IMG/VR virus record: IMGVR_UViG_3300027749_000038 | DNA length: 64,000 nt | Origin: a virus | Strand: one strand, 5' to 3' | Shown: in pieces, positions 1 to 64,000 of the stretch | How positions within the stretch are numbered: the stretch's first letter is position 1 | Layout of the letters: the number at the start of each line of letters is the position of its first letter | Made by a program: the position numbers and the translations under genes | Notes under the pieces: generated by a model | What the model was told of the DNA's origin: nothing | The model's input: the letters and a program-made list of their open reading frames with translations, nothing else | Databases searched by the model: none

Positions 1-179
1 AAGTATGGTCTGATTGGTCAGATAGCTGGTTTAAGGCTGAAGAATATAAAAATCGTATTTTTGATAATGAACTAAAACATGCTCAAGAGATAGCTAAATG
101 GTATAGTCAACATGACAAAAAGTGGAGAATTATAAAAGAAGAAATTAAAAGAACAGTTATGGAAGAATGCCATGGATAG
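1..179 (+). CDS. 5'-truncated hypothetical protein (frame from nt 3: VWSDWSDSWFKAEEYK...MEECHG*)
   Basis: Open frame from the window edge to TAG at 177-179, overlapping the next ATG (172). Confidence 0.55.
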   Translation, partial: VWSDWSDSWFKAEEYKNRIFDNELKHAQEIAKWYSQHDKKWRIIKEEIKRTVMEECHG

Positions 180-441
180 AGATCAACTATTAAAAGACTA
201 TGCTCGTATTATAGATGAGCAGAAAGAAGAGATTGAGAAGCTTCATGTAATTGCTGAAAAATGGGGATGGTTAAATACCAAATATATTATACAGATGCAG
301 AATCTAGAAGGAAAGTGGGTTAATTTAGAAGAGCATTCTACAAAGAAATTAGCAACTAGTGCTATGCCATATTATGGCAAAGACTTTTCATTAAGAATTA
401 TTGAAAGAAAATATAATGATTGGGTAGTTAAAGATATTTAA
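172..441 (+). CDS. hypothetical phage protein
   Basis: 89-aa ORF in a tightly packed + strand run. Confidence 0.75.
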   Translation: MDRDQLLKDYARIIDEQKEEIEKLHVIAEKWGWLNTKYIIQMQNLEGKWVNLEEHSTKKLATSAMPYYGKDFSLRIIERKYNDWVVKDI

Positions 442-452
442 TTGACATAATT

Positions 453-707
453 ATGATTCCCGAAAAAGATAAAAAATACTTGCTTGAATATGAGTTTGCT
501 GGCAAAACATACAAAGAGGTTGGAACTTTTGTAGCCACTGTTCTTACTCCTCATTATTTTGATGTTGATTGTGTTGAATACAAATTCAAAGTTGATGAAG
601 GACATATTGTAGTAAAAGAAAATGAAATCATCAGACGATATGTAACTGCTGAAGAAGCATTAGCTCAATACCATTGGCTTAAAGCAAATAGCAAAAGGAA
701 TAAATGA
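453..707 (+). CDS. hypothetical phage protein
   Basis: 84-aa ORF, stop overlaps next start. Confidence 0.75.
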   Translation: MIPEKDKKYLLEYEFAGKTYKEVGTFVATVLTPHYFDVDCVEYKFKVDEGHIVVKENEIIRRYVTAEEALAQYHWLKANSKRNK

Positions 708-997
708 TGACCAATGATCCAGAAATTCAAAGACAGTATCAAGAAGCAATGATTAATATGAGAAACGATTATCCAGAAGATTATAAAGGTCCAAAAGCTG
801 GCGGGTCAGAAGACGAAGAATGGTTAGCGGTTAGAGAGTATGATGCTTTTATGTATATTATATATGGCACATGGTCTTACTCGGATTTTGATTGTTGGTT
901 GGTTGCAAGAGATAGACATCATTACAAATTAGGAGGAGATGTAGCTGTTAATGCTCTAAAAGAAGTTTGGAAAAAATATCCTATAACAGTGAATTAA
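704..997 (+). CDS. hypothetical phage protein
   Basis: 97-aa ORF, ATGA overlap with upstream stop. Confidence 0.75.
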   Translation: MMTNDPEIQRQYQEAMINMRNDYPEDYKGPKAGGSEDEEWLAVREYDAFMYIIYGTWSYSDFDCWLVARDRHHYKLGGDVAVNALKEVWKKYPITVN

Positions 998-1029
998 AAT
1001 CTTAGCATGGTGTCTGATAAATAATAACA

Positions 1030-1611
1030 ATGAATTTTCTAAATTTGGTGGATGTATATATCACAGAAGCCTTGGATAATCCATACCCTTATGAATATAG
1101 TGATCTGGATGGTGGATTTGTTTTCTACCCAGACCCTACTAATAAAAATATATTCTATACAGTACAGACTCTTAGATACAATAAGTCAGCAGACAGTCCA
1201 AGTGAAAATGGTTATACATTAGAAATTCTATTTGATTATAATGACGAGTCTACAAAACAATATGGGGTGACCACCATGATCAATGCCAACAGAGGAGATC
1301 AATTTAGAATCATGGCAACAGTCAAAGATGTGGTAATAAAGTATTTGGCTGATAAGAGAAATTTAAATAAGATTGAAATAATCACCTTTACTTCTAAGAA
1401 TTTTGAAAAAGGTAAGACTCGTTTGTATAGTACCTTAGGTCAGATGTTAGCTCGCACCCTAGGAGCTGACTGGGAGTTTAGTACCGCTCCTGGTACTGGT
1501 GAAGATGCTGGTGCTGTCCGCTTTAATATCAAAAAGAAAGTAGTTACTGCTCCTAAACCAACTACAGCAAGGAGACAGGCAGAGAATCCAATTCGATACG
1601 CCGTGAAATAA
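1030..1611 (+). CDS. hypothetical late protein, putative virion-internal (leader MNFLNLVDVYITE|A)
   Basis: ATAAATA late motif at 1017-1023, 6 nt before ATG; T4-like I-T-E cleavage-type leader. Confidence 0.7.
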   Translation: MNFLNLVDVYITEALDNPYPYEYSDLDGGFVFYPDPTNKNIFYTVQTLRYNKSADSPSENGYTLEILFDYNDESTKQYGVTTMINANRGDQFRIMATVKDVVIKYLADKRNLNKIEIITFTSKNFEKGKTRLYSTLGQMLARTLGADWEFSTAPGTGEDAGAVRFNIKKKVVTAPKPTTARRQAENPIRYAVK

Positions 1612-1649
1612 TTCTTGAGTTTCCCCTCTTCCTCGCGTAATATTATTAC

Positions 1650-2207
1650 ATGATGAGCAAAACCAAAATTGTTTTAGAAGATAATCGAACTAATCGCAAA
1701 GTTGGAATGAATCGCCAAGGCCTTTCTGATTCTCCGTTCTTTGCTACCCGTAAGAATAGGGTTGCGTGGCCTACTTTACGTAAGGCTTATATGACGGATG
1801 ATAATGTTCCAGCTCTGAAGAAGTATGTTACAGGTAAAGGTCGTTCTATTGTATTCCTAGATGCTTTGTATGAGACCAAGTTGAATCGTTATGTTCGTAA
1901 AGACCCTTGGGAACGTGCTGTTTCTTTTGAATTTATGCTTCGTAAGAAAGGAGTCAAAGGAGCTATCCAGGCTTTGGTTTGGTTAGGTAATTTCCATAAC
2001 GGAAACATTGCCCATTTTGCTCCTCAATTTCCACAGATGCAATGTTGGATTGAAGCCTTAGGTTACGAAAGAGCCATGCGTTTCTTTGAAGAAGGTTGTT
2101 TTAATATCTATAAAGAAATTGCCAATATCCTATATGGAGGCAATATCTTAGATGAAGAAGTAAAAGAGTTTATTGATAATGGAAGTAAAGTTCTTGGTTT
2201 AGAATAA
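1650..2207 (+). CDS. early hypothetical protein
   Basis: 185-aa ORF starting 6 nt after the -10 box of the promoter at 1615. Confidence 0.8.
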   Translation: MMSKTKIVLEDNRTNRKVGMNRQGLSDSPFFATRKNRVAWPTLRKAYMTDDNVPALKKYVTGKGRSIVFLDALYETKLNRYVRKDPWERAVSFEFMLRKKGVKGAIQALVWLGNFHNGNIAHFAPQFPQMQCWIEALGYERAMRFFEEGCFNIYKEIANILYGGNILDEEVKEFIDNGSKVLGLE

Positions 2208-2229
2208 CTATTTGATAAATAAATATAGT

Positions 2230-2406
2230 ATGTCCTTTAATGCTTTTGTAAATTATATTCTAGATGAAATGGCTATGGTCAAGACCTCAGACCTCTCTAA
2301 TTGGCCTTATGAACACGGTGAAGGAGGAGGAGATCAAGTTCGTTCAAGGTCCAAGACAAAACCTACCAGAAGTCCGCTCAGTTCGGTAATCGCAAGCTAC
2401 AGGTGA
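2230..2406 (+). CDS. small late protein with CTS-like leader (MSFNAFVNYILDE|MA); possibly chimeric
   Basis: ATAAATA motifs at 2215/2219; 3' half overlaps a better-looking alternative frame. Confidence 0.45.
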   Translation: MSFNAFVNYILDEMAMVKTSDLSNWPYEHGEGGGDQVRSRSKTKPTRSPLSSVIASYR

Positions 2407-2502
2407 TTACCCGAAACCGCAAGAGCTATTCCCGTAAATCTAAATTCAAGGAGGATTTAGATTAGTCTGGAAGTTCCCACCAACCTGTATTACTATAACT
2501 CT

Positions 2503-2724
2503 ATGCTAAAAGAAATGATTGAAGCTATTAGGCAAACCGCTCGGGAACGTTATGAAACCTCTTATGGTTGGCAGGTCATTGAGGAATGTTATACAGACCA
2601 GGAATTAGAAGAAGATATAACAGAATATAATCTCCAGACAGTGGAAGAAGCTATTCTACATTTCGATAGCATTGCTAGACTCCGAACAGAACGATTTGAA
2701 GAAGCTCAATCAGAAATTTTTTAA
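2503..2724 (+). CDS. early acidic hypothetical protein
   Basis: ORF starts 6 nt after the TACTAT -10 box. Confidence 0.8.
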   Translation: MLKEMIEAIRQTARERYETSYGWQVIEECYTDQELEEDITEYNLQTVEEAILHFDSIARLRTERFEEAQSEIF

Positions 2725-2726
2725 TT

Positions 2727-3056
2727 ATGGCTACACGATCCTATATTGCAATCAAAGAAGAAGACAATTCTTACCAAGGTATCTATTGTCATTGGGATGG
2801 TTATCCATCTGGAGTTGGTGCTACATTAGCAGAACATTATAAACTTCAAGATAAAGTTAAAGTGTTGATTAGTAAAGGCGGTTTATCTAGCTTAGGACCC
2901 ACTCTTAAGGAAAGTGAGTTTTATACAGACCGCGGAGAAGATCTTAGAGTAAATACATTTTCCAATTCAGATGAATTAAAAGTGTATGCTAAGGAATCTT
3001 GGTGTGAATATCTCTACATCTTTGAAGACGGAAAATGGTCCACTGAGAAGATTTGA
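2727..3056 (+). CDS. conserved phage early protein (MATRSYI...IYCHWDGYP family)
   Basis: Recognisable YCHWDGYP motif family of phage hypothetical proteins. Confidence 0.85.
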   Translation: MATRSYIAIKEEDNSYQGIYCHWDGYPSGVGATLAEHYKLQDKVKVLISKGGLSSLGPTLKESEFYTDRGEDLRVNTFSNSDELKVYAKESWCEYLYIFEDGKWSTEKI

Positions 3057-3092
3057 CGAGAGGTTCCCCACAACCTCAGCTAAGATATTTAC

Positions 3093-3323
3093 ATGATGGA
3101 TTCCAAACAATACGACGCAGCACTCCTCCGCCTCTTCACCCTCAGCAACAAATACATCGTTCCTGGTTCTAAAGAGGACCGAGAGTTCCGGGAATTGTCT
3201 ATGCAGGTCGAAGCCTATCAGGACTCTCATAACCAGGAAAGTCAAGACGAATACGAGGTCCGATGCCTCCAGCAGGAGATGGACTCCTTCGAGGACCGTT
3301 TCCTCGCTTCCATGGAGCGATAA
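3093..3323 (+). CDS. early hypothetical protein
   Basis: Follows the promoter copy at 3058. Confidence 0.75.
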   Translation: MMDSKQYDAALLRLFTLSNKYIVPGSKEDREFRELSMQVEAYQDSHNQESQDEYEVRCLQQEMDSFEDRFLASMER

Positions 3324-3326
3324 GCG

Positions 3327-3917
3327 TTAAAACTTATCACGTTTAGATATATTATCCTTTGCCCATAACGGTTGAAGGTTAGTATAATGATTGGCCTTTT
3401 TAACTTCTTCTGGATTTGATAGGTCAAAGCTAGTTAGAGGTTTGATATGGTCTATGTGCCAAGTGTATAAACCATAATTCTCCCAAGACATACCTTCTTT
3501 GAATTGAGATTCTATATGTTTGACCACTTCTTCTAAAGGACATCCGAAGGTTTCTTTTGTTCTAATGGTTTTACCAGTAGCAGTTTTCTTTAAGACATCT
3601 TGAATTCTATTTCGGAGATTACATAATAACCTATAAGCCGGATCATTTGCTTTACGTTGTTTGTGATATTCATTACGGTATTGTGGGTTCTTTGAATGCC
3701 ACTTTATCATATTTGCCTTCACTCTCGGTTTGATTACATCCTTATTGTTTTCATAGTATTTTTTAGAATAACTGGAATAGTATTCTTTTCTAGAGATGTA
3801 TCTACAAGATTTGCACTTTGTTCCCTTTCCGTTCTCCGGAAAGTATTCAATAGATTTTTGTTCAGAACAAACTGAACAAACTTTTACGAGATTGGTGGTA
3901 TGGTTATTAGTTGACAT
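3327..3917 (-). mobile_element. free-standing HNH homing endonuclease (paralog of 15400..15984)
   Basis: N-terminal CxxC/CxxC, C-terminal WHIDHIKPL...NHYTNLQPLWAKDN; antisense to the early array; ATAAGTA motif upstream. Confidence 0.88.
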
Positions 3918-3931
3918 AAGCATAAATACTT

Positions 3932-3992
3932 ATCTCCAGGGACCGGGTATTGGTTAACATAAGCAATTAAACGAGCAAAGGTCCCTGGAGAT
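3932..3992. repeat. 13-bp perfect inverted repeat with 35-nt loop upstream of the HNH gene
   Basis: atctccagggacc (3932-3944) / ggtccctggagat (3980-3992). Confidence 0.95.
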
Positions 3993-4040
3993 TCTTTTTG
4001 AGGTGAGGTTCCCCGTAACTTGGGTTATGATTATTTCAAG

Positions 4041-4505
4041 ATGAGAAACACATTCACGCCCACGCAAGCCAATCAGAAACAGCACAATCGCAACGTCATT
4101 GACGTCCTCAGCTACGCCCTCGCGCATGCTGAACGAGGGACGTTGTTTACTCCTTCTAATTGTAATAACATTCCAGAGGTTGTTGTAGGAGGAGAGCAGA
4201 ATGGAGTGGTCACTTATGATACTCCTGGGAAGTTCTCTTTACCTACGAAGATCAATGGCAACCCAGTTCCTCAGAAGCATGCAGGCTTCAAGGTCCGTAC
4301 GAGGATTGTTAAGGTCCAGTCTCCTGGGAATGGAGCCTATGCTTTCAAGGTTAAGACGGGAAGAGATCTTGAAGTCACGGTGTTTTGTAATAGGCTCCAG
4401 GATGAGGGGGTGTATTACTCTTGTGAAGCTAATTGGAAGCAGGGAACTGAAGTTCTCGGGAAGATCCAATATCGCATCAACCCAAATTTAGTGACGCTTG
4501 AATAG
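4041..4505 (+). CDS. early hypothetical protein
   Basis: Start reassigned to ATG 4041 behind the promoter copy at 4003. Confidence 0.75.
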   Translation: MRNTFTPTQANQKQHNRNVIDVLSYALAHAERGTLFTPSNCNNIPEVVVGGEQNGVVTYDTPGKFSLPTKINGNPVPQKHAGFKVRTRIVKVQSPGNGAYAFKVKTGRDLEVTVFCNRLQDEGVYYSCEANWKQGTEVLGKIQYRINPNLVTLE

Positions 4506-4543
4506 AGCTTGCGGTTCCCCATAACCTCAGCTAAGATATTAAC

Positions 4544-5452
4544 ATGATGAAAGTAATTAAAGCAGCTACGAAGTTCCAACGCGTTGGTGAGATTGTTGTT
4601 CCGGATGTTTTTAATCGCCGGTTCAAGACAGGAGTTAATGATTTGGATGTAGCTTTGGGTGGAGATGGATTTGTTCCTGGTTCTACCTTTACCTTAGCTG
4701 GAGAGCCTGGAGCTGGTAAGACCACTTTGCTCCTCCAGGTTTTAGAATTGTTAGAAAAGTCTGGAAAGCATACTGCTTATATCTCCGGAGAAGAATCTAT
4801 CTATCAGTTAGCTTTTGTAGCTCATCGTCTACAATTGCAGAAGGTCTCTATTGCTAATATGACTTGTATCGAAGATATCTTTGATTCGGTTAAGGAGAAT
4901 AATTTCGGTATGATTGTTTTAGATTCTCTTCCTTCTCTTCGTTCTCGTGATGAAGATTTGAGAGGTAAAGCTCTAGAAGAATATCTTGCTAATTATATTA
5001 CCGCTACCGCTAAAGAATATGAAGTGGTTGTAGGTATTGTTCTTCATATTACTAAGCAAGGAAAGTATAAGGGTTCTACTCTTCTTCCTCATTCTGTAGA
5101 TGCTAATATCATGCTTCGTAAGTCAGAAGAAGATTATGCGGTTCGAGAAATTGAAGTAACGAAGAATCGTTTCGGTAGTGCTGGTTTTACCGTGTTTCCT
5201 ATATCTAATACCGGATTCGTATTTGAATCTTTGGAAGCATCAGATGAAGAAGGTCCTAAGGTTTCTAAAGCTAAGAAGACCTCTGATGATGTCTTAGAAT
5301 ATGTATCCAGTCATGGATCTATCAATGCTAGTGAAGCTGCTAAAGTGATTGGAGATGTATCTAAGGTACAGAAGATTATGAAAGATCTAGTGAATGCTGG
5401 ATTGCTTAATCGAGAAGGTCGCGCAGCTAATACGGTTTGGAGCGCTGCATAG
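4544..5452 (+). CDS. radA: RadA/Sms-like RecA-family ATPase lacking the Zn finger and Lon-like domain; probable C-terminal winged helix
   Basis: Walker A GEPGAGKT, YISGEES, Walker B IVLDS, KNRFG motif. Confidence 0.85.
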   Translation: MMKVIKAATKFQRVGEIVVPDVFNRRFKTGVNDLDVALGGDGFVPGSTFTLAGEPGAGKTTLLLQVLELLEKSGKHTAYISGEESIYQLAFVAHRLQLQKVSIANMTCIEDIFDSVKENNFGMIVLDSLPSLRSRDEDLRGKALEEYLANYITATAKEYEVVVGIVLHITKQGKYKGSTLLPHSVDANIMLRKSEEDYAVREIEVTKNRFGSAGFTVFPISNTGFVFESLEASDEEGPKVSKAKKTSDDVLEYVSSHGSINASEAAKVIGDVSKVQKIMKDLVNAGLLNREGRAANTVWSAA

Positions 5453-5595
5453 ACTAGCGATTCTGCGCGCTATAACGCGATTGTACAGGCTTTGTTGTCT
5501 CCTTCGATAGAGGAGCACAGGCCTCCTCTCAAAGCCTTTGTAACTCAGTTTTTCAGTTCTTGCGTTTCCCCATATCCTCTGCTAAGATTATCACA

Positions 5596-6036
5596 ATGAA
5601 AGTAACAATCACCACCACACGCGAAGTTAATCAATCCGGACGTTCCAAGATGGGACGGAGTCTTATCTATATCAAATCTCCGTTGGATGATCTCACGGAT
5701 AAGTTTGCTTGTAATTACGGAGTATATGGTTTGAAGTTTAAGAGCAAGACCTGGAATAAAGTCTGTCGTCAAGTTAATAAGACTCACATTGTTGAATTGA
5801 AGAAGTTGTTTCCAGAAGCTTTGGAGATTAAGTTCTCCGCTAAGGCTGGATGTAATTGTGGATGCAGCCCTTCCTACGTAATGAAACATGAACCCAATCA
5901 ATGGGGTAAAAACTTCTGGGTGAATATCGAAGCTTCTGAAGTAGAATTGAGTATGATATGGAGTAGTATCAATTGTCTTCGGTTCCAATTAGAATTGAAG
6001 AAGGAGATCCGAGATCACGAGACCGTTGCTGCTTGA
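5596..6036 (+). CDS. early hypothetical protein (AGCNCGCSP motif)
   Basis: Start reassigned to ATG 7 nt after the -10 box; stop overlaps the next -35. Confidence 0.8.
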   Translation: MKVTITTTREVNQSGRSKMGRSLIYIKSPLDDLTDKFACNYGVYGLKFKSKTWNKVCRQVNKTHIVELKKLFPEALEIKFSAKAGCNCGCSPSYVMKHEPNQWGKNFWVNIEASEVELSMIWSSINCLRFQLELKKEIRDHETVAA

Positions 6037-6068
6037 GGTTCCCCACATTAGCCTTTATTATCTTAATA

Positions 6069-6296
6069 ATGAACGAACAAATCACCTCCACAGTCTTCTG
6101 CCTCTTCTATGACAAGCAATATGAAGGCTCAGATCTCCTGGGTATCTTCCTTACGAAAGCAGAAGCTGAGACAGCTCGACAGACAGAGCTAGCTCGCCAC
6201 CTTAAACATCTTCCAGAAGATGAGCAAGAAGACGAACGAGAGTACTTCGAAGTGATCTTATGCATCACTGAAGTGCCAGTAGGCAAACTCCGGTAA
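6069..6296 (+). CDS. early small protein (VFxLxxxxxEGSDLLGIFxTKAEA family)
   Basis: Behind the promoter copy at 6033. Confidence 0.8.
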   Translation: MNEQITSTVFCLFYDKQYEGSDLLGIFLTKAEAETARQTELARHLKHLPEDEQEDEREYFEVILCITEVPVGKLR

Positions 6297-6336
6297 TCTT
6301 CTTGCAGTTCCTCGTATAAACCGTTAAGATATTTAC

Positions 6337-6552
6337 ATGATGAAGAACATGATTGATCCAAATTGGAACCTCCTCGCAGAAAATCAATTAGTCGGGGATG
6401 GATGTGGGTTTTGGGTTTTCCGGGACCTGTATGAAACTCAAGAGGGAAAGCGAGTTTCTGTTAAGAAGAGCAAGACCATTTGTGAAAAAGTGTATAAGAA
6501 TTCTGGGAAGACCGAAGCCCAGATCCTGGAAGAAAATCTCCTGAGCAAGTAA
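6337..6552 (+). CDS. early hypothetical protein
   Basis: Behind the promoter copy at 6302. Confidence 0.8.
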   Translation: MMKNMIDPNWNLLAENQLVGDGCGFWVFRDLYETQEGKRVSVKKSKTICEKVYKNSGKTEAQILEENLLSK

Positions 6553-6590
6553 GCCTGGCAGTTCCCATTATAAACCCCTAAGATATTTAC

Positions 6591-6950
6591 ATGATGAAAG
6601 CACAGAAAAACACGTTAATCGCAAGCGCAGACAAGATGACCATTCGGTATCGGGAAGCTATGATGGATTTCCTGAATGATACCCAAGGAGATCAATCAGT
6701 AGAAGATTTCGCTCGAGACCTTCTTAATCTAAGCAGAGCTCTTCAGAATCTTTCTTCTAAGGTTTCTAATACATCTTTAATAGCTTTCAAAGATGAATTA
6801 GCTGCTGGATATACTATGATGATGTTTGATAGTAAAGAGTTTGATCAGCTAGAAGCTTGGAGCGTTGCTGGAGAAGATTTCCAGATTGTTATCTTCCGCG
6901 AAGATGGATCTCCAGTAGGTGTTGTTCAAAAGAAAGAAACCAACTGGTAA
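6591..6950 (+). CDS. early hypothetical protein
   Basis: Behind the promoter copy at 6556. Confidence 0.8.
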   Translation: MMKAQKNTLIASADKMTIRYREAMMDFLNDTQGDQSVEDFARDLLNLSRALQNLSSKVSNTSLIAFKDELAAGYTMMMFDSKEFDQLEAWSVAGEDFQIVIFREDGSPVGVVQKKETNW

Positions 6951-7028
6951 GATTTGTTATACCTATGATTATTCTAATCTTATTTTGGTTTGTTTTTATG
7001 TTACACTTTCAGGATAAGTAATAAAAAT

Positions 7029-7526
7029 ATGAGAAACAAAGATACTATTTTATTAGAACAAGCTTATGAAGCAGTCTATAAACAAAAGACTCTTAATGAA
7101 TCTATAAGCCAAGACGAAGCTAATAATCTTATACAAGGTTTTAATATGCTTGGACCCCGTAAACAAAAGGCATTTGAAGATTTACAAGGTTTAGTTGGTA
7201 AAGAAGTATCTTTGTCTAGGGCCACAAGACTCAAACAATCTACTGGTTACGGGCGCGATGATGGTAGCGCAACAGTTCCTGGTTCAGGTGGTAGTGTTGC
7301 TCATACAGAGACAGAATCAGAGGATAGTGTATTCGCACAAGGTGTTATCCAAGACGTTAAACAATCTTCTGGTGAAGATGATTACACCAAGAATGGTAAT
7401 TTGATTTTAACCATTAACGATCAAGACTATAATGTTAATCAAGGGACCACAGTTAAGGTAAAGTTCTTGGAAGATTCTACAGCTGAAGTTCATGCAGCCG
7501 GTGGTAGAAGTTTCTACAATCAGTAA
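7029..7526 (+). CDS. putative virion-internal protein with MRNKDTILLEQAY leader
   Basis: ATAAGTA at 7014; leader shared with five other genes. Confidence 0.75.
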   Translation: MRNKDTILLEQAYEAVYKQKTLNESISQDEANNLIQGFNMLGPRKQKAFEDLQGLVGKEVSLSRATRLKQSTGYGRDDGSATVPGSGGSVAHTETESEDSVFAQGVIQDVKQSSGEDDYTKNGNLILTINDQDYNVNQGTTVKVKFLEDSTAEVHAAGGRSFYNQ

Positions 7527-7527
7527 C

Positions 7528-8073
7528 ATGAGAACCAAAGATTCTATTTTATTAGAACAGGCTTATGCAAAGGTATTGGAGTCTAATGCTTTGAGCGTTA
7601 ATAAGGCAAAGGTTAATAGAGACCCAGAAGTCCTGGCAAAGATGTTTAAGAACCTTTCTACTAGAGCTGAGTTCTTTGGTTCTATACACGGTTTAGCTTT
7701 TGGAGAAGAAAATTGGTCTAGAGAGAAGTCTATTAGTAAAGACCTAAAGAATGGAAATCTCCAAGATCTATTGATGGAAGCTCCTCAAGTAATTAAAGAT
7801 TTAGCCAATCAAGGATATGATTGGACTCGTATCTTTCTCAGCACACATAAGGTATTAGACCCAGAACATCCAAACATGGGTCGTACAGCTCAACTAACTG
7901 ATATTACCAACACAGTTACTTTAATTCATAACTCTAGTCATATACTCATCAGAGCTTATGATTCATTTGGTATTATGCCATCTAAGGAATTGAAAGTAGA
8001 CAAGACAAGTATTCCAGGTGCTTTGAATAAAGCCGAGTCCTTGCTCGCGAGTCTCTACGGCGTTCAACAGTGA
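7528..8073 (+). CDS. putative virion-internal protein with MRTKDSILLEQAY leader
   Basis: Shared leader; 1 nt after the upstream stop. Confidence 0.75.
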   Translation: MRTKDSILLEQAYAKVLESNALSVNKAKVNRDPEVLAKMFKNLSTRAEFFGSIHGLAFGEENWSREKSISKDLKNGNLQDLLMEAPQVIKDLANQGYDWTRIFLSTHKVLDPEHPNMGRTAQLTDITNTVTLIHNSSHILIRAYDSFGIMPSKELKVDKTSIPGALNKAESLLASLYGVQQ

Positions 8074-8104
8074 CCTTCCCCACATCATCCTGTAAGATAT
8101 TTAC

Positions 8105-8383
8105 ATGATGAAAAAGAACATTCGTGTTGAAGCAGTAAAAGAAGCGCTCCGTAATCCTTATACGTTTCCAGGAGCTTATCCATTAACCTTTGTAGCATAT
8201 GACGGTCGCTTATGTGGTAAGTGTGTTCGCAGTAACTTCCGAGCTGTGGTTAATGATACCAGGGATAATAAGGGTCCATGGAACCTACATGTAGATGTCC
8301 TCTGGGAAGGGGTAGCTTATTGTAATGATTGCGGAACAGAGATTGAATCCGCTTATGGGTCGGTTGAAGAGGAGGTAGAATAA
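8105..8383 (+). CDS. early protein with CxxC...CxxC (Zn-ribbon-like)
   Basis: PYTFPGAYP, CGKC, CNDC; promoter copy at 8070. Confidence 0.8.
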   Translation: MMKKNIRVEAVKEALRNPYTFPGAYPLTFVAYDGRLCGKCVRSNFRAVVNDTRDNKGPWNLHVDVLWEGVAYCNDCGTEIESAYGSVEEEVE

Positions 8384-8384
8384 T

Positions 8385-8606
8385 ATGACTAAAGAACCAT
8401 CACAAATTATCTTGCAAGTTGCAGCAGCTTATGGCTTTGAAGTAAAGTATGTAGAACCTTTGGATAAGTGGATCATCAAAGCCAAATTGTCTGGATGGTC
8501 TGGAGTTGAATTCTATTGGGATTCTACCTATAATGAACAAGACTTCTTTGATGAATTGAGATCTGCCTTTAATCAAGAAGGAGTAGAAAAACAAATCACA
8601 TACTAA
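8385..8606 (+). CDS. hypothetical protein
   Basis: 73-aa ORF 1 nt after the upstream stop. Confidence 0.7.
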   Translation: MTKEPSQIILQVAAAYGFEVKYVEPLDKWIIKAKLSGWSGVEFYWDSTYNEQDFFDELRSAFNQEGVEKQITY

Positions 8607-8607
8607 T

Positions 8608-8832
8608 ATGAACGTAATAAAAGCAAATACCTATACCTTCTTTCTTGGCTTCCTAGAAGATGATGAATTCTGGAGTGTATCTCAATTTGATGATCAAGAC
8701 AAAGCTCAAGATGCTTTTGAACATTATCGAATGGCTTATCCTAAACGCATTGTCCAATTGATTCAAGAGATCAAGATGCATAAAGTATTGGAGACCCATT
8801 ACCCGATCGGTCAAACCCTTCGGCATGATTAG
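8608..8832 (+). CDS. hypothetical protein
   Basis: 74-aa ORF 1 nt after the upstream stop. Confidence 0.7.
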   Translation: MNVIKANTYTFFLGFLEDDEFWSVSQFDDQDKAQDAFEHYRMAYPKRIVQLIQEIKMHKVLETHYPIGQTLRHD

Positions 8833-8870
8833 TTCTTGTGTTTCCCCATTACCTTCGCTAAGATATTTAC

Positions 8871-9116
8871 ATGATGAAAATCAAATCAAAACAAAAGCTC
8901 CGCATCATTCGTCACTTCCCAACTAGTGAGACCAGCTCTGGAAGTCATAATATGATTGTGAATTGTACCTACGGTAAGCTGGATGAAACTGTGGACTATT
9001 GGACCGCATGTGCTGTAGAAGAAGCGGTACAGACTATTGCGAGCGATCGATTCCAATATAAAGGAATCAGTGCTACCTTCCTAGGGATTAGTCTTCAGGT
9101 TGATTTGATTGATTAA
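8871..9116 (+). CDS. early hypothetical protein
   Basis: Promoter copy at 8836. Confidence 0.75.
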   Translation: MMKIKSKQKLRIIRHFPTSETSSGSHNMIVNCTYGKLDETVDYWTACAVEEAVQTIASDRFQYKGISATFLGISLQVDLID

Positions 9117-9120
9117 CATT

Positions 9121-9270
9121 ATGACTGAACATCAAGTAGAAATCTGGGTAGAGATGCAAATAGATCGATTGGATATGAAGTATACTCTTGGTCGCCTTAC
9201 AGAGGAAGAGTACCGTTTAGAGGTCCAAAAGATCAGTAAAGAGGCCGAAAAACTCTTGAAAAATGGGTAA
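9121..9270 (+). CDS. 49-aa hypothetical protein (MTEHQVEIWVEMQIDRLDMKY...)
   Basis: Short ORF read manually, below the track cutoff. Confidence 0.6.
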   Translation: MTEHQVEIWVEMQIDRLDMKYTLGRLTEEEYRLEVQKISKEAEKLLKNG

Positions 9271-9335
9271 AAAGTAGTTAAAAAGCAAAGAAAAATGCTT
9301 AAAAACTGGGAAAAAGTGCTTAAAAACTGGGAAAA
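9248..9335. repeat. nine helically phased A4-5 tracts (intrinsically bent DNA)
   Basis: Tracts start at 9248, 9259, 9269, 9280, 9291, 9301, 9311, 9322, 9332; mean spacing 10.5 bp. Confidence 0.9.
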
Positions 9336-9424
9336 GTTTGATAGAATTGATAATTCTCTAGAAGCAAATAGAAAAAATACAGAAATACGTAGGTTTTCTC
9401 TTTCTGTTTTAACTAAATAATAGA

Positions 9425-10393
9425 ATGAGAGATCGAGACACTATTCTATTAGAGCAAGCCTATCAAAGAGTCTTATTAAAAGAAGATCCGGATAGCACTA
9501 TAAGTCAGGCTTCCGGGACGAGATTACAATATAATGATAAGGATGCTAGACCCTTTGGGTTTGTGAATATAGATCAACCTCGTACAGTGGCTAGACTCGG
9601 TATTACTTTTAGAGGATTTGGACCTAAGTGGCATAATAAATTGTACTTGGCTCCTGCCATAAAATTTAAGACTCCGGCAGCAAAGAGTGGTTCTGAAGGA
9701 GCCTTTGTGGATGAAGAAGAAGATTATTATGGAGAAGAAGCCTGGACTCATAGTAGATTGTTGGATGAGGCTTTGGCTGATATCTTTAATAGTCCTATTG
9801 GAATTATAGAAGGGGGAGTATTCAATAAACAAATCAGAGATCCGGATTTAATAAACAAGACTCTGGATTTGTCTAATCCTTTTGCGGACCAGGTGGAATT
9901 GGACCGAATGAAAAAAGACTTTATAAGAGTTCAAGGATGGAGTGTGGGTTCTAGATCTTTCTTAGCTCCGGCTGGTAGAGTGTGGACTGAGGCAAAGGTG
10001 ATTTCTTTTTGGGCGGTTAGACAGGAAGTTAAACCGGAACATTTGAACAAGGTATTTGCAGGCTTGGGAATTCCTATGGAAGAGGCTTATGGATATGAAC
10101 TAGAATTTGGAGGAGATGATTATCCGGCTGAAACAGTTGGTGAGTTTCTTAGAGGTTCTAAGGTTAATACTTTGTCTAAAGAAGAACAAGAAGCTAAAGA
10201 TAAGAAAGCAGCTGAAGATCAAGCTAAAGCTCATGGAGCTGCAGCAATAGGAACTAAGGATAAAGATGTGCAAAAGATTATAGATGCAAGAAAACAAGCG
10301 ATGGCTAGGATGAATCATCAATTGAGAAACCAAGGAACTATACCTTCTTTACCGGAGAGACAAGCCACTATGACTAGTGAGTCCTGTAAATAA
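9425..10393 (+). CDS. putative virion-internal protein, paralog of 10711..11625
   Basis: MRDRDTILLEQAY leader, LLKE|DPD; near-identical C-terminus to the paralog. Confidence 0.8.
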   Translation: MRDRDTILLEQAYQRVLLKEDPDSTISQASGTRLQYNDKDARPFGFVNIDQPRTVARLGITFRGFGPKWHNKLYLAPAIKFKTPAAKSGSEGAFVDEEEDYYGEEAWTHSRLLDEALADIFNSPIGIIEGGVFNKQIRDPDLINKTLDLSNPFADQVELDRMKKDFIRVQGWSVGSRSFLAPAGRVWTEAKVISFWAVRQEVKPEHLNKVFAGLGIPMEEAYGYELEFGGDDYPAETVGEFLRGSKVNTLSKEEQEAKDKKAAEDQAKAHGAAAIGTKDKDVQKIIDARKQAMARMNHQLRNQGTIPSLPERQATMTSESCK

Positions 10394-10397
10394 TAAT

Positions 10398-10691
10398 ATG
10401 AAGACAAAATTACAAAGTCAGTTTGAAAATGTATATCGTTCGGTGATCAACGAACAACAAGGTCCTAGTGTGTATGCGATATTTGATGCAAATGCATCAG
10501 ATACGAGTATGGATCTTCTTATTGGTTTGTATCTAGATAAAGGACAAGCCGATGAAGCATGCAGAGAATATGAACAAGAGAACTTTAGTGACACAGGATA
10601 TGGCCCAAGACCTTATGTAATTTCACTTCCTACAGGTGGAGCAGCCAGTGACTCATATCTTCGCAGTGCAAAAGATCATATGCAACACTAG
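10398..10691 (+). CDS. late small protein with leader (..VINE|Q), distantly similar to 6069..6296
   Basis: GTAAATA 5 nt before ATG; VYAIF...LLIGLYLDKGQADEA. Confidence 0.7.
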   Translation: MKTKLQSQFENVYRSVINEQQGPSVYAIFDANASDTSMDLLIGLYLDKGQADEACREYEQENFSDTGYGPRPYVISLPTGGAASDSYLRSAKDHMQH

Positions 10692-10710
10692 GTATAAATA
10701 AATAAAAGGT

Positions 10711-11625
10711 ATGAAGTCCAAAGACCAACAACTCTTAGAAGAAGCTTACATGAAGATTCTTCTAAAAGAAGATCCAGATAATACAATTGTTCCAAAAACT
10801 AATCACAGAGTAAATTGGGATGATGATGATGCAAGAGCATTTGGATATGTTAATATAGACAAAGAGCTTAAACTTTACATAAAGACTCCTCTTGTCTTTA
10901 AGGACTTTGGGCCAAAATGGCATAATAAATTTTATATTCAATATGAAGACGACCAGCAGGAAACTCATGGAGATCTTATGAAAAGAATTATGAAAGAGGT
11001 GTTCAAGAGTCCTCAAGGTATTATTGAAGGAGGAATATTTGATCATGTTCTTCCAGCCAAATTTTCCTCATATCTAGGAAAAGCAATAGATTTATCTAAG
11101 AATCCTTTTTCTCCAGAAGATTTCTTTACTCTTACTAAGGAGCTAATATTCAAAAAATTGAACAGGACCATTAATGCTAGAGAATTTTTAGTTCCTGCAG
11201 GACGTATTTGGACTGATGCAAATGTTGTTTCTTTCTGGGCAAGACGAAGAGAGGTCACAGCAGAACATTTGAATGCTTTGTTTGAAGGTGTATATATTCC
11301 CATGGAACAGGCTTATAAATTCCATATTGAGTTCATAGGGGATCTTTATGGACCGACCCAAACCGTTGGAGAATATCTTTCCAATACCAAAGCTCCAATC
11401 TATTCCAAAGAAGAACAAGAAGCTAGCAACAAGAAAGCAGCAGAAGATATGGCTAAAGCTCATGCAGCTGCAGCATTGGGTACTAAAGATAAGGATGTGC
11501 AAAAGATTATAGATGCAAGAAAGCAAGCGATGGCTAGGATGAATCATCAATTAAGAAACCAAGGGACTATACCATCCATAGCTACTACACAACGAGCTAT
11601 GACTAGTGAATCTAATAAGTACTAA
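10711..11625 (+). CDS. putative virion-internal protein, paralog of 9425..10393
   Basis: MKSKDQQLLEEAY leader; TATAAATA upstream. Confidence 0.8.
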   Translation: MKSKDQQLLEEAYMKILLKEDPDNTIVPKTNHRVNWDDDDARAFGYVNIDKELKLYIKTPLVFKDFGPKWHNKFYIQYEDDQQETHGDLMKRIMKEVFKSPQGIIEGGIFDHVLPAKFSSYLGKAIDLSKNPFSPEDFFTLTKELIFKKLNRTINAREFLVPAGRIWTDANVVSFWARRREVTAEHLNALFEGVYIPMEQAYKFHIEFIGDLYGPTQTVGEYLSNTKAPIYSKEEQEASNKKAAEDMAKAHAAAALGTKDKDVQKIIDARKQAMARMNHQLRNQGTIPSIATTQRAMTSESNKY

Positions 11626-11626
11626 G

Positions 11627-12448
11627 ATGAGAGATCGTGATACCATTCTATTAGAACAAGCCTATCGGTTGATCTTAGAAACTAAAGATAGACATAAGAA
11701 AAACTCTATCGTACAAGATATAGTTGGGTTTGGTAGATGGGAATGGGTTGATAGACAATTTTTTCCTTGTACAGAAGAAGGAGAAAAACAAGCAGAAGCC
11801 TTAGTAGATAGTTTTGAATTTGGTGGTAATGTTAGATATACCAGAGGCAAGTATTTGGCTATTGAAATACAGATTCCAGAAGAGGATGTAAGAGAATATG
11901 CCAGAAGAACCTTAGCTGGAGAAAAGGGTTTAACTCTTCCACCCAAACCTCAAATACCAGAGATAAGATTTGAGAACATTAAAAACCTAAAGGCAGAGAG
12001 TTCTCATTTAATGTATGACTTCGGTGGTTCTGAAAGTATAAAGCTTCAACCTCAACAAGCCACTATTACTGATATTGTGGTAGTAGATAAATCAAAACCT
12101 AGGACTGAAGAGTTGGAGGATGCTAATGATAAGACTCTTTACTTTGTCAAGGCTAATCTTTTTGCTCCTATTACTCTACCCAAACCAGCCCAAGAGATCC
12201 ATGTTGGCAAGTTGTTTAGATATGCCAGGGTTCCACAGAAGATCAATGCCTTGGTAGATAACATAGACAGACACTTATTAAAAGGGGGTACCCTTAGTAT
12301 ATTTGAAGACTCTGATGAAGACTCAGGTTCTAATTATGAACCGCTGATGAACAGGTTAATACAAACCTTTGAGACCATAGGTTATACGTTAATAAAGACT
12401 GAGTCTATAAACTCAGATAAAATAGAGATGACTATTTTTAGAAAATAA
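11627..12448 (+). CDS. putative virion-internal protein, possible SAM-methyltransferase-like C-terminal fold
   Basis: MRDRDTILLEQAY leader; LMYDFGGS and LLKGGTLSIFE resemble class I MTase strands (weak). Confidence 0.65.
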   Translation: MRDRDTILLEQAYRLILETKDRHKKNSIVQDIVGFGRWEWVDRQFFPCTEEGEKQAEALVDSFEFGGNVRYTRGKYLAIEIQIPEEDVREYARRTLAGEKGLTLPPKPQIPEIRFENIKNLKAESSHLMYDFGGSESIKLQPQQATITDIVVVDKSKPRTEELEDANDKTLYFVKANLFAPITLPKPAQEIHVGKLFRYARVPQKINALVDNIDRHLLKGGTLSIFEDSDEDSGSNYEPLMNRLIQTFETIGYTLIKTESINSDKIEMTIFRK

Positions 12449-12450
12449 TC

Positions 12451-12480
12451 ATAAATAATCATAAATAATCATAAATAATA
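12451..12480 (+). repeat. 3x 10-bp tandem repeat ATAAATAATC of the late promoter motif
   Basis: ataaataatc ataaataatc ataaataata directly before ATG 12483. Confidence 0.9.
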
Positions 12481-12482
12481 TT

Positions 12483-12785
12483 ATGAAGTCCAAAGACCAA
12501 CAACTCTTAGAAGAAGCTTACAAGAAAGTTATAGAAGGTCATCAAATTATGACTCCTAAACAGGAAGTTCGTTATCAGGAACTAACCGATGCTGGTTATG
12601 AATTTGACTATTGGAAAGAAGAGAACCTTGTTATGACCCGGAAAGAAAGAGGAACAGAACATACTCGGAACTTGGACTCTTTAATGGTTCTTCCAGATGG
12701 AAGATGTATGGATTTAGATCCACAAGAGGATGAAGAACCGGAAAGGAATGATTGGGATGAGTGGGATGATATGACTCTACGTTAA
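12483..12785 (+). CDS. putative virion-internal acidic protein with MKSKDQQLLEEAY leader
   Basis: First 40 nt identical to those of 10711. Confidence 0.78.
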   Translation: MKSKDQQLLEEAYKKVIEGHQIMTPKQEVRYQELTDAGYEFDYWKEENLVMTRKERGTEHTRNLDSLMVLPDGRCMDLDPQEDEEPERNDWDEWDDMTLR

Positions 12786-12960
12786 TGAAAAGACTTTGGT
12801 ATCTATAGCAGACCAGGTGGCTATCATTAGAACGATTATCATTTTAACATACCTTATTACCAATTTGTTTATAGTGGCAGGGATTATCAGACATTGGAAT
12901 ACTTGAGTTAATAGCAACGTGGGTGATAATACATTATAGAATAATAAGGTAAAGTTTAAT

Positions 12961-13260
12961 ATGGACCAAGAGTTTTTAAGCATAGAAGAATTCTTACAAC
13001 AAATTCGATGGAGAGTACAACATACTAGTAAGGCTATAGATGATAAGAACTATGAGCTAGCAGAAGAACATAGTAAGATAGTAAATGATGTATTACTACC
13101 CACAGCTTTAAGATTTAACTTTATAGCAGAAGCTATAAGAACGGTATCAGAAGAAATGGAAAAGATAATGGCTTTGGATACTAGTAAAGCAAAGAAGAGA
13201 AAAGCCTTTACGATAACGAGCGACAATCTAACCGAAGAGATACCAAAGGAATTGGTATAA
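12961..13260 (+). CDS. hypothetical helical protein
   Basis: 99-aa ORF. Confidence 0.65.
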   Translation: MDQEFLSIEEFLQQIRWRVQHTSKAIDDKNYELAEEHSKIVNDVLLPTALRFNFIAEAIRTVSEEMEKIMALDTSKAKKRKAFTITSDNLTEEIPKELV

Positions 13261-13697
13261 ACAACCGATAGATAAATTAAGGTAATAGCAACGCAGTCTA
13301 TATTAACGCATACCTTAATAGAGCCAAGGTTTATAGTACCTCCTTTATTAGAGCATCCCTAATACTACAGACCTCTTAACTAATAGAACTAGGATAATAA
13401 AGACCCTAGGTTCCAGAGTATCCTAAGAGATAAACAAAGTAAGGTCTGACCTTAATAGTAAAGTCCTACCTAACAAGAGAAAAAAGACAAAGGGTAATGT
13501 AAAGGTAAAAGTAAATGGTTGGTGAAGAAGAGATTAAAGACAAAGAGTCAATAAAAAGGGTGATGTGAAGGTAATCAAGTACAGAAGAATGGTAAACCAA
13601 TGTATTAGCCTTAGGGAACTTACCTTAACTTCAACCAATTTCTACAAATGACTAATCGACTATTGCTTTCCCAGGGTCCCAAAGGTATAATAGAACT

Positions 13698-13907
13698 ATG
13701 TCCAACCCAACTAGTAATGAAGCAACGGAACCGAAAATCTGGGGTCCTATGGGTCGGAAGATCTATGAAATGGATCCTAATAGACCCCCCTCAGAATTGG
13801 CGATGTATGGAATCACCCCGACCAATACCCCCTTGAGTCCGGATGGATCAGCCCTCCTTTCCCCCTCTAAGGCGGAGGAGACTCTATACCCCCCGGAAGG
13901 GAGCTGA
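13698..13907 (+). CDS. early Pro-rich hypothetical protein
   Basis: TTGCTT-17 bp-TATAAT-6 nt-ATG. Confidence 0.6.
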   Translation: MSNPTSNEATEPKIWGPMGRKIYEMDPNRPPSELAMYGITPTNTPLSPDGSALLSPSKAEETLYPPEGS

Positions 13908-13981
13908 GTTCGATTCTCCCCTAGATCAGGAGATGAAAGATCCTCGTTGAGGTTCCCTCTATCATCCTCTATGATATTTAC

Positions 13982-14296
13982 ATGATGAAAAACACGATAG
14001 CTGACGCGAACGAAATTACGAACGAGATCTTCAATGAATACGAATACGATCTTCGAAACATATCTTTTAAAGAATGTTTAGAATTTGCGAAAGATTGTAC
14101 AAAAGATCAATGGTTAGAAGAAGCTCAAGATTTCATTAATGCAGATATTGAAGCCTGGACATTAGAAAATAATGATTTAGAAGTTGGAGAAGATACAGAA
14201 GAAGCTCAAGTTTTATTAGTTAAATTGTTAGATGTCGAATATGATAAGATCTTAAAACATCTGATGAAAGATGTTACGATCGAATACGCTAACTAA
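13982..14296 (+). CDS. early acidic hypothetical protein
   Basis: Promoter copy at 13947. Confidence 0.8.
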   Translation: MMKNTIADANEITNEIFNEYEYDLRNISFKECLEFAKDCTKDQWLEEAQDFINADIEAWTLENNDLEVGEDTEEAQVLLVKLLDVEYDKILKHLMKDVTIEYAN

Positions 14297-14316
14297 ATCA
14301 TAGAAAGAAACATAAG

Positions 14317-14577
14317 ATGAAATCTATCAAGATCGAAGCGAAGCGCGTAACTGAAAAGCTCTTTACACAAGTAAAGTATCAAAAGTATTCTCCAGAGAAT
14401 CTAGAATCTGCTTACTATGAAGTATATTCATATTGGAGAATCTTTAATAACGATGTAGATATACGTCTCGTCTTAGACGATCAAGTTCTATTTGATAACG
14501 GCGAGATCGTTAATTACGATAGTAAGCATCCGCTCGTTCTCATCAATACATTAGTAGATCCAGAGACATATCGATAG
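14317..14577 (+). CDS. hypothetical protein
   Basis: 86-aa ORF. Confidence 0.7.
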   Translation: MKSIKIEAKRVTEKLFTQVKYQKYSPENLESAYYEVYSYWRIFNNDVDIRLVLDDQVLFDNGEIVNYDSKHPLVLINTLVDPETYR

Positions 14578-14647
14578 CACATTCCGTGGAACCTCACGAC
14601 AAAAAGAAGTTCGTGAGTTTCCCCCTATAAACCTCTAAGATATTTAC

Positions 14648-15295
14648 ATGATGAAAAAAGTATATCGTTTGAAGCTCGACGCCAAAGCCAAAGCCGCAAA
14701 GGCTAAGATCAAGGAAGTCTCTGGTGGAGACCAGTTCAAGAACCTTAAGGATTGGGTGGTCTTCTTTAAAGAGAATGAGCGCCTCCCTTCCCAGAAGATC
14801 ACCTGTGCTTCTTGCAAGACTAAGCAGACCTCGATGTTCGGAGACAACCTGAAGCGAACGCTTCCCAAGTACGGGTCTATCGAAGGTCTGCTTACGAAGT
14901 TCGAATGCAGTGATTGTCGTAAGGCTAAAGCCCCGGCGAAAGAAGCTAAACAAGTTAAGGTTCCGAAGAGTGGTAAAGCTAAGGCAGGTGATATTAACGT
15001 ATCAGGTAATACTGTAGAGGATTACCTAACCGTGGATGATATCGAGGACCGTAAAGAGAAGGTCCGTGCTACTCTACCCAAGTTTGATCCGGATCGTAAG
15101 CCAGTTAAGGTCAATTTCAAAGACCAAGACGAAGTAGAAGAGCTTACCCGGGGAGTTTGTCAGCGTCCCGATATCTATCTGGATGCCGGTTGTTCCCAGT
15201 GCCCCATTTCCCAGTACTGCATCGCGGGATGTAAGGACATGAGAAGGAAGCCAGAGGATACCCGGAAGTCCCAGGGACCGAAGCGTAAGAAGTAA
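14648..15295 (+). CDS. early basic Zn-binding protein (CASC, CSDC, C-terminal Cys cluster)
   Basis: Multiple CxxC motifs, Lys-rich; promoter copy at 14613. Confidence 0.8.
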   Translation: MMKKVYRLKLDAKAKAAKAKIKEVSGGDQFKNLKDWVVFFKENERLPSQKITCASCKTKQTSMFGDNLKRTLPKYGSIEGLLTKFECSDCRKAKAPAKEAKQVKVPKSGKAKAGDINVSGNTVEDYLTVDDIEDRKEKVRATLPKFDPDRKPVKVNFKDQDEVEELTRGVCQRPDIYLDAGCSQCPISQYCIAGCKDMRRKPEDTRKSQGPKRKK

Positions 15296-15312
15296 TTTCA
15301 TCATGGGCGGAG

Positions 15313-15381
15313 AACTTCTTAGGAAGGCCTTCCCTCTTGTGTGAGAGGGACGTTTTTCATCATGTACCTTCCTAAGAAGTT
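15313..15381. repeat. 15-bp perfect inverted repeat enclosing a 7-bp hairpin, between convergent genes
   Basis: aacttcttaggaagg/ccttcctaagaagtt; inner tccctct/agaggga. Confidence 0.9.
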
Positions 15382-15399
15382 TCTTTCTCTTATATATGT

Positions 15400-15984
15400 T
15401 TAGTGTGTAGCACCTTTAGAAAGATTGTCTTTAGCCCATAACGGTTGGAGGTTGGTATAGTGATTAGCTCTTTTAACTTCTTCTGGGTCTAATAGATTAA
15501 AACTAGACAATGGTTTGATGTGATCGATATGCCAAGTATACAAACCATGATTTTTCCAAGACATACCTTCTTTGAATTGAGATTCGATATGTTTAACCAC
15601 TTCTTCTGTAGAACATCCAAAAGTTACTTTTGTTGTTCTGACAACTTTGCCGTTATATATGTTCTTCAGAACCTTATCTATTCTATTTCTAAGACTACAC
15701 AACAATTTATAAGAGGGATCTTTTGCTTTGCGTTGTTTGTGATAGTTATATGTTTTGAGAGTTTTTCTATAAGCTCTTCGTCTCTCTTTGAAGGATTCTC
15801 TTGATCTTTGAATCTTTTGTTGAGTTCTTACCTTTTCTCGATTGTTTGCATTATATGTTCTACAATTTAAGTATCTACACTTTTTACATTGATTTCCCAC
15901 TTTATAAAAAAGATCAATGGATTTTAGTTCTGAACAAATAGAACAAACTTTAGCGAGATCGGTAGTATGGTTATTAGTTAACAT
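15400..15984 (-). mobile_element. free-standing HNH homing endonuclease (paralog of 3327..3917)
   Basis: Same N-terminus (TNNHTTxLxKVCSxCSE) and WHIDHIKPL...NHYTNLQPLWAKDN. Confidence 0.88.
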
Positions 15985-15998
15985 AGGTATAAATATTT

Positions 15999-16059
15999 AT
16001 CCCCAAGGACCGGGTTTTGGTTAACATAGGAAATTAAATGAGCGAAGGTCCTTGGGGAT
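15999..16059. repeat. 13-bp perfect inverted repeat with 35-nt loop upstream of the HNH gene
   Basis: atccccaaggacc / ggtccttggggat; homolog of 3932-3992 with two compensatory pair changes. Confidence 0.95.
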
Positions 16060-16181
16060 TTGATTCCCTTCCCGGGAGTTTTCATTCCCTGCCCAATTAT
16101 CTATAACTCGTTCTCAATCAAGGTTCTTCCCCTAGAGAAAAAAAGATGGAAGTTCCCTGTACTTTGACTCATAATATTCTC

Positions 16182-16358
16182 ATGATTCGTTCCTTGTCCC
16201 TCTTCGCGTTCCTGGTGTCCCTCACCTACCTCACCTGCCCGGACATCCTCACCTACGCAACCCTCACCGTCCTAGCAGTCCTTTCCCTGGCGATCCACCT
16301 TTCCCACTACGTCCTCCTGGGACTGTTGTTCTTCGCAGTCATCCTCATCGCTCGATAA
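16182..16358 (+). CDS. early small membrane protein
   Basis: Very hydrophobic 58 aa; promoter copy at 16147. Confidence 0.7.
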   Translation: MIRSLSLFAFLVSLTYLTCPDILTYATLTVLAVLSLAIHLSHYVLLGLLFFAVILIAR

Positions 16359-16396
16359 GCCTTGTGTTTCCCCTCTTCCTCCTCCATAATAGAAAC

Positions 16397-16549
16397 ATGA
16401 TTAACGAATACGACATGTCCACCGTAGACAAGCTCAACCTCATCGCTCAGGTGTTCGGGAAGATCGCGATCAACTTCTGGCCGGTGATTGTCCTGGGAAT
16501 CGTTGCAGCAGTGATCCTCCACAAGCATGAGACCCGCAGGACGCGCTAA
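16397..16549 (+). CDS. early single-TM protein
   Basis: Promoter copy at 16362; hydrophobic segment followed by a basic tail. Confidence 0.7.
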   Translation: MINEYDMSTVDKLNLIAQVFGKIAINFWPVIVLGIVAAVILHKHETRRTR

Positions 16550-16557
16550 TTATTAAC

Positions 16558-16788
16558 ATGGGACTCGAGAAAGCAATTCAATATGGTAAAGAACACCGTC
16601 AGCCTTATCGCGGAAGTAAAGCTTGGGATTCTCATTGTAGGAATCACAACGCTTGTGACTATTGTAGGAACAATCGACTTCACGCCGACCAAGTCCGGGA
16701 ATATAGTGCCCGAGAAGAACCCCTGGATTGGGAACTCGACCAGAGCCTCTATCCAGAGTGGTTTGAGCTAGACGGAGTCGCGGAATAG
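16558..16788 (+). CDS. conserved phage protein (KAIxxGKEHRxPYRGSKA..CRNH..C.YC family)
   Basis: Recognisable Cys/His motif family of unknown function. Confidence 0.8.
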   Translation: MGLEKAIQYGKEHRQPYRGSKAWDSHCRNHNACDYCRNNRLHADQVREYSAREEPLDWELDQSLYPEWFELDGVAE

Positions 16789-16825
16789 AGTGGAGGTTCC
16801 CCACATTAACCCTTAAGATATTAGC

Positions 16826-17011
16826 ATGATGAACGAAACAGAGAAGAAGTACAAAGCCAACGTCAAGCGCCTCGAACGGTTCGCCAAAGCTTTCACCAAG
16901 CTGAAGGTGAAGTTCCCCGAGGTCGTAGTCAGAGGAGACCAGAACGGATTTGCCCAGGCGACCATCCACGGTCTCCCAGGAGAGCAAGCCCGGGCCTATT
17001 TGAGCAACTAA
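16826..17011 (+). CDS. early hypothetical protein
   Basis: Promoter copy at 16791. Confidence 0.75.
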   Translation: MMNETEKKYKANVKRLERFAKAFTKLKVKFPEVVVRGDQNGFAQATIHGLPGEQARAYLSN

Positions 17012-17050
17012 GCCTTGCGGTTCCCCACATTAACCCTTAAGATAATCACA

Positions 17051-17248
17051 ATGAGTTACAAAGTCCTCACCCGTTCACTCGCCACCGACAAGTACCCCTA
17101 CCGGACCCATTCCGAGCACGAGACCCTCTGGCAGGCTATGTCAGTAGCTTCCCGGCTTGAGAAGAACACCGAGCTGGATGTCCTGGTCGAGCTCACCGAC
17201 AATGAGATCGTCAAAGTTCCCTTCAACGTCCTCGCTCTTGAAGCTTGA
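17051..17248 (+). CDS. early hypothetical protein
   Basis: Promoter copy at 17015. Confidence 0.75.
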   Translation: MSYKVLTRSLATDKYPYRTHSEHETLWQAMSVASRLEKNTELDVLVELTDNEIVKVPFNVLALEA

Positions 17249-17280
17249 GCTTCCCCACATAAACCCCTAAGATAAACACC

Positions 17281-17466
17281 ATGACAGACATCCTCGAATT
17301 CCGCAAGCAACTCGCAGCCAAGCACCCTAAGCTCGAACAGGTGATGAGAGGGCCAGCGCCTTCCCTCAAACTGCAAGCCACGATGCAGAAGTTCAGCCAG
17401 CAGCTCTGCTTGGCTAGGGCCAAGCAGAGGGAAGGAGTGGTCCTCAAGACTCCCGAGCGTGAGTAA
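17281..17466 (+). CDS. early hypothetical protein
   Basis: Promoter copy at 17245. Confidence 0.7.
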   Translation: MTDILEFRKQLAAKHPKLEQVMRGPAPSLKLQATMQKFSQQLCLARAKQREGVVLKTPERE

Positions 17467-17504
17467 GTGTTGAGCTTCCCCCTTATAACCCTTAAGATAT
17501 TTAC

Positions 17505-17888
17505 ATGATGAATGACACGATGATTGCCCGCACCGAACTCGAAGAGCTGATGGATGAGTATTGTGACTACCACAAGGACGTCCACGGTGTCAAGGCTCGT
17601 TGGATCTACAACACCGGAGTCACGGTAGAGGAGCTGAAGAGGATGCTCGCTAGCCTGGAACGTCAGTACCACGAGCAGGTCGAGTTCGAGCGCAAGCAGT
17701 CGGCTCGCAATGAGCAGGCAGCTCGGGAGCAGATCCGGGTCCTCATGCAGCACGGGGCTCAGGACGTGGCGATGGCGATCCGCTGGTTACACGATGCTCA
17801 GGACACCCAAGGGGACAATCGGTTCCTCGACTTCGACCTGGGATGTACCTACGGCTTCATCGACAGCCTTCTCAAGAACGGCCTCTAA
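17505..17888 (+). CDS. early conserved hypothetical protein (Y.DYHKDVHGVKAR motif)
   Basis: Promoter copy at 17470. Confidence 0.8.
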   Translation: MMNDTMIARTELEELMDEYCDYHKDVHGVKARWIYNTGVTVEELKRMLASLERQYHEQVEFERKQSARNEQAAREQIRVLMQHGAQDVAMAIRWLHDAQDTQGDNRFLDFDLGCTYGFIDSLLKNGL

Positions 17889-17932
17889 GAGAGGTGTTGA
17901 GCTTCCCCAGTATCTCCTTTAAGATCTTAACA

Positions 17933-18169
17933 ATGAGCAATACGATTACTCAAGCAGACCTCTACAACGACTACCTCACCGCCTTTCGAGCCTTGCACCC
18001 TTGTGACGCCAGAGACCTGAGACGCTGTGCCAGGATAGAGCTTCTGAGTCGCGGGGACCGAGAGATTAATTCTGGTGACGTAGACAACCTGGTGTATACC
18101 TGGTTCAAACTATACGAAAGCTTCAGCCAGGAAGTGATCGACGGACTCCGAGACTATTACCTCGACTAA
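17933..18169 (+). CDS. early hypothetical protein
   Basis: Promoter copy at 17897. Confidence 0.75.
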   Translation: MSNTITQADLYNDYLTAFRALHPCDARDLRRCARIELLSRGDREINSGDVDNLVYTWFKLYESFSQEVIDGLRDYYLD

Positions 18170-18241
18170 AGACTTTAGTCGGGGTAAATTACCTCGACTA
18201 AGGTGTTGAGGTTCCCCAGTACATCCTTTAATATCTTAACA

Positions 18242-18538
18242 ATGAAAGACACCATGACCACAAAAGCAACCATCATCGAATCCGTCAAGACTGCAATTGC
18301 CACAGCAACGACCAACCTTATCAACTTCAGTAATGGAGGCATGTTGGTTGATGAAGAACTCGATATGGCTGTACATGCCTTTGTTGTTAATGGAGTTCTC
18401 TTCTCTACAGGATGGGCTGATACTACTCACTACAGCTTCCTGCAGAATGATGGCCCTCTAACTTGCGATGATGCTAAATTACTTCTCTGGTGGTTAGAAC
18501 AGAAAGATACTTGGATAAACAAGATTGGTTGCAACTAG
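18242..18538 (+). CDS. early hypothetical protein
   Basis: Promoter copy at 18206. Confidence 0.75.
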   Translation: MKDTMTTKATIIESVKTAIATATTNLINFSNGGMLVDEELDMAVHAFVVNGVLFSTGWADTTHYSFLQNDGPLTCDDAKLLLWWLEQKDTWINKIGCN

Positions 18539-18595
18539 GACCCCAAGCTCCTCCTCTGGTGGCTCGAACAGGGTGACACCAAGATCAACAAGTAG
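18539..18595 (+). pseudogene. orphan 3' relic DPKLLLWWLEQGDTKINK* duplicating the upstream gene's C-terminus
   Basis: Matches DAKLLLWWLEQKDTWINK of 18242..18538 but uses GC3-rich codons; no start codon. Confidence 0.75.
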
Positions 18596-18633
18596 TCCTT
18601 GCAGTTCCCCACTTAGTCCTCTAATATTATTAC

Positions 18634-18945
18634 ATGATGAAGAACACCAAGAAAGAGTTAGTCAAGGTCAGCAGCCAGTTCCGCCTCTTAGCTCGGCATG
18701 CAGGCTGTGTAGAGATCATTGAGGAACGCTATGCCAACCCTAGCAAGCCTAACCTCACCAAGCTCTGGGTCGTGAATGGGGTCCATGAGTTCAAGCAACA
18801 AGGGCATGCTCGCACCTATATGCGTATGCTGGCAGACAGGGTCGGTGGGGATCAGAAACTTACTGACGAGACCTACAAGGCAGCTTGGGATAATGTCATT
18901 CCCACCTACACCCCAGAAGCTAAGGCAGCAGCCATTCTGGGTTGA
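18634..18945 (+). CDS. early hypothetical protein
   Basis: Promoter copy at 18599. Confidence 0.8.
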   Translation: MMKNTKKELVKVSSQFRLLARHAGCVEIIEERYANPSKPNLTKLWVVNGVHEFKQQGHARTYMRMLADRVGGDQKLTDETYKAAWDNVIPTYTPEAKAAAILG

Positions 18946-18979
18946 GCTTCCCCACATCCTCAGCTAATATAGATACAAG

Positions 18980-19237
18980 ATGAAGAACACATACACCCGA
19001 GTCCTCAGCACGAAGCAAGTCAACGTCCTCGCCAAGGAAGCCAAGCGCGTCCAGTACATCGTCAATAAGGTCCGCGTCTTCCACGCCTCTTCGGTGGATG
19101 CCATCACGGTGCTTGACAATGAGGACAATGCCCTGGTGTTCAAAGCCCTCCGCGCGAACAGAGACACCTGGATAGTGACCTTCTCGAAGACCTACTGGCA
19201 GAGTCCAGAGGACGCCGTACTTGCCCAGGGCATCTAA
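18980..19237 (+). CDS. early hypothetical protein
   Basis: Promoter copy at 18942. Confidence 0.8.
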   Translation: MKNTYTRVLSTKQVNVLAKEAKRVQYIVNKVRVFHASSVDAITVLDNEDNALVFKALRANRDTWIVTFSKTYWQSPEDAVLAQGI

Positions 19238-19279
19238 GTAGTCCGTGAGCTTCCCCATTACCTAAGCTAAGATATAAAC

Positions 19280-19498
19280 ATGATGAAGAACAAATACATC
19301 CAGTCCGAAGCAGCCCAGTCCCACGCCGCAGAGATCCTCAAAGGAGGACATGTCTCAGTGGCTGAGGCAGTCCAGATCATCCTCCAATACATCTCCACCT
19401 GCCGTGGCCGAGCGAACCACGCCGACGGAGTCTCCTACATGGAGGCCGTGCTCGAGCTAGTGTGTCAGGCCTGTGAGCCAGAGCAGGTGGTCCTCTAA
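19280..19498 (+). CDS. early hypothetical protein
   Basis: Promoter copy at 19245. Confidence 0.75.
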   Translation: MMKNKYIQSEAAQSHAAEILKGGHVSVAEAVQIILQYISTCRGRANHADGVSYMEAVLELVCQACEPEQVVL

Positions 19499-19540
19499 GT
19501 AGGCCTTGCGGTTCCCCATCTCCTCTGCTACTATTATTAC

Positions 19541-19798
19541 ATGATGAAGAACGACATGAACCACACCACCGCTGAAGACCATACCACCCCAATCGTCGGC
19601 GCCTCCTACCTCTGGCAGGGCATGCCCTGTGCAGTCCTGGAGACGAGGCCTAGTGAGCTCCGCACCTACACGTGGGATGTGAAGGTGGAGTACTTCAGCA
19701 AGGCCGACAAGTGCTACCTCTCTCTTTGGACTCCGTGGCTTCCAGGATGCTTCCTCCTGACCTTCAAGCCTGGTGGTCAGCTGACCCGAGTAGCGTAG
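19541..19798 (+). CDS. early hypothetical protein (last of the array)
   Basis: Promoter copy at 19506. Confidence 0.75.
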   Translation: MMKNDMNHTTAEDHTTPIVGASYLWQGMPCAVLETRPSELRTYTWDVKVEYFSKADKCYLSLWTPWLPGCFLLTFKPGGQLTRVA

Positions 19799-19810
19799 GC
19801 GGTGAGTCAA

Positions 19811-20072
19811 GCCCCAGGGGCGGAGAGGGACCTCTGGGGCGTTAGAGAGGCGCGGCAATTTTTTACACCGTGGTATGAAAGGACCCCGGTGTTTTGGAAA
19901 CACCCTATAGCTGGGGAAGGCGGCTGGGTGGGGTAGGGACTATTCGGGTACCTAGTCCATATCCCTCCTATACCGCTCTATTAGCTAGTGGGTACCCCCT
20001 ATGGCCTTTCAACGGAGACGGCTTGCGAAAAGGCTAAAAGCATCCGGTCCGCGGGGTACCCACTTTCATATC
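19811..20072 (+). ncRNA. candidate structured RNA (hairpin plus multi-branched domain)
   Basis: Stems 19811-20/19831-40, 19872-81/20063-72, 19888-94/19898-904, 19920-19976 and 19989-98/20053-62; G.U pairs all fit the + strand. Confidence 0.5.
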
Positions 20073-20097
20073 TTACCTTCCCCGGATAAATATCTCC

Positions 20098-20376
20098 ATG
20101 GTATTTTACGAAGAAGGTTCCTATGAAAGATTGCGCGCTGATGCTAGAGAGACTGTTAAGAATCTCCGAAGAGAGGCGGATAGTTATATAGCTCGTATAT
20201 TATCTTTACAAAATTTACTGGCGGAGGTGATGACTCGTAATGCTGATTTAGAATTAGAGAATGAACATCTTAAGGATTTTATTACCGAAAGAGATAAAGA
20301 ATCTAATTTGGTAAGTGAATCTATGATGCCAGTTCTTCAAGAAATAGTGGAAAGAAAGAATAAGAAATCTAAGTAA
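20098..20376 (+). CDS. late coiled-coil protein
   Basis: ATAAATA 5 nt before ATG; heptad pattern. Confidence 0.75.
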   Translation: MVFYEEGSYERLRADARETVKNLRREADSYIARILSLQNLLAEVMTRNADLELENEHLKDFITERDKESNLVSESMMPVLQEIVERKNKKSK

Positions 20377-20381
20377 GGAAT

Positions 20382-21416
20382 ATGATTTCGTTTAAGGCTT
20401 TTTATCGGGTGAATGCTATTCTCAATGAAGGGGGGCTTGCTTCTACTCTGACTCAACAGACTGTTATTAATCCTAGGACTATTGCGATAGTGAAACCTAA
20501 GATAGAGAGTTTGATGGCTCAGTATAATGAATATGCCAGAACGAAGAACTTGCCACCAGCTAAGTTTGGAGCCTTTCTAGGAAGCACGGCTCACTATCAA
20601 GCAGATGAAGCCGATCCTAATACTCAGAAGAATGTCTACGGAGATATAGACATACAAATAGAGGTTCCTCCTTATGAAGAGACTCCTCTAAAGAACCAAA
20701 GCCAATGGTACAAAGTATTCGGACAATTTATCCAAGAGGTTCAACCAGAAGGCATTGCTCCAGACTCTCCAGAAGGGCATCCTATCATTAACATAGGAGG
20801 AGATAATTGGGTCCAGGTAGACTTCATAATTCATCAAAGCCATCTATTAGAATGGGGTAGGTACAGAGCTACTCCAGAACGAGGTCTCAAAGGAATGTTA
20901 TATGGAAATCTGATTTCTGTTTTAGGAGACTGTTTAAATCTCAGTATTCAACACAACGGAGTCCAACTCAAAGTAAAGGAAGGAAAGAGACAACCCTTTG
21001 CTTCCGCCAGAGGACAATTTGAATTGCATACGGTTTCCACCAATCCTCGAACCTTTATCTTAGATATTCTCAAGTATGAAGCAGGTACAGACGCCATGGT
21101 AGCCACAGCCGATCCTTTACTCAAAGCCAATCCAGGAATTAATACTGAAGACGTTAAAGCAGAATATCTAATAAAAGGAATCAAAGGTTTAGTAAAGAGT
21201 TTCGATCGAAACGGAATGTTAGGCAAAGGAAACCTATCGGAATATCAAACTCCTGAAGACTTCCTTAATAAATTTTGGGAACTCTATACAGATAAGATAG
21301 ACGTTACTCTTAATGCTACTAAATGGGATAAAGCTCCAGCAGAAAAGGTAGCTCAGGCTCATGCCAAGATCAAAGGAGATCTGGCTAAGGTTAAAAAGAT
21401 TTTTCAATCTATTTAA
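20382..21416 (+). CDS. Pol-beta-superfamily nucleotidyltransferase-like protein with CTS-like leader
   Basis: GST...GDIDI and VQVDF motifs; MISFKAF...ILNE|GG leader. Confidence 0.7.
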   Translation: MISFKAFYRVNAILNEGGLASTLTQQTVINPRTIAIVKPKIESLMAQYNEYARTKNLPPAKFGAFLGSTAHYQADEADPNTQKNVYGDIDIQIEVPPYEETPLKNQSQWYKVFGQFIQEVQPEGIAPDSPEGHPIINIGGDNWVQVDFIIHQSHLLEWGRYRATPERGLKGMLYGNLISVLGDCLNLSIQHNGVQLKVKEGKRQPFASARGQFELHTVSTNPRTFILDILKYEAGTDAMVATADPLLKANPGINTEDVKAEYLIKGIKGLVKSFDRNGMLGKGNLSEYQTPEDFLNKFWELYTDKIDVTLNATKWDKAPAEKVAQAHAKIKGDLAKVKKIFQSI

Positions 21417-21461
21417 AGATTTTACTAGCCAGAAAGTCCGAACCCTCCTATAATAGGAAAC

Positions 21462-21680
21462 ATGAACACGGACCCTTCAGAATATACAGAATTTCTCCTA
21501 GTAAAGGCAGTACAGTTGCTCCTAGACGATCCTAATGGCATCTCAGATGCAGCTTATGAATTTCTCATGAATTTCATCTATAATGCCTATCCGAAGAGCA
21601 AAGCCCTGGAATACCTAGCAGCTACCCAAAGCTTTAAAGGACGTAAATTCCTAGATGAAGATTTTGAACTTTCCGAATAA
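21462..21680 (+). CDS. hypothetical protein
   Basis: TATAAT 7 nt before ATG. Confidence 0.7.
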   Translation: MNTDPSEYTEFLLVKAVQLLLDDPNGISDAAYEFLMNFIYNAYPKSKALEYLAATQSFKGRKFLDEDFELSE

Positions 21681-21705
21681 TCTCCCCGAACAAAAAACAA
21701 AACAT

Positions 21706-22437
21706 ATGACAAAGAAAACAACCATCGTAGCCAGCCTATTGGCTTTGGCATTCACCACCGTAGCCCCAGCAGCAGATTCCAGGCTTTCTGGATCTCTAGA
21801 AACCAAGGTAGTCTCTAAGCAAGACTATTCTGAAGGGACTCCGGTATCCAATCAAACCACTTACGTTCCAAGACTTTCCTTAAAGTATTCCCTTTTTGAC
21901 GGAGGCTCTTTGTTCCTGAACGCCGCTCAAGAGATCGGAACTAAAGATTCTACTTGGTATCGAGCCAGGTTTCATACCGGAGCCATTCTAACCGTTGGTC
22001 GCTTGACCTTGGTTCCAGGTTACCGTTATGTGACCTTTCCAGACGGCGGCGGACAGAATGCGCAGAGTGTTACCTTGCGGGCGACATTTAATGACGTGGG
22101 CCTGTGGGCAGTGGCTTTGCATCCATATGTCGTTACCGAGCAGTTCACCGATCCAAAGTCGGGGGCCTGGTACGAAACCGGGGTCGTGCCCGGATATAGT
22201 TACGGAAAGCTTCGAGCCGATGTACCCTTGTCCGCAGGAATTAGGTCTGGTAATTATCAGGTTACTAACCTAGAACAGAGGTATGCTTATCTAGGAGCCG
22301 GAGTAACTCTGAGTTATCCTTTGACCGATCGATTGTCGGTTAAAGCCGGAAGTACCTATTACACTACTAATTGTCAAGCCAAAGACGTTGGTACTGGACA
22401 ATGGGTCAACCAGGCTAGTTTAGCAGTTTCTTTCTAA
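21706..22437 (+). CDS. outer-membrane beta-barrel protein with signal peptide
   Basis: MTKKTTIVASLLALAFTTVAPA|AD signal; alternating amphipathic strands; C-terminal ...SLAVSF beta-signal. Confidence 0.8.
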   Translation: MTKKTTIVASLLALAFTTVAPAADSRLSGSLETKVVSKQDYSEGTPVSNQTTYVPRLSLKYSLFDGGSLFLNAAQEIGTKDSTWYRARFHTGAILTVGRLTLVPGYRYVTFPDGGGQNAQSVTLRATFNDVGLWAVALHPYVVTEQFTDPKSGAWYETGVVPGYSYGKLRADVPLSAGIRSGNYQVTNLEQRYAYLGAGVTLSYPLTDRLSVKAGSTYYTTNCQAKDVGTGQWVNQASLAVSF

Positions 22438-22454
22438 AGGAATAAATTCAAAAC

Positions 22455-22490
22455 AAAAAATGCCTTTCTTGAAAAAGAAAGGCATTTTTT
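22455..22490 (+). terminator. intrinsic (likely bidirectional) terminator
   Basis: aaaaaatgcctttctt-gaaa-aagaaaggcatttttt. Confidence 0.85.
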
Positions 22491-22757
22491 ATTGCCTAAA
22501 AAGGGTAAATATTGAAGTATATGAAAACCGCTATCCACTGCTACGGGATTGTTCTAGGTTTGTTGGAAAAGATTCAACAGCTCTTTGTTTTTAAGCAGAG
22601 AGAAGATTTGAACCTTTTCGGAGGAACCTTAAACGACTTCTCCGAAAATTCCAAAAAACCAAACAACAATTATCCAGTTAAAATCCCAAGACTCGGACGA
22701 TAGACAATTTTTATATCTTATAAGGAATAGTTAGCTAAATCCTTATAAGTATATTAT

Positions 22758-23069
22758 ATGTCTTTCAATGTTTATATAGCCAGTGCTTATGCTGTCATAT
22801 GTGCTATAAGCGCTTGGGTGACCTTATCCGTAAGAAGTAAGACCTTACCAAGTTGGTCTACTTTGTTTAGTAGTGTGGTTAGTATGATGATTTGGTCTTT
22901 AGCGGTTAAGAGATCCACTTTGTCCTTAGTACAATTAAGTGCCCTTTTTGACGTGGTAGGATGCTTAGCTTATTTCACCGGATATGTCTTATGCGGAGAA
23001 AGTGTTACCTCCATTCAATGGGTTGGAATATTTTTAATGATCTTTGCGATCTATTTAATCAATTCCTAA
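22758..23069 (+). CDS. 4-TM SMR/EamA-like membrane protein
   Basis: ~100 aa, four hydrophobic helices, GESVTSIQWVGIFLMIFAI. Confidence 0.7.
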   Translation: MSFNVYIASAYAVICAISAWVTLSVRSKTLPSWSTLFSSVVSMMIWSLAVKRSTLSLVQLSALFDVVGCLAYFTGYVLCGESVTSIQWVGIFLMIFAIYLINS

Positions 23070-23333
23070 AAGTAAAATATCTTCTTCTACCTCGTCTATC
23101 AAGTCCTCTGCCTTCTCCATGCCATGAGTGTTTGCATGGATTATTGGTTGTCCATCTGGTAATAGATAAATAGCACTTATAGTAACCTGTTGCTCATCAT
23201 TCTCTTCTATATAAGTTTGGAGTTTTTCACAAAACTTAAACAATAGAGGACCCCATTCTTCTTTGGCTTTAAAATGTTCTAACCTAGAAAATAATTTAGG
23301 ATAGTTTTCTTTTAATTTAAATTCTAAAGACAT
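23055..23333 (-). CDS. hypothetical protein (LKENYPKLF motif)
   Basis: 92-aa ORF. Confidence 0.7.
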   Translation of the reverse strand: MSLEFKLKENYPKLFSRLEHFKAKEEWGPLLFKFCEKLQTYIEENDEQQVTISAIYLLPDGQPIIHANTHGMEKAEDLIDEVEEDILLLGID

Positions 23334-23374
23334 TATTTTATAATAACACTATAGAACCTACAGTCAAGAAAAGA

Positions 23375-23608
23375 TTACTCTTTTAGATTACAGGTAGCAG
23401 CAGACAATAAAAGAAGCTTATATACTTTGATAGTATCTTCTATCAAAATACCACTAAGCAATTCCTCCACATTGTTTTCCTTTATTATCTCTCTGGCATG
23501 ATTTAATAATTCTTGATTATCTGGAGTTTTTTTGTGAATGTATTGATAGTCTTCTATTAAAACCTCTCTTGTTTCTAGAATTAGGTTCAAAGTATCTTTA
23601 ATGGTCAT
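23375..23608 (-). CDS. hypothetical protein
   Basis: 77-aa ORF. Confidence 0.55.
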   Translation of the reverse strand: MTIKDTLNLILETREVLIEDYQYIHKKTPDNQELLNHAREIIKENNVEELLSGILIEDTIKVYKLLLLSAATCNLKE

Positions 23609-23669
23609 AAGTCTATGTTATTTACCGTCTATATCAAAACTCTTAACTTTTTTGAGGATAAGTATAATC

Positions 23670-23942
23670 ATGATGAAATGTAATTTTACAAATTGTAGAA
23701 ATGCTAAATTATTTTTATATATAGCAACTGCTTCTTTGGCTTCTTTAACAGCTGATTTAAACCACTATATACATCCATCTGCTCCTTCTTCTACGGTGCC
23801 TTATTATACTTTTGTTACTTGGGTTATTATTATACTTAATTTTGTGTTGCAAGGGTTAGTAGCTTGGAGAGCCTTTATCGATGACTCCAGTCATATTGGA
23901 AATTCAAACAACCACGAGCCCAAGACAGAAATTTTAAAATAA
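23670..23942 (+). CDS. late 2-TM membrane protein (holin-like)
   Basis: ATAAGTA 5 nt before ATG; two hydrophobic segments; QGLVAWRAFID. Confidence 0.65.
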   Translation: MMKCNFTNCRNAKLFLYIATASLASLTADLNHYIHPSAPSSTVPYYTFVTWVIIILNFVLQGLVAWRAFIDDSSHIGNSNNHEPKTEILK

Positions 23943-23980
23943 ATCTGGAAATCCCCATTACAAAGAACTATAATGGGGAT

Positions 23981-24316
23981 ATGACAAAAAATGTTGAATC
24001 GCTGGCTCAGCTAGTAAAGGGTACTAATATTAAAGTGGTCGTAGATGATCCGGAATGGCAAACTTTGAGGCTTTGGTTTAAAGGCAAATGGGCTTCTATG
24101 GGTCCGGAATGTTCCAACCGGCTTCGACAATATTTTGAAGTAGATAAAACCAATCCCTGGAGAGTGCGTCGGGTTTTAAATTATGTTACCTGTTCTGGTT
24201 TTAGAACTGGAGCTATTAAAGAGCCCTCGATAGATTCTTTAAGAGAAGAAGTAAGAAGTCAATGGTCTGAATTGCTGGGAGACAAGGCAACACATCGTTT
24301 AGGTGGTAAATTGTAA
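23981..24316 (+). CDS. hypothetical protein
   Basis: Variant early promoter TGGAAA-17 bp-TATAAT-6 nt-ATG. Confidence 0.75.
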   Translation: MTKNVESLAQLVKGTNIKVVVDDPEWQTLRLWFKGKWASMGPECSNRLRQYFEVDKTNPWRVRRVLNYVTCSGFRTGAIKEPSIDSLREEVRSQWSELLGDKATHRLGGKL

Positions 24317-24380
24317 TAGTGAATTTATTAACTTTGCCGGGTTGACATAAGAACATGCTGAATAATTACTCTTTAAGAGT

Positions 24381-24812
24381 ATGAGCATTTCCTTTTTAGA
24401 CGACATTTCATTAACCGGGAGTTTATCAGCTACCGGCAACCTAACCACAGTAACCGATGTATCCGGAACCGTTATTTATGCTCACGATGGCAATAGTAAC
24501 CTATGGAGTTCGGTTTATTCTACAGTTTTAGCTAATTCCGCAACAACCTGGACCGGTGGTACGACTGGTGGCGGTTCTTTAAATATTAAGTTTGTTGGAT
24601 ATGTCGGAAATAATACCGACATATTATATCCAGTAACTCACTCTTTAAATTCAGAAGACGTGGTTGTAAGTGTATATGATGTTACCTCTAAGGCTATGGT
24701 AATTGTAGGAGTAGAAATACTGGATGTAGATAATATACAAATAGAATTTGCCCACCCTCCTGGTGAATTGAGCCCTGGACAAGGTTCTTATAAAGTGGTG
24801 GTGATTGGATAA
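24381..24812 (+). CDS. virion structural/fibre-associated protein
   Basis: VTHSLNSEDVVVSVYD domain shared with the C-termini of the collagen fibres. Confidence 0.7.
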   Translation: MSISFLDDISLTGSLSATGNLTTVTDVSGTVIYAHDGNSNLWSSVYSTVLANSATTWTGGTTGGGSLNIKFVGYVGNNTDILYPVTHSLNSEDVVVSVYDVTSKAMVIVGVEILDVDNIQIEFAHPPGELSPGQGSYKVVVIG

Positions 24813-24881
24813 TTTTCAAAAAAAATATTAATTTTTACCTCAATTCTTAGAATAAAATTGGATAAGTATTGGTTATAAGTT

Positions 24882-27533
24882 ATGCCAATTAAAATTTTAT
24901 CCAACACAAGTACTACAGGTTCAACTCAAACACTTGATCTATCTGCTACTAATTTAGTTTCCACAAACGGTTTAACCTCCGTAGATATATACAATTCTCA
25001 TAAAATGGGGATTGGTACCTTTCCAGAAGAAGCAGAAACTCTGAAAGTAGACGGCAATTTTTTAATAACCGGTAATTTGTCAGTTTCTGGTATTAAGACA
25101 TATTTAGAAGGCACAGAAGTAAACACTTATGCCTTCCATGTTCATTCTACAGCAAATCAAACAGCTTTAACCGTTAATCAAGGAGGAGATCATGTCTCAG
25201 CAGAGTTTTATGATCACGGCGGGCAAATAGCTTTATCCGTAGATGCTCATACAGATGCAGCCGGACATGTTGGTATCGGTACACTAGCTGCAGATAGTGC
25301 TTTAACTGTCATTGGAAGTGTTTCTGCTTCACAAACCATAACCGGTATCATGGGCCAATCCATGACAAATATTCCTCATTATGTTTGGGATAATTCCACA
25401 AACTATCTAGCTGGCAATTTTGCGACATATCAAGGTAGTTTATTTATTTGTGCTTCGGACATAGGTGCAAGTGTATATTACCCAAAAGTAGACGGCACAA
25501 ATCCAAATTGGGTGCTTGTGGCTCTTACTGGAAATCAAGGAGACCAGGGTAATCAAGGCAATCAGGGAGATCAAGGTTTTCAAGGCAACCAAGGATTTCA
25601 AGGCAATCAAGGATTTCAAGGAGATCAGGGAGACCAAGGATTTCAAGGCAATCAGGGTGACCAAGGATTCCAAGGTGATCAAGGATTCCAAGGCAATCAA
25701 GGCAATCAGGGGGATCAAGGCTTCCAAGGCAATCAAGGAGACCAAGGCAATCAAGGAGATCAAGGTGATCAAGGATTCCAAGGCAATCAGGGAGATCAAG
25801 GCAATCAAGGATTCCAAGGTGATCAAGGCTTCCAAGGCAATCAGGGAGATCAAGGTTTTCAAGGCAATCAAGGCAATCAAGGTTTCCAGGGCAATCAAGG
25901 AGACCAAGGTTTTCAAGGCAATCAAGGTTTTCAAGGCAATCAAGGATTCCAAGGAGATCAAGGTTTCCAAGGAGCTCAACACGGTTCTTCTGGGGATGTG
26001 TTTGCCGGGGTTTGGAGTACTCAAACATATAATTTAAATACAGTAGTTATAGATCCAATAAACTACAAGAGATACAAATTAACAGAATCTCCAGAGAATC
26101 CAATCGCAGCGTCAATGTATGCAACAGTATACACCACACCACCGAGCTTAATTCAAACAATGGCTTTGAATACTTCTTCTTTGCTTGGTATTTGGGGATT
26201 GTATGAAGATGAAGTTTGGTCTGGTTCTACAGTTTACCAATTAGGAGATATTGTAAAGTTCTCTGGAGTTTATTATCGCTTCATTAACTTAACACCTTCC
26301 TCCGGAGTTTCTGTTAATAACGGATCTCATTGGGATGTTACAACCTATGGTGGTGTAATAGGCAGTGGAGATCAAGGTTTCCAAGGAAATCAAGGCAATC
26401 AAGGCAATCAAGGATTCCAAGGAGACCAAGGCAATCAAGGTTTCCAGGGAGACCAGGGAGACCAGGGATTCCAAGGCAATCAAGGAGATCAAGGATTCCA
26501 AGGCAATCAAGGAGACCAAGGCAATCAAGGTTTCCAAGGAGATCAAGGCAATCAAGGTTTCCAAGGAGATCAAGGAGATCAAGGATTCCAAGGTAATCAA
26601 GGTTTCCAAGGCAATCAGGGAGATCAAGGTAATCAAGGTTTCCAAGGCAATCAGGGCGACCAAGGCAATCAGGGAGATCAAGGTTTCCAAGGTAATCAGG
26701 GTGACCAAGGTAATCAGGGTGACCAAGGCAATCAGGGCGACCAAGGTTTCCAAGGCAATCAAGGATTCCAAGGCGATCAAGGATTCCAAGGCAATCAGGG
26801 AGATCAAGGATTCCAAGGTAATCAAGGTTTCCAAGGCAATCAAGGTAATCAAGGTTTCCAAGGCAATCAAGGAGATCAAGGAGATCAAGGAGATCAAGGA
26901 GATCAGGGCGACCAAGGAGATCAGGGCGACCAAGGATTTCGCGGTACTTCTGGAGATCTTGGAAATCAAGGAAATCAAGGAGCCAGAGGACCAGTTATTA
27001 AATTTTCTAATACAGTTTATCTATCCGGAACTTCTTCAGAAGTTGTTAATATAAACCATTCTTTAGATTCTTTATATCCAACTACAGATATCTTTACCGC
27101 AGTCTATGACTTTGTTGGTGATTTGGTTTATGCTGATAGTACTTTAGTATCTGTTAATCAGATATCTTATACATTTAACTATGCTCCAGCTGGAAATTAC
27201 ACCTTTGTGATAATTGGTTGTAACACAGAATATGCAGCTACAAGATACTTCTATGCTACATCAGATTCATCCTGGTTAACTTTAGGTAATTGGTATGTAG
27301 ATGATGCTCACACTATTACAGCAACCTCTTTACCTACCACAGAAACATTAGCCCTAATAGCTCCAGGAAGTGTTTCTCCTTACGTAAATCTAGACGACCC
27401 ATCCTGGATTCAACCCAAGAAAATAGTTTCTGGAACTATCGGTATAGAGTTTCATTCTACAACTTCGGCTAATGTAACCTGTATTGTAGAAGGCAATGCT
27501 ACCTTCACTGGCAATGCTACCTATAATGTATAA
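24882..27533 (+). CDS. collagen-like tail/whisker fibre protein
   Basis: Gly-X-Gln tracts at 25530-25979 (50 triplets) and 26367-26933 (63 triplets); GIGT fibre motifs. Confidence 0.9.
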   Translation: MPIKILSNTSTTGSTQTLDLSATNLVSTNGLTSVDIYNSHKMGIGTFPEEAETLKVDGNFLITGNLSVSGIKTYLEGTEVNTYAFHVHSTANQTALTVNQGGDHVSAEFYDHGGQIALSVDAHTDAAGHVGIGTLAADSALTVIGSVSASQTITGIMGQSMTNIPHYVWDNSTNYLAGNFATYQGSLFICASDIGASVYYPKVDGTNPNWVLVALTGNQGDQGNQGNQGDQGFQGNQGFQGNQGFQGDQGDQGFQGNQGDQGFQGDQGFQGNQGNQGDQGFQGNQGDQGNQGDQGDQGFQGNQGDQGNQGFQGDQGFQGNQGDQGFQGNQGNQGFQGNQGDQGFQGNQGFQGNQGFQGDQGFQGAQHGSSGDVFAGVWSTQTYNLNTVVIDPINYKRYKLTESPENPIAASMYATVYTTPPSLIQTMALNTSSLLGIWGLYEDEVWSGSTVYQLGDIVKFSGVYYRFINLTPSSGVSVNNGSHWDVTTYGGVIGSGDQGFQGNQGNQGNQGFQGDQGNQGFQGDQGDQGFQGNQGDQGFQGNQGDQGNQGFQGDQGNQGFQGDQGDQGFQGNQGFQGNQGDQGNQGFQGNQGDQGNQGDQGFQGNQGDQGNQGDQGNQGDQGFQGNQGFQGDQGFQGNQGDQGFQGNQGFQGNQGNQGFQGNQGDQGDQGDQGDQGDQGDQGDQGFRGTSGDLGNQGNQGARGPVIKFSNTVYLSGTSSEVVNINHSLDSLYPTTDIFTAVYDFVGDLVYADSTLVSVNQISYTFNYAPAGNYTFVIIGCNTEYAATRYFYATSDSSWLTLGNWYVDDAHTITATSLPTTETLALIAPGSVSPYVNLDDPSWIQPKKIVSGTIGIEFHSTTSANVTCIVEGNATFTGNATYNV

Positions 27534-27572
27534 TAGTATAACTTAAAATTTAATAAATAATATATAATAAAT

Positions 27573-30500
27573 ATGTCAAATCCAAATGCTCAAATTTACG
27601 GCTCTGCGAATTTTTATGACCAGAGTGAAAATGGTGGTGTGGTATCAAATGCTATCTTTCATGACAATGCTCTTAATTCTGGAGTAGTTACTTTATCCGG
27701 AGTTTTTAATGATGCGGCTACTAATGATGGAACAATTTTATCAACAGCCATCTTTACTGGTATCTCTACCAACAACGGAATTGTTAGAAAAATTGCTATC
27801 TTTACAGACTCTGCAGTTAACAGCGAAACCGCCGTTATTCAAGGAAATGCTAATTTTTCTTCTGGAACAGTAAACAACGGAGTTTTACAAGGTACCAATT
27901 CTGGAGCTGGTGGTTTGGTTGATCATGCTTATCATCAAGGATCCTATTGGTCTAATGCAGCTACTTTAGAATTAGGAGACACAGTCTATCTATATCGTTA
28001 TGAAAATGTTAAAGCTTCTAATGTAACAATCTCATCTCCGGGTCTAACTGCAGAGGTCAATAGCCAAGGTATTGTAACTAGTATAACAAGAATAGATCAT
28101 CCCGAGCGTCATAGTATTTATTGGTCTGATGATGCTGTATTGTCTGTAGGCAGTTCCTTATACCCCTCACGATACACAAACACTTTAGCCGGTAGTGGTA
28201 ATTTTACCGCAGCTGGTTATATATTTACCTTTGTAAATGGGTTAGTGACTCAAATCCAAGCAGCCGGATTGCTTGGCTGGTACGAAGACACTTCAAATGC
28301 TCATCACGCCGTTACACTCAATGGCTCTGTGACTCAGAATGATGAAGGTGGTGGAGTTAAGGCTGCAAGATTTGATAACATTGGCAGTTTGACATTTGAT
28401 GCCACAGCATTGGATTTGAGCAATACTACCGATGATATTGCTATAGAGTTTTTTGCAAAACTAGATGCATCTCAAGATAGTATATTTTTGCGTAATGCAG
28501 CAGGGTTGTTTATTTTGCCATCCGCATATCATGGAAACGTGTTGGATGTCGGTGATGGAACGGGCCTTGAGTTATATTCTCAATCCAACGTATTCACATA
28601 CGGTAGTTATCAACACTTCCGTGTTGTGAGATCAAGCGGAGTAACCAAAGTATTTGTCAATGGTGTCAAAGTAACCGAATCTTCAACATTTGATTGGAGC
28701 CACGGATACGACAACTCTATTACATATGTTCTTGGTGGCACGGCAGGTGGTGTTCCTGGATTGGTTGGCAACATTGCTGCTTTCAGAGCAGTGATTGGTT
28801 CTGATCTCGGATCTGGAGACGGGTTTGCCGTACCAACAACATTACCAACAGCAGTTAGTGGTACTCAGTTGTTGCTAAACTTTGGAGCAACAGCAGTGCC
28901 TCATGTAGCTCATTGGTACGATGACGCTTCAGATGCTGCTCACGCAGTAACACTCAATGGCTCCGTAACTCAGAGTGATGAAGGTGGTGGAGTTAAAGCT
29001 GCGTTGTTTGATGGAGGTAGTTCATTCAAAATTACTCCCGACTCTAACTTGGACATTTCTGCATCAGACTTCACAATTGAAACTTGGTTAAAAGTAATTA
29101 GTTACGACGCGGCAAACAGCGCCACACTTATAGCAAAAGATGTTGTCGCTTATCAATACAGAGGTTCCTACGTTATTGGTGCAGAGGGAGATAATAAAAT
29201 TGGTTTTTCCGCTAGCTCAACTGATGCTTGGGGAGCTCCAGATTTTAATATATTAACTAATTCATCATTTAGTTTTAATACATGGAATCATATTGCGGTA
29301 ACAAGAGAAATTTCGACAAATACTATTCGATTGTTCTTGAACGGCATTTTAGAGGCTGAACAAGCGCTTCCGTTTGCTATGCAAGACTTTGGAAGAGCCT
29401 TGACTCTGGGGCGAGCAGAAAGAGATTATCCAAACAGTATGCTAAATGGTGATCTTGCAGGTCTTCGTATAGTTAAGGGATCAGCTCTCTACACCAGCAA
29501 CTTCTCAGTCCCAACAACATTACCAACAGCAGTTAGTGGTACTCAGTTGTTGCTGAACTTTGGTGCTACAGCAGTACCAACGGTTGTATTAAATGACATT
29601 TTCACTGATGTCTCTATCGACGGAAGCTACAACATTACACCTTACAGCTACACCACACACGCCGGTAGATTCTATGTTGACGGCGTTCCCTTTACAGGTA
29701 CTCATCAGGTAACTGATTATGTTATAGAATATGATGGTTATAGCACGATTACAGGTTATCACACAACTACGAGAGACATTTTGTTTATCGTAGGTACTGA
29801 AGTTAATCTCGGAAGTGTGCCTTCTGTTTCTTATACTGATGGAGTTTATACCATTACTGGAGACGTCGATGTCAGCAGCAGAGGTTTAACTTCGTTGCAC
29901 TTTGCAGATTGTGTAGTGACTGGAAATTTCAATTGCAGCAGCAATCAATTGACTAGTTTGCAAGGTGCTCCTAGCACTATAGGTTTTGATTTCAATTGCA
30001 ATAACAACCTATTAACTAGCTTACAGTATGCTCCTAGCACTGTGGGTAGAGATTTCAATTGCAATAACAACCTATTAACTAGCTTACAGTATGCTCCTAG
30101 CACTGTGGGTAGAGATTTCAATTGCAATAACAACCTATTAACTAGTTTGCAAGGTGCTCCTAGCGGCGTTGGTGAAAATTTCAATTGCAGCAGCAATCAA
30201 TTGACTAGTTTGCGATATGCTCCTAGCAGCGTTGGTGGAAATTTCAATTGCAGCAGCAATCAATTGACTAGTTTGCGATATGCTCCTAGTAGTGTAGTTT
30301 TCGATTTCTATTGCAATAACAACCTATTAACTAGCTTACAGTATGCTCCTAGCAGCGTTGGTGGAAATTTCTATTGCAGCAGCAATCAATTGACCGACTT
30401 ACAATATGCTCCTAGTAGTGTAGTTTTCGATTTCAATTGCAATAACAACCTATTAACTAGCTTACAGTATGCTCCTAGCACTGTGGGTGGAAATTTCAAT

Positions 30501-31694
30501 TGCAGCAGCAATCAATTGACCGACTTACAATATGCTCCTAGTAGTGTAGTTTTCGATTTCAATTGCAATAACAACCTATTAACTAGTTTGCAAGGTGCTC
30601 CTAGCAGCGTTGGTGGAAATTTCTATTGCAGCAGCAATCAATTGACTAGTTTGCAAGGTGCTCCTAGCACTATAGGTTTTGATTTCAATTGCAATAACAA
30701 CCTATTAACTAGCTTACAGTATGCTCCTAGCACTGTGGGTGGAAATTTCAATTGCAGCAGCAATCAATTGACCGACTTACAATATGCTCCTAGTAGTGTT
30801 GGTGGTAATTTTGCTTTTTACGGCAATCGATTCTCATTCCCAATCATCTCAACAGATGTTGCTAATGTTTATTGGGAGTATTATGGTTCTAATTACCGCA
30901 AACATGCCACCAATCATCACTATGTCCACGGCAGCTACTATGCAGATGTGGCGGTGTTGGTAAGCGGTACTACTGTATTGTACACAGCCTCGGACAGTAA
31001 TACAGTAGTGGCTAACGTGACGTTCAACACAACCACCAATACGATAACCACTAATGGTAGTGGCGTTGTGACTATTAGTGATCTTTGGTTTAAAGATACT
31101 AGTGCGGCTCAGCATACCATTACACTCAACGGCTCTGTAACTCAGAGTGACGAAGGTAGTGGAGTTAAAGCTGCGTTGTTTGATGGAAGCACTGGGTATT
31201 TGTCTTTAGACCCTCAAAGCGGATTTGTTCTTGATGGAGCATTTGCGTTTGATGGCTTTTTTAACTTTGAAACGCTGAATGGCGAGCATATAATTGTTTT
31301 AGATGATTACATTACAGGTTTTGTGGTGCGCCCTGTTAATAGTGTATTGCAAGTATTCTTTGCCAATACTAGCCACGTAATTGAATGTGGTTTTGTAACT
31401 AACCAAACGTATTATTTAGCTATTTCAAGAGAAGCAAATGGAGATGTAAGTGTGTTTGTTAATGCCTCTTTAATGGGCACATTTAATGACTCTTCTTTCT
31501 TGACCTGTAATACAAATCTTACAGTTGGTGTAGATACATGGTCCTTTACCGAGCATTACGCGGGCAAAATGTACAACGTGCGTCTTATCAAAGACAGCAC
31601 ACTTGATGGCAGTATTCCTACGCAATTACCAACAGCAGTATCTGGTACACAGTTGCTGCTAAATTTTGGAGCTACAAATGCTCCAACTGTATAA
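27573..31694 (+). CDS. receptor-binding fibre with three LamG/ConA-like modules and a 14-unit LRR block
   Basis: WNHIAVTR and similar LamG motifs; 22-aa LTSLQxAPSxVxxxFxCxxN repeats. Confidence 0.85.
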   Translation: MSNPNAQIYGSANFYDQSENGGVVSNAIFHDNALNSGVVTLSGVFNDAATNDGTILSTAIFTGISTNNGIVRKIAIFTDSAVNSETAVIQGNANFSSGTVNNGVLQGTNSGAGGLVDHAYHQGSYWSNAATLELGDTVYLYRYENVKASNVTISSPGLTAEVNSQGIVTSITRIDHPERHSIYWSDDAVLSVGSSLYPSRYTNTLAGSGNFTAAGYIFTFVNGLVTQIQAAGLLGWYEDTSNAHHAVTLNGSVTQNDEGGGVKAARFDNIGSLTFDATALDLSNTTDDIAIEFFAKLDASQDSIFLRNAAGLFILPSAYHGNVLDVGDGTGLELYSQSNVFTYGSYQHFRVVRSSGVTKVFVNGVKVTESSTFDWSHGYDNSITYVLGGTAGGVPGLVGNIAAFRAVIGSDLGSGDGFAVPTTLPTAVSGTQLLLNFGATAVPHVAHWYDDASDAAHAVTLNGSVTQSDEGGGVKAALFDGGSSFKITPDSNLDISASDFTIETWLKVISYDAANSATLIAKDVVAYQYRGSYVIGAEGDNKIGFSASSTDAWGAPDFNILTNSSFSFNTWNHIAVTREISTNTIRLFLNGILEAEQALPFAMQDFGRALTLGRAERDYPNSMLNGDLAGLRIVKGSALYTSNFSVPTTLPTAVSGTQLLLNFGATAVPTVVLNDIFTDVSIDGSYNITPYSYTTHAGRFYVDGVPFTGTHQVTDYVIEYDGYSTITGYHTTTRDILFIVGTEVNLGSVPSVSYTDGVYTITGDVDVSSRGLTSLHFADCVVTGNFNCSSNQLTSLQGAPSTIGFDFNCNNNLLTSLQYAPSTVGRDFNCNNNLLTSLQYAPSTVGRDFNCNNNLLTSLQGAPSGVGENFNCSSNQLTSLRYAPSSVGGNFNCSSNQLTSLRYAPSSVVFDFYCNNNLLTSLQYAPSSVGGNFYCSSNQLTDLQYAPSSVVFDFNCNNNLLTSLQYAPSTVGGNFNCSSNQLTDLQYAPSSVVFDFNCNNNLLTSLQGAPSSVGGNFYCSSNQLTSLQGAPSTIGFDFNCNNNLLTSLQYAPSTVGGNFNCSSNQLTDLQYAPSSVGGNFAFYGNRFSFPIISTDVANVYWEYYGSNYRKHATNHHYVHGSYYADVAVLVSGTTVLYTASDSNTVVANVTFNTTTNTITTNGSGVVTISDLWFKDTSAAQHTITLNGSVTQSDEGSGVKAALFDGSTGYLSLDPQSGFVLDGAFAFDGFFNFETLNGEHIIVLDDYITGFVVRPVNSVLQVFFANTSHVIECGFVTNQTYYLAISREANGDVSVFVNASLMGTFNDSSFLTCNTNLTVGVDTWSFTEHYAGKMYNVRLIKDSTLDGSIPTQLPTAVSGTQLLLNFGATNAPTV
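29924..30820 (+). repeat. 66-bp mosaic tandem repeat encoding LRR units
   Basis: 14 units built from near-identical DNA blocks. Confidence 0.9.
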
Positions 31695-31721
31695 ACTATA
31701 AGAAAATTAAACAAAAGCAAA

Positions 31722-31752
31722 AACCCCTACAAGTCCTATCCTTGTAGGGGTT
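31722..31752. terminator. 12-bp stem hairpin (terminator-like)
   Basis: aacccctacaag-tcctatc-cttgtaggggtt; A-run on the 5' side only. Confidence 0.55.
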
Positions 31753-31756
31753 AAAT

Positions 31757-33253
31757 ATGTATATGCAAATACAGATTCCAAATAAAGAACTTATTGATCC
31801 AACCACTATCAAAAAGATAGAGGTTGCTGGGTTTGCTATAAAACCCAGCGGACCTGCTGAGATATTGTTTAGTGTTTCTCCTGCGGTTGCAACTATACTG
31901 GATTCTGAATTTTTTGAGTTTGACGACTCTTTCTCAAAGACGGTTGATTATGTGCAATTTAAATATAGTCACAGTAATGCTGTAAAGTCTGCTACTTGGC
32001 ATAATAAAGATAACAACACCATGTTGACCAGAAGTGGATATATAAAAATCGGTATACCTGAATCAATTCTTTTGAACGAGAATAACATTCAAGCCCTGCA
32101 GCTAGAAACTGCGGAAGTAAAGGACGGCGAGACCAAAGATTATGTGCCTCTTGAAATATCTCTAGAGAGGTTGAGGGCTGTGGAATTTGTGGATCTGGAT
32201 CTGGATACGTATGAGAAATGTGCAAAAATACAAATACGGGTTTTTTACAAAAACAATATCAGTGAAATTTTTAAGTTTAGTCATAAAACCCAGGCGGTCT
32301 ATCGATCCAAACTGCTGCTAGATGCTCAGTTGTGTGTACGGCATAAAACGTCCGAGTTATATGAAGATTCAACAGAAGGACGCAATTCCTGTCTACTAGA
32401 GCTTGAAGATAAAACCAACACTGTTTGTAAGTTGCGCAAAGAGACAAAAGGAACAAAGAATCTTGTCTACTACACAATTTTTTTTGATAAGGGCTATATA
32501 GAGCTGTTGGATAAATCGGTACTGTCTGTGCTAGAGCGGAGTGAAATTAATTTTGATTTGCTGCTTATTACAGACAGTGAAACCAAAGCAAAGCTAGAGA
32601 GTTGTGCATTCAGGGATAAAATAACTCCCAAATATCTAACTGTTGAAACTCCTCTCGATGGTGTGGAAGCTTCGCAGAATAAAACTAGAGTATTTGAATA
32701 CGAGGATATAGACAGCTACGATAAAATATTATTTCTAGATTGTGATATTGTCTGCCTTAAAGATATCAACAGTATTTTTAATGAAGAGCTGGAGCACGAG
32801 ACGCTGTACACCGCTAGAAACACAAATATAAGATGGCACCATCACAAGTCATTTCATCACGGCTTTGAATTATTGGGGGACTTACATGTTCGAGAAATGA
32901 TGTACGCCCGACAAATGCCTTTTAATGCTGGACAATTTTTGTTTAGAAACTCCAGCAGGATGAGAGCCCATTTCAGTAACGTGAATTGGTTCATGAAAAC
33001 ATGGGCTGGTGAATATTTCTTTGAACAGGCGTTCATGTGCTATTATTTCTGCAAAGCCTATTTAACTGATGACAGCGTCTTAAACAAATACATGAGCATC
33101 ATCTCTACAACGACTACTACCGAATACAGTATTACCGAAGATACATGTTTGGTACACTTCATTGCTCCTCCATTGGACGCTAAAACAAAACTGAAGTTCA
33201 TTGATTTCTTTCTTAAGGAACACGAGACCAATGATAATCACATAATAATATAA
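31757..33253 (+). CDS. protein with C-terminal GT-A (GT8-like) glycosyltransferase domain
   Basis: KILFLDCDIV DxD motif, FNAGQF, EQAFM, CLVHF. Confidence 0.8.
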   Translation: MYMQIQIPNKELIDPTTIKKIEVAGFAIKPSGPAEILFSVSPAVATILDSEFFEFDDSFSKTVDYVQFKYSHSNAVKSATWHNKDNNTMLTRSGYIKIGIPESILLNENNIQALQLETAEVKDGETKDYVPLEISLERLRAVEFVDLDLDTYEKCAKIQIRVFYKNNISEIFKFSHKTQAVYRSKLLLDAQLCVRHKTSELYEDSTEGRNSCLLELEDKTNTVCKLRKETKGTKNLVYYTIFFDKGYIELLDKSVLSVLERSEINFDLLLITDSETKAKLESCAFRDKITPKYLTVETPLDGVEASQNKTRVFEYEDIDSYDKILFLDCDIVCLKDINSIFNEELEHETLYTARNTNIRWHHHKSFHHGFELLGDLHVREMMYARQMPFNAGQFLFRNSSRMRAHFSNVNWFMKTWAGEYFFEQAFMCYYFCKAYLTDDSVLNKYMSIISTTTTTEYSITEDTCLVHFIAPPLDAKTKLKFIDFFLKEHETNDNHIII

Positions 33254-33330
33254 TATGCGCGAAGCTGTATATCAAATATCCTTCAAAAACATAAACTCAA
33301 GACTGTACGAACTAATACAAAAACATAATT

Positions 33331-33942
33331 ATGAGTAATTTATTACTTCCTAAATCCAGCTTTATTCATATTCCTAAATGTGCGGGTACACATTTACAGA
33401 ACTTTCTATATCATCTAGAACTACCTAAATATAGATACAACGAACCCCAAGACGGGCATTTATTTCTTCATCAAATGACTCAAAGCAAGAATGCCTATAA
33501 TTTTTGTTTTGTGCGACATCCTTATACGTGGTGGCCTTCTTTTTACGAGTGGAGTAAACATACTAGATTTAGTGCAATGGAAAAGGAGTCACCTAATTTT
33601 GATACTTGGATTCAAGACTATGGAGCTTTTTGGATGGGCCTTTATACTCAATTGGTGAAGAGATATATAGGAGAAGATAATAACTATATCTCAGATATTA
33701 AAATAAATTTTATAGGCAAAACCGAAAATTTATATAAAGATTTATTTATAATTCTTAAAAATGCTGGGGAAGTGTTTGATGAAACCCAATTTAAAAAGTT
33801 GGTAGAAGAAACAGACTCCAGAGAATCATTAATTAAGTGGGCTAATAAACAGGAATATAATAGAGAAATATCTGAAGAATCTAAAAATATTATATATAAA
33901 ACTGAAAAATGGGTGTTTGATAGATTTGATTATAATCACTAA
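33331..33942 (+). CDS. sulfotransferase family 2-like protein
   Basis: FIHIPKCAGT PAPS-binding motif, FVRHP, FIGKTENL. Confidence 0.8.
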   Translation: MSNLLLPKSSFIHIPKCAGTHLQNFLYHLELPKYRYNEPQDGHLFLHQMTQSKNAYNFCFVRHPYTWWPSFYEWSKHTRFSAMEKESPNFDTWIQDYGAFWMGLYTQLVKRYIGEDNNYISDIKINFIGKTENLYKDLFIILKNAGEVFDETQFKKLVEETDSRESLIKWANKQEYNREISEESKNIIYKTEKWVFDRFDYNH

Positions 33943-33995
33943 TTAGATTAAAATTTTTATAAAATTGTGATTAGTTTCAGCATAAGTATTCACAT

Positions 33996-35936
33996 ATGGC
34001 TCTGCAAATCGTATCTAATTTACAAAATACTGGAAATCTTAATCTACAGGATGTTAGCTCAACTAATATCACTGCCTCACAGGGTGTAAGCTCTGTTGAC
34101 ATCTATGCCTCTGGGAACGTTGGTATTGGTATCAACGCTCCAACAGAAAAACTTCATGTAGTTGGCAATGTTCTTATTACTGGTAGTTTATCTGCGTTAG
34201 GAGACTTTACCTCTTTTCAAACCAATGTTACAGAGACAAGTGCTTTGTCGATTACTAACCTAGGAACCGGACCAGCTTTATTAGTAACACAAACTGGAGA
34301 CGCTCCTATTGCAGCATTTTATGATGATAATGGGTTGGTTAGTTTATTCGTAGATGGGCACACTAGTAGACCTGGTTATGTGGGTATCGGAACAGAACTT
34401 CCAAATGAAAAATTAACCGTGGTAGGAGCTATATCTGCTTCTGGGCATATTCATGGAGATGTTAGTCCTTCCATGGCCTTAATATTCAAAGGACCTTGGA
34501 ATAGTGCCACACATTACTTAGCTGGATTTATAGCAGAATATCAAGGTTCTAGTTATGTATGTGAAGTAGCAAACACTAACCACGTTCCGGCTGGAGACAA
34601 TGTAAGATGGAGTCTTTTAGTTGCAATGGGAGATCAAGGTTTCCAAGGCAATCAAGGCAATCAAGGTGACCAAGGCAATCAGGGATTCCAAGGAGACCAA
34701 GGCAATCAGGGATTCCAAGGCGATCAAGGAGACCAAGGCAATCAAGGTTTCCAAGGAGACCAAGGCAATCAAGGAGATCAAGGCAATCAAGGATTCCAAG
34801 GTGATCAGGGTGATCAGGGTGATCAAGGATTCCAGGGAGACCAAGGTAACCAAGGATTCCAGGGAGATCAAGGTAACCAGGGTTTCCAAGGGGACCAAGG
34901 TAACCAGGGTTTCCAAGGGGACCAAGGCAATCAAGGTTTCCAAGGCGATCAAGGTAACCAGGGCTTCCAAGGGGATCAAGGCAATCAAGGTTTTCAGGGT
35001 GATCAAGGTTTCCAAGGCGATCAAGGTTTCCAAGGCGATCAAGGCGATCAAGGATTTCAGGGTAATCAGGGGTTTCAGGGAAATCAAGGCGATCAAGGAT
35101 TCCAAGGCAATCAAGGCGATCAAGGATTCCAAGGCAATCAAGGCGACCAAGGCGACCAAGGTAATCAGGGATTCCAAGGCGACCAGGGAAATCAAGGATT
35201 CCAAGGCGACCAGGGAAATCAAGGATTCCAAGGCGACCAAGGTGATCAAGGCAATCAGGGATTCCAAGGAGACCAAGGCAATCAGGGATTCCAAGGAGAT
35301 CAAGGCAATCAGGGTGATCAAGGCAATCAAGGATTCCAAGGTGATCAAGGCAATCAAGGATTCCAAGGTGATCAGGGAGATCAAGGCAATCAAGGATTCC
35401 AGGGCAATCAAGGTGATCAAGGATTCCAAGGCGCTCAGGGGGATCAAGGCAACCAAGGATTCCAAGGAGATCAGGGTGATCAAGGAGATCAAGGTGATCA
35501 AGGCAATCAAGGTTTCCAAGGAGACCAAGGCAATCAAGGTTTCCAAGGGGACCAAGGCAATCAAGGCAATCAAGGATTCCAAGGCAATCAAGGTTTCCAG
35601 GGTAATCAGGGAGATCAAGGCAATCAAGGTTTCCAAGGCAATCAAGGTTTCCAAGGGGACCAAGGCAATCAAGGATTCCAAGGCGCCCAGGGTGATCAAG
35701 GCAATCAAGGACCTGTTGGTTTGGTAAAATATGTAGAGACCAACACCCTCACCGGTGCTGCTACAGAAATTGTAAGTGTTTATCATAATCTCAATACAGA
35801 TGTTGTACCAGTAGTTTATAATGTCAGCACTGGAGATGTTATCTTGGTAGCAGCCACAGTTATTACTTCAAATCGTTTAGACTTTACTTTTAATAATGAA
35901 GCTCCTGGTGATTATAAGTTTTTAATATTTGGTTAA
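33996..35936 (+). CDS. collagen-like fibre protein, paralog of 24882..27533
   Basis: 120 uninterrupted Gly-X-Gln triplets at 34629-35708; shared N- and C-terminal domains. Confidence 0.9.
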   Translation: MALQIVSNLQNTGNLNLQDVSSTNITASQGVSSVDIYASGNVGIGINAPTEKLHVVGNVLITGSLSALGDFTSFQTNVTETSALSITNLGTGPALLVTQTGDAPIAAFYDDNGLVSLFVDGHTSRPGYVGIGTELPNEKLTVVGAISASGHIHGDVSPSMALIFKGPWNSATHYLAGFIAEYQGSSYVCEVANTNHVPAGDNVRWSLLVAMGDQGFQGNQGNQGDQGNQGFQGDQGNQGFQGDQGDQGNQGFQGDQGNQGDQGNQGFQGDQGDQGDQGFQGDQGNQGFQGDQGNQGFQGDQGNQGFQGDQGNQGFQGDQGNQGFQGDQGNQGFQGDQGFQGDQGFQGDQGDQGFQGNQGFQGNQGDQGFQGNQGDQGFQGNQGDQGDQGNQGFQGDQGNQGFQGDQGNQGFQGDQGDQGNQGFQGDQGNQGFQGDQGNQGDQGNQGFQGDQGNQGFQGDQGDQGNQGFQGNQGDQGFQGAQGDQGNQGFQGDQGDQGDQGDQGNQGFQGDQGNQGFQGDQGNQGNQGFQGNQGFQGNQGDQGNQGFQGNQGFQGDQGNQGFQGAQGDQGNQGPVGLVKYVETNTLTGAATEIVSVYHNLNTDVVPVVYNVSTGDVILVAATVITSNRLDFTFNNEAPGDYKFLIFG

Positions 35937-35954
35937 TCTAAAATTAAATTAAAT

Positions 35955-35990
35955 AAAAAGAGCCTCTACTAAAATAGAGGCTCTTTTTTT
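35955..35990 (+). terminator. intrinsic terminator
   Basis: aaaaagagcctcta-ctaaaa-tagaggctcttttttt. Confidence 0.85.
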
Positions 35991-36034
35991 GTTTTAATGT
36001 TGGGTTTTTTTTATTTACACGGATAATTAAAATC

Positions 36035-37213
36035 ATGAAACTTTCAATTTTCACACCTACCAACAATATTCAATGGATTCATCTTCCGTACAATTCTATT
36101 ATTAAACAAATAGAATTAGATTCTACACTAGATGTAGAATGGGTTATTGTTCCTAATAATAATGTAGAGGTTCCTGAAGATATTAAAAATAAAAGTTGGG
36201 TCAAAATTATTAGATGTTCTAATGATATGAAAAATATTGGAGCTCTTAAGAAATTTGCTTGTTCTGCAGCAACTGGAGATGTTTTTATAGAACTAGATCA
36301 TGATGATGAATTGCTACCCACATCCCTGAGAAAGATTCATGATGCTATGGTAGACAAACCTAATTCATTTCTTTATTCAGACAAAACCGTAGTAAGGCAT
36401 GATGACAAACCTCATTTATATAGCAATGTGTACGGATGGGAGCATTATGCATATGAAAAAGAAACCATCAATAAATCTTTTCTTCCTGATGCTAGATCTT
36501 TGTGTCAAATTTTTTATGCACCGGATCACGTGCGAGTTTGGTCTAGGAAAGCTTATGAATTGTCTGGAGGTCATGATGAAAAATTATTTGTTGGTGATGA
36601 TCATGATTTGATAATTAAAACCTATTTGGCAGGTAGTGAATTTATTTTTCTAGAAGAACCCTTATACACTTACTACATTCACGGAACCAATTCTTGGCTT
36701 CAGAATTGTCAAGCAGTTCAAGTACAGCAACATAATAATACTGATAAATATCTTCGTAGATTGGTGCAGGAATGGTGTAAGAGAGAAAATCTTCCTACAG
36801 TAAAATATCCTACACCAGATTTCTATAATGCAGCTCCTAATAGTGTAGGTTGTATTGAGGCTAATGATGTAATAGCCTCTATTCCCGCTGGTAAAGAAGT
36901 AATTCATTTTATGAATCGTTGTTATGATATCTTAGCTCCAGGAGGTTGGTTGTTGGTAGATGTACCTTCCACAGATGGTCGTGGAGCTTTTTGTGATCCT
37001 CTTCACGTCTCTTTTTGGAATGAATTGAGTTTCCGTTATTATACTAATAAAAACTTTTCAAAGTTTATTCCGGAATATAAAGGAAGATTTCAACAGGTAA
37101 TTCTAAAGACTCATAACCCAAGTAAGTGGCATGAGGAAAATAAAGTTCCATATGTAAGAGCAGATATGTGTGCCATCAAAGGTCAGCGCCAGCCAGGGCA
37201 ATGTTTTATCTAA
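36035..37213 (+). CDS. GT2 glycosyltransferase fused to a partial methyltransferase-like domain
   Basis: SIFTPT, ELDHDDEL, GGHDEK..GDDHDL; C-terminal ILAPGGWL..DPLHVSFW. Confidence 0.85.
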   Translation: MKLSIFTPTNNIQWIHLPYNSIIKQIELDSTLDVEWVIVPNNNVEVPEDIKNKSWVKIIRCSNDMKNIGALKKFACSAATGDVFIELDHDDELLPTSLRKIHDAMVDKPNSFLYSDKTVVRHDDKPHLYSNVYGWEHYAYEKETINKSFLPDARSLCQIFYAPDHVRVWSRKAYELSGGHDEKLFVGDDHDLIIKTYLAGSEFIFLEEPLYTYYIHGTNSWLQNCQAVQVQQHNNTDKYLRRLVQEWCKRENLPTVKYPTPDFYNAAPNSVGCIEANDVIASIPAGKEVIHFMNRCYDILAPGGWLLVDVPSTDGRGAFCDPLHVSFWNELSFRYYTNKNFSKFIPEYKGRFQQVILKTHNPSKWHEENKVPYVRADMCAIKGQRQPGQCFI

Positions 37214-38118
37214 CAGTTAAAGAAAAATACATGAGTTAATTGAGAATTTTCTTTATCTGAACCAAAATATCCCGTAGAGGCATGCAGAGCTTTAGAGTTA
37301 TAAATAACTAATCTGTTATAGATATTTGCAACACAGTCTACAGATTCTAGATTGTGTCTATCATAAAAGTTATTTTTAAAAGATCTTTGATTGATTTCTA
37401 TAACAGAAGAATCAAATCTCTGTGTGTCTTTAGGGATTGCGGAATGAGTCAATCCCGTAATCTTGCTTTTAAAATTTGAAAATCCAGTAGTTAAAGGAGC
37501 TCCTGGACTGAGGTATATTACAGCAGCATATTCTTGTTCGTCTATACGATGTACAATACGATCTTCCGCTGTGAAATATTGGAAAATACCAGAAGAACCA
37601 GTAAACTCTTTAATAGGTCTTCCTATGTGTCTTTCAAAGGTTTTCTTAATCCAGGAAGGTATAAAGGATTTTAAGGTTCTTTCACCTCTAAGACATTCTT
37701 TCTTGGATACAAATTTTTGAGTCAAAGCATAATCTCTGACTTTGTCTGGATCTTTATAAAAATTATCCACTACAATAATTTCAGGATTAGAAAGATTATT
37801 AGACACCAAAACGGATTCTAAAATTTCTACCCGAACCGTAAAAGTGATCTCTCCGTTGACTAAAATATTAACAGTCTCGGTTTTAGGTTCTAAAATTATA
37901 TTAAATCCACATCTTAGATAATTTATATGTTCTTCTCTGTAAAATTTATAAATGTCTGGTCTCTCTTCTGGAGTGATGCTAATAAAACCATCACAACTTA
38001 CCCCACAAGAGTCAGCAAAAATTAATGGTACCACCCAACCTTTAACATGATAAAACTTTCCTTCTTTTTTGACACTGTCTATAGTTCCTATAAAATTTTC
38101 ATTTAAAGTCTGGTGCAT
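37210..38118 (-). CDS. 2OG-Fe(II) oxygenase-like (DUF6445-type) protein
   Basis: IIVVDNFYKDPDKVR, AAVIYLSP, YNRLVIY...LHAS; HxD appears as HRID (possibly degenerate). Confidence 0.7.
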   Translation of the reverse strand: MHQTLNENFIGTIDSVKKEGKFYHVKGWVVPLIFADSCGVSCDGFISITPEERPDIYKFYREEHINYLRCGFNIILEPKTETVNILVNGEITFTVRVEILESVLVSNNLSNPEIIVVDNFYKDPDKVRDYALTQKFVSKKECLRGERTLKSFIPSWIKKTFERHIGRPIKEFTGSSGIFQYFTAEDRIVHRIDEQEYAAVIYLSPGAPLTTGFSNFKSKITGLTHSAIPKDTQRFDSSVIEINQRSFKNNFYDRHNLESVDCVANIYNRLVIYNSKALHASTGYFGSDKENSQLTHVFFFNC

Positions 38119-38151
38119 ATTTTATTTACCATTTTAATTAAATAAGATTTT

Positions 38152-38778
38152 ATGAATTTAAAACCAAAAGTCGCAATTATTACTTCTACCTATAAAAGAC
38201 CTTTAGATATAGTAGATAGATGCATAAGATCGGTGCAATGGCAAACCTATGGAATGGAGAACATAGTACATTATATATGCCACGATGGTCCTCGAGAAGA
38301 TTTTTTAGAATGTCCGGAATGGAATAATGTAATATATACCGAGGTTCCTTATAATACTAATAGTTACGGAGCAGGGGTCAGACAATATGTATTAGACCAA
38401 TACATCAAAACTCAATCAGATATTAAGTATGTAGTCCATTTAGATGATGATAATCTTTTATTTCCAGACTTTATAGAGTCTCATGTTTCTATTTTAGAAT
38501 CTAATTCAGAGGCTCAATTTTCTATATGTAAAATTTTACATCTAGGACCTTTACCCGGGCATCTCGGAAAACCTCCTCAAATTTTAAACGGCACTCCTCC
38601 GGTGTTTCAAAACATAGATACTCTGCAAGTAATGGTAAGAGTTCCTTCTATGGTTGCTTGTGGTTGGACACAACATCAAGGAAATGCTGGTTATTGTAAT
38701 GATGGATATACCTATGATCGTTTGGGTAAATTGTTTAAGTGGGTGGAATTGCCTAAATTACTAGCAATACATCTATAA
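38152..38778 (+). CDS. GT2 glycosyltransferase
   Basis: IITSTYKR, CHDG, VHLDDDN. Confidence 0.85.
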   Translation: MNLKPKVAIITSTYKRPLDIVDRCIRSVQWQTYGMENIVHYICHDGPREDFLECPEWNNVIYTEVPYNTNSYGAGVRQYVLDQYIKTQSDIKYVVHLDDDNLLFPDFIESHVSILESNSEAQFSICKILHLGPLPGHLGKPPQILNGTPPVFQNIDTLQVMVRVPSMVACGWTQHQGNAGYCNDGYTYDRLGKLFKWVELPKLLAIHL

Positions 38779-38804
38779 GTATAAATATATAGATAAGTAA
38801 TTTT

Positions 38805-39041
38805 ATGAGAATAATTGTACAACCGGAAATTGTAATAGAATTGGATGAAGTAACCATTACTCATATCAATGACTCGGCTAGAGATCAAAGAATTTCCGCT
38901 AAAGTAAGTGGTTTACAACGTTCTGTGTTGCTGTGGGGTCCAGAAGAATATAACGGACATGAAGCTAAAAACTGGACCGATGAAACAGCTTTTCTCAAAC
39001 TTTTAGAAAAGCTTTCTTTAAAAGCAGTTCCTTTTCTTTAA
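38805..39041 (+). CDS. late hypothetical protein
   Basis: ATAAGTA 5 nt before ATG. Confidence 0.7.
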   Translation: MRIIVQPEIVIELDEVTITHINDSARDQRISAKVSGLQRSVLLWGPEEYNGHEAKNWTDETAFLKLLEKLSLKAVPFL

Positions 39042-39098
39042 AATAAGAGTTGATCTTATTTAGTTTTCACATATTATGTGAATAGTTCTTTTACATTT

Positions 39099-39719
39099 GG
39101 GGGCGTATTGGTTTCGACTGAGCGCTGAAAACCTTAGTTGCAATCCGAGGAAGTCTGGTTGGCCTCGTTAAAATCTCTGGACAAAACAAATAAATGCAAC
39201 TGATAATACAGAAGCACTCTTAGCTGAAGCAACGCACATCATCAACAACTTCGAGGACTACCTCGCAGAAGAAGAGATGTACGATCTCGCAGCCTAACAA
39301 ACAGAAATGGATCCTATTAAAATTTCTGGAGTACCACAATAGGTTTGAGTAAAATCGTGAACCTCAGGAAAAACAATCGAGAGGAGTTGGGCCCCTTGCA
39401 GTCCAACAGGTAGACCTTAACTAGTTAGCAGCCTATGGTCTTTAAGAGCTAACAAAATATGATTGTAGACGCTAAAGTCTAAGTTTTCAGGACAGCGGTT
39501 CAACTGAAATGCAGGGTCGGCTATTTGGAAACGAATAGTTCGTAAGGTGTATATCGGCGAACGGTTTAATATCCCAACACCGAGAGAAATCATAGAAATA
39601 TGAGACTCGTAGAGACTACCATCACCTACCTAAAGTAGAAATACTAAGGTAAAGGAATAGTCCAGACTACAAACACGTATGTGGTAGTGAAAACTATAGT
39701 AGTATGCCGCTCGCCTCCA
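39099..39719 (+). ncRNA. ssrA: tmRNA, interrupted by a group I intron
   Basis: GGGGGCG/CGCCTCC-A acceptor stem with G3.U70; GGTTTCGAC; helix 2 (ctgaaaac/gttttcag, gcaatc/gattgt); tag ORF 39196-39297 ending YDLAA*; T-arm agcgg-ttcaact|ccgct. Confidence 0.93.
39506..39706 (+). mobile_element. ORF-less group I intron (201 nt) in the tmRNA T-loop
   Basis: Follows an exon U and ends in G; R element gtagagacta (39609-18) and S element aaggaatagtcc (39652-63) form P7; removal restores a perfect T-arm. Confidence 0.88.
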
Positions 39720-39771
39720 CTCTTTAAAAATAGAGGGTTCAACTCATGTTACTAGAATAAGTAGCATAAGT

Positions 39772-40425
39772 ATGAACCCTCTTTTAATTATAGAATGCAA
39801 TTTTTGTAAATTACCTAAATCCAAGCGTAATATAAAAAGACATCAAGAAAAATGTTTTTATAATCCTTCTTGTTTTATTTTTTGCAAAACTTGCAACAAA
39901 CAACTTTTTGCTAAAAAGAAATTTTGTAATAATTCATGTGCTGCAAAATTCACCAATACAACAAGAACAGTTGACAGATCCTATATAACAGACTCTTGGA
40001 AAGAAAATATTAGTAATAAAAATAAACAAAATTGGAAAGAAGGAAAGTTGACATATTCTCAAAAAAGATTATTTTCTTCAAAGATAGAAAGAGAAATAGT
40101 TGCTCATTTTAAGAAAAAGTTTCCAAGAGACAAATGGAAAAGTGGAGGTAGATTGGCCTTGAATGATACAGAAAATTTAAGCAGAGATTTGTGGTCTGAT
40201 AAGCTTAAAATATGTTTCGAATATGATGGAATATGGCATTTTAAAGACATATACGGTCAATTAAACAAAAAACAAATAAAAGATAACTTATTCGAACTGT
40301 GGTGTATTAACAACAATTATAGGTTGATACGAGTGGATGAAGATTCTTATAAAAATATACAGCAAATTGAAGATTTGATTTATAACAATTATAATAATAT
40401 TATTAAAATAGGAGACAGATATTAA
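39772..40425 (+). mobile_element. free-standing endonuclease (Zn-finger N-terminus plus Vsr/DUF559-like PD-(D/E)XK domain)
   Basis: CxxC and CNNSCA motifs; SKIERE..DLWSDKLKICFEYDGIWH..YRLIRV. Confidence 0.75.
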
Positions 40426-40434
40426 CTCTTCCTC

Positions 40435-40450
40435 CCCCTCGCCTCCACCA
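40435..40450 (+). repeat. displaced duplicate of the tmRNA 3' end carrying CCA
   Basis: cccctcgcctccacca vs ccgctcgcctccac (39707-39720). Confidence 0.85.
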
Positions 40451-40555
40451 TTTTTATTTTAATTGGAGATATACTTCTCCATAAGCTTCTAAAAAAAGAG
40501 TTTCAAAATCTTTCATATCTCTTTACTTAGTGTCAATTAAATATAAATATACAAT

Positions 40556-42127
40556 ATGGCTTATACTAATCATTTTTGGAAAAAAATACAGCAACAATCA
40601 AAAAAGTCTACATTATCAGAAATGTATCGAATGGTTGTAGAAAATGAAAACGTGGCTTTATATTCTAAAGACATTGGAGATTCTACAGTTATCCCACCAG
40701 CTCCGGAAGGTATTGATAAAGTAACTGTTGTTTCTAAAGATTATTTGCCTAAAATTAAATCTTTGTCTAAATTTCAAAACACTCAACAAGAAGGTATTGT
40801 GGTTAAAATTTTAAAAGACAAGGCACATATTTCAGCTAAATATCATAATGTTTTAATACCAGTAATTAAAAATGCTGTCGAATTGTCTGGTTACGAACAT
40901 GTCAAAGAGTTGTTTGAATATAGTCTACAATTAGGTGGATTGTTTGATATTTTAAAGGAAAATAATTATAATGTAATTTCAGCTGTTGTTGAATCTTTAA
41001 ACCAATTCTTAAAAAATCAGGAAAAATTAAACATTGTGGATAGTGGTTTGCAACCATTTTTGTTAACTTTATTATCAGATCGTACACAGTTTGCTAGTAC
41101 ACAAACCGGCCCCGGAGAATTATATCTTGTCCTATTTTCTAACGCTACAACTGCAGGGGCTAGTTCTGGTGGACAAAAATCTGGTGACTTAGAAGTAGAT
41201 GGACAAAAAATAGAACTCAAGTCATCAGGTGCTAGAATGGGAGGAGGGTCTAGTACTTTTGTAGGCCAGTCTAACGCAAATATATCCAAATATTTGAAGT
41301 CTAAAAATCGCAATTATGCCGATTCAGATTTTTTTGAAAAGGAAAAAGCTGAATTGTGCGATCGTTTAAGTGATTTGGTAGTACAAAATAAAAATGTTCA
41401 AAATTTTCTTAGTACGTCTAAACAAATGGTAGAGACTGATGAAATACATTCTATGGTCATCAAGGGGTTTGAATCAGGTATATTCAATCCATTGGCAAAG
41501 ATATTGGCTTCTAGTCCGAATGCAACTTGGGAAATGTTGGTAACTGGAACTGGGACTTTGGCAAAAAAAACTGGTAAACCTTTAAATTATTTTATATTAA
41601 ACAAATTGCGAGAAATAAAAAATGAACACATAAACGAACAACCCACAAATATTTTTGATGAAGTACCGACCAAAGACCAAGCCAATTTAGTTTATTTATT
41701 GGCAAATACTTTTAATATTTTAAAAAGACATCCAGAAGTTGCAAATCAGGTAACAAAGGAGGATCTTATTCAAGTTATTTATTATACCAACAGTTATTCA
41801 GAAGAAGAGTGTTCTGGATTTGATTATTCCATAATAAACGATCTGACACATTATTTTTCAAGTTACACAACAGAACAAATACTGAATTTGTCTTCTGGCA
41901 GATTATTAAACTTGATAGGAGCAATGCATTTGGTTTCATATACCCAGGAACAAAAATTTAATAAATTAATGTTTTTAGAAAAGACCACCGGAAAAGTTGC
42001 AATTTTTGATGCACCTATGACAGTAGAAGATGGTTTAAATGTTTGTAAAAGAACAGACATTACCGTAGACCCGCGAGTTGATTCAGATTATGGTGTCTCG
42101 TGCAAATATTACTATAAACCTTCTTGA
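40556..42127 (+). CDS. late protein with a restriction-endonuclease-like PD-(D/E)XK core
   Basis: GPGELYL...KSGDLEVDGQKIELKS; TATAAATA 6 nt before ATG. Confidence 0.65.
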   Translation: MAYTNHFWKKIQQQSKKSTLSEMYRMVVENENVALYSKDIGDSTVIPPAPEGIDKVTVVSKDYLPKIKSLSKFQNTQQEGIVVKILKDKAHISAKYHNVLIPVIKNAVELSGYEHVKELFEYSLQLGGLFDILKENNYNVISAVVESLNQFLKNQEKLNIVDSGLQPFLLTLLSDRTQFASTQTGPGELYLVLFSNATTAGASSGGQKSGDLEVDGQKIELKSSGARMGGGSSTFVGQSNANISKYLKSKNRNYADSDFFEKEKAELCDRLSDLVVQNKNVQNFLSTSKQMVETDEIHSMVIKGFESGIFNPLAKILASSPNATWEMLVTGTGTLAKKTGKPLNYFILNKLREIKNEHINEQPTNIFDEVPTKDQANLVYLLANTFNILKRHPEVANQVTKEDLIQVIYYTNSYSEEECSGFDYSIINDLTHYFSSYTTEQILNLSSGRLLNLIGAMHLVSYTQEQKFNKLMFLEKTTGKVAIFDAPMTVEDGLNVCKRTDITVDPRVDSDYGVSCKYYYKPS

Positions 42128-42158
42128 ACAATAATAAACAATAATATAACATAAGCAT

Positions 42159-42677
42159 ATGGCTTATGTTGCAATGACCAATTATCAAGGACAGATCTTC
42201 AAGGATATGTCCATTTCAGCACCAGTGGGTGCTCACATATTTGACAATGAAACCCAAGAACGCATCATTCTTAGAGAAAAGACACACTTCCAAACTACCG
42301 GTAACAATCGCCTGGGCATTGGGAGGTATCGCATTAATATGTATAATGTTGTTACAGGACAAAAAGTCTACTGCAACAACTACATGATGGATGATAATGA
42401 TAAAGAAGGACATGCGGTATGGACACTAGAAGAACAACCATATACTCCGGAAATGATCTATGAAAAATATGGTTGGAAGATCGGAGAAGATCATCGCCGA
42501 ATAAAGAAATACAAATTGACTGGCCGCAAGCGAACCTTGAAACTTGCTAAGGAACTACGGGAACTCGGAAGAGAAGCGGACGCTATTAGGATTATTAAAG
42601 AGATGGAAACCACCGTTGCCTCGGGAAAAAGATATATTATTCATCGTAAAGATCTTGATCTTCCCCCCATTTCTTAA
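42159..42677 (+). CDS. hypothetical protein
   Basis: 172-aa ORF. Confidence 0.75.
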   Translation: MAYVAMTNYQGQIFKDMSISAPVGAHIFDNETQERIILREKTHFQTTGNNRLGIGRYRINMYNVVTGQKVYCNNYMMDDNDKEGHAVWTLEEQPYTPEMIYEKYGWKIGEDHRRIKKYKLTGRKRTLKLAKELRELGREADAIRIIKEMETTVASGKRYIIHRKDLDLPPIS

Positions 42678-42691
42678 TACTATAGTTCCAT

Positions 42692-42949
42692 ATGAATTGC
42701 TTAACTTGTCAATCTTCTATTGAATTTGAACGTTTAGAAATTTTGCCAGACACTAAAGTATGTAGTTGCTGCGCTCGAGCTGGTAATGGGCAGAAATCCA
42801 AACCTCGTGGAGTGATGGTGTATACAGAAAAAACAAACGGTTTCATAGAAATCCACAGCAGTGATTCTTGGGAAAGAAATAAAAAATATTATGTTTCCCA
42901 GGGAGCTCGAAGTGCTGTTAAAAATTTTTCTAAGAATGTTTGTCGTTAG
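42692..42949 (+). CDS. DksA/TraR-type C4 zinc-finger protein
   Basis: CLTCQSSIEFERLEILPDTKVCSCC; early promoter copy TTGATC-TTCCCC..-TACTAT at 42655. Confidence 0.75.
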   Translation: MNCLTCQSSIEFERLEILPDTKVCSCCARAGNGQKSKPRGVMVYTEKTNGFIEIHSSDSWERNKKYYVSQGARSAVKNFSKNVCR

Positions 42950-42954
42950 AAAAA

Positions 42955-43701
42955 TTATTTTTTAAAATTATACATTTTAATCCATTTTTGTATTAGAGAT
43001 TTTCCAACATTAAACATTAAAGCCATTTCTTTTCGTGTGTAAAGAGTAAAAGCTTTGTACAAAACATCTTTGGGTGGGATGGGTTTTGTTATACCAATTA
43101 TCTTTTTAGGGCTTAATTTACACTCCCGGAGCCATTCATATACTTTGCTTTTGCTAACTTGAAAATAGTTCATTATACCTTCTACACCTTCAGATTGAAA
43201 TAATTCTTTTACTTTAGATTTGTCACATCGATATTTGTATTTAGAATTTTTATTATTAATTTTTCCCAAATTTATGGAATATATTTTAAACCATTTACAT
43301 ACAGTCATATCAGATACTTTATAAAGAATTCCTATTTTTTTGTAAGACATGTTTTTGTTATAATATAAATTTAGCAGATCATCCTTGGGTGGCATCTTTT
43401 TGGTGATAGTACTTTTGATAAATGCATATTGCCATGAATTTAGTTGTTTTAAATTACCATAAGCCATTGCACTCAAACCCTTAACTATCCTGATGTTAGT
43501 GGGATGAATTTTATACAATAACAAATGGGCAAAAAAATGTTCTCTGGGAGTTAAATATACCAAATTTGAAGGATCATCTGATCCTCCTAAACCTCTAGGA
43601 CGAATGTGATGGCATTCAATATACCCGTCTCTCTCAAGAACTTTTCTAGAATTTATAAATTTCTTATACAATTGTTTATAGTAGTTTTGATTTTTAATCA
43701 T
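42955..43701 (-). mobile_element. HNH homing endonuclease with C-terminal HTH repeats
   Basis: ECHHIRPRGLGGSDDPSNLVYLTPREHFFAHLLL; TATAAATA 5 nt before ATG. Confidence 0.88.
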
Positions 43702-43928
43702 AAATATATTTATACTCAAACACCGTCTCTCTTTGGTCTATTCAAATTATCTCCGAAGATGCTCATAAAGAATGGAAAAAGTATAATCCGTATGGCCGTT
43801 ATACAGGCCGTGGTTCTGGCGTGCATCGCATGATGACTAGTACTTCACGATAACTTCAGTCGGCATGCTAACGTCTTTTGGGTTAGCATTCCTAGTAGAG
43901 TTAGAATCCTCTTTGTGTAAGTAATTAC

Positions 43929-44513
43929 ATGAAGAGGATTTTTTTGTTGACGGCATTTGTATTAATGTCGTGTGCTCCTACTCGTTATATTCCCAAAGAC
44001 TCCGAACCATTATCTAGAGCTGTATATGCTACAAGTGATTCTATAGACAAGGGGCGTATAGATTTAGCCGATCAATATTCTAAAACTGTAATAACTTTAG
44101 TGGTGCCTCCCAAAGAAAGGATAGAAATACAAGCTCTTGTATCTAAATCAAAATCAAATCCAGTTGAAAAATCTAAAAATATTTTAGTTATTCCCAAACA
44201 CTTACAGGGAATGGAAGTAATAGTGGTTGATTCAATTGAATATCAAAAACTTTTAGAGATAAAAGAAAATGTGGTTCAAATACAAAAAGAGGTAATTGAT
44301 TTAAAAAATCAGAAAAAAGAAGTGGAAGATCAGTTAAGAGACCAAACTGAAGCCAAATCTCAATTATTGAAGGATTATGATAATTTAGTTTTAGAATTAA
44401 AAGACAAACAATTAACTCTGTTAAAAAGAAATATAACTATAGCGGGATTATTTCTTTTAATAGGTCTTTATATTTTCTTTAAAGTAAAAAAAATACTTCC
44501 TATATCGCTTTAA
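43929..44513 (+). CDS. spanin-like lipoprotein with C-terminal TM helix
   Basis: Lipobox LMS|C at Cys15, coiled coil, C-terminal TM; adjacent to holin and endolysin. Confidence 0.7.
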   Translation: MKRIFLLTAFVLMSCAPTRYIPKDSEPLSRAVYATSDSIDKGRIDLADQYSKTVITLVVPPKERIEIQALVSKSKSNPVEKSKNILVIPKHLQGMEVIVVDSIEYQKLLEIKENVVQIQKEVIDLKNQKKEVEDQLRDQTEAKSQLLKDYDNLVLELKDKQLTLLKRNITIAGLFLLIGLYIFFKVKKILPISL

Positions 44514-44516
44514 ATT

Positions 44517-44645
44517 ATGTATCATTTTTTATCAGACTTTGTTTTGTATATTTTAGATGTATTGTGTGACCTTGAACAATATCATCCGAGAAAATGTTAT
44601 TTTGTATTAGGGGTATTAACTGCCCTAATTATAAAATATGGATAA
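44517..44645 (+). CDS. 42-aa hydrophobic peptide in the lysis cassette
   Basis: Read manually; overlaps the holin start. Confidence 0.45.
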   Translation: MYHFLSDFVLYILDVLCDLEQYHPRKCYFVLGVLTALIIKYG

Positions 44646-44982
44646 AAAGAGAGATCTTCACAGCAAAGAAAAATTCATGGAAGGCAATAGACAACGGTGG
44701 TTAGTTGTTTTTATGGCCTGCATGTTTATCGTTTTAATTTTAGATGCCACCGGACATGTACAAAAAGTAGATAGTTATCTGACATTTCTAACCTTTTTAA
44801 GTGGAGCATTCATCTTGGGTTACTCTGGAACAGAAACCATGAAGCTATTTTCGGTTAGTTCCACATCTCAAAATGTTTCCCAAAACATTAAACAAGAATC
44901 TAAATCAGAATCTACTCAAACTATTCATACAATAGAAGAGAAGTTGACCCACAATGTAAAGGAGGATGATTATAAGGTATGA
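44638..44982 (+). CDS. putative holin (2 TM, hydrophilic C-tail)
   Basis: Two TM segments; ATGA overlap with the endolysin. Confidence 0.65.
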   Translation: MDKKRDLHSKEKFMEGNRQRWLVVFMACMFIVLILDATGHVQKVDSYLTFLTFLSGAFILGYSGTETMKLFSVSSTSQNVSQNIKQESKSESTQTIHTIEEKLTHNVKEDDYKV

Positions 44983-45590
44983 ATGCTCCATCCAAAAACA
45001 CTTTAGACTTGTTACTAGAATATGAGGTTGGTGGAGGCCAATCTTATTACAATAAAAAACTTTCTAGATTTACTTGGCCGGGTGGAGCCAGTGGACCTAC
45101 TATAGGAATTGGTATAGATACTGCTTATTATACTTCAAAAGAGTTAGAAGAATTATTTAATTTTTTACCACAAGATCAAATTGAATTAATCCAAAAAGCC
45201 CCGGGAAAGACTGGAGCTCGAGGTAAAGAGTATACTTTAATTTTAAGAAAAGCAAACATAGTGGTTACCTGGGATCATGCAATGGAAATTTTTAATAAAT
45301 TAACTTGGACTAAATTTTCGAAAGCTGCTGAAAAAACTTTTCCCGGATTGTCAGATCTTCATGAAGATGTTTATGGGGCTATTGTATCTTTGGTTTTTAA
45401 TAGAGGCACTAGTTTAGCTGGAGATACTCGCCGAGAAATGAGAGTCATTAAAATGTTAGTTCCAACAAAAAATTATGATAGAATATCTCAAGAGTTTAGA
45501 TCCATGAAACGCATATGGGAAGGTAAGGGGTTAGACGGTTTATTGCGCCGGAGAGATGCTGAAGCAGATTTGATTGAGAGTTGTGCTTAA
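44979..45590 (+). CDS. endolysin, lysozyme/muramidase fold
   Basis: LLEYEVGG, SGPTIGIGID, ALVSLVFNRG-like, GLLRRRDAEADL. Confidence 0.85.
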   Translation: MNAPSKNTLDLLLEYEVGGGQSYYNKKLSRFTWPGGASGPTIGIGIDTAYYTSKELEELFNFLPQDQIELIQKAPGKTGARGKEYTLILRKANIVVTWDHAMEIFNKLTWTKFSKAAEKTFPGLSDLHEDVYGAIVSLVFNRGTSLAGDTRREMRVIKMLVPTKNYDRISQEFRSMKRIWEGKGLDGLLRRRDAEADLIESCA

Positions 45591-45793
45591 TCTTTATGTT
45601 TGGTGTAACAAAGGAAAGAGATCTTTTTTTTCAAAATTTATCCAATAACGTTTTTTCTTTAATGTCTGATATAGTTTCAGATGAAGATAAACGAGTTGGA
45701 TATGAAGAACCTGTAAAAAAAAGTTTAGTGACATCTTTGTCAGTAGAAGATGCTATAAAAGAGTTGATAGAACTTGAAAAGAAATTAAAATAA
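45581..45793 (+). CDS. hypothetical protein (start uncertain)
   Basis: Fills the gap between the endolysin and the next ORF. Confidence 0.45.
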   Translation: MCLIFMFGVTKERDLFFQNLSNNVFSLMSDIVSDEDKRVGYEEPVKKSLVTSLSVEDAIKELIELEKKLK

Positions 45794-45796
45794 GAT

Positions 45797-46123
45797 ATGG
45801 ATATAACTGAACATGTCTTATTTAAAATTATAGAAAAATACACAGAATATTTTTTGAAAAATTTTGGAGCAACTTCTTCAATTATCTATGACAGAACAAA
45901 GGGATCTTATTATGTATCAGAACATTTTTTAGAAGTTGAAGTCTTTTGGGGAGATAGTGGCTATCTTACAAAACAACCAGATACTATTTTTAAATTAGCA
46001 AATGAATGCACTTCTATGATCGCTGATATTCAAGAAGCTGGTGGATATATGGTAGAGCCTCTTTTTGAAAATCGGAAAGGAAAACCACTTATGGCTACTG
46101 CCATTTTTTTCCATCAGATGTAG
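45797..46123 (+). CDS. hypothetical protein
   Basis: 108-aa ORF. Confidence 0.7.
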   Translation: MDITEHVLFKIIEKYTEYFLKNFGATSSIIYDRTKGSYYVSEHFLEVEVFWGDSGYLTKQPDTIFKLANECTSMIADIQEAGGYMVEPLFENRKGKPLMATAIFFHQM

Positions 46124-48772
46124 TTATACCTTAAAAAATTCTTTAAAAGATATAACACCTTCAGTCAACGGTAATCCCATTCCTTCTTTAGTTGCTTGAT
46201 ATAATGTTTTGCCGTCTACAGTTATATTATTAGAAACTCCTGTGGCTTGTTGAAATCCTTGTTCATTATTTTCTGAAGCCATTTTACGTGCTAAAGAACC
46301 GGAGATACCACTTATACCTTCTGTGGCATCTGGATCTCGATCTCCGCTGCTTACAAAAGTCAAAGCAACTTGTTCACGACCTTTCGGATCTGTATTAAAG
46401 TCTTTAGAACGGACTGGTCCACTATTCCAAGAAATTAATATTTTTTCAAGACTTCCTGGATTATCACCCAAGCGATCTGAACCAGCCACAAAGATCATAT
46501 TTCGAAATCCTTTTCTATACAAATAATTTGCAGCATAAATGGGATTCAAAACTTTTTCATCCACCATATAAGAGGCATACTCGGGATATATTTTCTTAAC
46601 AAATTCAGCTTTTGTTTCTGGATTCAATGGATCTTTTTTAGAATTTTGAGTATTACTTAAAAATATAAAAGAATTATTTCCACCTTCTTGAATAGTTTTC
46701 TTCATCAATGCACTGTGGCCTAATGTGGGCGGATTCATTCTTCCGAAACAAAATGCTGCTGGAGTCATTTGTCTCTTGGCTACTAACTCATCTTCATTGT
46801 TGGCGTTCTTTGCAAAGTTGGCTCTGCTGAAACCGAGGCGATCAATTAACTTTAATTTATCTTTACCAGCTCCAAAAACATATCCTTCATGTGAGTCTTC
46901 TTCACCGATGCGAGCTTGAATAGGAAGACCAAATTGCTGCAAATCTATTTGCCTCTTAATATTAATTTTAAGATCTGTAAGAGCTGCCCAAATAGACCAC
47001 ACCCCTAGAAGTCCTGCCGCTCCTTCTTTATACAGCCAACCATCTTTATTGGTTCCTAATAATTTTAAAGAAGCTCCTTCTGATAATTTGGTTTTAAGAA
47101 ATGTTAAAAATCTAGGGACTATATTTTCAGCTAAGTTGTTTTCACTTAACATAAACGTAATAAATGGTCCCATGGCTGAGATAACACTTTTAGCTTTCAT
47201 TTCTGCTATCTCTTCCAGGAATCTCTCTACTGTCGCCTTGTGTTGTTGTATAACTCCTTTAGTGTAGTTTAATATATTTTCTGATAAGGCTATTTTAGGT
47301 TTTTCTTCAATCTCTCCAACTAAAAATGTTATTCCTTCATCTTGTTTTAAACCTTGTAAACCTCTTAGAGGTCTGTCTTCTGCACCCATTCCAGGCACAA
47401 AAGTGTGTACGGCTATACCACCTACACTTCGGGAAATACGATGACCTATAGTAGAATCTATTTTAACTCTGTATTTTACAGTATTAGGTTCAAAGGAATA
47501 ATACCCACTTTCTGTTTTAGGCATTCCAGACCACATTAAATCTCCGAAAAAATACTCATCTTCTTTTTGAGGTACACATCTTTTTAGAGACGGTACCATA
47601 ACTGTAGCAGCTTCCCAAAGACTTTGTCTAGTGGCTCCTCTTGATTTATCATATTCTTCTATGGTAGTAAATTCTAATTTACCTTTAACCATCTTATCAA
47701 ACATGTGTTTATCTACAAACAAAAACTGGCCTTCTGGATTAGTTTTTGTTGGTTTTTGCTTCCAACCAAAAATAACAGCTGGAAAACCATCCCACTTAAT
47801 AGTAACTGTATCACTATTCTTAACTAAAGAAGCCAATTCTTTAAATGTCTTTTCAGCTCCAGCAACACCTCCTTTGATAATACTATCTTCCGGATGCTCG
47901 ATGCCTTCCAACAATACTTTTGAAGCCGCGAAATAACTTTCTTGTGGATTGGGATAAAATTCTTTAATAGCATTCCATTTTTCTGGTTGGTTTATTAATT
48001 TATTTTTAATACCGGAGAGACTTGCTAAGTCTCTAGCGGTTGCATCTAAACCTAATAGAATCTGGGCAATTTTGTTTTTATCATCTGCTACTACTTGATT
48101 AGTATCTCGGTCCACTAAACCTCTATCTGGACTAAATTGTAAATTACCCTTTTCTTCTTTGGTTTTAGGGTCTATAAAAATAGTTTTACTGGCTAGTTTT
48201 GCTAAAAGTGGATAAATCTTCAACCAAAGATCTCCTCCCCTCATAGCAGAATCTTTAGTAAAATCATGTGTATGTATTTCCCAAGCTGATTTAGGTCTCA
48301 AGATTAAATCTACTGAATGGCTTCTGTCATTGACTGTATACTGCAAAGTCAAAGTACCAGGGGCGGTTTTATAACCATTTTCAGACATGTATTTTGCCAA
48401 CTCCCATTTACTGGCCTTTAAACGTAATTCATTTTCGTCTCCTGGAGGTTTTTTGTATTTAGGCCCAGCTTGTTGTTTGAGCTCGCCTAAATATTCGTTA
48501 ATATCTTTTGGAAACTTTTGAACCAATTCTATAGGATCTATTAAAATATCAATATCCCCTGAGTCTTCTCTGCCTCCTCCACCATATGGATGTTCGGGGT
48601 CAAAACTACCAGCACCTCCAGCAGACCAATAAGAATGTAAACCTGCTTTTTGAAGAATGGGTTGCAGAATTGATTTAGCTGTTAAAAAGTCTTGTTTATT
48701 TACACGAGACAATTCTATGCCTTGTTTTGCTAAAATTTTGCCAGCCTCGGTAAAAAATTCTTTAAAATTCAT
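46124..48772 (-). CDS. three-domain fusion: Pol-beta-like NTase + ATP-dependent ligase-like (DUF6267-type) + HIGH-family cytidylyltransferase-like
   Basis: GAGS..DSGDIDIL..SVDL; TIKWDG, FGDL, EGYV, KLK; FGRMNPPTLGH, VAGSDR, ISGS..R; MNFKEFFTE leader. Confidence 0.75.
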   Translation of the reverse strand: MNFKEFFTEAGKILAKQGIELSRVNKQDFLTAKSILQPILQKAGLHSYWSAGGAGSFDPEHPYGGGGREDSGDIDILIDPIELVQKFPKDINEYLGELKQQAGPKYKKPPGDENELRLKASKWELAKYMSENGYKTAPGTLTLQYTVNDRSHSVDLILRPKSAWEIHTHDFTKDSAMRGGDLWLKIYPLLAKLASKTIFIDPKTKEEKGNLQFSPDRGLVDRDTNQVVADDKNKIAQILLGLDATARDLASLSGIKNKLINQPEKWNAIKEFYPNPQESYFAASKVLLEGIEHPEDSIIKGGVAGAEKTFKELASLVKNSDTVTIKWDGFPAVIFGWKQKPTKTNPEGQFLFVDKHMFDKMVKGKLEFTTIEEYDKSRGATRQSLWEAATVMVPSLKRCVPQKEDEYFFGDLMWSGMPKTESGYYSFEPNTVKYRVKIDSTIGHRISRSVGGIAVHTFVPGMGAEDRPLRGLQGLKQDEGITFLVGEIEEKPKIALSENILNYTKGVIQQHKATVERFLEEIAEMKAKSVISAMGPFITFMLSENNLAENIVPRFLTFLKTKLSEGASLKLLGTNKDGWLYKEGAAGLLGVWSIWAALTDLKINIKRQIDLQQFGLPIQARIGEEDSHEGYVFGAGKDKLKLIDRLGFSRANFAKNANNEDELVAKRQMTPAAFCFGRMNPPTLGHSALMKKTIQEGGNNSFIFLSNTQNSKKDPLNPETKAEFVKKIYPEYASYMVDEKVLNPIYAANYLYRKGFRNMIFVAGSDRLGDNPGSLEKILISWNSGPVRSKDFNTDPKGREQVALTFVSSGDRDPDATEGISGISGSLARKMASENNEQGFQQATGVSNNITVDGKTLYQATKEGMGLPLTEGVISFKEFFKV

Positions 48773-48832
48773 ACTATAAGAATGTATCTATTTAGTCTAT
48801 TTTACTATAAATATAGTATAGAAATAAAAACT

Positions 48833-49015
48833 ATGCCATACAAAATAAGAAAAAAGGGAAAGGGTTATAAGGTTTGCAAAACTTCTGGAAAATGTTATAG
48901 TAAAAAACCACTTTCTAAAAAAATGGCTCAAAAACAAAGAGCTGCCATAGCTATTAACACTTATGAGAAATTTAATTATTTCTCCAATTTAATTGAATCA
49001 GTTTTAAATGAATAA
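48833..49015 (+). CDS. small basic protein (MPYKIRKKGKGYKVCK...), possibly DNA-binding virion protein
   Basis: Very Lys-rich; late motif upstream. Confidence 0.7.
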   Translation: MPYKIRKKGKGYKVCKTSGKCYSKKPLSKKMAQKQRAAIAINTYEKFNYFSNLIESVLNE

Positions 49016-49172
49016 CTATCCTCAAGGAGTTGTCTGTATAAAAGACCATCCAACACTAAAATTCGGTCAAATTGTTTTAGTGATAGAAGTTACTGCAGAT
49101 TTGTATAAAGTCAAAGCAGATAAAAAATCAGCTCCTACTATAATAAGCAAAAAAGATTTAAGAATGCAATAG
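49008..49172 (+). CDS. 54-aa hypothetical protein
   Basis: Read manually; overlaps the upstream stop. Confidence 0.55.
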   Translation: MNNYPQGVVCIKDHPTLKFGQIVLVIEVTADLYKVKADKKSAPTIISKKDLRMQ

Positions 49173-49202
49173 ATTTTTAATAATCTTAATCCATAATAAA
49201 GA

Positions 49203-49721
49203 ATGGATAAAAATGTTAAAACTCTTATCAATCAAACAGACATCCGTAATGTTATTAAGGGTTTGGGTACTACTATTTCTTATGATTACAGAAACAAAGA
49301 TCTGAATGTCGTTTGTTTATTAGAAGGCAGTTTGGTTTTTACAGCCAATCTTTTATTGCAAATTAAGATTCCAGTCAATCTTTATTCTATTAAAGTTACT
49401 AGTTATGAAGGTAAAACCAGCACCGGAAAACTTAGTTACAATGTAAAAGACCTCGATTTTTGTAAAGATAAGGACATTCTACTCATAGACGATATTTTAG
49501 ATTCGGGATTAACATTGTCTACAGTGGTTTCTGAAATGGAACAAGCTGGAGCACACTCCGTTAGAACCTGTGTACTTCTCAATAAACAAGTAAATAGATC
49601 TGTTAATATTGTTCCAGATTATAAAGCCTTTGATATTGATAATGAATTTGTGATAGGATATGGCATGGATTATAATGGATTATATCGTAATTTGCCTTAT
49701 ATTGGAGTGTTGAAAGGATAA
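49203..49721 (+). CDS. hpt: hypoxanthine phosphoribosyltransferase
   Basis: PRPP motif LLIDDILDSGLTL, LLNK, FVIGYGMDY...RNLPYI. Confidence 0.92.
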   Translation: MDKNVKTLINQTDIRNVIKGLGTTISYDYRNKDLNVVCLLEGSLVFTANLLLQIKIPVNLYSIKVTSYEGKTSTGKLSYNVKDLDFCKDKDILLIDDILDSGLTLSTVVSEMEQAGAHSVRTCVLLNKQVNRSVNIVPDYKAFDIDNEFVIGYGMDYNGLYRNLPYIGVLKG

Positions 49722-49729
49722 ATAAAATT

Positions 49730-50005
49730 ATGAAGTTTAATGAAATTGCAAATCAAATTATAGCAGAAGCCGGGACAGATATCAATTCTGGAAATTGGGA
49801 TTTAGGTCCAGAACCCCGGAATTATTCTCCAAAATATACAAGACGTCAAGAACAAACTACCGGAGAAGGAGAAACTTGGGACATTACTGATTTAGAAACC
49901 AACAAGGTGGTTTATTCTTGTGGTTCCAAAGAAGACTGCTATGCTTGGTGTAAGAAACAACCTAAATCTAAAAACTTTTCCTTTCGTAAAGTTAAAAATT
50001 CTTAA
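49730..50005 (+). CDS. late small protein with leader MKFNEIANQIIAE|AG
   Basis: ATAAATA 5 nt before ATG. Confidence 0.7.
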   Translation: MKFNEIANQIIAEAGTDINSGNWDLGPEPRNYSPKYTRRQEQTTGEGETWDITDLETNKVVYSCGSKEDCYAWCKKQPKSKNFSFRKVKNS

Positions 50006-50048
50006 CAGTTGATTTGATATTCCGTTAAACTTTCTGTATCATATTACT

Positions 50049-50633
50049 ATGGACAGAAAACATTTAGAACAAGAAGTTGTATTGATTCTCAACAAAAATT
50101 GGCAAGCTGTAGGAGTTAAAAATCCTCTAGAGGCTATATCCATGATGTATTGTGATGCAGCAACTGGATTACATGTTGAAGGAGATAACATGACCCCTCT
50201 GTCTTGGCAGGATTGGTTAGAACTTCCAGTTGGAGAAAATGATTATGTTTCTACAGTAACAGACAAAATTAAAATTCCCAAAATTATCATATTGGCCAAA
50301 TATAATCAGGTACCACACAAGAGACCTAGACTCACCGCGAAAAATATTTGGCAACGGGATAACGGTACTTGTCAATATACTGGTAAAAAATTAACGCCAA
50401 ATGAAGGTAATATAGATCATGTGCTTCCTCGTTCTAGAGGAGGTAGAACTTCTTGGTCTAATTGTGTATTATCTCACAAAGATATTAATTCTCTCAAAGG
50501 AGATAAAACACCTCAAGAAGCTGGTTTACGATTACTCAAACAACCACGAGAACCGATAGCCATGCCTACTATTGTATATATTAAAAATCATCACAATATA
50601 GAAGAATGGAACACATTTCTACTAAAAGAATAA
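50049..50633 (+). CDS. HNH endonuclease (McrA-like, VLILNxxW family)
   Basis: RDNGTCQYTG, NIDHVLPRSRGGRTSWSNCV; TTGATA-17 bp-TATCAT-6 nt-ATG promoter. Confidence 0.88.
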   Translation: MDRKHLEQEVVLILNKNWQAVGVKNPLEAISMMYCDAATGLHVEGDNMTPLSWQDWLELPVGENDYVSTVTDKIKIPKIIILAKYNQVPHKRPRLTAKNIWQRDNGTCQYTGKKLTPNEGNIDHVLPRSRGGRTSWSNCVLSHKDINSLKGDKTPQEAGLRLLKQPREPIAMPTIVYIKNHHNIEEWNTFLLKE

Positions 50634-51049
50634 GTTGGGAAGAATATGCTTTGCGCATCGCTGAGGTGGCTTCTTTAAGATCTGAAGATTTGCGTAAAGT
50701 AGGCGCTTGTGCTTTAGACTATAGCAACCGAGTTATTGGAGTTGCATATAATGGTTTGGCTCCTGGTATTAACGTAGATTCTTCTTTTTGGAAAGATAGA
50801 GATAAAAGAAGACCTTTCATGATTCACGCTGAAGCTAATCTTTTATCGTTGTTTGAACGTAATAAATGTAAGCTCCTCGCTTGTACGTTACTTCCCTGTT
50901 CTAGTTGTGCTACTTTAATAGCCGCACACGGAATTAAAACCGTAGTTTATAAAGAATTATATAATAGAGATCAGGCAGCTTTAGATATTTTTAAATTCTA
51001 CAACATAGAATGTCTAAATATATCTAACTATGAAAGAAAAGATTTTTAA
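50606..51049 (+). CDS. dCMP deaminase
   Basis: KVGAC, AYNG, HAEAN, PCSSC. Confidence 0.9.
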   Translation: MEHISTKRISWEEYALRIAEVASLRSEDLRKVGACALDYSNRVIGVAYNGLAPGINVDSSFWKDRDKRRPFMIHAEANLLSLFERNKCKLLACTLLPCSSCATLIAAHGIKTVVYKELYNRDQAALDIFKFYNIECLNISNYERKDF

Positions 51050-52064
51050 ATACGGCTGTATTCCTCAACCAGAAGATCCAAGAGATCTTAGATATGTTAA
51101 AACATCTGCCTCTTTAAATTTTGATTCTATAGATCTTAGGCCAAATTGTTCTGATATAAAAGATCAAGGAAATCTAGGAGCTTGTTCGGCTTTTGGATCT
51201 ACAGAATTATTTAATTTTGTTCGCAACAAAAATAAATTAGTTTCTTGGAATCCATCTCCTTTATTTACATATTATTCTACGAGAAAACTTACCAATCAAG
51301 AAGCAACAGATTCTGGAGCGTGTGTAAGAGATGCATTAAAATCTACTGTGAAGGATGGAGTTGCTATGGAAAGAATATGGCCATATGACATTTCTAAATT
51401 TGCAGAAAACCCTCCTCAAGATGTCTGGGATAATGCTGAAAAACATCAGACCTTACAATATCTTAGCATAGACAGCACAGATAAAAATGCTATTTTAAAT
51501 TGTTTAAATGAAGGATATCCCTTTATTTTTGGTATTAAACTTTATCAATCTTTTAATTCTATTTCTGTACTTTTTGGTGGTCGTGTACCAGAACCTAATA
51601 GAAATACCGAAAAATTATTAGGTGGCCACTGTATGATGGCTGTAGGTTATTTAAAAAATCTAGACGGTTCTGAATCAATAATTGTTCAAAATTCTTGGGG
51701 TAAAGATTGGGGTGATCAAGGATTTTGTTATATTCCAATGAATTATTTTATGTCCAATGATACATTTGATTTTTGGACCATTAGATCCACGGAGTCTTGT
51801 GATACAGATACTCCCGACCCAACTCCAGAGCCAATAGTACCGCCGGCTCCGACTCCAATTCCTGAACCCGAGCCAATAGTGCCTCCAACCCCAACTCCGG
51901 CACCAATAGTGCCTCCAAAACCTACTCCAGAGCCAATTCCGACCCCGGAACCAATTGTGCCTCCGATTCCTGCTCCGGAAGAAACTATAAGCATCTGGAA
52001 AAAACCAGTTACTTATTTTATCATATTTTTTGTTATAGCTTCTTTATTGTTCTTATTTTTGTAA
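51030..52064 (+). CDS. papain-like C1A cysteine peptidase with Pro-rich linker and C-terminal TM anchor
   Basis: QGNLGACSAF, GGHCMMAVGY, QNSWG..WG; PEP/PTP tract; hydrophobic C-terminus. Confidence 0.88.
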   Translation: MKEKIFKYGCIPQPEDPRDLRYVKTSASLNFDSIDLRPNCSDIKDQGNLGACSAFGSTELFNFVRNKNKLVSWNPSPLFTYYSTRKLTNQEATDSGACVRDALKSTVKDGVAMERIWPYDISKFAENPPQDVWDNAEKHQTLQYLSIDSTDKNAILNCLNEGYPFIFGIKLYQSFNSISVLFGGRVPEPNRNTEKLLGGHCMMAVGYLKNLDGSESIIVQNSWGKDWGDQGFCYIPMNYFMSNDTFDFWTIRSTESCDTDTPDPTPEPIVPPAPTPIPEPEPIVPPTPTPAPIVPPKPTPEPIPTPEPIVPPIPAPEETISIWKKPVTYFIIFFVIASLLFLFL

Positions 52065-52106
52065 TAAGTTTTGTATCTTGAATTATAAATTTATAAGTAT
52101 AAAACT

Positions 52107-52538
52107 ATGCAAACCAATCAAAAAAAAGAATTAAATAATTTTGATAGTGAAGGATATGTTAAACACAATCCTTTTGGTCTGGATCATTTTGGTGCAATGG
52201 CTGAAAAATTTGCTAGATTTTTCGGTACACCAAAATTTTTAATAGGACAGTCTATATTTGTTGTTATATGGATTACCTATAATTGTTTTCAAAATTTAAC
52301 TTTTGATCCATATCCATTTATTCTTTTAAATTTAGCATTTAGTACTCAAGCGGCTTATGCTGCGCCTTTAATTTTATTAGCTCAAACCAGACAAGCCGAT
52401 AGAGATAAAGTTTGGGAAAAATCTGATGCAGAACATCGAGAATTGTTACATAAAGATTCCTCTAGAACAAATAAAGAAATACTTTTGCGTTTAGAAAAAA
52501 TAGAAGAACTTATTTTTTCTTTGAAACAAAAGAAATAA
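52107..52538 (+). CDS. DUF1003-family membrane protein
   Basis: FDPYPFILLNLAFSTQAAYAAPLILLAQTRQADRD. Confidence 0.88.
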   Translation: MQTNQKKELNNFDSEGYVKHNPFGLDHFGAMAEKFARFFGTPKFLIGQSIFVVIWITYNCFQNLTFDPYPFILLNLAFSTQAAYAAPLILLAQTRQADRDKVWEKSDAEHRELLHKDSSRTNKEILLRLEKIEELIFSLKQKK

Positions 52539-53229
52539 AATTTTCCACTGAAAGTTTTTTGTCTTGTATGTTGATTAAATGCTGGGATAGTTTGTCCAAG
52601 AGACCTTCATTTCTCAGTTTCTTAAAGACTAAATTGTCTACACCAAACTCACCGTCTTTTATTAAACCTTCCTTACGATCTTGTGAAATTTTCTTTTTAA
52701 TTTTATTCAAAAATTCTAAATTAGTATTTTTGCTAATATTATGGAGTATGAGATCCTGATATTCTTTAAATTTTTTGTGGAATAATTCTTCATCTACATT
52801 TATAGATTCTTCATCAATTAGTACTGGATGCAAAATCCATTTATTATCTAAAATACTATACACCCCAGTTGAAGTGTGTGTTTCTTCTGTATTCTGAATA
52901 TAAACTTCAACCTCTCTGCCTAAAATCTTTATGTCGTGTTCATTATTCCATAAAGATTTTTTAGCCAGTACATAATCTCTGGTTAATTCTTCTTCACATT
53001 TAACCTTACTAAACGGTACTAGAATATGTAAATCTATATCACTAGAGGAAGTATAGTTGTAATTTGCAGAAGATCCAGTTAATGTAATGTCTTCTGGTTC
53101 TTGGTCTATTTTAATAGTGTCATAAAAAGTTGCTGCTATTTCCAATAACTTTTCTTGAATCTCTGGTTTCAATACATCATTATCATCCCACAAATCTGGA
53201 TTTAATTTGTAATGAATTTGTGGCCTCAT
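52510..53229 (-). CDS. Pol-beta-superfamily nucleotidyltransferase
   Basis: TGSSANYNYTSSSDIDLHI, EVEVY. Confidence 0.8.
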   Translation of the reverse strand: MRPQIHYKLNPDLWDDNDVLKPEIQEKLLEIAATFYDTIKIDQEPEDITLTGSSANYNYTSSSDIDLHILVPFSKVKCEEELTRDYVLAKKSLWNNEHDIKILGREVEVYIQNTEETHTSTGVYSILDNKWILHPVLIDEESINVDEELFHKKFKEYQDLILHNISKNTNLEFLNKIKKKISQDRKEGLIKDGEFGVDNLVFKKLRNEGLLDKLSQHLINIQDKKLSVENFISFVSKKK

Positions 53230-54287
53230 AATTCCATTCCTTCAAATTCTGATAAATTAACCTGTGTGTCTCTAGCTCCGATCTTATAAGAGGAGATCTC
53301 AGTTTCTTGAGGAGCAACTTGAACCTTTTCTGAGTTCATAAATTGATCATACCAAGCTCCAAGAGGATTCTTTTTGATATCAAAGATTTTATTATAACCT
53401 AAAGAAGCTAAGCGATTATTGGCCAACCATTCCACATAGCCTTTGAGGATGTCTGAATTTAATCCCATCAATCCACCTTGACTAAAGAGATAATCTGCCC
53501 ATCGTTTTTCTTGTTCCACTGCCAAACCATAGACATCATATATCTTTTGGGTATTTTCCTTTACAATGTCTTGAAATCCTTCTGAAGGTTCTGTTTTAAG
53601 ATAGTGTAAGATGTTCTGAGAAACTGCTACATGAAGATTTTCATCTCTTGCAATAAATTTGATAATTTTTCCATTACCTTCCATCTTACCTCTTGCTGCA
53701 AAAAAGAAACTGCATACAAAAGAAGTATAAAAAGAAAGACCCTCTGTAATTTGGGTTGCTAATAAAGCATCAAATATTTTATTTTTAATATTTTTAGGTT
53801 CACCAAAGAAATTATCATATTCTTTTTTAATCTCATTGGCTCTGTGAACTACTTCTGTATCTTCTAAAATAGAATTCCAAAATAAAGATTCATCTGTATA
53901 AACGTTTTTGAGAATATGAGAATAGGAGCGACTATGAATATTGGATTCAAAAAATGCCCATACATTCATACAAGCTTCTAATTCTGGATTACTAACATAG
54001 CTTCCCATTTTAAGAAGACTTCTACTCAACATAGAATCGGTCATGGTTTGCCATTTCAAATTTGTATCAAATACAAATTTTTCTGATTCGGTGAGATCAT
54101 TATAGTCATTACGATCTTTAACCAAACTTACTTCATTGGCTCTCCAAAAATACTCTTCCATTCTTTCTGCGAGCTCAAATAATTTTGGATACTTGAGCTG
54201 GTCATATCGTTGAAGGGCTAGGGGTTCTCCGAGAAACAATGGTTGTAGGCGTGTATCAATGTTTTTAGTGTTTAAGACGGTAGACAT
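53226..54287 (-). CDS. nrdB: ribonucleotide reductase class Ia beta subunit
   Basis: FWRANE, ESNIHSRSY, EGLSFY, IARDENLH, VAPQETE. Confidence 0.95.
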   Translation of the reverse strand: MSTVLNTKNIDTRLQPLFLGEPLALQRYDQLKYPKLFELAERMEEYFWRANEVSLVKDRNDYNDLTESEKFVFDTNLKWQTMTDSMLSRSLLKMGSYVSNPELEACMNVWAFFESNIHSRSYSHILKNVYTDESLFWNSILEDTEVVHRANEIKKEYDNFFGEPKNIKNKIFDALLATQITEGLSFYTSFVCSFFFAARGKMEGNGKIIKFIARDENLHVAVSQNILHYLKTEPSEGFQDIVKENTQKIYDVYGLAVEQEKRWADYLFSQGGLMGLNSDILKGYVEWLANNRLASLGYNKIFDIKKNPLGAWYDQFMNSEKVQVAPQETEISSYKIGARDTQVNLSEFEGMEL

Positions 54288-54326
54288 ATTTATACTTAGT
54301 TTAATTTATAACTATAAAATTTCAAA

Positions 54327-55382
54327 TTAGATTGTGCAACTTCCACCAACACAGCCACTTCCTTCGTCTGTAGCAGATTGTTTATCTCCGTCATAGGTAT
54401 TGCTGTAATAAAGAGTTTTTACACCCATACTATAAGCATATAACAATTCTTTAAGAATTACCGAATCCGGCAATGCCTTATTTGGATAATGATCATAATT
54501 GTAATACAGATTTGCTGAGATAGCCATATCTGTCCATTTTTGAATTGCTGCTACTATATTGATATAACCAGTGTTATCTGGCATATCAAATTGTAATGTA
54601 TACTTGTTTTTATATGTGGAATAATTTGGAACCAACAAAGGCACTGAATTAGCTTTAGAACCTTTATAGGTAAGCAAAGACCTAGGAGGTTCAATACCGT
54701 TGGTAGAATTTTGAATAACAGAACTAGATTCACACGGCATCATGGCGGTCAATGTAGAATGTCTCATACCATGAGCCAACACTTTCTGTCTTAATTCTTC
54801 CCAATCTAAAGAAGGTTTGCGGGTTACTACTTGATCTACTTTCTTTTTATAGGTGTCTATAGGCAAGATACCTTGAGAATATTTGGTGGTATTAAATTTT
54901 TCACACGGTCCCTTTTCTTTGGCTAGCTCTATAGAAGAGGAAATAAGGTGGTATTGTATTTTTTCCATCAAAGTATCTACAAAGTTAGGAGCCTCTGTAT
55001 CCATATACTTGAGATTATTCTTAGCTAAGAGAGCTGCTAAATTAGTAATTCCTACACCGAGACTTCTACGTTTTCTTGTAAAATTCTCTGCTGCTTTGGT
55101 GAAGTATTCTTGATAATCAATAATTTCATCTAGCATGCGTACAATTGTATCACAGGTATCTATTAAATCTTGATCATCTTTAATTTCTAACACATTAATA
55201 GCAGAAAGAACACAAATACCAATTTCCCCTTCTGGATCATCTATATGTTGAATTGGTTTGGTGGGATGAGTAACTTCAACACAATTGTGTACCAATATCT
55301 TATTGGCGTAAAAATTGCGGTTGTCTTTTACACTGATATCATATACTGCTTCTCGGTTTAACACTTTTTTAATTTTAATCAT
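54327..55382 (-). CDS. nrdA: RNR alpha C-terminal half with 33-aa split-intein C fragment (55284-55382)
   Basis: MIKIKK..VYDISV..NFYAN.ILVHN|CVEV; MPCESSS, GIEP, KTLYY. Confidence 0.92.
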   Translation of the reverse strand: MIKIKKVLNREAVYDISVKDNRNFYANKILVHNCVEVTHPTKPIQHIDDPEGEIGICVLSAINVLEIKDDQDLIDTCDTIVRMLDEIIDYQEYFTKAAENFTRKRRSLGVGITNLAALLAKNNLKYMDTEAPNFVDTLMEKIQYHLISSSIELAKEKGPCEKFNTTKYSQGILPIDTYKKKVDQVVTRKPSLDWEELRQKVLAHGMRHSTLTAMMPCESSSVIQNSTNGIEPPRSLLTYKGSKANSVPLLVPNYSTYKNKYTLQFDMPDNTGYINIVAAIQKWTDMAISANLYYNYDHYPNKALPDSVILKELLYAYSMGVKTLYYSNTYDGDKQSATDEGSGCVGGSCTI

Positions 55383-55394
55383 AATTCTTGTTTT

Positions 55395-57044
55395 TTAAAT
55401 TAAATTTAAAACATCTGACTCCAACAATTCACTAGCCTTAACATAACCTCGGTTGTTAGTGTAAATTAAATGTTCCGGTGTGCAACGAATGGTTTGATTA
55501 GTTTCTGTATCTGTAATTTCAACCAATTCTGCTTCGGGATGAGTCATTGTAGCTCCGGTGAGCAATTTAAATTCATTTTCTTGCGTATCTAGATTCTTGG
55601 ACCAAACGTACATTTCTTCTAAATCCTCTTTAGAATTATATAATTCTGTTATTTGTTCTAATGTTAAAACTGATGACATGAAATTGTTATCTTCTTTGTT
55701 TTTGATAAGACACAAAACTTCCGTGTCACCTGTAAGACACAGATTTGTCATTGAAACTCTTTCTAAGAAAGATCCGTGTTCATTACAATGATCCATATTC
55801 ATCACGTAATATCTTCCAGTCTCTGTTCTTTCTTTAGTAAATTGAGACAATAGAGCAGAAGCTTTGACCTTCCTTTTATACTTTATCGATTTATCTGCTT
55901 CACATTTTATATATAATTCATCAAACTGCGGAAGACCAAAAGATTCGGTCAATTCTGGAACTTCATGTGGAGAAAATAATGTTATAGTTTCATTTTTCAT
56001 GAAGCGCTCATAAAACAATTTTGAAAATTGAATTACATAATCTACTTTTCTAACTCGATTATCTTCAGTACCACCGTTATTTTTTAAAGAGAGAATATCT
56101 TCAATTTCATAATGCCAGATTGGAAAGTTAACCGTAGCTCCCCCTCCTCTGATACCATTTTGTTGACAAGACTTGACGGTGGCTTCAAATACTTTAAGAA
56201 AAGGAATAATTCCGGTATGAATAACACTACCTCCTTTGATCTCTGTGCCAATTCCTCTAATACGACCAAAATTCAATCCGATTCCGTATCTTTGAGTAGT
56301 AGCAAAACCAGCAGCAGTATTGGAACTAAAAATAGATTCCTTAGTGTCACCCACATCAATGAGACAACAAGACGCGTATTGTTTAAGAAGACCTCTAAGG
56401 CCAGCCATTTGCGGGGTAGGTAAATTGATTTTAAATTTACTGAATTTGTCGTATGCTCTTTTGACATAATTTAAACGGGTATTTTGAGAATAATTAATAT
56501 GGCTTACCATGGCTGCAAGCATATAAGCAAATTGAGGAGTCTCGAATATCTCCTTGTTCTTTCTATTTTGAATGAGATATTTGTCACACAATTGCTTTAA
56601 TCCAGAATAGGTAAAGTTGTAATCTCTGTCGTGATTAATTTTGTCATCTAATTTGTCTATCTCTGCTTTAGAATATTTTTCTAAAATTTCTGGATGATAT
56701 AGATTTTTATCTGTATTGTTTTTAATAAAATCATAAAGTCGTGGAGGATTTTTTCCACCCCATACATCTTTACGTATTTGATAATTCAATAATCTAGAGG
56801 CAACCCATTGATAATTAGGATTCTCTTCATTAAACAAATTAATAGAAGCGTCTATCAGTACCTTGTGAATTTCCTTAGTAGTAATGCCATCCGCTAAATT
56901 TAATTTAGTATTAATAGCTATGTCCGAAACACTAACTCCGGTTATATTTTGGGATCCCCATTTTATTACTTTGTATATGTTTTCTACATTAAATGGAACC
57001 CGTGTTCCGTCCCGTTTTGTAACGTGAAGAATTTTTTCACTCAT
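55395..57044 (-). CDS. nrdA: RNR alpha N-terminal half (ATP cone) with 114-aa split-intein N fragment (55395-55739)
   Basis: VTKRDG ATP cone, PTPQM, ASCCL; MTNL|CLTGDT..CTPEH. Confidence 0.92.
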   Translation of the reverse strand: MSEKILHVTKRDGTRVPFNVENIYKVIKWGSQNITGVSVSDIAINTKLNLADGITTKEIHKVLIDASINLFNEENPNYQWVASRLLNYQIRKDVWGGKNPPRLYDFIKNNTDKNLYHPEILEKYSKAEIDKLDDKINHDRDYNFTYSGLKQLCDKYLIQNRKNKEIFETPQFAYMLAAMVSHINYSQNTRLNYVKRAYDKFSKFKINLPTPQMAGLRGLLKQYASCCLIDVGDTKESIFSSNTAAGFATTQRYGIGLNFGRIRGIGTEIKGGSVIHTGIIPFLKVFEATVKSCQQNGIRGGGATVNFPIWHYEIEDILSLKNNGGTEDNRVRKVDYVIQFSKLFYERFMKNETITLFSPHEVPELTESFGLPQFDELYIKCEADKSIKYKRKVKASALLSQFTKERTETGRYYVMNMDHCNEHGSFLERVSMTNLCLTGDTEVLCLIKNKEDNNFMSSVLTLEQITELYNSKEDLEEMYVWSKNLDTQENEFKLLTGATMTHPEAELVEITDTETNQTIRCTPEHLIYTNNRGYVKASELLESDVLNLI

Positions 57045-57061
57045 AAAAGATTGTTGTCTAT

Positions 57062-57448
57062 TTATACTCTCAAATCACTCATATTGCTATTTGTTTTTGC
57101 GTCTAGCAATTTAATTTTTAAACGCTCTTTGTTTGTTTCGGATTGATATATTTTATCAGCTATTTTTTTAAGAAATGTTGCGGCCTGGAGGGTTGTGCAT
57201 GTATTAATTAGACGAGATTCTGCATATAACACAGAAGTTTCATTCCAGGTTGGATGTAAATAATGTATTAGTTCATGCATTGTTGTGGGGATAATATCCC
57301 TACGATAATCCAATTCTATATCAGTCATGTAACAGAGACCTACAGTACTATGCATTTTTCTTAAATTAAAAAATTCTGCTGGTTTAGAATCAACCAAATC
57401 AACCAAATCAACAAAGAGTTTTTGTACTTCTTCATTGTTTAATTTCAT
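57062..57448 (-). CDS. HExxH metallopeptidase-like protein
   Basis: TTMHELIHYLHP. Confidence 0.6.
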   Translation of the reverse strand: MKLNNEEVQKLFVDLVDLVDSKPAEFFNLRKMHSTVGLCYMTDIELDYRRDIIPTTMHELIHYLHPTWNETSVLYAESRLINTCTTLQAATFLKKIADKIYQSETNKERLKIKLLDAKTNSNMSDLRV

Positions 57449-57778
57449 TTATTTGGATTTTTGTTTTTTATCACTAGCTACCTTAGCCAGCTCTTTCAAT
57501 TTATCTTGAACAATTAAAAATCTTTTTTCTGCTTGTTCTAGTGTATTACAAGTCCAACCCCTATCACCCCACTGAGAAGAACTGGGATACAATTCTCCAG
57601 CCTCTATCAAATTTCCGTTAATTGTTATTCCATCGTGTCTGGTAATAATGACCACTTCAAAGTGTGCTGTAGCATTTGTACCGACCTGTTTTCTCCTGTA
57701 TATAGCTAAATCTCCCTCTCGTTTAAGAAGAGTGTGGCGAAATTCTTTTTTGACAAATTTTTCAGCTAGTTTTTTCAT
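57449..57778 (-). CDS. hypothetical protein
   Basis: 109-aa ORF. Confidence 0.75.
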   Translation of the reverse strand: MKKLAEKFVKKEFRHTLLKREGDLAIYRRKQVGTNATAHFEVVIITRHDGITINGNLIEAGELYPSSSQWGDRGWTCNTLEQAEKRFLIVQDKLKELAKVASDKKQKSK

Positions 57779-57859
57779 AAAACAATTATCTGCGATTTTT
57801 AAAAAAATATCAAGAAAAAAAAGTGATTGTTTTTTTGTTTGAAGATATTATATGTTATA

Positions 57860-58657
57860 ATGAATTTACAAACAATAGCAGACCTTGAATCAGCTTTCAA
57901 GGATGTTACCTTTTTTGATAAGGGACATTCTTATAAGATAGGGGATGAGGAAGGAACTTCGGTTTCAAGGATTATCAAAAAATACGAACCATATTTTGAT
58001 GCAGATAAATTAGCTAATATTGTTGCAAAAAGACAAGGGGTCTTGGTAGAAGATGTTAGGCATCTTTGGGATTTTAAAAGAGAGTATGCTTGTGAAAAGG
58101 GTACAATGGTACATAATTATATTGAAAATTATATCTTTCGTAAGAGAACTTTATTAAACAAAGAAAATATAAAAACCTTTATTAAAAGATATCCAGAGAA
58201 TGTAACAGAAGAAACCTTCTACAATGATGTAGCTTGTCATATTAAAAATTTCTTGGAATTCTATAAGTGGTGGAGTGAAGATCATATCTTAGTAAAATCA
58301 GAATATGTCATGGGAGATAAACCATCCCGCATTTGTGGTACCCTAGATAATCTCTCTTACAATTTTAAAGAAAAATGTTTTGTAATTTTTGATTATAAAA
58401 CTAATAAATTATTAACAGAAAAAAAGTCTTCTGATAGTATGTTGGGAATATTGAAACATTTGCAAAGTTCTCACATAGTAAAATATAGTTTACAATTACA
58501 TCTTTATTCTCTTCTAATAGAACGTAATACAGGATTAAAAATAAATAACTGTAACATAGTTTGGATTGGTGGTTCAAATTATGAACTAATTCCTACAATA
58601 GACTTAAGAGTAGAAGCTGAAAGCATAATTAATAACCATACTATAGGAATAAATTGA
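57860..58657 (+). CDS. RecB/Cas4-like PD-(D/E)XK exonuclease
   Basis: GTMVHNYIE, CGTLDNL, FDYKT, YSLQLHLY. Confidence 0.85.
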   Translation: MNLQTIADLESAFKDVTFFDKGHSYKIGDEEGTSVSRIIKKYEPYFDADKLANIVAKRQGVLVEDVRHLWDFKREYACEKGTMVHNYIENYIFRKRTLLNKENIKTFIKRYPENVTEETFYNDVACHIKNFLEFYKWWSEDHILVKSEYVMGDKPSRICGTLDNLSYNFKEKCFVIFDYKTNKLLTEKKSSDSMLGILKHLQSSHIVKYSLQLHLYSLLIERNTGLKINNCNIVWIGGSNYELIPTIDLRVEAESIINNHTIGIN

Positions 58658-58707
58658 CCTAGTTTTTGTCCAACACTTGGATAAGTAATCTTACAACTAA
58701 AAAATAT

Positions 58708-59541
58708 ATGGCTATTATTAATGACTATCTCAATGTCCTGAATGAAAATAAAGGTTCTCATGCAGTATCTGGACCTAAAAAAACTGGACCTTTTTTTGAC
58801 GGTGGAGATAAAAAAGCTCCTTTCAATAATTCAGATGAAGTAGAAACTCCAGAAAAATCTGCAGCTCATTTAAATTCTGCTTCATCAGACTCCAAGCCCA
58901 AAGTTGCAAAGGCTACTACATTAGGTGATTCAGTTAATCCTTTTGACAAATTATTTAATCAAGTGTTGTCTCATGAAAACTGGGAACACGAAGAAGAAGC
59001 TAATGAAATTAGTGGAGGAGAATCTCCAGAAGGAAATTTGGAAATGAATTTTAGTGGAGATACAGAAACTGGTGAGGGAGAGTTCGAAGAACATGGAGAA
59101 GGAGAAGGAGAAATGGATGCAATGTCAGAACTCCTAACCCATTTAAGAGCAGCTGTTGCAGCTTTAGAGAAAATTTCTGGTCATGAAGAAGAAGAAGTAG
59201 AAGAAGAAACAGAAATGGATGATTCAGATTCCGATGATGATGATGCAGATACAGACACAGACACAGATGCAGATAAAGAAACCAATCTTGAAGATTCGGT
59301 TGATGCTGAGGAGTTGGGCCATGCTTTAGTAGATCTACAAAAATTAAGTGCTGGTTTATCAGATCCCAAATCCCGTACAGTAAAGGGAGCAGTTCCAGTT
59401 TCAAAGGGTAAAGCACAAACTCCAAATGGTAAAAAACCAGAAGGCAAGTATGTACCTTTCAAAGGTAACACCAAACCTTTAGAAGGCAAAAAGAATGATG
59501 TTAACGGAGTTTCCAAAGGCAAAGCTTGGTTCGATCAATAA
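58708..59541 (+). CDS. acidic disordered prohead core/scaffold-like protein
   Basis: E/D-rich, several LxE sites, late motif upstream. Confidence 0.55.
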   Translation: MAIINDYLNVLNENKGSHAVSGPKKTGPFFDGGDKKAPFNNSDEVETPEKSAAHLNSASSDSKPKVAKATTLGDSVNPFDKLFNQVLSHENWEHEEEANEISGGESPEGNLEMNFSGDTETGEGEFEEHGEGEGEMDAMSELLTHLRAAVAALEKISGHEEEEVEEETEMDDSDSDDDDADTDTDTDADKETNLEDSVDAEELGHALVDLQKLSAGLSDPKSRTVKGAVPVSKGKAQTPNGKKPEGKYVPFKGNTKPLEGKKNDVNGVSKGKAWFDQ

Positions 59542-59565
59542 TTTGATAGTTCAGTATTAATAGTT

Positions 59566-59603
59566 AAATCCGCCTTCATACTGTATGAAGGCGGATTTTT
59601 TTT
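59566..59603 (+). terminator. intrinsic terminator
   Basis: aaatccgccttcat/atgaaggcggattt followed by a T run. Confidence 0.85.
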
Positions 59604-59622
59604 ACATAAGTACTATAATATT

Positions 59623-60030
59623 ATGGAAGATAATTTTTCTTCATTCTTTAAAAAGAGTAACAATGGTGCAACCTTTAATAGTGGACCTAAAGCAACCAAG
59701 AACACTAGAACTCATCACCAGAGTACTGCTAGAATTACCAAGATGGATCATCGCAAAAGTGGTAAGATGAATTTGGTAGCAGCCAATACAAATCAAAAAA
59801 TTAAGCATCCATTAATCAGTCAATTTGCTAATTCTGGTAAAACTGTCATGCCAAATTTAAAATGGTCTATGGTAAGACCAATATTCCAAGCTTATAAGAT
59901 TAAACATGATTTTGAAGAAGACAAACCTTATACCAAGTCCATCGGTGGTATAAAATGTAAACTAACTGGATCTAAAATTTGTATTAAATATTTTCCAGAA
60001 AATCAAACTTGGACCCTTTTTAAAAAATAA
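59623..60030 (+). CDS. hypothetical protein
   Basis: 135-aa ORF. Confidence 0.7.
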   Translation: MEDNFSSFFKKSNNGATFNSGPKATKNTRTHHQSTARITKMDHRKSGKMNLVAANTNQKIKHPLISQFANSGKTVMPNLKWSMVRPIFQAYKIKHDFEEDKPYTKSIGGIKCKLTGSKICIKYFPENQTWTLFKK

Positions 60031-60033
60031 AAT

Positions 60034-60954
60034 ATGGACTCTTTACGATTTTTAAATAAAAAGATCAATGCCAATGAGAGACAGAATTTCTCTAATTGGT
60101 GGAAAGAACAAATCAGTATAGGAGGTCAAGAAATAGTTTATTATAGTAATCTGACCCAATTATCTTCTAGCAATCCTTTATACGGAGAAAGTCCTGATGC
60201 AGGTTTTGCCCCTGGAGTTCCTATGATATTAGCATTAGCTCTTTCTAATGATTCGATACTTTTATCCAGGATGGGTATTATCGCAGAAGGAGATGTTACC
60301 GCCGTAATTCATCCTACCTTATTTGAAAATGCTTTAAGTTCTTTATCTTTCCACAATTTAAGTGCAGATGTGGTTAATGCAGCTGCTTTTTCTGCATTGA
60401 CTGCTACTTCCTTTATTTGTTTAAGTTCTTCTAAATTAAGTGCAACCGCGTTTGCTTTCTTAAGCACAACCTCTTTGAGTGCTGATGCAGTTAATGCCCT
60501 CGGAAGCCCTTCTTTGAGTTCTTTAACATTAAGTTCTATTACGTTTGATAGTTTAAGTTCCAGTGCATTCTTTACTTTAAGTACTGATGCAGTTAATTCT
60601 CTTAATATATCCATATCATCTTTAAATCTTCAAACGAAAGAACCTAAGGCTGGAGATTTAATTGCTCTTACGGAATTTAATTCTGATCGTATCCATTTTC
60701 CAAAGAGAGGTACTACTGTTTATGAATTAACAGAAAGTATAGATGAATTTAAACAAAATGCTTTGGGAGGACATTATGTTTGGTTTTTAGCTGCTAAGAG
60801 ATATCAATTTAGTCAAGAACCACACAGTCCAGGAGCTGGTCAAGGAGCTAATGTTCTTGATGATAATGATGTAATAGAACTGGCTGCTAATGAAAATTTT
60901 AGTTATATTACAGATAATCCCAATAGCAACCCGTCTGTATACGGTCATTATTAA
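60034..60954 (+). CDS. T4 gp14-like neck (head-tail connector) protein with a Ser/Leu/Ala-rich insertion
   Basis: G..IVYY, LYGE, LSRMGI..E.DVT, EPKAGDLI, EL..KRY pattern of the gp14 family. Confidence 0.65.
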   Translation: MDSLRFLNKKINANERQNFSNWWKEQISIGGQEIVYYSNLTQLSSSNPLYGESPDAGFAPGVPMILALALSNDSILLSRMGIIAEGDVTAVIHPTLFENALSSLSFHNLSADVVNAAAFSALTATSFICLSSSKLSATAFAFLSTTSLSADAVNALGSPSLSSLTLSSITFDSLSSSAFFTLSTDAVNSLNISISSLNLQTKEPKAGDLIALTEFNSDRIHFPKRGTTVYELTESIDEFKQNALGGHYVWFLAAKRYQFSQEPHSPGAGQGANVLDDNDVIELAANENFSYITDNPNSNPSVYGHY

Positions 60955-61259
60955 ACAATATCAACCTTTAAGAAATCTGTAGCACTTTCTTCGGAGTGAT
61001 AAATTTGAATTTTATAATCTTCTTCTAGAAGTTTGCGAAGAAAGATGTCTTGTGTAGAATTAATATAATCCCTGATATCTAAAGGACAAAGCTTAACCTC
61101 TTCAAAGGGTATATTTCTTTCTTCTGCTTTGTCTGCTATGATGTTAACTGCTTCGTAAAAAGCCATCCACTTAGCTAGTGTTAAAGATTTTTCTTGGGTT
61201 TTACCCCACCAGGCTAGAGGTGATTGAAGTTCTTCTGTGGGTTGTGTTTTAGTTTTCAT
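60951..61259 (-). CDS. hypothetical protein
   Basis: 102-aa ORF. Confidence 0.75.
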   Translation of the reverse strand: MKTKTQPTEELQSPLAWWGKTQEKSLTLAKWMAFYEAVNIIADKAEERNIPFEEVKLCPLDIRDYINSTQDIFLRKLLEEDYKIQIYHSEESATDFLKVDIV

Positions 61260-61261
61260 TA

Positions 61262-61750
61262 TTAGTTTTTAAATTGTTGAGTAGGAATCATGTTGCCAAT
61301 ATTCTGTGATACCTGAATAGGTTCAATGAATTCTGTTACTCTAGCAACTGTAAAATTAATAGAAACAACATTTCTGCCTTCACACTTATCACATACAAAC
61401 TCCACTCGTTCCTGTTGATCTGGTACGAATGTGGTAACATTCGGAGTAGCACAAGAAGCACATTGTAGAATAGTGGATAATGGTTCCAATCGATCCAATT
61501 CTGCCAATCTCACCTTGGATTGAAGATATTGAGACACAATAGAAACCAAAACTCCAAATGCGAGATATTGAACACTGGCGGCTAAGATAAAAGCCGGCCA
61601 AAATGGTTTGTCTAGAAGTGTAAAGGCAAGACCCACCAAACCAGAATTGGTTAATACTATAATAGTAGACTTAAAGAAGTCTTTATAAAATAAAAAATAT
61701 TTGATTAATTTCATTAAAACTAATTTATCATTAGTTCTAGGGAAACTCAC
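61262..61750 (-). CDS. membrane protein with C-terminal Zn ribbon
   Basis: Two TM segments, CASC..CDKC. Confidence 0.7.
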   Translation of the reverse strand: MSFPRTNDKLVLMKLIKYFLFYKDFFKSTIIVLTNSGLVGLAFTLLDKPFWPAFILAASVQYLAFGVLVSIVSQYLQSKVRLAELDRLEPLSTILQCASCATPNVTTFVPDQQERVEFVCDKCEGRNVVSINFTVARVTEFIEPIQVSQNIGNMIPTQQFKN

Positions 61751-62258
61751 CCTTATTCAGATCTCTTTCTTGGTGGGGATTAGACGATGGCAATTCCTTA
61801 GACATATCCATAGAAAGAGTAAGCTGTTTGTCTAAATTCTGAATAGCTCCTAAAATTTGTCCAGTATAGCTAAGAAGCTCGTTTAATTTTTTCTTTTGTT
61901 TAGAAGAAACTTTTTTATTTAATTTTAAACAATTTTCTATTTTATTACCAGCTGCTAACAAATAGGTAAAACTATCTGTCAAATCTGCCGTAACCGTTTG
62001 TAAAGGCCACGGCATATTAATAGGATTCTCTGGACCCGGTGCTGTGGGAGGAAAAATAGGAGGAGTATTTTTCTGATACGGAAAATCATATCCCGAAGCA
62101 TTACTGACTGGAGCAAAGTCCTTTCTTGGTGGATCACTATAGCCACCATATGTTGGATTGTTCCAAAGTCCTCCAAGTGCTTCTTGGAATAATTTATCCA
62201 TATCTGTCATATTACTCTTGTGGTTTTCCGATACGAACTGTACATCCACATCGTCCAC
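61737..62258 (-). CDS. hypothetical protein (start uncertain)
   Basis: 173-aa ORF. Confidence 0.65.
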   Translation of the reverse strand: MDDVDVQFVSENHKSNMTDMDKLFQEALGGLWNNPTYGGYSDPPRKDFAPVSNASGYDFPYQKNTPPIFPPTAPGPENPINMPWPLQTVTADLTDSFTYLLAAGNKIENCLKLNKKVSSKQKKKLNELLSYTGQILGAIQNLDKQLTLSMDMSKELPSSNPHQERDLNKGEFP

Positions 62259-62406
62259 AATTCCAACGAATTATTTTATTGGATTGTTTAGAACGAGGAT
62301 CATACTGTTCCATCAGTCTGCCTTGAACATGGTTTCCGCAGTAGGTGCAAGCAACTGGACGATTGGCTAAGGTCTGATATTCTGGTTTGTTATTTGAGTC
62401 ACTCAT
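62212..62406 (-). CDS. small Zn-ribbon protein
   Basis: CTYC..CGRC; ATAAATA just upstream. Confidence 0.7.
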   Translation of the reverse strand: MSDSNNKPEYQTLANRPVACTYCGNHVQGRLMEQYDPRSKQSNKIIRWNCGRCGCTVRIGKPQE

Positions 62407-62416
62407 GTTATATTTA

Positions 62417-63214
62417 TCAATTACCAGGAAACATTTCATGAGAATGGGGTGAGCCATCTTCTATTTTTCCTACTACAAATTTTACAAATTCAGAACGTAC
62501 AATATCTTCTTTATTAAATTTAAAATGATATACTCCGTGATCAGCACTTTCTTGGTCTGAAAAAAGTTTACACATCTTGCTAAATCCACCCATTTTACCA
62601 TGAGGCAAATCTGATTGATTTGGATCTCCCAGAAAAATAATTTTGGAAAATTCCCCCAATCGGGTAATAGTAGTTACTAATTCTCGAAAAGTAATATTTT
62701 GACATTCATCTACGATGATTACTTTAGCTGGCCAATGTAATCCTCTTATATAGTTTACTGGCATAGCACTAACTCTTTTATCAGTATGCAATCTTTTAAT
62801 GGTGTTGTTTTCTAAGAACTCTTCCATCTTTTCTACGAATGGAGCCATATAAGCTTCAAATTTTTCATCAATGGTTCCTGGAAGATATCCAATTTTACTA
62901 TCTGCACTTTCTACAGCACTTCTAACAAAAATAATATCAGAGGCTTTTTTGTTTTTTAATAATTGTAACCCAGCATATACTGCTGTTGAAGTTTTTGAAA
63001 CTCCAGCAGGGCCTTCTATAAAAACACATTTGGTATTTTTATTTAAAAGAATTTGTATAAGTTCTTTTTGTTTATCTGTCCAGGGTAATTCTCTAATAGT
63101 AAAGTCAAAATTTACTTTATCACGCTGGAAGACGTGAGGTGAATTATCTTTTGGTTTTTCTGGTTTGACAGAGTCATCCAAAAGCCGGCTCTTAGAACGG
63201 GGTTTGTTTCCCAT
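62417..63214 (-). CDS. phoH: PhoH-like ATPase
   Basis: GPAGVSKT, IGYLPG, YIRG, IVDECQN, GDPNQSDL. Confidence 0.93.
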   Translation of the reverse strand: MGNKPRSKSRLLDDSVKPEKPKDNSPHVFQRDKVNFDFTIRELPWTDKQKELIQILLNKNTKCVFIEGPAGVSKTSTAVYAGLQLLKNKKASDIIFVRSAVESADSKIGYLPGTIDEKFEAYMAPFVEKMEEFLENNTIKRLHTDKRVSAMPVNYIRGLHWPAKVIIVDECQNITFRELVTTITRLGEFSKIIFLGDPNQSDLPHGKMGGFSKMCKLFSDQESADHGVYHFKFNKEDIVRSEFVKFVVGKIEDGSPHSHEMFPGN

Positions 63215-63260
63215 ATGTTGTTTATATTTACAACTAAGATGTCAAAAAAATTTAATAACC

Positions 63261-63578
63261 TTAAACTACCGGAGAGTTACTAGGTGCTGGAGTTGATGTT
63301 GGAGTTGTAGTTGTTTGAGCAGAATTATAATGAGCATCTAAATCCATTAAGGTTTTCTTTTCAGCATCTGTCAGAGATGTTGGAAGTTGTCCTGGGTTGG
63401 AATTTGTAATTGTAGCATTTATAGCCTTCAAAAAATTAGTCTTCCACAACTGATCTGTGTTTTTGGCAGCAAATAAAGAAGTTATACTCGGGAGAGCAGA
63501 ATTAGAAGAGCCGGGAGTTGGAGCCGCTTCGGAAATGTTGCTGAAAGTCTTTTGAAAGATACTATTAAATTTACTCAT
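63261..63578 (-). CDS. late Ser/Thr/Pro-rich protein with leader (MSKFNSIF...ISE|AA)
   Basis: ATAAATA 5 nt before ATG. Confidence 0.65.
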   Translation of the reverse strand: MSKFNSIFQKTFSNISEAAPTPGSSNSALPSITSLFAAKNTDQLWKTNFLKAINATITNSNPGQLPTSLTDAEKKTLMDLDAHYNSAQTTTTPTSTPAPSNSPVV

Positions 63579-63659
63579 AAAGATATTTATCAAAAGGTTT
63601 GCTTATTCAAATTGGTTTTTGAGACTTTAAAATGGATAAGTAACTCTATATTATTTATT

Positions 63660-64000
63660 ATGTCTACTAGATACATAGCATCACCAGGCGTCCAAATTTC
63701 TGAGGTTGATCAATCCTTAACCACAAGAGCTCAAGCGGGTACTACAGTATTTATTACTGGATTTGCTCCTCAAGGGCATACAGACGAAGTAATCAACATT
63801 ACTTCTGTTTCTGATTTTGAATCTACCTTTGGATTACCTACGAATGAAGCCGAGCGTTATTTGTATCACACAGCTAAACAAATTTTAACTCAATCCCCAG
63901 CTAATTTAGCAGTTACCCGAATGGCCTACGGCTCTGGAATGGGAGCCGGTTTTGCTAATACCTATGCAGCTTTAGTTTATCCGGTTAAAGGAACCACCAC
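63660..64000 (+). CDS. contractile tail sheath protein (T4 gp18-like), 3'-truncated by the window
   Basis: SPGVQISEVDQS, GFAPQG..DE, FESTFG.P, VTR. Confidence 0.9.
   Translation, partial: MSTRYIASPGVQISEVDQSLTTRAQAGTTVFITGFAPQGHTDEVINITSVSDFESTFGLPTNEAERYLYHTAKQILTQSPANLAVTRMAYGSGMGAGFANTYAALVYPVKGTT

Follow-up and report, generated by a model that had tools for sequence, protein, structure and literature searches.

Our question was what a sequence unit, repeated directly upstream of many start codons in a viral DNA, might do. The DNA analysed, hereafter the window, is a 64,000-nucleotide stretch (IMG/VR record IMGVR_UViG_3300027749_000038). The initial annotation had described an array of 26 promoter-to-ATG copies and this count holds. 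Searched with a loose regular expression, the + strand yields 26 units between positions 1613 and 19541. Outside the array, it makes two stray + strand matches (23454 and 42653) and one unrelated match on the - strand. A stricter pattern, TTCCC-N12-TAWKAT, gives 20 matches, all of them on the + strand, where 0.30 matches are expected (100 shuffles, maximum 2). Similarly, a position weight matrix (PWM) detects 24 strong matches (23-42 bits), with none on the - strand of the window and just one weak match (14 bits) outside the array. Note that the unit at 13660, whose spacing is one nucleotide off, was excluded from the PWM. In all, 24 of the 26 units are strong and two or three are marginal.

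Each unit consists of (T/G)TGnGn, TTCCCC, 11 nt, a TAAGAT-like -10 element, 6 to 9 nt and ATG. With one exception (12 nt at 13660), TTCCCC and the -10 element are 11 nt apart (25 of 26 units). The gap between the -10 element and ATG is 6 nt (18 units), 7 nt (6 units) or 9 nt (2 units), and the -35 position is occupied by TTG (16 units), GTG (4), TGG (4) or GAG (1). Examples are unit 9 (6556-6950; TGGCAG-TTCCCA-N11-TAAGAT-N6-ATGATG; gene 6591-6950, 119 aa), unit 11 (8836-9116; TTGTGT-TTCCCC-N11-TAAGAT-N6-ATGATG; gene 8871-9116, 81 aa), unit 17 (16791-17011; TGGAGG-TTCCCC-N11-TAAGAT-N6-ATGATG; gene 16826-17011, 61 aa, GC3 0.73), unit 21 (17897-18169; TTGAGC-TTCCCC-N11-TAAGAT-N7-ATG; gene 17933-18169, 78 aa) and unit 25 (19245-19498; GTGAGC-TTCCCC-N11-TAAGAT-N6-ATGATG; gene 19280-19498, 72 aa). 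As first described, 14 genes start with ATGATG, in the form ACATGATG (13 genes) or GCATGATG (one gene). TAAGAT itself supplies an in-frame stop codon (its TAA, 12 nt upstream of the ATG) in 12 units, so those ORFs cannot begin farther 5'.

Between the genes of the array, there is little but predicted promoter. Four upstream genes, ending at 6036, 8073, 17248 and 18945, have their TGA within the next -35 element, an overlap already correctly recorded. Three of these genes are in cassettes themselves: those of unit 6 (5560-6036; TTGCGT-TTCCCC-N11-TAAGAT-N7-ATG; gene 5596-6036, 146 aa), unit 18 (17015-17248; TTGCGG-TTCCCC-N11-TAAGAT-N7-ATG; gene 17051-17248, 65 aa) and unit 23 (18599-18945; TTGCAG-TTCCCC-N11-TAATAT-N6-ATGATG; gene 18634-18945, 103 aa). 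Cassettes follow one another without intervening terminators, and the units lack structure (z-scores from -1.7 to +1.8). The sole good terminator-like hairpin is at 15331-15350, downstream of the unit 14 gene. The marginal units are unit 2 (at 2466; cassette 2468-2724; TGGAAG-TTCCCA-N11-TACTAT-N6-ATG; gene 2503-2724, 73 aa; PWM 23.0), unit 12 (at 13660; cassette 13662-13907; TTCCCA-N12-TATAAT-N6-ATG; gene 13698-13907, 69 aa) and unit 15 (at 16145; cassette 16147-16358; TGGAAG-TTCCCT-N11-CATAAT-N6-ATG; gene 16182-16358, 58 aa). For unit 15, an in-frame ATG at 16146 could open the ORF upstream of the motif. Array genes with no unit of their own include 2727-3056, after unit 2, 8385-8606 and 8608-8832, after unit 10, and 14317-14577, after unit 13.

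Motif and geometry are conserved in related phages. A complete 227-kb T4-like relative with gp23, G001, has approximately 40 units of identical geometry. The window, G001 and 39 metagenome loci together provide 199 distinct units. For 12 of the 26 cassette genes there is a G001 orthologue, each likewise welded to a unit, and gene order is scrambled. Substitutions between orthologues are biased to third codon positions (e.g. 46/22/110), and the cassette ORFs are real genes. The unit 4 gene (4003-4505; GTGAGG-TTCCCC-N11-TATGAT-N9-ATG, with CAAGATG; gene 4041-4505, 154 aa) is 86% identical to its G001 orthologue, with 20/12/62 substitutions by codon position. For unit 24 (18942-19237; TTGAGC-TTCCCC-N11-TAATAT-N9-ATG, with CAAGATG; gene 18980-19237, 85 aa), the equivalent identity is 98%. 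At unit 10 (8070-8832; GTGACC-TTCCCC-N11-TAAGAT-N6-ATGATG; gene 8105-8383, 92 aa), the orthologue in locus L052 retains TAAGAT-N6-ATGATG only, and the upstream half is gone. The downstream proteins are mutually unrelated, save for the first 2-4 codons, which are common to many units.

The units are also recombination junctions. It had been proposed that gene gain and loss would break within the promoter repeat, and alignments with relatives of 85-98% identity agree. Among 27 indels or replacements, 15 have both ends in units and 3 have one end. Hence, 33 of 54 breakpoints are inside units, which occupy 9.2% of the sequence (p = 4e-21). Note that, because the promoter fills nearly all intergenic space, a null model in which events fall between genes explains much of this enrichment. 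Stronger evidence than breakpoint position comes from chimeric and duplicated units; chimeric units, and partner switches within units, are visible in relatives.

Several events are insertions. Unit 1 (1615-2207; TTGAGT-TTCCCC-N11-TAATAT-N6-ATGATG; gene 1650-2207, 185 aa; PWM 34.5), whose gene has a promoter-welded G001 orthologue of 64% amino acid identity, has a 924-bp insertion in L051. At unit 5 (4509-5452; TTGCGG-TTCCCC-N11-TAAGAT-N6-ATGATG; gene 4544-5452, 302 aa, a RecA/KaiC/DnaB-type P-loop ATPase), relatives hold an extra 205-bp cassette between two unit copies, and orthologues in three other contigs retain the welded unit. Extra DNA is likewise found between two unit copies at unit 14 (14613-15295; GTGAGT-TTCCCC-N11-TAAGAT-N6-ATGATG; gene 14648-15295, 215 aa), as 901-bp or 323-bp cassettes; at unit 16 (16362-16549; TTGTGT-TTCCCC-N11-CATAAT-N6-ATG; gene 16397-16549, 50 aa), as 419-425 bp in five relatives' loci; and at unit 26, the last cassette of the array (19506-19798; TTGCGG-TTCCCC-N11-TACTAT-N6-ATGATG; gene 19541-19798, 85 aa), as 471 or 622 bp. 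Unit 19 (17245-17466; TTGAGC-TTCCCC-N11-TAAGAT-N7-ATG; gene 17281-17466, 61 aa) has a 201-bp insertion in L055.

Other events remove or exchange genes. The gene of unit 3 (3058-3323; GAGAGG-TTCCCC-N11-TAAGAT-N6-ATGATG; gene 3093-3323, 76 aa, GC3 0.65) is missing from L056 and L051 together with the adjacent HNH gene, as an 893-bp block that begins and ends in units. The whole unit 8 cassette (6302-6552; TTGCAG-TTCCTC-N11-TAAGAT-N6-ATGATG; gene 6337-6552, 71 aa) is missing in L076, where a chimeric unit remains whose crossover lies in TTCC. At unit 13 (13947-14577; TTGAGG-TTCCCT-N11-TATGAT-N6-ATGATG; gene 13982-14296, 104 aa), the gene is missing from six relatives' loci and the unit is welded straight to the 14317 orthologue. 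Around unit 7 (6033-6296; TTGAGG-TTCCCC-N11-TATTAT-N7-ATG; gene 6069-6296, 75 aa), L052 and L056 have a different sequence, of 564 bp, in place of 6044-6558. For unit 20 (17470-17888; TTGAGC-TTCCCC-N11-TAAGAT-N6-ATGATG; gene 17505-17888, 127 aa, phrog_21968), with a G001 orthologue of 80% identity, four relatives' loci have another gene body, the replacement running precisely from +6 up to the next unit. The gene body of unit 22 (18206-18538; TTGAGG-TTCCCC-N11-TAATAT-N7-ATG; gene 18242-18538, 98 aa) is unlike that of relatives from +28 on. Downstream of this gene, 18539-18596 is a GC-rich remnant of a related C-terminus.

At sigma70 promoters, +1 is seven nucleotides past the last base of the -10 element, and a pyrimidine-purine step is preferred. 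Among the 199 units, the gap between -10 element and ATG is 6 nt (142 cases), 7 nt (35) or 9 nt (12). Whatever the ATG position, CA is found 6-7 nt after the -10 element in 183 units. The presence of CA at the predicted +1, even with a displaced ATG, fits messages that are leaderless or have leaders of 1-3 nt. Furthermore, for 176 sites chosen by TAnnnT-N5-CATG alone, TTCCC precedes the -10 element by exactly 11 nt in 129, with 0 to 3 sites at each other offset between 9 and 19 nt. The claim that each ATG is near the expected +1 is thus supported by promoter geometry, conserved across all 199 units. From the DNA sequence, the predicted +1 is on the ATG, or 1-3 nt 5' of it, and messages probably begin at AUG. 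Published work gives a Pribnow box at 6-8 nt from the start codon as the signature of leaderless genes (PMC6028130).

The initial annotation also stated that Shine-Dalgarno motifs are lacking. This is correct but does not discriminate; GGAG, GAGG or AGGA, at -18 to -4, precedes none of the 22 cassette genes picked up by the gene call and only 10 of 78 other window genes. Shine-Dalgarno scarcity is phage-wide and so no distinguishing mark of cassettes. The promoterless gene 8385-8606 carries a GGAGG site. T4-late-type ATAA(A/G)TA boxes are 5-8 nt upstream of many other ATGs, most often 5 nt. Since T4 late TATAAATA covers -13 to -6 (PMC1524935), a distance of 5 nt is expected if +1 is the A of ATG. 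Hence, leaderless design looks genome-wide, and is not special to early modules as had been suggested.

We consider it probable that the array comprises promoters for host RNA polymerase, in an uncultured T4-like lake phage, with leaderless messages and with units doubling as recombination patches. The earlier interpretation is, as a whole, partly supported. From the patterns above, we infer that the units act as promoters, that they do so early, where exactly +1 lies and that translation is leaderless. The phage would be deep-branching and the promoters probably early, with one for each small ORFan gene or mini-operon of 2-3 genes. A unit would extend from ~-44 to +11, with an upstream box, (T/G)(T/G)G(A/C)G(G/C)TTCCCC, at -35 to -24, followed by a spacer rich in C and poor in G, a -10 element of TAAGAT type and C(-1)A(+1), which is conserved. 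As A(+1) is the A of ATG in most units, the mRNA would start at AUG. For N7 and N9 variants, the start would be 1-3 nt 5' of AUG. In either case, the message would be translated as leaderless. The usual start, ATGATGAA(A/G)AAC, would supply another AUG and early codons rich in A. Because the upstream box overlaps, or directly follows, the end of the gene before it, with no terminator, longer read-through transcripts must also exist. Recurring every 200-900 bp, the 50-55-bp unit would thereby double as a homology patch, and phage recombination machinery would delete, insert and swap gene bodies between patches.

The -35 box is weaker than originally claimed. While TTG, GTG and TGG predominate, at 17-nt spacing, and the third position is G in 192 of 199 units, TTG is present in just 57-70% of units (absent from 30-43%) and TTCCC in >98%. 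By E. coli sigma70 rules, units score a mediocre 8/12 and a generic scan recovers 2 of 26. In many G001 units, GGGAGC or GGTCCC takes the place of TTG. Something besides sigma region 4 may recognize the upstream half. Conceivably, though we think it unlikely, the units are activator-dependent (middle-type) promoters, where TTCCCC binds a phage-encoded or virion-delivered factor. Transcripts would still start at the ATG. The factor would replace or supplement the contact between sigma region 4 and the -35 element, as in sigma appropriation by T4 MotA/AsiA. The near invariance of TTCCC compared with TTG, and the TTG substitutions in G001, are consistent with such a factor, as are the stringent -10 element, like that of T4 middle promoters, and the rigid 11 nt separation, near the spacing of T4 MotA boxes, 12 +/- 1 bp (PMC2988021). 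However, the dominance of G at the third -35 position, and of TTG-type triplets at 17-nt spacing, argues otherwise. In addition, G001 has no MotA_activ or AsiA Pfam match, TTCCCC is unlike TGCTT, and no other sigma70-like promoter class, able to express an activator first, is enriched in the region. The use of host RNA polymerase, for its part, is supported by G001, where the only sigma is a region-2-only (gp55-like) protein and neither sigma region 4 nor a phage RNA polymerase beta homologue was found. As to TTCCCC, a shut-off factor, suggested previously, is no better supported than an activator or a promoter element specific to the host.

The units could instead be mainly intercistronic translation starts in one long early transcript, with minor or absent promoter activity. 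The AU-rich, unstructured TAAGATATTTAC stretch would then be a ribosome landing site, independent of Shine-Dalgarno pairing. Since such sites are rare phage-wide, internal initiation of this type must work in the host, making translation explicable without leaderless initiation. Promoterless array genes 2727, 8608, 9121 and 14317 also lack Shine-Dalgarno sites, cassettes are not separated by terminators, and the L052 orthologue of 8105, with the -10/ATG half only, is evidently expressible from a read-through transcript. Even so, we regard this explanation as quite improbable. It does not account for invariant TTCCCC, 29-24 nt upstream, the rigid spacing, the TTG-type element at 17 nt, CA retention at the predicted +1 when the ATG shifts by 1 or 3 nt, or the T4-late-like box at its own proper distance before other genes. 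That the repeats are functionless relics, left by serial tandem duplication of one ancestral cassette, is scarcely credible. The repeat does exceed a minimal promoter, with common first codons (MMKN) and stop-codon context (TAAGTAG), but downstream proteins are unrelated beyond the first 2-4 codons. Moreover, units are retained where orthologous proteins are only 44-86% identical and spacers differ, and conservation is position-specific (boxes kept, spacer free), not uniform.

Host RNA polymerase promoters with leaderless messages, our preferred explanation, share features with several known systems. T4 middle promoters have a MotA box centred at -30, 12 +/- 1 bp from the -10 element (Hinton 2010, PMC2988021). 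Like our units, they combine a phage-specific box near -30, at a fixed short distance, with a stringent -10 element. Unlike them, the units have a different box, usually with a -35-like TTG, and a MotA/AsiA homologue was not found in the relative G001; T4 middle transcripts also have leaders with Shine-Dalgarno sites (PMC2988021). Leaderless genes of 'group C' bacteria, namely Actinobacteria and Deinococcus-Thermus, similarly have TAnnnT 6-8 nt before an ATG start and no Shine-Dalgarno site (Lomsadze et al. 2018, PMC6028130; de Groot et al. 2014, PMC4007540). These are scattered host genes with a weak or absent -35 element, whereas the units here are a repeated, long stereotyped element, with TTCCCC, in a phage. 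As summarised in PMC3594737, Thermus phage phiYS40 is also a large phage relying on host RNA polymerase, with many leaderless messages and, hence, a dependence on leaderless translation. However, phiYS40 is not T4-like, and its leaderless class is middle/late and experimentally mapped; our start sites are predicted, for a class presumed early and probably also late. For phiYS40, no repeated recombining cassette is described.

The closest known systems are the promoter-early stem-loop (PeSL) cassettes of T4-type phages RB49/phi1, T4/PST and KVP40/nt-1 (Arbiol et al. 2010, PMC2839356; Comeau et al. 2014, PMC4122927). Both involve a repeated early-type promoter before small ORFan genes, within a plastic genome region of a T4-like phage. 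In both, insertions, deletions and replacements between close relatives end in the repeats, and chimeric repeats remain. The units are not strict PeSLs, because the stem-loop, or terminator part, is absent. The units also differ in not matching the E. coli consensus, in their invariant TTCCCC box and in a repeat that reaches into the first 3-4 codons. Furthermore, since the ATG abuts the promoter, there would be no leader, and there is no ribosome-binding site. The units would represent a stem-loop-free, leaderless variant of PeSL cassettes.

Our starting point was a unit comprising a -35-like element, TTCCCC, 11 nt, a TAAGAT-like -10 element and a nearby ATG, for which the initial annotation had listed 26 copies. 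With a loose regular expression, we recovered 26 units on the + strand, from position 1613 to 19541, and essentially none on the - strand. The unit at 4507, read directly in window 1-21000, is GCTTGCGG TTCCCC ATAACCTCAGC TAAGAT ATTAAC ATGATG. Matches to the strict pattern TTCCC-N12-TAWKAT number 20, compared to 0.30 expected from shuffles, and all are on the + strand of the array. Similarly, a position weight matrix (PWM) made from the units has 24 hits, scoring 23-42 bits, with none on the opposite strand and 1 weak hit elsewhere. Exactly 11 nt separate TTCCCC and the -10 hexamer in 25 of the 26 units. The ATG is 6, 7 or 9 nt past the -10 element in 18, 6 and 2 units respectively, within the 6-9 nt range originally noted. 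Also borne out were the double methionine (ATGATG begins 14 genes) and, in all four cases quoted, the TGA of the preceding gene within the -35 box. An in-frame stop, the TAA of TAAGAT, lies 12 nt ahead of the ATG in 12 units. Hence, those ORFs have no start further upstream. Three units (2466, 13660 and 16145) are marginal. Terminator-like sites were not enriched (15 found, 15.6 expected). We conclude that the array exists as described. Note that a possible 27th unit, TTGATC-TTCCCC-N11-TACTAT-N8-ATG, is outside the array, at 42653-42949, before an 85-aa ORF.

No cultured relative carries the unit. Megablast with window 1-20000, and blastn with one unit, gave no match in 50,697 deposited phage genomes. 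Scans of 185,579 bacterial and archaeal genomes, using the unit pattern and the ATPase protein encoded at 4544-5452, found nothing; there was no prophage copy and no hint of the host. Conversely, a pattern scan of IMG/VR identified G001, a 227-kb relative rated complete, with ~40 copies all on one strand. Metagenome contigs supplied 39 more loci, with 1-8 units each. Hence, the unit is a trait of a clade of uncultured T4-like phages. The T4-like assignment is made through G001, which encodes a gp23-type major capsid protein only ~35% identical to that of any cultured T4-like phage. We also used G001 for genome-wide questions. The window itself encodes collagen-repeat fibre proteins, glycosyltransferases, split-intein NrdA, NrdB and a DUF6267-nucleotidyltransferase fusion, for which T4-like cyanophages are closest (~28% identity). 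Rfam searches of window 1-24000 gave nothing at E <= 0.1. A tmRNA gene lies at 39107-39506 (RF00023, 65.7 bits, E 7e-25; the 3' end is incomplete in the match). This fits the standard family only and so gives no lineage-specific clue to the host.

The ORFs behind the 26 units are small and mostly without a family. For the larger cassette proteins, Pfam and PHROGs returned almost nothing; the PHROGs exceptions are phrog_18452 (92 aa, annotated 'DNA ligase'), phrog_21968 and phrog_26333. Orthologues of 12 of the 26 proteins are found in G001, with 44-98% identity, and are again welded to a unit. Substitutions between orthologues concentrate at third codon positions (20/12/62 and 46/22/110, for example). 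In a third contig, the ATPase orthologue is 69% identical and the geometry is kept; the spacer is different and GGGAGC occurs where TTG is expected. By this comparative evidence, the cassette ORFs are real, with predicted starts as the unit indicates.

The cassette genes have a mean GC3 of ~0.55, reaching 0.6-0.8 in the 16-20 kb block, compared to ~0.26 for the remainder of the window. This codon-composition split, between window 16000-20000 and the rest of the phage (~0.25), is sharp, and is also seen at 13821-16506 of the related metagenome locus L035. The 80 kb of G001 scanned for tRNA genes (40-120 kb) contain 14, of which ten have U at the wobble position (U34), suiting A-ending codons. 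We infer that the host is G+C-richer than the phage, and that the cassette genes would use host-type codons, either because their translation precedes the build-up of phage tRNAs or because they came from sources with more G+C. Three other segments deserve mention. At 18242-18596, a gene with a GC3 of 0.45 (18242-18538) ends ...KLLLWWLEQKDTWINKIGCN, and an adjoining G+C-rich remnant encodes ...KLLLWWLEQGDTKINK. This looks like partial allele replacement, with the old 3' end left behind. The array is closed by 305 nt of ORF-free, G+C-rich DNA (19796-20100) containing a strong hairpin and T-run at 19811-19866. Conservation of the segment is 90-100% in close relatives, and its first 98 nt are kept in G001. 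It has no Rfam match and folds with a z-score of only -1.4; it may combine a terminator with a small RNA. Finally, 440 nt of A+T-rich DNA at 13261-13700 has no convincing ORF, contains repeated TAAGGT-like words and is 78-84% conserved in relatives.

To locate the likely transcription start, we pooled 199 distinct units, taken from the window, from 80 kb of G001 and from the loci in metagenome contigs. The consensus is TTGAGGTTCCCC. With sigma70-type holoenzymes, the -10 hexamer spans positions -12 to -7, so that the seventh base after it is +1, where a pyrimidine-purine step is preferred. The gap between the -10 element and ATG is 6 nt in 142 of the 199 units, 7 nt in 35, 8 nt in 1 and 9 nt in 12. 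However, bases 6-7 after the -10 element are CA in 183 units, and TA in 10, regardless of whether the ATG begins there. The 9-nt class (CAAGATG) differs from the 6-nt class (CATGATG) by a single base, and the 7-nt class (ACAATG) by a 2-nt deletion. Since CA is kept in most units while the ATG shifts, the start point is the conserved feature, with the ATG 0, 1 or 3 nt away. A 5' end at the A of AUG is supported only by this CA at the predicted -1/+1 positions. A Pribnow box 6-8 nt ahead of the start codon is a published computational signature of leaderless genes (PMC6028130), and the same counts place this trait in the units. Because a PWM picks what built it, we also chose sites independently, solely by the pattern TAnnnT-N5-CATG. 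Of these, 129/176 have TTCCC exactly 11 nt 5' of the -10 element; each other offset between 9 and 19 nt accounts for 0-3 sites.

Shine-Dalgarno motifs, the lack of which had been reported for these genes, are indeed missing from the cassette genes (0/22). However, they are also absent before 68/78 other window genes, and present in only 10/78. Hence, this is a phage-wide property and not evidence for the cassette genes. Turning to the polymerase, a multisubunit RNA polymerase gene and sigma region 4 are both missing from G001, in which the only sigma is a region-2-only one of the gp55 type. Note that, in the search with PF00940 (T7-like RNA polymerase), the control matched nowhere. Given that G001 has neither a multisubunit polymerase nor sigma region 4, host RNA polymerase, with a host sigma factor, is the likely reader of the units.

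The leaderless layout predicted for the cassettes extends beyond this array; late-type boxes also hug other starts. In the window, 12 of 16 copies of ATAAGTA, and 14/36 of ATAAATA, are found no more than 15 nt 5' of an ATG that opens an ORF of 60 aa or longer. The commonest gap between ATAA(A/G)TA and ATG is 5 nt, and boxes occur 5-8 nt before many non-cassette genes. Clear examples are TATAAATA-N6-ATG at 40556 (40535-40558) and TATAAATA-N5-ATG at 42955 (42955-42975, - strand); further sites are at 33979-33998, 52090-52109, 22741-22760 and 20078-20100. The T4 late promoter TATAAATA spans positions -13 to -6 (PMC1524935), and a 5-nt gap therefore places +1 on the A of ATG. Placement of the boxes thus predicts that late messages are leaderless as well. 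Support for this reading comes from genes of the window; in G001, the major capsid gene has neither a Shine-Dalgarno motif nor a clean late box in its start region.

Could the units and late-type boxes be translation signals instead? If so, it would be hard to explain why each of two unrelated promoter types has its own, appropriate spacing from the start codon. This arrangement is the best internal support for the leaderless reading. A wider scheme is possible, albeit doubtful as a whole, in which messages are leaderless across the clade, the host is proficient in translating them and TTCCCC is a novel promoter element. Here, sigma70-type units and gp55-type ATAA(A/G)TA boxes may both put +1 on the A of AUG. 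The layout would point to a host with ribosomes that are good with leaderless mRNA, such as an actinobacterial or Deinococcus-like lineage. TTCCCC, at -29 to -24, would be read by a phage or host factor, and not by sigma region 4. We know of no T4-like phage for actinobacterial or Deinococcus-like lineages. WhiB was not found in G001, which is no argument against an actinobacterial host.

The -35 box is less prominent than reported, and within the upstream element it is weaker than TTCCCC: TTG is found in 57-70% of units, compared to >98% for TTCCC. In many G001 units, GGGAGC or GGTCCC occupies the -35 position. By E. coli consensus rules, the unit scores 8/12, and a generic sigma70 scan recovers only 2/26 units, no excess over shuffles. 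A 12-bp box at -35 to -24, (T/G)(T/G)G(A/C)G(G/C)TTCCCC, is a better description of the upstream element. The TTCCCC portion is 11 nt from the -10 element in 129/129 of the independently chosen sites with TTCCC. Among the 199 units, bases 5' of the box are the stop codon of the preceding gene and G/C-rich DNA (...TAAGCC), with low information content. Several roles for TTCCCC can be considered. It might be a host-specific promoter element, or the site of an activator, by analogy with the T4 MotA box. The latter is 12 +/- 1 bp from the -10 element and centred at -30 (PMC2988021), a spacing that TTCCCC resembles. The match is limited to geometry, since the MotA box reads (a/t)(a/t)(a/t)TGCTTtA and the unit consensus differs. 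Furthermore, PF09114/PF09010 (MotA/AsiA) have no match at E <= 1 in the complete relative G001. A repressor or shut-off site is a further option, the initial annotation having suggested a shut-off factor. In the window, TTCCCC outside units occurs 7 times on the + strand and 2 times on the - strand, compared to ~5 expected per strand, and so is not avoided; these counts do not point to negative selection against a genome-wide target. The remaining option is that TTCCCC is a preferred crossover point. Speculatively, if G residues of the phage were modified, this would affect the conserved G of the -35 element and the four G residues facing TTCCCC.

Units were also proposed to be recombination junctions. 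Comparing G001 with the window, homologous genes are in scrambled order and local alignments start and stop at units. We then aligned region 1.5-19.9 kb with several metagenome contigs, 85-98% identical to the window, and counted a breakpoint as within a unit if between -50 and +14 of an ATG. The alignments show 27 distinct events (insertions, deletions or replacements); 15 have both ends in a unit, 3 have one and 9 have neither. Hence, in line with the proposal, units contain 33/54 breakpoints yet make up 9.2% of the sequence (p = 4e-21). Note that intergenic DNA in the array is almost all promoter, so a model placing breakpoints between genes predicts much of this positional enrichment. Duplicated and chimeric units are the stronger evidence. 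In many events, the shorter genome has a lone unit that aligns, over 33-53 bp, with each of the two flanking units in the longer genome. In metagenome locus L076, gene 6337-6552 is missing and a chimeric unit joins the left of 6300 to the right of 6554, with the switch within TTCC. At units 4507, 16360 and 19504, the window matches one relative copy 5' of the box and the other copy 3' of it. In four loci, other sequence takes the place of gene 17505-17888, starting exactly at +6 and running to the next unit. Six loci lack gene 13982-14296, and there the unit directly joins the gene that follows.

Among the nine events with neither end in a unit are two free-standing HNH endonuclease genes, paralog-family junctions and short microhomologies. 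The HNH genes, at 3327-3923 and 15400-15984 (both - strand), are a related pair (endonuclease VII-like, phrog_1035). Both have a late-type box just 5' of the ATG, and their presence is polymorphic in close relatives; the former moves together with cassette gene 3093-3323, as an 893-bp block. At 7029-12785 are paralogous genes with a common N-terminus (MR[DN][RK]DTILLEQAY / MKSKDQQLLEEAY) and different bodies. They have late-type boxes and no TTCCCC unit. Several indels, in comparisons with relatives, end at their common 5' ends (9405/9414 and 10398/12479), which look like a second type of recombination patch. Microhomology is exemplified by a -10 TAAGAT paired with a stop-codon TAAGAT (6948 and 8093). 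In L052, a 95%-identical relative (12565-12635, - strand, compared with window 6920-6990 and 8055-8125), the orthologue of gene 8105 directly follows the previous stop. The junction, …TGG TAAGAT TATTAC ATGATG, keeps only the -10/ATG half of the unit, with the stop codon doubling as the -10 element and no TTCCCC box. Evidently, this orthologue can live on a read-through transcript.

On the best reading, the array consists of host-polymerase promoters fused to start codons, which would produce leaderless or near-leaderless early messages, and the repeated units double as recombination junctions. If +1 is the A of AUG, dozens of early genes, and probably late genes too, are expressed without a leader. 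The promoter-to-ATG distance would then be a simple signature for guessing the host type of an uncultured phage, and the unit could serve as a compact 45-bp "promoter plus start" part where genes are to be expressed in that host. Conservation is higher in the TTCCCC box than in the -35 element, and the box offers a concrete way to look for a new RNA-polymerase-directed factor or promoter element. What reads this box, and whether leaderless expression is genome-wide, are the points of real interest.

The closest described system is the promoter-early stem-loop (PeSL) cassette of T4-type phages (PMC2839356, PMC4122927). Both have a repeated early-type promoter ahead of ORFans, in a plastic region of a T4-like phage, with indel and replacement junctions in the repeats and chimeric repeats left behind. 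In PeSL cassettes, there is an adjoining stable stem-loop, often GGGG...CCCC, acting as a terminator or attenuator, and an AT-rich UP-like tract 5' of the -35 element; mini-circles are excised via recombination between flanking repeats (PMC2839356, PMC4122927). Conversely, the defining stem-loop and AT-rich upstream tract are absent from our units, as, by prediction, is the leader. For six units folded with their flanks, z-scores ranged from -1.7 to +1.8, and they had no hairpin in common. A candidate GAGG...CCTC hairpin was dropped, there being no complementary covariation across the 199 units. Hence, the array acts like PeSL in genome evolution but is not a PeSL. Since a unit without a stem-loop still shuffles, the stem-loop is not needed for shuffling, and the idea that repeated regulatory units are cut-and-paste points for accessory genes extends to a distant freshwater clade. 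In the literature we searched, early or late genes of T4-like phages are nowhere described as leaderless. Leaderless phage transcription is known for Thermus phage phiYS40 (summarized in PMC3594737), and Actinobacteria and Deinococcus-Thermus commonly have leaderless genes (PMC6028130, PMC4007540). The array is therefore best regarded as a stem-loop-free, and by prediction leaderless, form of a known type of phage cassette.

Follow-up and report, generated by a model that had tools for sequence, protein, structure and literature searches.

Six genes in a 64-kb stretch of viral DNA (the window, meaning the whole 64,000 nucleotides analysed) open with nearly the same short peptide and then continue into bodies that mostly share nothing. 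This arrangement raises the question of what the common leader does, and whether it is the counterpart of the capsid targeting sequence (CTS) that T4 carries on its internal proteins.

A common leader on six genes of the window

A six-frame search of the window returned exactly six matches to LLE[QE]AY, each of them forming codons 8–13 of an open reading frame (ORF) on the plus strand (Table 1). All six genes follow the pattern M[RK]x[KR]D..LLE[QE]AY and then reach an [ILV]xE site, which ends between residues 18 and 24 in every case (6/6). A hidden Markov model (HMM) of the leader scored them at 34–47 bits, compared with 2.5 bits for the next-best ORF in the window. Over the first 40 nt, genes 4 and 6 are identical (40/40) and genes 3 and 5 match at 36 positions (36/40). 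The only paralogous bodies among the six are those of genes 3 and 4 (49% identity, E = 5e-106); for the remaining pairs, alignment was limited to the first 17–34 residues. A first-pass annotation, made by reading the window, had described six genes with a common leader, both of these nucleotide identities and mostly unrelated bodies, and our searches reproduced all of this. Gene 2 starts 1 nt past the stop codon of gene 1, and gene 6 has an acidic C-terminus.

Two other candidates were set aside. The gene at 10398 (MKTKLQSQFENVY) resembles a degenerate leader gene by eye only and was not matched by the leader HMM. A Sec or Tat signal peptide was rejected because the leader is an amphipathic, charged peptide (KDQxLLEEAYxK), followed by a hydrophobic segment in only 3 of 293 proteins.

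Table 1 Leader genes of the window and the repeat preceding gene 6
Feature	Coordinates	Strand	Length (aa)	Leader	[ILV]xE site (residues)	Remarks
Leader gene 1	7029..7526	+	165	MRNKDTILLEQAY	LNE (22–24)	HMM 39.5 bits
Leader gene 2	7528..8073	+	181	MRTKDSILLEQAY	VLE (16–18)	
Leader gene 3	9425..10393	+	322	MRDRDTILLEQAY	LKE (18–20)	Body paralogous to gene 4
Leader gene 4	10711..11625	+	304	MKSKDQQLLEEAY	LKE (18–20)	
Leader gene 5	11627..12448	+	273	MRDRDTILLEQAY	ILE (16–18)	
Three tandem CATAAATAAT units	12450..12479	+				Directly upstream of gene 6; late-promoter-like
Leader gene 6	12483..12785	+	100	MKSKDQQLLEEAY	VIE (16–18)	HMM 47.4 bits

Distribution of the leader

A degenerate DNA pattern of the leader matched 89 IMG/VR loci and, in 596 Gb of genomes from prokaryotes, a single contig. 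At the protein level, a search of 1.84 billion representatives with the leader HMM recovered, at E ≤ 1e-3, at least 472 clusters (50% identity). The leader is N-terminal: it started at residue 1 in 144 of the 150 best HMM matches, and the other six comprised four proteins with a methionine directly before the leader, one fusion and one tandem-leader protein. The bodies behind it formed 65 clusters among 112 leader proteins and 143 among 286, and the search of relatives that had been suggested as a check found the leader dispersed on unrelated bodies. INPHARED yielded no match by megablast, by tblastn with gene 3 (9425) or by tblastn with the 22-aa leader, and a search for loci related to gene 3 found none.

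Carrier phages and a slot in the head operon

The leader was confined to T4-like phages with gp21. Seven carrier genomes reach a completeness of 60% or more; each is a ~200-kb T4-like phage and encodes a prohead protease of the gp21 type. Peptidase_S77 (gp21, PF03420) is present in the five complete carriers (200–227 kb) and in both fragments of ≥60% completeness. The five complete genomes were also searched for gp23 (PF07068), which was found in all of them. The gp23 of this clade is ~35% identical to that of any cultured phage, and the gp23 propeptides of carriers end in C[LI]xE. Because the 64-kb window contains no head genes, gp21 is attributed to its phage from relatives. One relative, G001, shares synteny with the window (70–88% nucleotide identity) and has orthologs of gene 1 (68% identical) and gene 2 (96% identical); the other four genes (9425–12785) lie within a segment that is absent from G001.

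At eight loci, a leader gene starts within ~10 nt of the gp21 stop codon, ahead of the scaffold gene gp22. Such immediate adjacency is the sole informative count, as proximity to gp21 anywhere in the locus (10/89) was near chance. In four of these phages, homology of 82–91% runs through gp21 and ~40–60 nt into the leader gene, is absent over the whole cargo body and is back at the cargo stop codon, such that the body is replaced in the manner of a cassette. Arrays of two to four leader-like genes stand beside gp21 or gp22 at L014, L054 and L009. The N-terminus of gp21 (for example, YRLLVEEPTYEVKYLVEE) looks leader-like by eye only, and the leader HMM gave no match to it at E ≤ 10.

Cleavage-type sites in the leader and their avoidance in the cargo

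Across carriers, the leader occupies the first ~18–20 residues with the consensus MK[ST]KDQxLLE[EQ]AYxK[VI]LxE, with L8 and E10 invariant. Processing in T4 is determined by residues 8 and 10, and its propeptides are 10–19 residues long (PMC9026906). T4 IPII and IPIII begin with MKTYQEFIAE; the leader has the same length to E10 and the same residue classes at positions 1, 2, 3, 7, 8 and 10, a likeness over ten residues, which are too few for statistics. The L8-x-E10 of the leader falls where MKTYQEFIAE has its processing residues, and a second such site ([ILV]xE, ending at residues 18–20) is present in 78% of leaders, compared with ~13% expected.

Depletion of [LIV]xE, the motif at which gp21 cuts, served as a statistical proxy for protease resistance of the mature cargo. 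The observed-to-expected ratio of this motif was 0.83 in cargo bodies (cluster bootstrap CI 0.74–0.92) versus 1.15 in neighbouring proteins. The sister motifs [LIV]xQ, [LIV]xD and [LIV]xK were not depleted in cargo bodies (1.19–1.28), and mature T4 IPI, IPII and IPIII contain no [LIV]xE where 3.8 would be expected.

The EAYxK[VI]L that follows E10 is as conserved as the first ten residues, with conservation reaching approximately residue 17. A pure 10-residue T4-type tag would not need this segment to be conserved, which counts against the capsid-targeting reading. Conservation well past E10 would suit a permanent, uncleaved N-terminal helix that serves as a docking or oligomerization handle for another part of the virion or for a host target, as would the amphipathic helix predicted by AlphaFold. 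We nevertheless regard an uncleaved helix as unlikely: if the bodies were never exposed to the protease, their specific depletion of [LIV]xE would be difficult to account for, both L8-x-E10, which is invariant, and the second [ILV]xE fit gp21 sites, and a slot flanked by the protease and scaffold genes indicates the prohead core.

Cargo bodies and their exchange

Most cargo bodies belong to no recognizable family. Pfam and PHROG scans of the six window proteins gave nothing usable, and gene 2 had no Pfam, PHROG or Atlas match. For the body common to genes 3 and 4, AlphaFold2 gave a well-predicted alpha/beta core (pLDDT 75), ahead of which the leader stood as a detached, low-confidence helix (residues 4–17). 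Foldseek found no match to this fold in the PDB at E ≤ 0.001, the best VIA-align match (Z = 4.1) involved helices only, and a profile of the body matched no PDB sequence; an ADP-ribosyltransferase, considered on the basis of GRxW, SFW and xEF motifs, was supported by none of the three comparisons. Atlas features (0.93, TM 0.47–0.57) suggest a class I methyltransferase-like body for gene 5, which we treat as a lead only; its AlphaFold2 model was poor (pLDDT 50) and its profile search against the PDB was empty. In shorter relatives of gene 5, residues ~20–117 are missing, with the leader and C-terminal domain retained.

Could the carriers be an ordinary multigene family, diverged everywhere except at a constrained N-terminus and without any exchange of cassettes? 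Genes 3 and 4 are true paralogs and many leader genes sit in tandem arrays, as such a family would predict. Yet bodies are between 61 and 640 aa long, unrelated Pfam domains (NUDIX or LRR) are found in some of them, and homology ends sharply behind the leader in comparisons of phages with 82–91% identity elsewhere. In addition, the body type of genes 3 and 4 occurs with both leader subtypes, each of which is also found on different bodies, and tandem or internal leaders are present in P0017, P0120 and P0151; as P0151 shows, a homolog of gene 6 is found in other phages as an in-frame fusion behind a gene-4-type body. Simple divergence is therefore a distinctly improbable account.

The neighbours of leader genes also bear on whether the peptide marks proteins for recognition by a modifying or degrading enzyme (RiPP-like or a degron). 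No neighbour family is widespread, the top one occurring at 13 of 90 loci, and no obvious modifying enzyme is among them; what recurs beside leader genes is gp21, gp22 and gp23, and we consider an enzyme tag very improbable.

Selection on the peptide and upstream sequences

The leader is under selection at the protein level. Short patches of nucleotide identity (84–100%) are confined to the leader within the window genome, as might be seen if a recombination site or a start-codon translational operator were conserved as DNA or RNA and the peptide were a by-product, but this has hardly any probability left given that the peptide is invariant across phages while third codon positions vary freely (entropy of 1.04 bits versus 0 at second positions), with all six leucine and all four alanine codons in use at invariant positions.

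The six genes are set among genes that have a repeated sigma70-like early cassette upstream and are themselves without it, which agrees with their earlier description as interleaved among early genes. The accompanying claim that five of the six have their own late motif fared less well. In its canonical form, TATAAATA, the motif precedes gene 4 only (10693–10700). Variants are found upstream of gene 6 (the tandem units of Table 1) and of genes 1 and 5 (ATAAGTA); gene 3 has CTAAATAA only, and no late motif was found upstream of gene 2. Canonical TATAAATA was rejected as a marker, since its count in the window was at expectation (6 on the plus strand versus 6.4 expected). The 40 nt ahead of the start contain ATAA[AG]TA in 49% of leader genes compared to 12% of other ORFs. 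As the late-promoter-like motif is found ahead of nrdA and nrdB as well, and TATAAATA shows no enrichment, we treat late expression as a possibility only. The proposed mobile module of promoter plus leader was not upheld either: nucleotide identity between leader copies begins at most 13 nt before the ATG, so the promoter lies outside the common module and the unit in common is the leader alone.

A probable capsid targeting sequence and its implications

Taken together, we think it probable that the leader is the capsid targeting sequence of this phage lineage. Three indirect lines support a T4-style capsid-targeting propeptide, namely the position of L8-x-E10, the gp21–gp22 slot and the avoidance of [LIV]xE. 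The interpretation in the first-pass annotation is upheld in part: the T4-like carriers with gp21, the slot and the avoidance of [LIV]xE favour its portable leader with a gp21-type site on arbitrary cargo, whereas docking, packaging, cleavage, injection and cargo function are the parts that we infer. The leader would form an amphipathic helix and dock newly made cargo onto the prohead scaffolding core, and the cargo would be enclosed as the gp23 shell forms. The gp21-type prohead protease would then remove the leader at LLE-10, at the [ILV]xE of residues 16–20 or at both, and the mature cargo would remain in the head and reach the next host together with the DNA. As the leader would load whatever protein follows it, recombination within its sequence could swap bodies freely, which may have given rise to hundreds of cargo families.

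More tentatively, the leader may play two roles, address label and recombination handle, at an integron-like cargo slot of the head operon (ordered gp21, leader-cargo, small basic protein and gp22) as well as at satellite slots located amid early genes. Crossover inside the leader would exchange the cargo, and the prohead protease would separate the parts of in-frame cargo-leader-cargo fusions. If this possibility were true, several hundred families, including NUDIX proteins and possibly methyltransferases, would exceed in size every other known set of capsid-delivered effectors that can be predicted from sequence.

Should the leader prove functional in capsid targeting, the proteins injected by an entire uncultured clade of ~200-kb T4-like phages could be read from sequence, and their hundreds of cargo families, some of them enzymes, would be candidate effectors of first-minute host takeover or anti-defence. 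The T4 CTS principle would then reach far past the T-even coliphages, and a second, unrelated CTS could be of use in loading other T4-type capsids with foreign proteins. More generally, avoidance of [LIV]xE provides a statistic with which exposure of a protein to a prohead protease can be tested computationally.

Comparison with known systems

The locus had also been proposed as a strong candidate for an undescribed system. According to two reviews (PMC9026906 and PMC3012670), the T4 CTS is present on IPI, IPII, IPIII and Alt and is cut off by gp21 (Mullaney and Black 1996), and T-even internal proteins are diverse, with only the CTS conserved, and are encoded at hypervariable loci (Repoila 1994, cited in PMC3012670 and PMC2839356; PMC9026906); PMC2839356 counts '>30 known variants' of them. 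As diverse internal proteins with a common CTS have already been published, the system is not an undescribed one, and most likely represents a known kind in a new, much expanded form.

As in T4, a short N-terminal peptide stands on otherwise unrelated small proteins of T4-like phages with gp21, gp22 and gp23, and it follows the pattern M-K-[ST]-x-x-x-hydrophobic-[LI]-x-E with the glutamate at residue 10; mature T4 internal proteins are free of [LIV]xE and the cargo bodies here are depleted in it. Unlike the T4 CTS, the leader is ~18–20 residues long and differs in sequence, with an invariant LLE[EQ]AY and usually two cleavage-type sites, and it was found only in an uncultured ~200-kb clade that is known here from sequences alone. 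The loci resemble the polymorphic internal-protein loci of T-even phages in being hypervariable, with bodies replaced and the leader kept, as in the 9425–12785 segment missing from G001. They differ from these in scale (at least 472 clusters), in having a recurrent slot between gp21 and gp22, within the head operon, in the enzyme domains of some cargo (NUDIX) and in the in-frame cargo-leader-cargo fusions. In the giant phages phiKZ and SPN3US, long N-terminal propeptides of ejection proteins are cut by a T4-related prohead protease and have been proposed to target the head (PMC5694885). These too are propeptide-type N-termini, common among paralogs, but they are 80–130 residues long and have another cleavage motif, whereas the tag described here is T4-sized.

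Six window genes share a leader

The motif M[RK]x[KR]D[TSQ][IQ]LLE[QE]AY forms the first 13 residues of exactly six proteins in the window, here named by their start positions (see table), and a search of all six frames found no LLE[QE]AY in the window beyond them. A profile of the leader scored these genes at 34-47 bits compared to 2.5 bits for the next-best window ORF, confirming the common leader described in the first-pass annotation. The nucleotide identities it reported for the first 40 nt were also exact (40/40 for 10711 and 12483; 36/40 for 9425 and 11627). All six proteins contain an [ILV]xE that ends at residue 18-24. As had been claimed, the bodies behind the leader are mostly unrelated: 9425 and 10711 are the one pair with related bodies (49% identity), and alignments of the remaining pairs are limited to residues 1 to 17-34. 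The leader comes in two subtypes, MRDRDTILLEQAY and MKSKDQQLLEEAY, which are shuffled among these bodies. Nucleotide similarity among the copies is confined to a patch of 43-57 nt that reaches no further than 13 nt upstream of the ATG, so what the copies share is the leader alone, not the single mobile module of promoter plus leader that had been proposed.

Features and their coordinates in the window and in related loci
Feature	Coordinates	Strand	Description
Early cassette	window 1650-19800	+	ahead of ~25 small genes; TTGAGG/TTGCGG, TTCCCC, spacer, TAAGATAT, then 4-5 nt to ATG
Leader gene 7029	start 7029	+	N-terminal motif
Leader gene 7528	start 7528	+	N-terminal motif
Leader gene 9425	start 9425	+	N-terminal motif; leader subtype A, body X
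Leader gene 10711	start 10711	+	N-terminal motif; leader subtype B, body X'
Leader gene 11627	start 11627	+	N-terminal motif; leader subtype A, body Y
Leader gene 12483	start 12483	+	N-terminal motif; leader subtype B, body Z
Compared C-terminal regions, 9425 and 10711	window 9951-10401 and 11177-11630		similar tails of ~60 residues
Region differing in G001	window 9121-13600		holds four leader genes
Degenerate leader ORF (L115)	G001:C1:66602-66814	-	70 aa, beginning MEDREQLQLESIYEQLLKEE
NUDIX leader protein	L014:5421-6635	-	405 aa; NUDIX E 6e-19
Hydrophobic segment behind leader	L028:1022-1507	-	signal-peptide-like
Hydrophobic segment behind leader	L067:4262-4681	-	signal-peptide-like
Hydrophobic segment behind leader	L078:227-688	+	signal-peptide-like

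The neighbouring genes are preceded by near-identical copies of a repeated sigma70-like cassette and often start with ATGATG. As the cassette ends only a few bases short of the ATG, the early mRNAs are expected to be leaderless or nearly so. This cassette is absent upstream of the window leader genes. In its place, 6-15 nt ahead of the ATG, are AT-rich sequences of the ATAA[AG]TA type; similar sequences precede the window's tail-fibre genes, gp21 in one relative, and also nrdA and nrdB. When all loci are counted, 49% of leader genes have ATAA[AG]TA in the 40 nt ahead of them, compared to 12% of other ORFs; canonical TATAAATA was not enriched in the window. From these upstream sequences, late expression of the leader genes is plausible.

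Spread and conservation of the leader

The observation generalized strongly. Degenerate back-translation of the leader identified 110 leader ORFs at 89 IMG/VR loci, and the same pattern, run against 596 Gb of prokaryote genomes, matched just one contig. Binned into a Melainabacteria MAG, this 7-kb contig (CALBDR010000183.1, locus L128) carries a genuine leader gene; it could be a phage fragment placed in the wrong bin or weakly hint at the host. Using a 30-column leader profile, we recovered at least 472 clusters (50% identity, E <= 1e-3) from 1.84 billion representatives; all matches were metagenomic hypothetical proteins, with none among the cultured phages of INPHARED. The leader began at residue 1 in 144 of the best 150 profile matches, the others being four proteins with a Met directly before it, one fusion and one tandem-leader protein. 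K15, [VI]16, a hydrophobic residue 17 and Glu at 18-20 were conserved although the search pattern had left them free. The invariant positions draw on the full sets of six Leu and four Ala codons, so the constraint acts on the peptide, and this synonymous variation excludes an element acting at the DNA or RNA level.

Carrier phages and the head-operon slot

The prohead protease gp21 (Peptidase_S77) and the capsid shell protein gp23 were found in all five complete carrier genomes (200-227 kb), and Peptidase_S77 also in both carrier fragments that were at least 60% complete; this evidence comes from relatives, as the window's own head genes lie outside the 64 kb. Carrier gp23 is at most ~35% identical to that of cultured phages, cyanophages being nearest, and the carriers form a deep, uncultured T4-like clade. 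Because their gp23 propeptides end in C[LI]xE, carrier gp21 probably retains [LI]xE specificity. Two carriers (G004, loci L094/L095; G007, loci L126/L127) have gp21 as an open frame of 592-614 aa with the Peptidase_S77 match split into halves ~1 kb apart, probably reflecting an intein or other in-frame insertion.

The relative G001 is syntenic with the window (70-88% nucleotide identity) and has orthologs of 7029 and 7528, with different genes in place of the region holding the other four. At the position of 9425 it has a short ORF that resembles a degenerate leader; a 222-aa ORF in a different frame overlaps it.

At eight loci, no more than ~10 nt separate the gp21 stop codon from the start of a leader gene, behind which come a small basic ORF, the scaffold gene gp22 and gp23. 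In four such phages, homology of 82-91% covers gp21 and the first ~40-60 nt of the leader gene, is lost over the entire cargo body (470-860 nt) and is regained at the stop codon of the cargo. This one position is filled by six different bodies. The gp21-gp22 interval is a cargo slot, a point beyond the first-pass annotation. Three other loci have arrays of two to four leader-like genes beside gp21 or gp22.

Diversity of cargo bodies

Clustering gave 65 groups of bodies for 112 proteins and 143 for 286. Bodies range from 61 to 640 aa (median 143) with pI spanning the whole scale, and few have Pfam domains (NUDIX in locus L014, LRR in L007). The NUDIX gene is one of three leader-like genes arrayed immediately upstream of gp21, and its product is a candidate packaged enzyme. 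The 9425/10711 body had no fold match in the PDB; AlphaFold2 models of the 10711 family place the leader as a detached, low-confidence helix (residues 4-17) before a confident core. A methyltransferase-like body in 11627 is an unconfirmed lead; modular relatives of this protein keep the leader and lack ~95 residues.

The C-terminal ~60 residues of 9425 and 10711 are far more similar than the rest; this helical, Lys/Ala-rich tail, which includes an identical 30-residue stretch and ends in MTSES, is conserved across the family, which suggests either a functional unit of its own or gene conversion. Unrelated cargos (L033, L040, L060, P0016, P0058 and P0214) have in common a basic motif, approximately KKKVNPWA[VI], with a Cys and a Lys-rich tail after it; this may be a small DNA-binding module. 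In three proteins (L028, L067 and L078), where a hydrophobic segment directly follows the leader, in one case with a lipobox-like GAAC, leader removal would uncover a normal-looking export signal.

In four proteins of other phages (P0151, P0152, P0153 and P0001), a gene of the 9425/10711 type runs on in frame into the following leader gene, so that an internal leader lies between two bodies; the second body of P0151 is a homolog of 12483. If real, these fusions are polyproteins whose internal leader the prohead protease could cut. Two further proteins (P0017 and P0120) have tandem leader copies near the N-terminus that resemble scars left by recombination inside the leader. Sharp homology breaks between slot phages, unrelated domains, leaders in tandem or inside a protein, and 11627 relatives that keep the leader without ~95 residues do not fit a plain family of diverged paralogs.

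Cleavage motif and comparison with T4

Cargo bodies avoid the gp21 motif, a result that the first-pass annotation had not anticipated. The observed/expected ratio of [LIV]xE was 0.83 in bodies (cluster bootstrap 95% CI 0.74-0.92) compared to 1.15 in similar-sized neighbouring proteins, and [LIV]xQ, [LIV]xD and [LIV]xK in the same bodies gave 1.19-1.28. Mature T4 IPI, IPII and IPIII contain no [LIV]xE (3.8 expected). If the leader were a tag recognized by a maturase, the neighbouring genes of leader loci offered no conserved enzyme for this role. A permanent docking helix, with the leader left uncleaved, is possible but leaves the [LIV]xE avoidance unexplained. We consider the mechanism originally proposed, a putative packaging leader cleaved by gp21 and borne by arbitrary cargo, to be the best explanation, and a quite probable one: the leader would act as a capsid targeting sequence (CTS), cargo would be packaged in the head, the prohead protease would remove the leader and the cargo would be injected.

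T4 internal proteins have N-terminal propeptides of 10-19 residues through which they are loaded onto the prohead core; propeptide residues 4 and 7 serve targeting and 8 and 10 processing, the tag loads foreign proteins, and T-even internal proteins are diverse, lie in hypervariable loci and have only the CTS in common (PMC9026906, PMC3012670, PMC2839356, PMC5694885). T4 IPII and IPIII begin MKTYQEFIAE, which equals MK[ST]KDQxLLE of the leader in length to Glu10; L8 and E10 are invariant in the leader. A second [ILV]xE ends at residues 18-20 in 78% of leaders, compared to roughly 13% expected. On this reading the leader belongs to the published T4 CTS/internal-protein system, as a new sequence variant that greatly expands it, and is not the undescribed system first suggested.

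What the first reader, a model, noticed from the sequence alone, without database searches (positions are those of the whole stretch)
19811..20072. Unrecognised multi-branched RNA terminating the early array
Seen: a GC-rich non-coding block with hairpin 19811-40, closing helix 19872-81/20063-72, arms 19884-19916 and 19920-19976, and 19989-98/20053-62 (extendable to a 12-bp perfect IR) enclosing gccttt/aaaggc and a GAGA tetraloop. All G.U wobbles fit the + strand. An alternative helix acaccg/cggtgt (19865-70/19887-92) competes with the closing helix, and GGGTACC occurs three times. Inference: an undescribed ncRNA, RNA switch or ribozyme, or a DNA structure marking a genome end or origin at the early/late boundary.
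Basis: partly seen in the sequence, partly recalled or inferred. Interest (0 to 1): 0.7.

Follow-up and report, generated by a model that had tools for sequence, protein, structure and literature searches.

The report
Two conserved RNA modules ending phage early genes
The gene-free, GC-rich block is real and conserved in related uncultured freshwater giant phages, but it is two separable elements that match no catalogued RNA family, not one branched RNA: a hairpin-plus-core tail after the early genes, and a mobile 78-nt pseudoknotted module.

Summary
Window 19799-20097 is non-coding and lies between the last leaderless early gene and a T4-late-like promoter at 20086. It is conserved in about 11 sequence variants of related uncultured freshwater phages. 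No Rfam family matches it. It is not one closed multi-branched RNA.

5' part, 19811-19986:
- Hairpin H1 keeps its shape with three unrelated stem sequences.
- A roughly 70-nt core is conserved in sequence, but no helix in it covaries.
- A variable arm rich in GGTACC follows.

3' part, 19987-20064, the "PK module":
- 96% of cells are paired and 16 of 29 pairs show compensatory changes, against 1-6 in slid controls.

The two parts occur apart in other phages.

On the minus strand, a promoter-like TAAATA or TAAGAT abuts the outer stem in every lineage. A U-run follows the stem in five of six lineages, though not in this window. The module is therefore probably a small RNA gene and a two-way stop signal.

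Function is inferred; no expression data could be obtained. I rate it a new orphan phage RNA family of moderate interest. The scan has not noted this sequence on other DNA.

The parts
19799..19810 (+). Spacer after the stop codon (19796-98) of the last early gene, 19541-19798.
   Evidence: Sequence; ORF list. The gene is conserved in L007, L035 and L037.
19811..19840 (+). Hairpin H1: 10-bp stem with a 10-nt loop, ending the early array. It has the shape of a terminator stem.
   Evidence: z -3.5. Three unrelated stem sequences occupy the same place: GCCCCAGAGG, GACCUCAGGG in L007, and a 13-bp GGGCCACCUGGUG in L035. In G001 it is followed directly by AUUUUU. It is absent in L037.
19841..19912 (+). 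Sequence-conserved core: GAGGCGCGG, a U-run at 19859-64, CACCGUGGUAUG..AGGACCCCGG, and UAUAG. Two mutually exclusive local pairings are possible: 19851-55/19868-72 and 19869-75/19883-89.
   Evidence: Alignment A6 of 10 variants has 80% mean column identity. The pairings are 92-96% compatible but nearly invariant, so they give no covariation. Nucleotide identity is 71-80%, like the neighbouring genes. Fold z is only -1.0.
19913..19986 (+). Variable arm with a G-rich and a pyrimidine-rich strand (hairpin 19920-76) and one GGGTACC (19946-52). UAUACC at 19969-74, within CUAUACCGCU (19968-77), is complementary to the core's GGUAUG.
   Evidence: Changes between window and L002 are mostly G.U-compatible on the plus strand. 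Other lineages have different arms and 2-6 GTACCC-type repeats. A UAUACC-type complement is present in most lineages, and L037 has a matching double change, GCUAU/AUAGC.
19987..20064 (.). PK module, 78 nt. Outer stem P1 is 19987-98/20053-64. Pa is 20003-09/20029-35. Bipartite hairpin Pb is 20013-26/20040-51, with a 13-nt loop at 20027-39. Pa pairs with the Pb loop, so the two form a pseudoknot or are alternative folds. The strand is unresolved; the minus strand is favoured.
   Evidence: Model R1. Clean alignment A7 has 96.3% of cells paired and 16 of 29 pairs with double changes, against 1-6 in slid controls. z is -2.8 (plus) and -3.0 (minus). There is one copy in a complete 227-kb phage genome.
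20070..20075 (-). -10-like TAAGAT on the minus strand, 5 nt before P1, with TGGAGA 17 nt upstream (20098-20093). Other lineages have TAAATA at the same place.
   Evidence: Flank table. TAAGAT is the -10 of this phage's early cassettes. ATATCTTACC is kept in window, L017 and L005 while the bases around it change.
20086..20100 (+). Late-type promoter ATAAATAT followed by the leaderless ATG (20098) of the next gene. This marks the right-hand edge of the block.
   Evidence: The motif TAAATAT, followed by a few bases and then ATG, precedes many genes of the window. It is conserved in L002, L005, L006 and L025.

Best explanation
The block is a composite boundary region made of two independent elements.

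(1) On the plus strand, the early transcripts end in hairpin H1 and run into a conserved core and variable arm of about 150 nt. I read this as the structured 3' tail of the early array. It stops or attenuates host-polymerase transcription and protects the 3' end. It may be processed into a stable RNA.

(2) The 78-nt PK module is a separate, mobile, single-copy element. Its long outer stem works as a stop signal in both directions between the early unit and the first late gene. Its minus-strand transcript starts at a promoter that abuts the stem and, in most lineages, ends at a U-run right after it. That transcript would be a small pseudoknotted RNA of unknown target.

Shown: conservation, separability, and the covarying helices H1, P1, Pb and Pa. 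Inferred: transcription, strand, termination and any trans-acting role.
For: Conservation and novelty:
- Homologues occur in about 11 variants.
- There is no Rfam match, no match among GenBank phages, and only one IMG/VR record.

Structure:
- H1 covaries.
- The PK helices covary strongly.

Terminator reading:
- In G001, H1 is directly followed by U5.
- L035 has a canonical hairpin plus U6 terminator exactly where the PK module sits in the window.
- In G001 the PK module lies at a convergent gene junction, right after the stop of an SprT-like gene.
- P1 is almost purely Watson-Crick, so it can form on either strand.

Minus-strand gene reading:
- TAAATA or TAAGAT lies 3-6 nt before P1 in all eight variants, while the flanks differ.
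- A U5-8 run follows P1 in five of six lineages.
- The flanking genes in L032 and G001 run on that strand.
- TAAATAT behaves as the late promoter in this window.
Against:
- In this window, H1 is separated from the U-run by 17 nt, and the minus-strand U-run after P1 is missing. Neither hairpin is therefore a textbook terminator here.
- The + strand U-rich tail after P1 changes to A's in L017 and L005.
- A simple stop signal does not explain the invariant 20-nt loop region and CUUUCAA. Three of the six lineages were found with that very 20-mer, so its invariance is partly by ascertainment.
- Wobble pairs do not settle the strand. U.G at one Pb pair and the terminal G.U of Pa fit the plus strand. 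Four A.C cells fit the minus strand.
- Pa and the full Pb look sterically hard to form together; this is my own geometric reasoning.
- The 5' core has no covariation at all. It could therefore be a DNA or protein-binding site.
Confidence: 0.45

Rival explanations
1. One reading: one plus-strand multi-branched RNA of about 260 nt (ncRNA, switch or ribozyme), closed by 19872-81/20063-72.
For: The window's own MFE fold draws this closing helix and the arms. The 5' part is about 8 kcal/mol more stable on the plus strand. Window and L007 differ by an apparent double change in the closing helix, GAAAG/CUUUC against GCGAG/CUCGU.
Against: L017 and L005 break the closing helix without compensation. The halves occur alone or 8 kb apart and pointing opposite ways in other phages. 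The whole-block z is only -1.8 on both strands. No Rfam ribozyme or riboswitch model matches.
Confidence: 0.08
2. The PK module is a plus-strand element. In the window's lineage it would be part of the early 3' tail, for example an exonuclease-resistant or protein-binding pseudoknot, or a structured terminator.
For: In six variants it follows the early array on the same strand. The terminal G.U of Pa (7 of 8 sequences) and a U.G in Pb of L007 fit the plus strand. The loops are A-rich, as in many H-type pseudoknots (own knowledge). A TTTACC-18-TATAAT site precedes it in G001.
Against: In L032 both neighbours run on the other strand. No consistent plus-strand promoter exists across lineages. The U-tail after P1 is poor and mutates to A's in L017 and L005. 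The minus-strand signals are more regular.
Confidence: 0.2
3. A DNA-level element. The GGTACC-type repeats and the strictly Watson-Crick hairpins would be binding or extrusion sites for a phage protein. The site could be a replication origin, a packaging or injection-stop site, or an operator at the early/late border, in the manner of the T5 first-step-transfer boundary (own knowledge).
For: GGTACC is clustered locally, and GTACCC-type repeats recur in all relatives. P1 and Pb have almost no wobble pairs, so they form equally on both strands. The 5' core is conserved in sequence without covariation. A conserved G-run lies on the transcribed strand. The orientation of the PK module relative to its neighbours is not fixed.
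Against: Stems that change sequence while keeping pairing point to folding rather than to sequence recognition of duplex DNA. Two of the three GGTACC copies are simply the arms of P1. L012 and L021 have P1 stems without GGTACC. No read-end or terminal-repeat evidence could be obtained.
Confidence: 0.15
4. The 5' core is a regulatory RNA switch, an attenuator or a put-like antiterminator. It would decide whether early transcription reads through into the late genes, using the mutually exclusive pairings 19851-55/19868-72, 19869-75/19883-89 and GGUAUG/UAUACC.
For: Three overlapping complementary segments are each 92-96% pairable in all variants. L006 and L025 change CCCCGG to CCGCGC, which perfects the pairing with GCGCGG. 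L037 changes GGUAU to GCUAU together with AUACC to AUAGC. The element sits between the early genes and a terminator in L035.
Against: There is no statistically supported covariation. Many alternative partners exist because the motif is repeated. Single-sequence folds differ between lineages. z is -1.0.
Confidence: 0.1

Closest known systems
Intrinsic (Rho-independent) and bidirectional terminators
   Same: Stable GC-rich stems sit at the end of transcription units. In G001, H1 is followed by U5. In five lineages P1 is flanked by an A-run on one side and U-rich sequence on the other. In G001 the module sits at a convergent gene junction. L035 has a plain terminator in the same slot.
   Different: P1 encloses 54 nt of conserved, covarying structure rather than a short loop. 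In this window neither hairpin is directly followed by a U-tract on the relevant strand.
PeSL promoter-early/stem-loop cassettes of T4-type phages (PMC2839356, PMC4122927)
   Same: These are composite promoter and terminator motifs at the borders of small variable early genes. Here the block closes an array of promoter cassettes, and the PK module moves between genomic contexts.
   Different: PeSLs are short and repeated many times per genome. The elements here are single-copy, much larger, and have conserved internal structure.
Small phage antisense or stable RNA genes, such as lambda OOP RNA and T4 stable RNAs C and D (own knowledge)
   Same: On the minus strand the PK module looks like a self-contained unit of about 80-90 nt, with its own promoter and a stem plus U-run end. 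In the window's lineage it points against the early genes.
   Different: There is no sequence or model similarity. Transcription is not shown. Most lineages end it before it could overlap any gene.
H-type pseudoknot aptamers, such as the SAM-II and preQ1-II riboswitches (own knowledge of their architecture)
   Same: A hairpin loop pairs with a flanking strand. A-rich linkers and an invariant loop sequence are present. Two folds of similar energy are possible, a Pa hairpin or Pb.
   Different: No Rfam model matches. The module does not lie in a 5' leader, because a promoter separates it from the next gene. The whole element is enclosed by a 12-bp stem.

Membership tests
Any Rfam 15 family, including riboswitches, self-cleaving ribozymes, group I/II introns, 6S, RNase P and Y RNA | A covariance-model match at or near the family's gathering score | tested here: not met
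   There is no match in the block at gathering score. At E up to 10 only sub-threshold hits appear, far below their cut-offs (miRNA, lncRNA, sRNA, CRISPR-repeat and IRES models), in the window, L035 and L007.
tRNA / tmRNA | Cloverleaf or tRNA-like domain detected by ARAGORN | tested here: not met
   ARAGORN finds nothing in the window. The only tmRNA match is at 39107-39506.
Intrinsic terminator (H1, plus strand) | GC-rich stem-loop downstream of a gene | tested here: met
   The 10-bp stem starts 12 nt after the stop codon, has z -3.5, and covaries.
Intrinsic terminator (H1, plus strand) | U-tract immediately after the stem | tested here: not met
   In the window the U-run (19859-64) starts 18 nt after the stem. 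The feature is met only in G001, where that spacer segment is deleted.
Intrinsic terminator (P1 of the PK module, minus strand) | U-tract immediately after the stem | tested here: not met
   A U5-8 run is present in L007, L006, L025, L012 and L021. The window, L002 and L017 read UAGCUAAUAGAG or similar instead.
PeSL cassette | A short promoter plus stem-loop unit repeated at many gene borders in one genome | tested here: not met
   The window has only one copy of either module, and the complete 227-kb G001 has one PK copy. The repeated early cassettes of the window have no stem-loop.
Riboswitch or cis-regulatory leader | Located in the 5' untranslated leader of the regulated gene | tested here: not met
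   A late-type promoter and a leaderless ATG lie between the block and the next gene. The downstream gene differs between lineages.
Self-cleaving ribozyme | Site-specific self-cleavage | not testable with these tools
   Only model searches were possible, and they were negative.
Genome terminus, packaging site or injection-stop site | Read starts, terminal repeats or physical ends at the site | not testable with these tools
IMG/VR classes G001 as linear, with no end repeats found, and its copies of the modules lie roughly 53 and 61 kb into the record.

The most novel reading that the evidence does not exclude
The PK module is a new class of self-contained phage small RNA, about 80 nt, with its ends clamped by a 12-bp stem and a loop-to-flank pseudoknot. 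It would be expressed from a promoter abutting its first base and would act in trans, as a protein sponge or as a switch between the Pa and Pb folds. Together with a three-way RNA switch in the 5' core, it would time the hand-over from early to late transcription in a lineage of uncultured freshwater giant phages.
Probability: 0.15. Interest if true: 0.8.

Novelty: new member of a known kind. Interest (0 to 1): 0.5.

Why it matters
Giant phages of lakes are known almost only from metagenomes, and their regulatory RNAs are uncharted. This work defines two conserved non-coding elements at the switch point between host-polymerase early genes and T4-like late genes.

One of them is a compact module with unusually clean covariation that hops between genomic contexts. 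It comes with exact coordinates, a covariance model built here (R1), and a concrete, testable prediction: a minus-strand RNA of about 80-90 nt.

If that RNA acts in trans, or if the core is a switch, this would be a new handle on how such phages time their gene expression. If both elements are only elaborate terminators, the finding is a useful annotation but ordinary biology.

Tried and rejected
Database and collection searches:
- Rfam at gathering and at permissive thresholds, on the window and two homologues, gave nothing.
- ARAGORN gave nothing.
- DNA and protein searches of GenBank phages gave no match.
- No whole genome is held for the window.
- IMG/VR pattern scans found only G001. The 13 hits of a relaxed pattern were G001 again plus 12 others that failed the model.
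- The metagenome scan gave 20 loci. Eleven carried the real module and nine were chance matches to the 20-mer.
- A literature search for the invariant loop sequence found nothing.
- The scan's earlier notes hold no look-alike sequence.

Ideas rejected:
- Protein coding. Indels break every frame. A mini-ORF MxGPRxFKNTL starting at 19875 is truncated in L006 and L025 and has no AUG in L037.
- A repeated element or generic terminator. Both modules are single-copy.
- Retron, group I intron or CRISPR-like repeat. There is no reverse transcriptase, no interrupted gene and no model match.
- The consensus scan for sigma-70 promoters and terminators found nothing useful in 19400-20400.
- RNAalifold on the whole 5' part gave a weak consensus, because the variable arm cannot be aligned.

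Full report
**Setting.** The window is part of a large uncultured phage.
- It encodes a ribonucleotide reductase large subunit in two pieces, each with an intein-splicing match, collagen-repeat fibre proteins, glycosyltransferases and a tmRNA. No whole genome is held for it.
- Positions 16.1-20.1 kb form a GC-rich island, 50-60% against about 36% in most of the window.
- The island is packed with small plus-strand genes. Each is preceded by a sigma-70-like cassette, TTGnGC, a 17-nt spacer, TAAGAT, then ATG 6-9 nt later.
- The finding is the gene-free stretch 19799-20097. It lies between the last of these genes (19541-19798) and ATAAATAT at 20086, followed by a leaderless ATG at 20098.
- TAAATAT followed by a few bases and ATG precedes many genes in the window. 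It resembles the T4 late promoter TATAAATA (for the window; own knowledge for T4).

**Is it more than chance?**
- As a single sequence the whole block folds only marginally better than shuffles, z -1.8 on either strand.
- Split up, hairpin 19811-40 has z -3.5 and the stretch 19987-20064 has z -2.8 (plus) and -3.0 (minus). The middle, 19841-19986, has only -1.0 and -1.4.
- The real evidence comes from relatives. I traced homologues of the downstream 344-aa protein and of the upstream 85-aa protein to their contigs. I also scanned collections for a conserved 20-mer.
- This gave about 11 distinct variants of the block in freshwater metagenomes.
- The non-coding core is 71-80% identical between lineages, similar to the flanking genes at 74-87%.
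- Indels of 1 and 17 nt exclude a conserved reading frame.

**Two modules, not one RNA.** The 5' and 3' halves are inherited separately.
- In the complete 227-kb record G001 (locus L012), the 5' half follows the last GC-rich early gene. The 3' half lies 8 kb away, pointing the opposite way, and is single-copy.
- L009 and L037 have only the 5' half, which runs straight into the late promoter.
- L035 has a canonical terminator, GCACA..UGUGC plus U6, in the slot of the 3' half.
- L021/L032, an AT-rich phage, has only the 3' half.
It is broken without compensation in L017 and L005.
- The alternative helix acaccg/cggtgt is lost already in relatives that are 96% identical.

**The 3' half, the "PK module", 19987-20064.**
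- A gapless alignment of eight sequences already showed 91% of cells paired and 14 pairs with changes on both sides. Slid controls gave 37-47% and 3-8.
- After fitting to a covariance model (R1), nine sequences give 96.3% paired and 16 of 29 pairs with double changes. Slid controls gave 37-47% and 1-6, and no shuffle out of 500 reached the observed covariation score. That alignment was fitted to P1 and Pb, but not to Pa.
- The helices are:
  - P1, 19987-98/20053-64, with at least four unrelated sequences;
  - a bipartite hairpin Pb, 20013-26/20040-51;
It is paired in all sequences and has one covarying position, C-G to U-A, in three sequences.
- Pa pairs with the 13-nt loop of Pb. The two therefore form a pseudoknot or are alternative folds. 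Minimum-energy predictions pick one or the other in different lineages. A 3-nt linker seems too short for Pa and the full Pb to coexist; this is my own geometric reasoning.
- CUUUCAA and the loop region UUGCGAAAAGNCUAAAAGCA are invariant. Three of the six lineages were found with that very pattern, so this invariance is partly by construction.

**Which strand?** Wobble pairs are too few to decide. One U.G pair and the terminal G.U of Pa fit the plus strand, and four A.C cells fit the minus strand. The flanks are more telling.
- On the minus strand, TAAATA lies 3-6 nt before P1 in L007, L006, L025, L012 and L021. In window, L017 and L005 the motif is TAAGAT, the early -10 of this phage, with TGGAGA 17 nt upstream. 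The surrounding bases differ between lineages.
- Five of six lineages have a U5-8 run immediately after P1 on that strand. The window's own lineage does not.
- In L032 both neighbouring genes run on that strand. In G001 the module follows the stop of an SprT-like gene on that strand, at a convergent junction.
- I therefore favour a minus-strand unit of promoter, structured RNA of about 80 nt, and stem plus U-run. Because its stem is almost purely Watson-Crick, it can also stop transcription coming from the other side.

**The 5' half.**
- H1 keeps a perfect hairpin with three unrelated stems. In G001 it is directly followed by AUUUUU. In the window 18 nt intervene before the U-run, and L037 lacks H1 altogether.
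- The core behind it is conserved as sequence. Two local pairings are 92-96% compatible but invariant, so covariation is nil, and they exclude each other.
- A longer-range pairing of GGUAUG with a downstream UAUACC is possible in most lineages. L037 shows one matching double change. The motif is repeated, however, so several partners exist.
- The arm 19920-76 is specific to the window's own lineage.
- GGTACC-type repeats recur in every relative. Two of the window's three copies are simply the arms of P1.

**Comparison with known systems.**
- No Rfam family matches, and no GenBank phage carries the sequence.
- The closest known kinds are listed under Closest known systems. They are intrinsic and bidirectional terminators, the PeSL promoter-terminator cassettes of T4-type phages, small phage RNA genes, and H-type pseudoknot aptamers.
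- In each case a defining feature that I tested is not met in this window, as set out in the membership table.

**Verdict.** The elements are real, conserved and uncatalogued, but they are modular. Their most economical role is to end and insulate the early transcription unit, with the PK module probably also being a small RNA gene.

Noticed in passing
window 3091, 6335, 6589, 8103, 8869, 13980, 14646, 17503 (minus strand): The early promoter cassettes (TAAGAT ATTTAC ATGATG) read CATCATG TAAATAT CTTA on the opposite strand. Each one therefore carries the late-promoter motif pointing backwards. This might fire antisense transcription into the preceding early gene at late times, or it may be a by-product of the sequence.
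   Followed up: partly
window 16100-20097: There is a sharp GC-rich island, 50-60% against about 36% in most of the window. It is made only of small leaderless early genes. The same contrast is seen in relatives: the G001 locus L012 rises to 57% GC beside the 5' module.
   Followed up: partly
window 19875-19910: A mini-ORF AUG..UAG of 11 codons (MKGPRCFGNTL) lies in the conserved core. It is kept as MRGPRQFKNTL in L007 and L009, and in related form in L012 and L035. It is cut to 5-6 codons in L006 and L025, and it has no AUG in L037.
   Followed up: partly
L017:355-385: A tripled AUACCUCC-type unit lies in the variable arm. Pyrimidine runs containing CCUCC, which resemble the anti-Shine-Dalgarno sequence, recur in this arm in several lineages, for example CACCUCCUAA in L006.
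   Followed up: no
window 39107-39506: Rfam finds a tmRNA (65.7 bits) that ARAGORN does not report. Earlier notes of the scan attribute this to an intron in its T-loop.
   Followed up: no
window 54327-57044 (minus strand): The ribonucleotide reductase large subunit is split into two ORFs. The end of the first and the start of the second both match the intein splicing domain.
   Followed up: no
window 15999-16059: A 13-bp perfect inverted repeat with a 35-nt loop lies just upstream of the start of the HNH endonuclease gene (15400-15984, minus strand). It marks the left edge of the GC-rich island.
   Followed up: no
L012:2535-2540 and L032:5317-5322: In both phages where the PK module follows a gene on the minus strand, that gene's TAA stop codon is the first three bases of the TAAATA motif that abuts the module.
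   Followed up: partly
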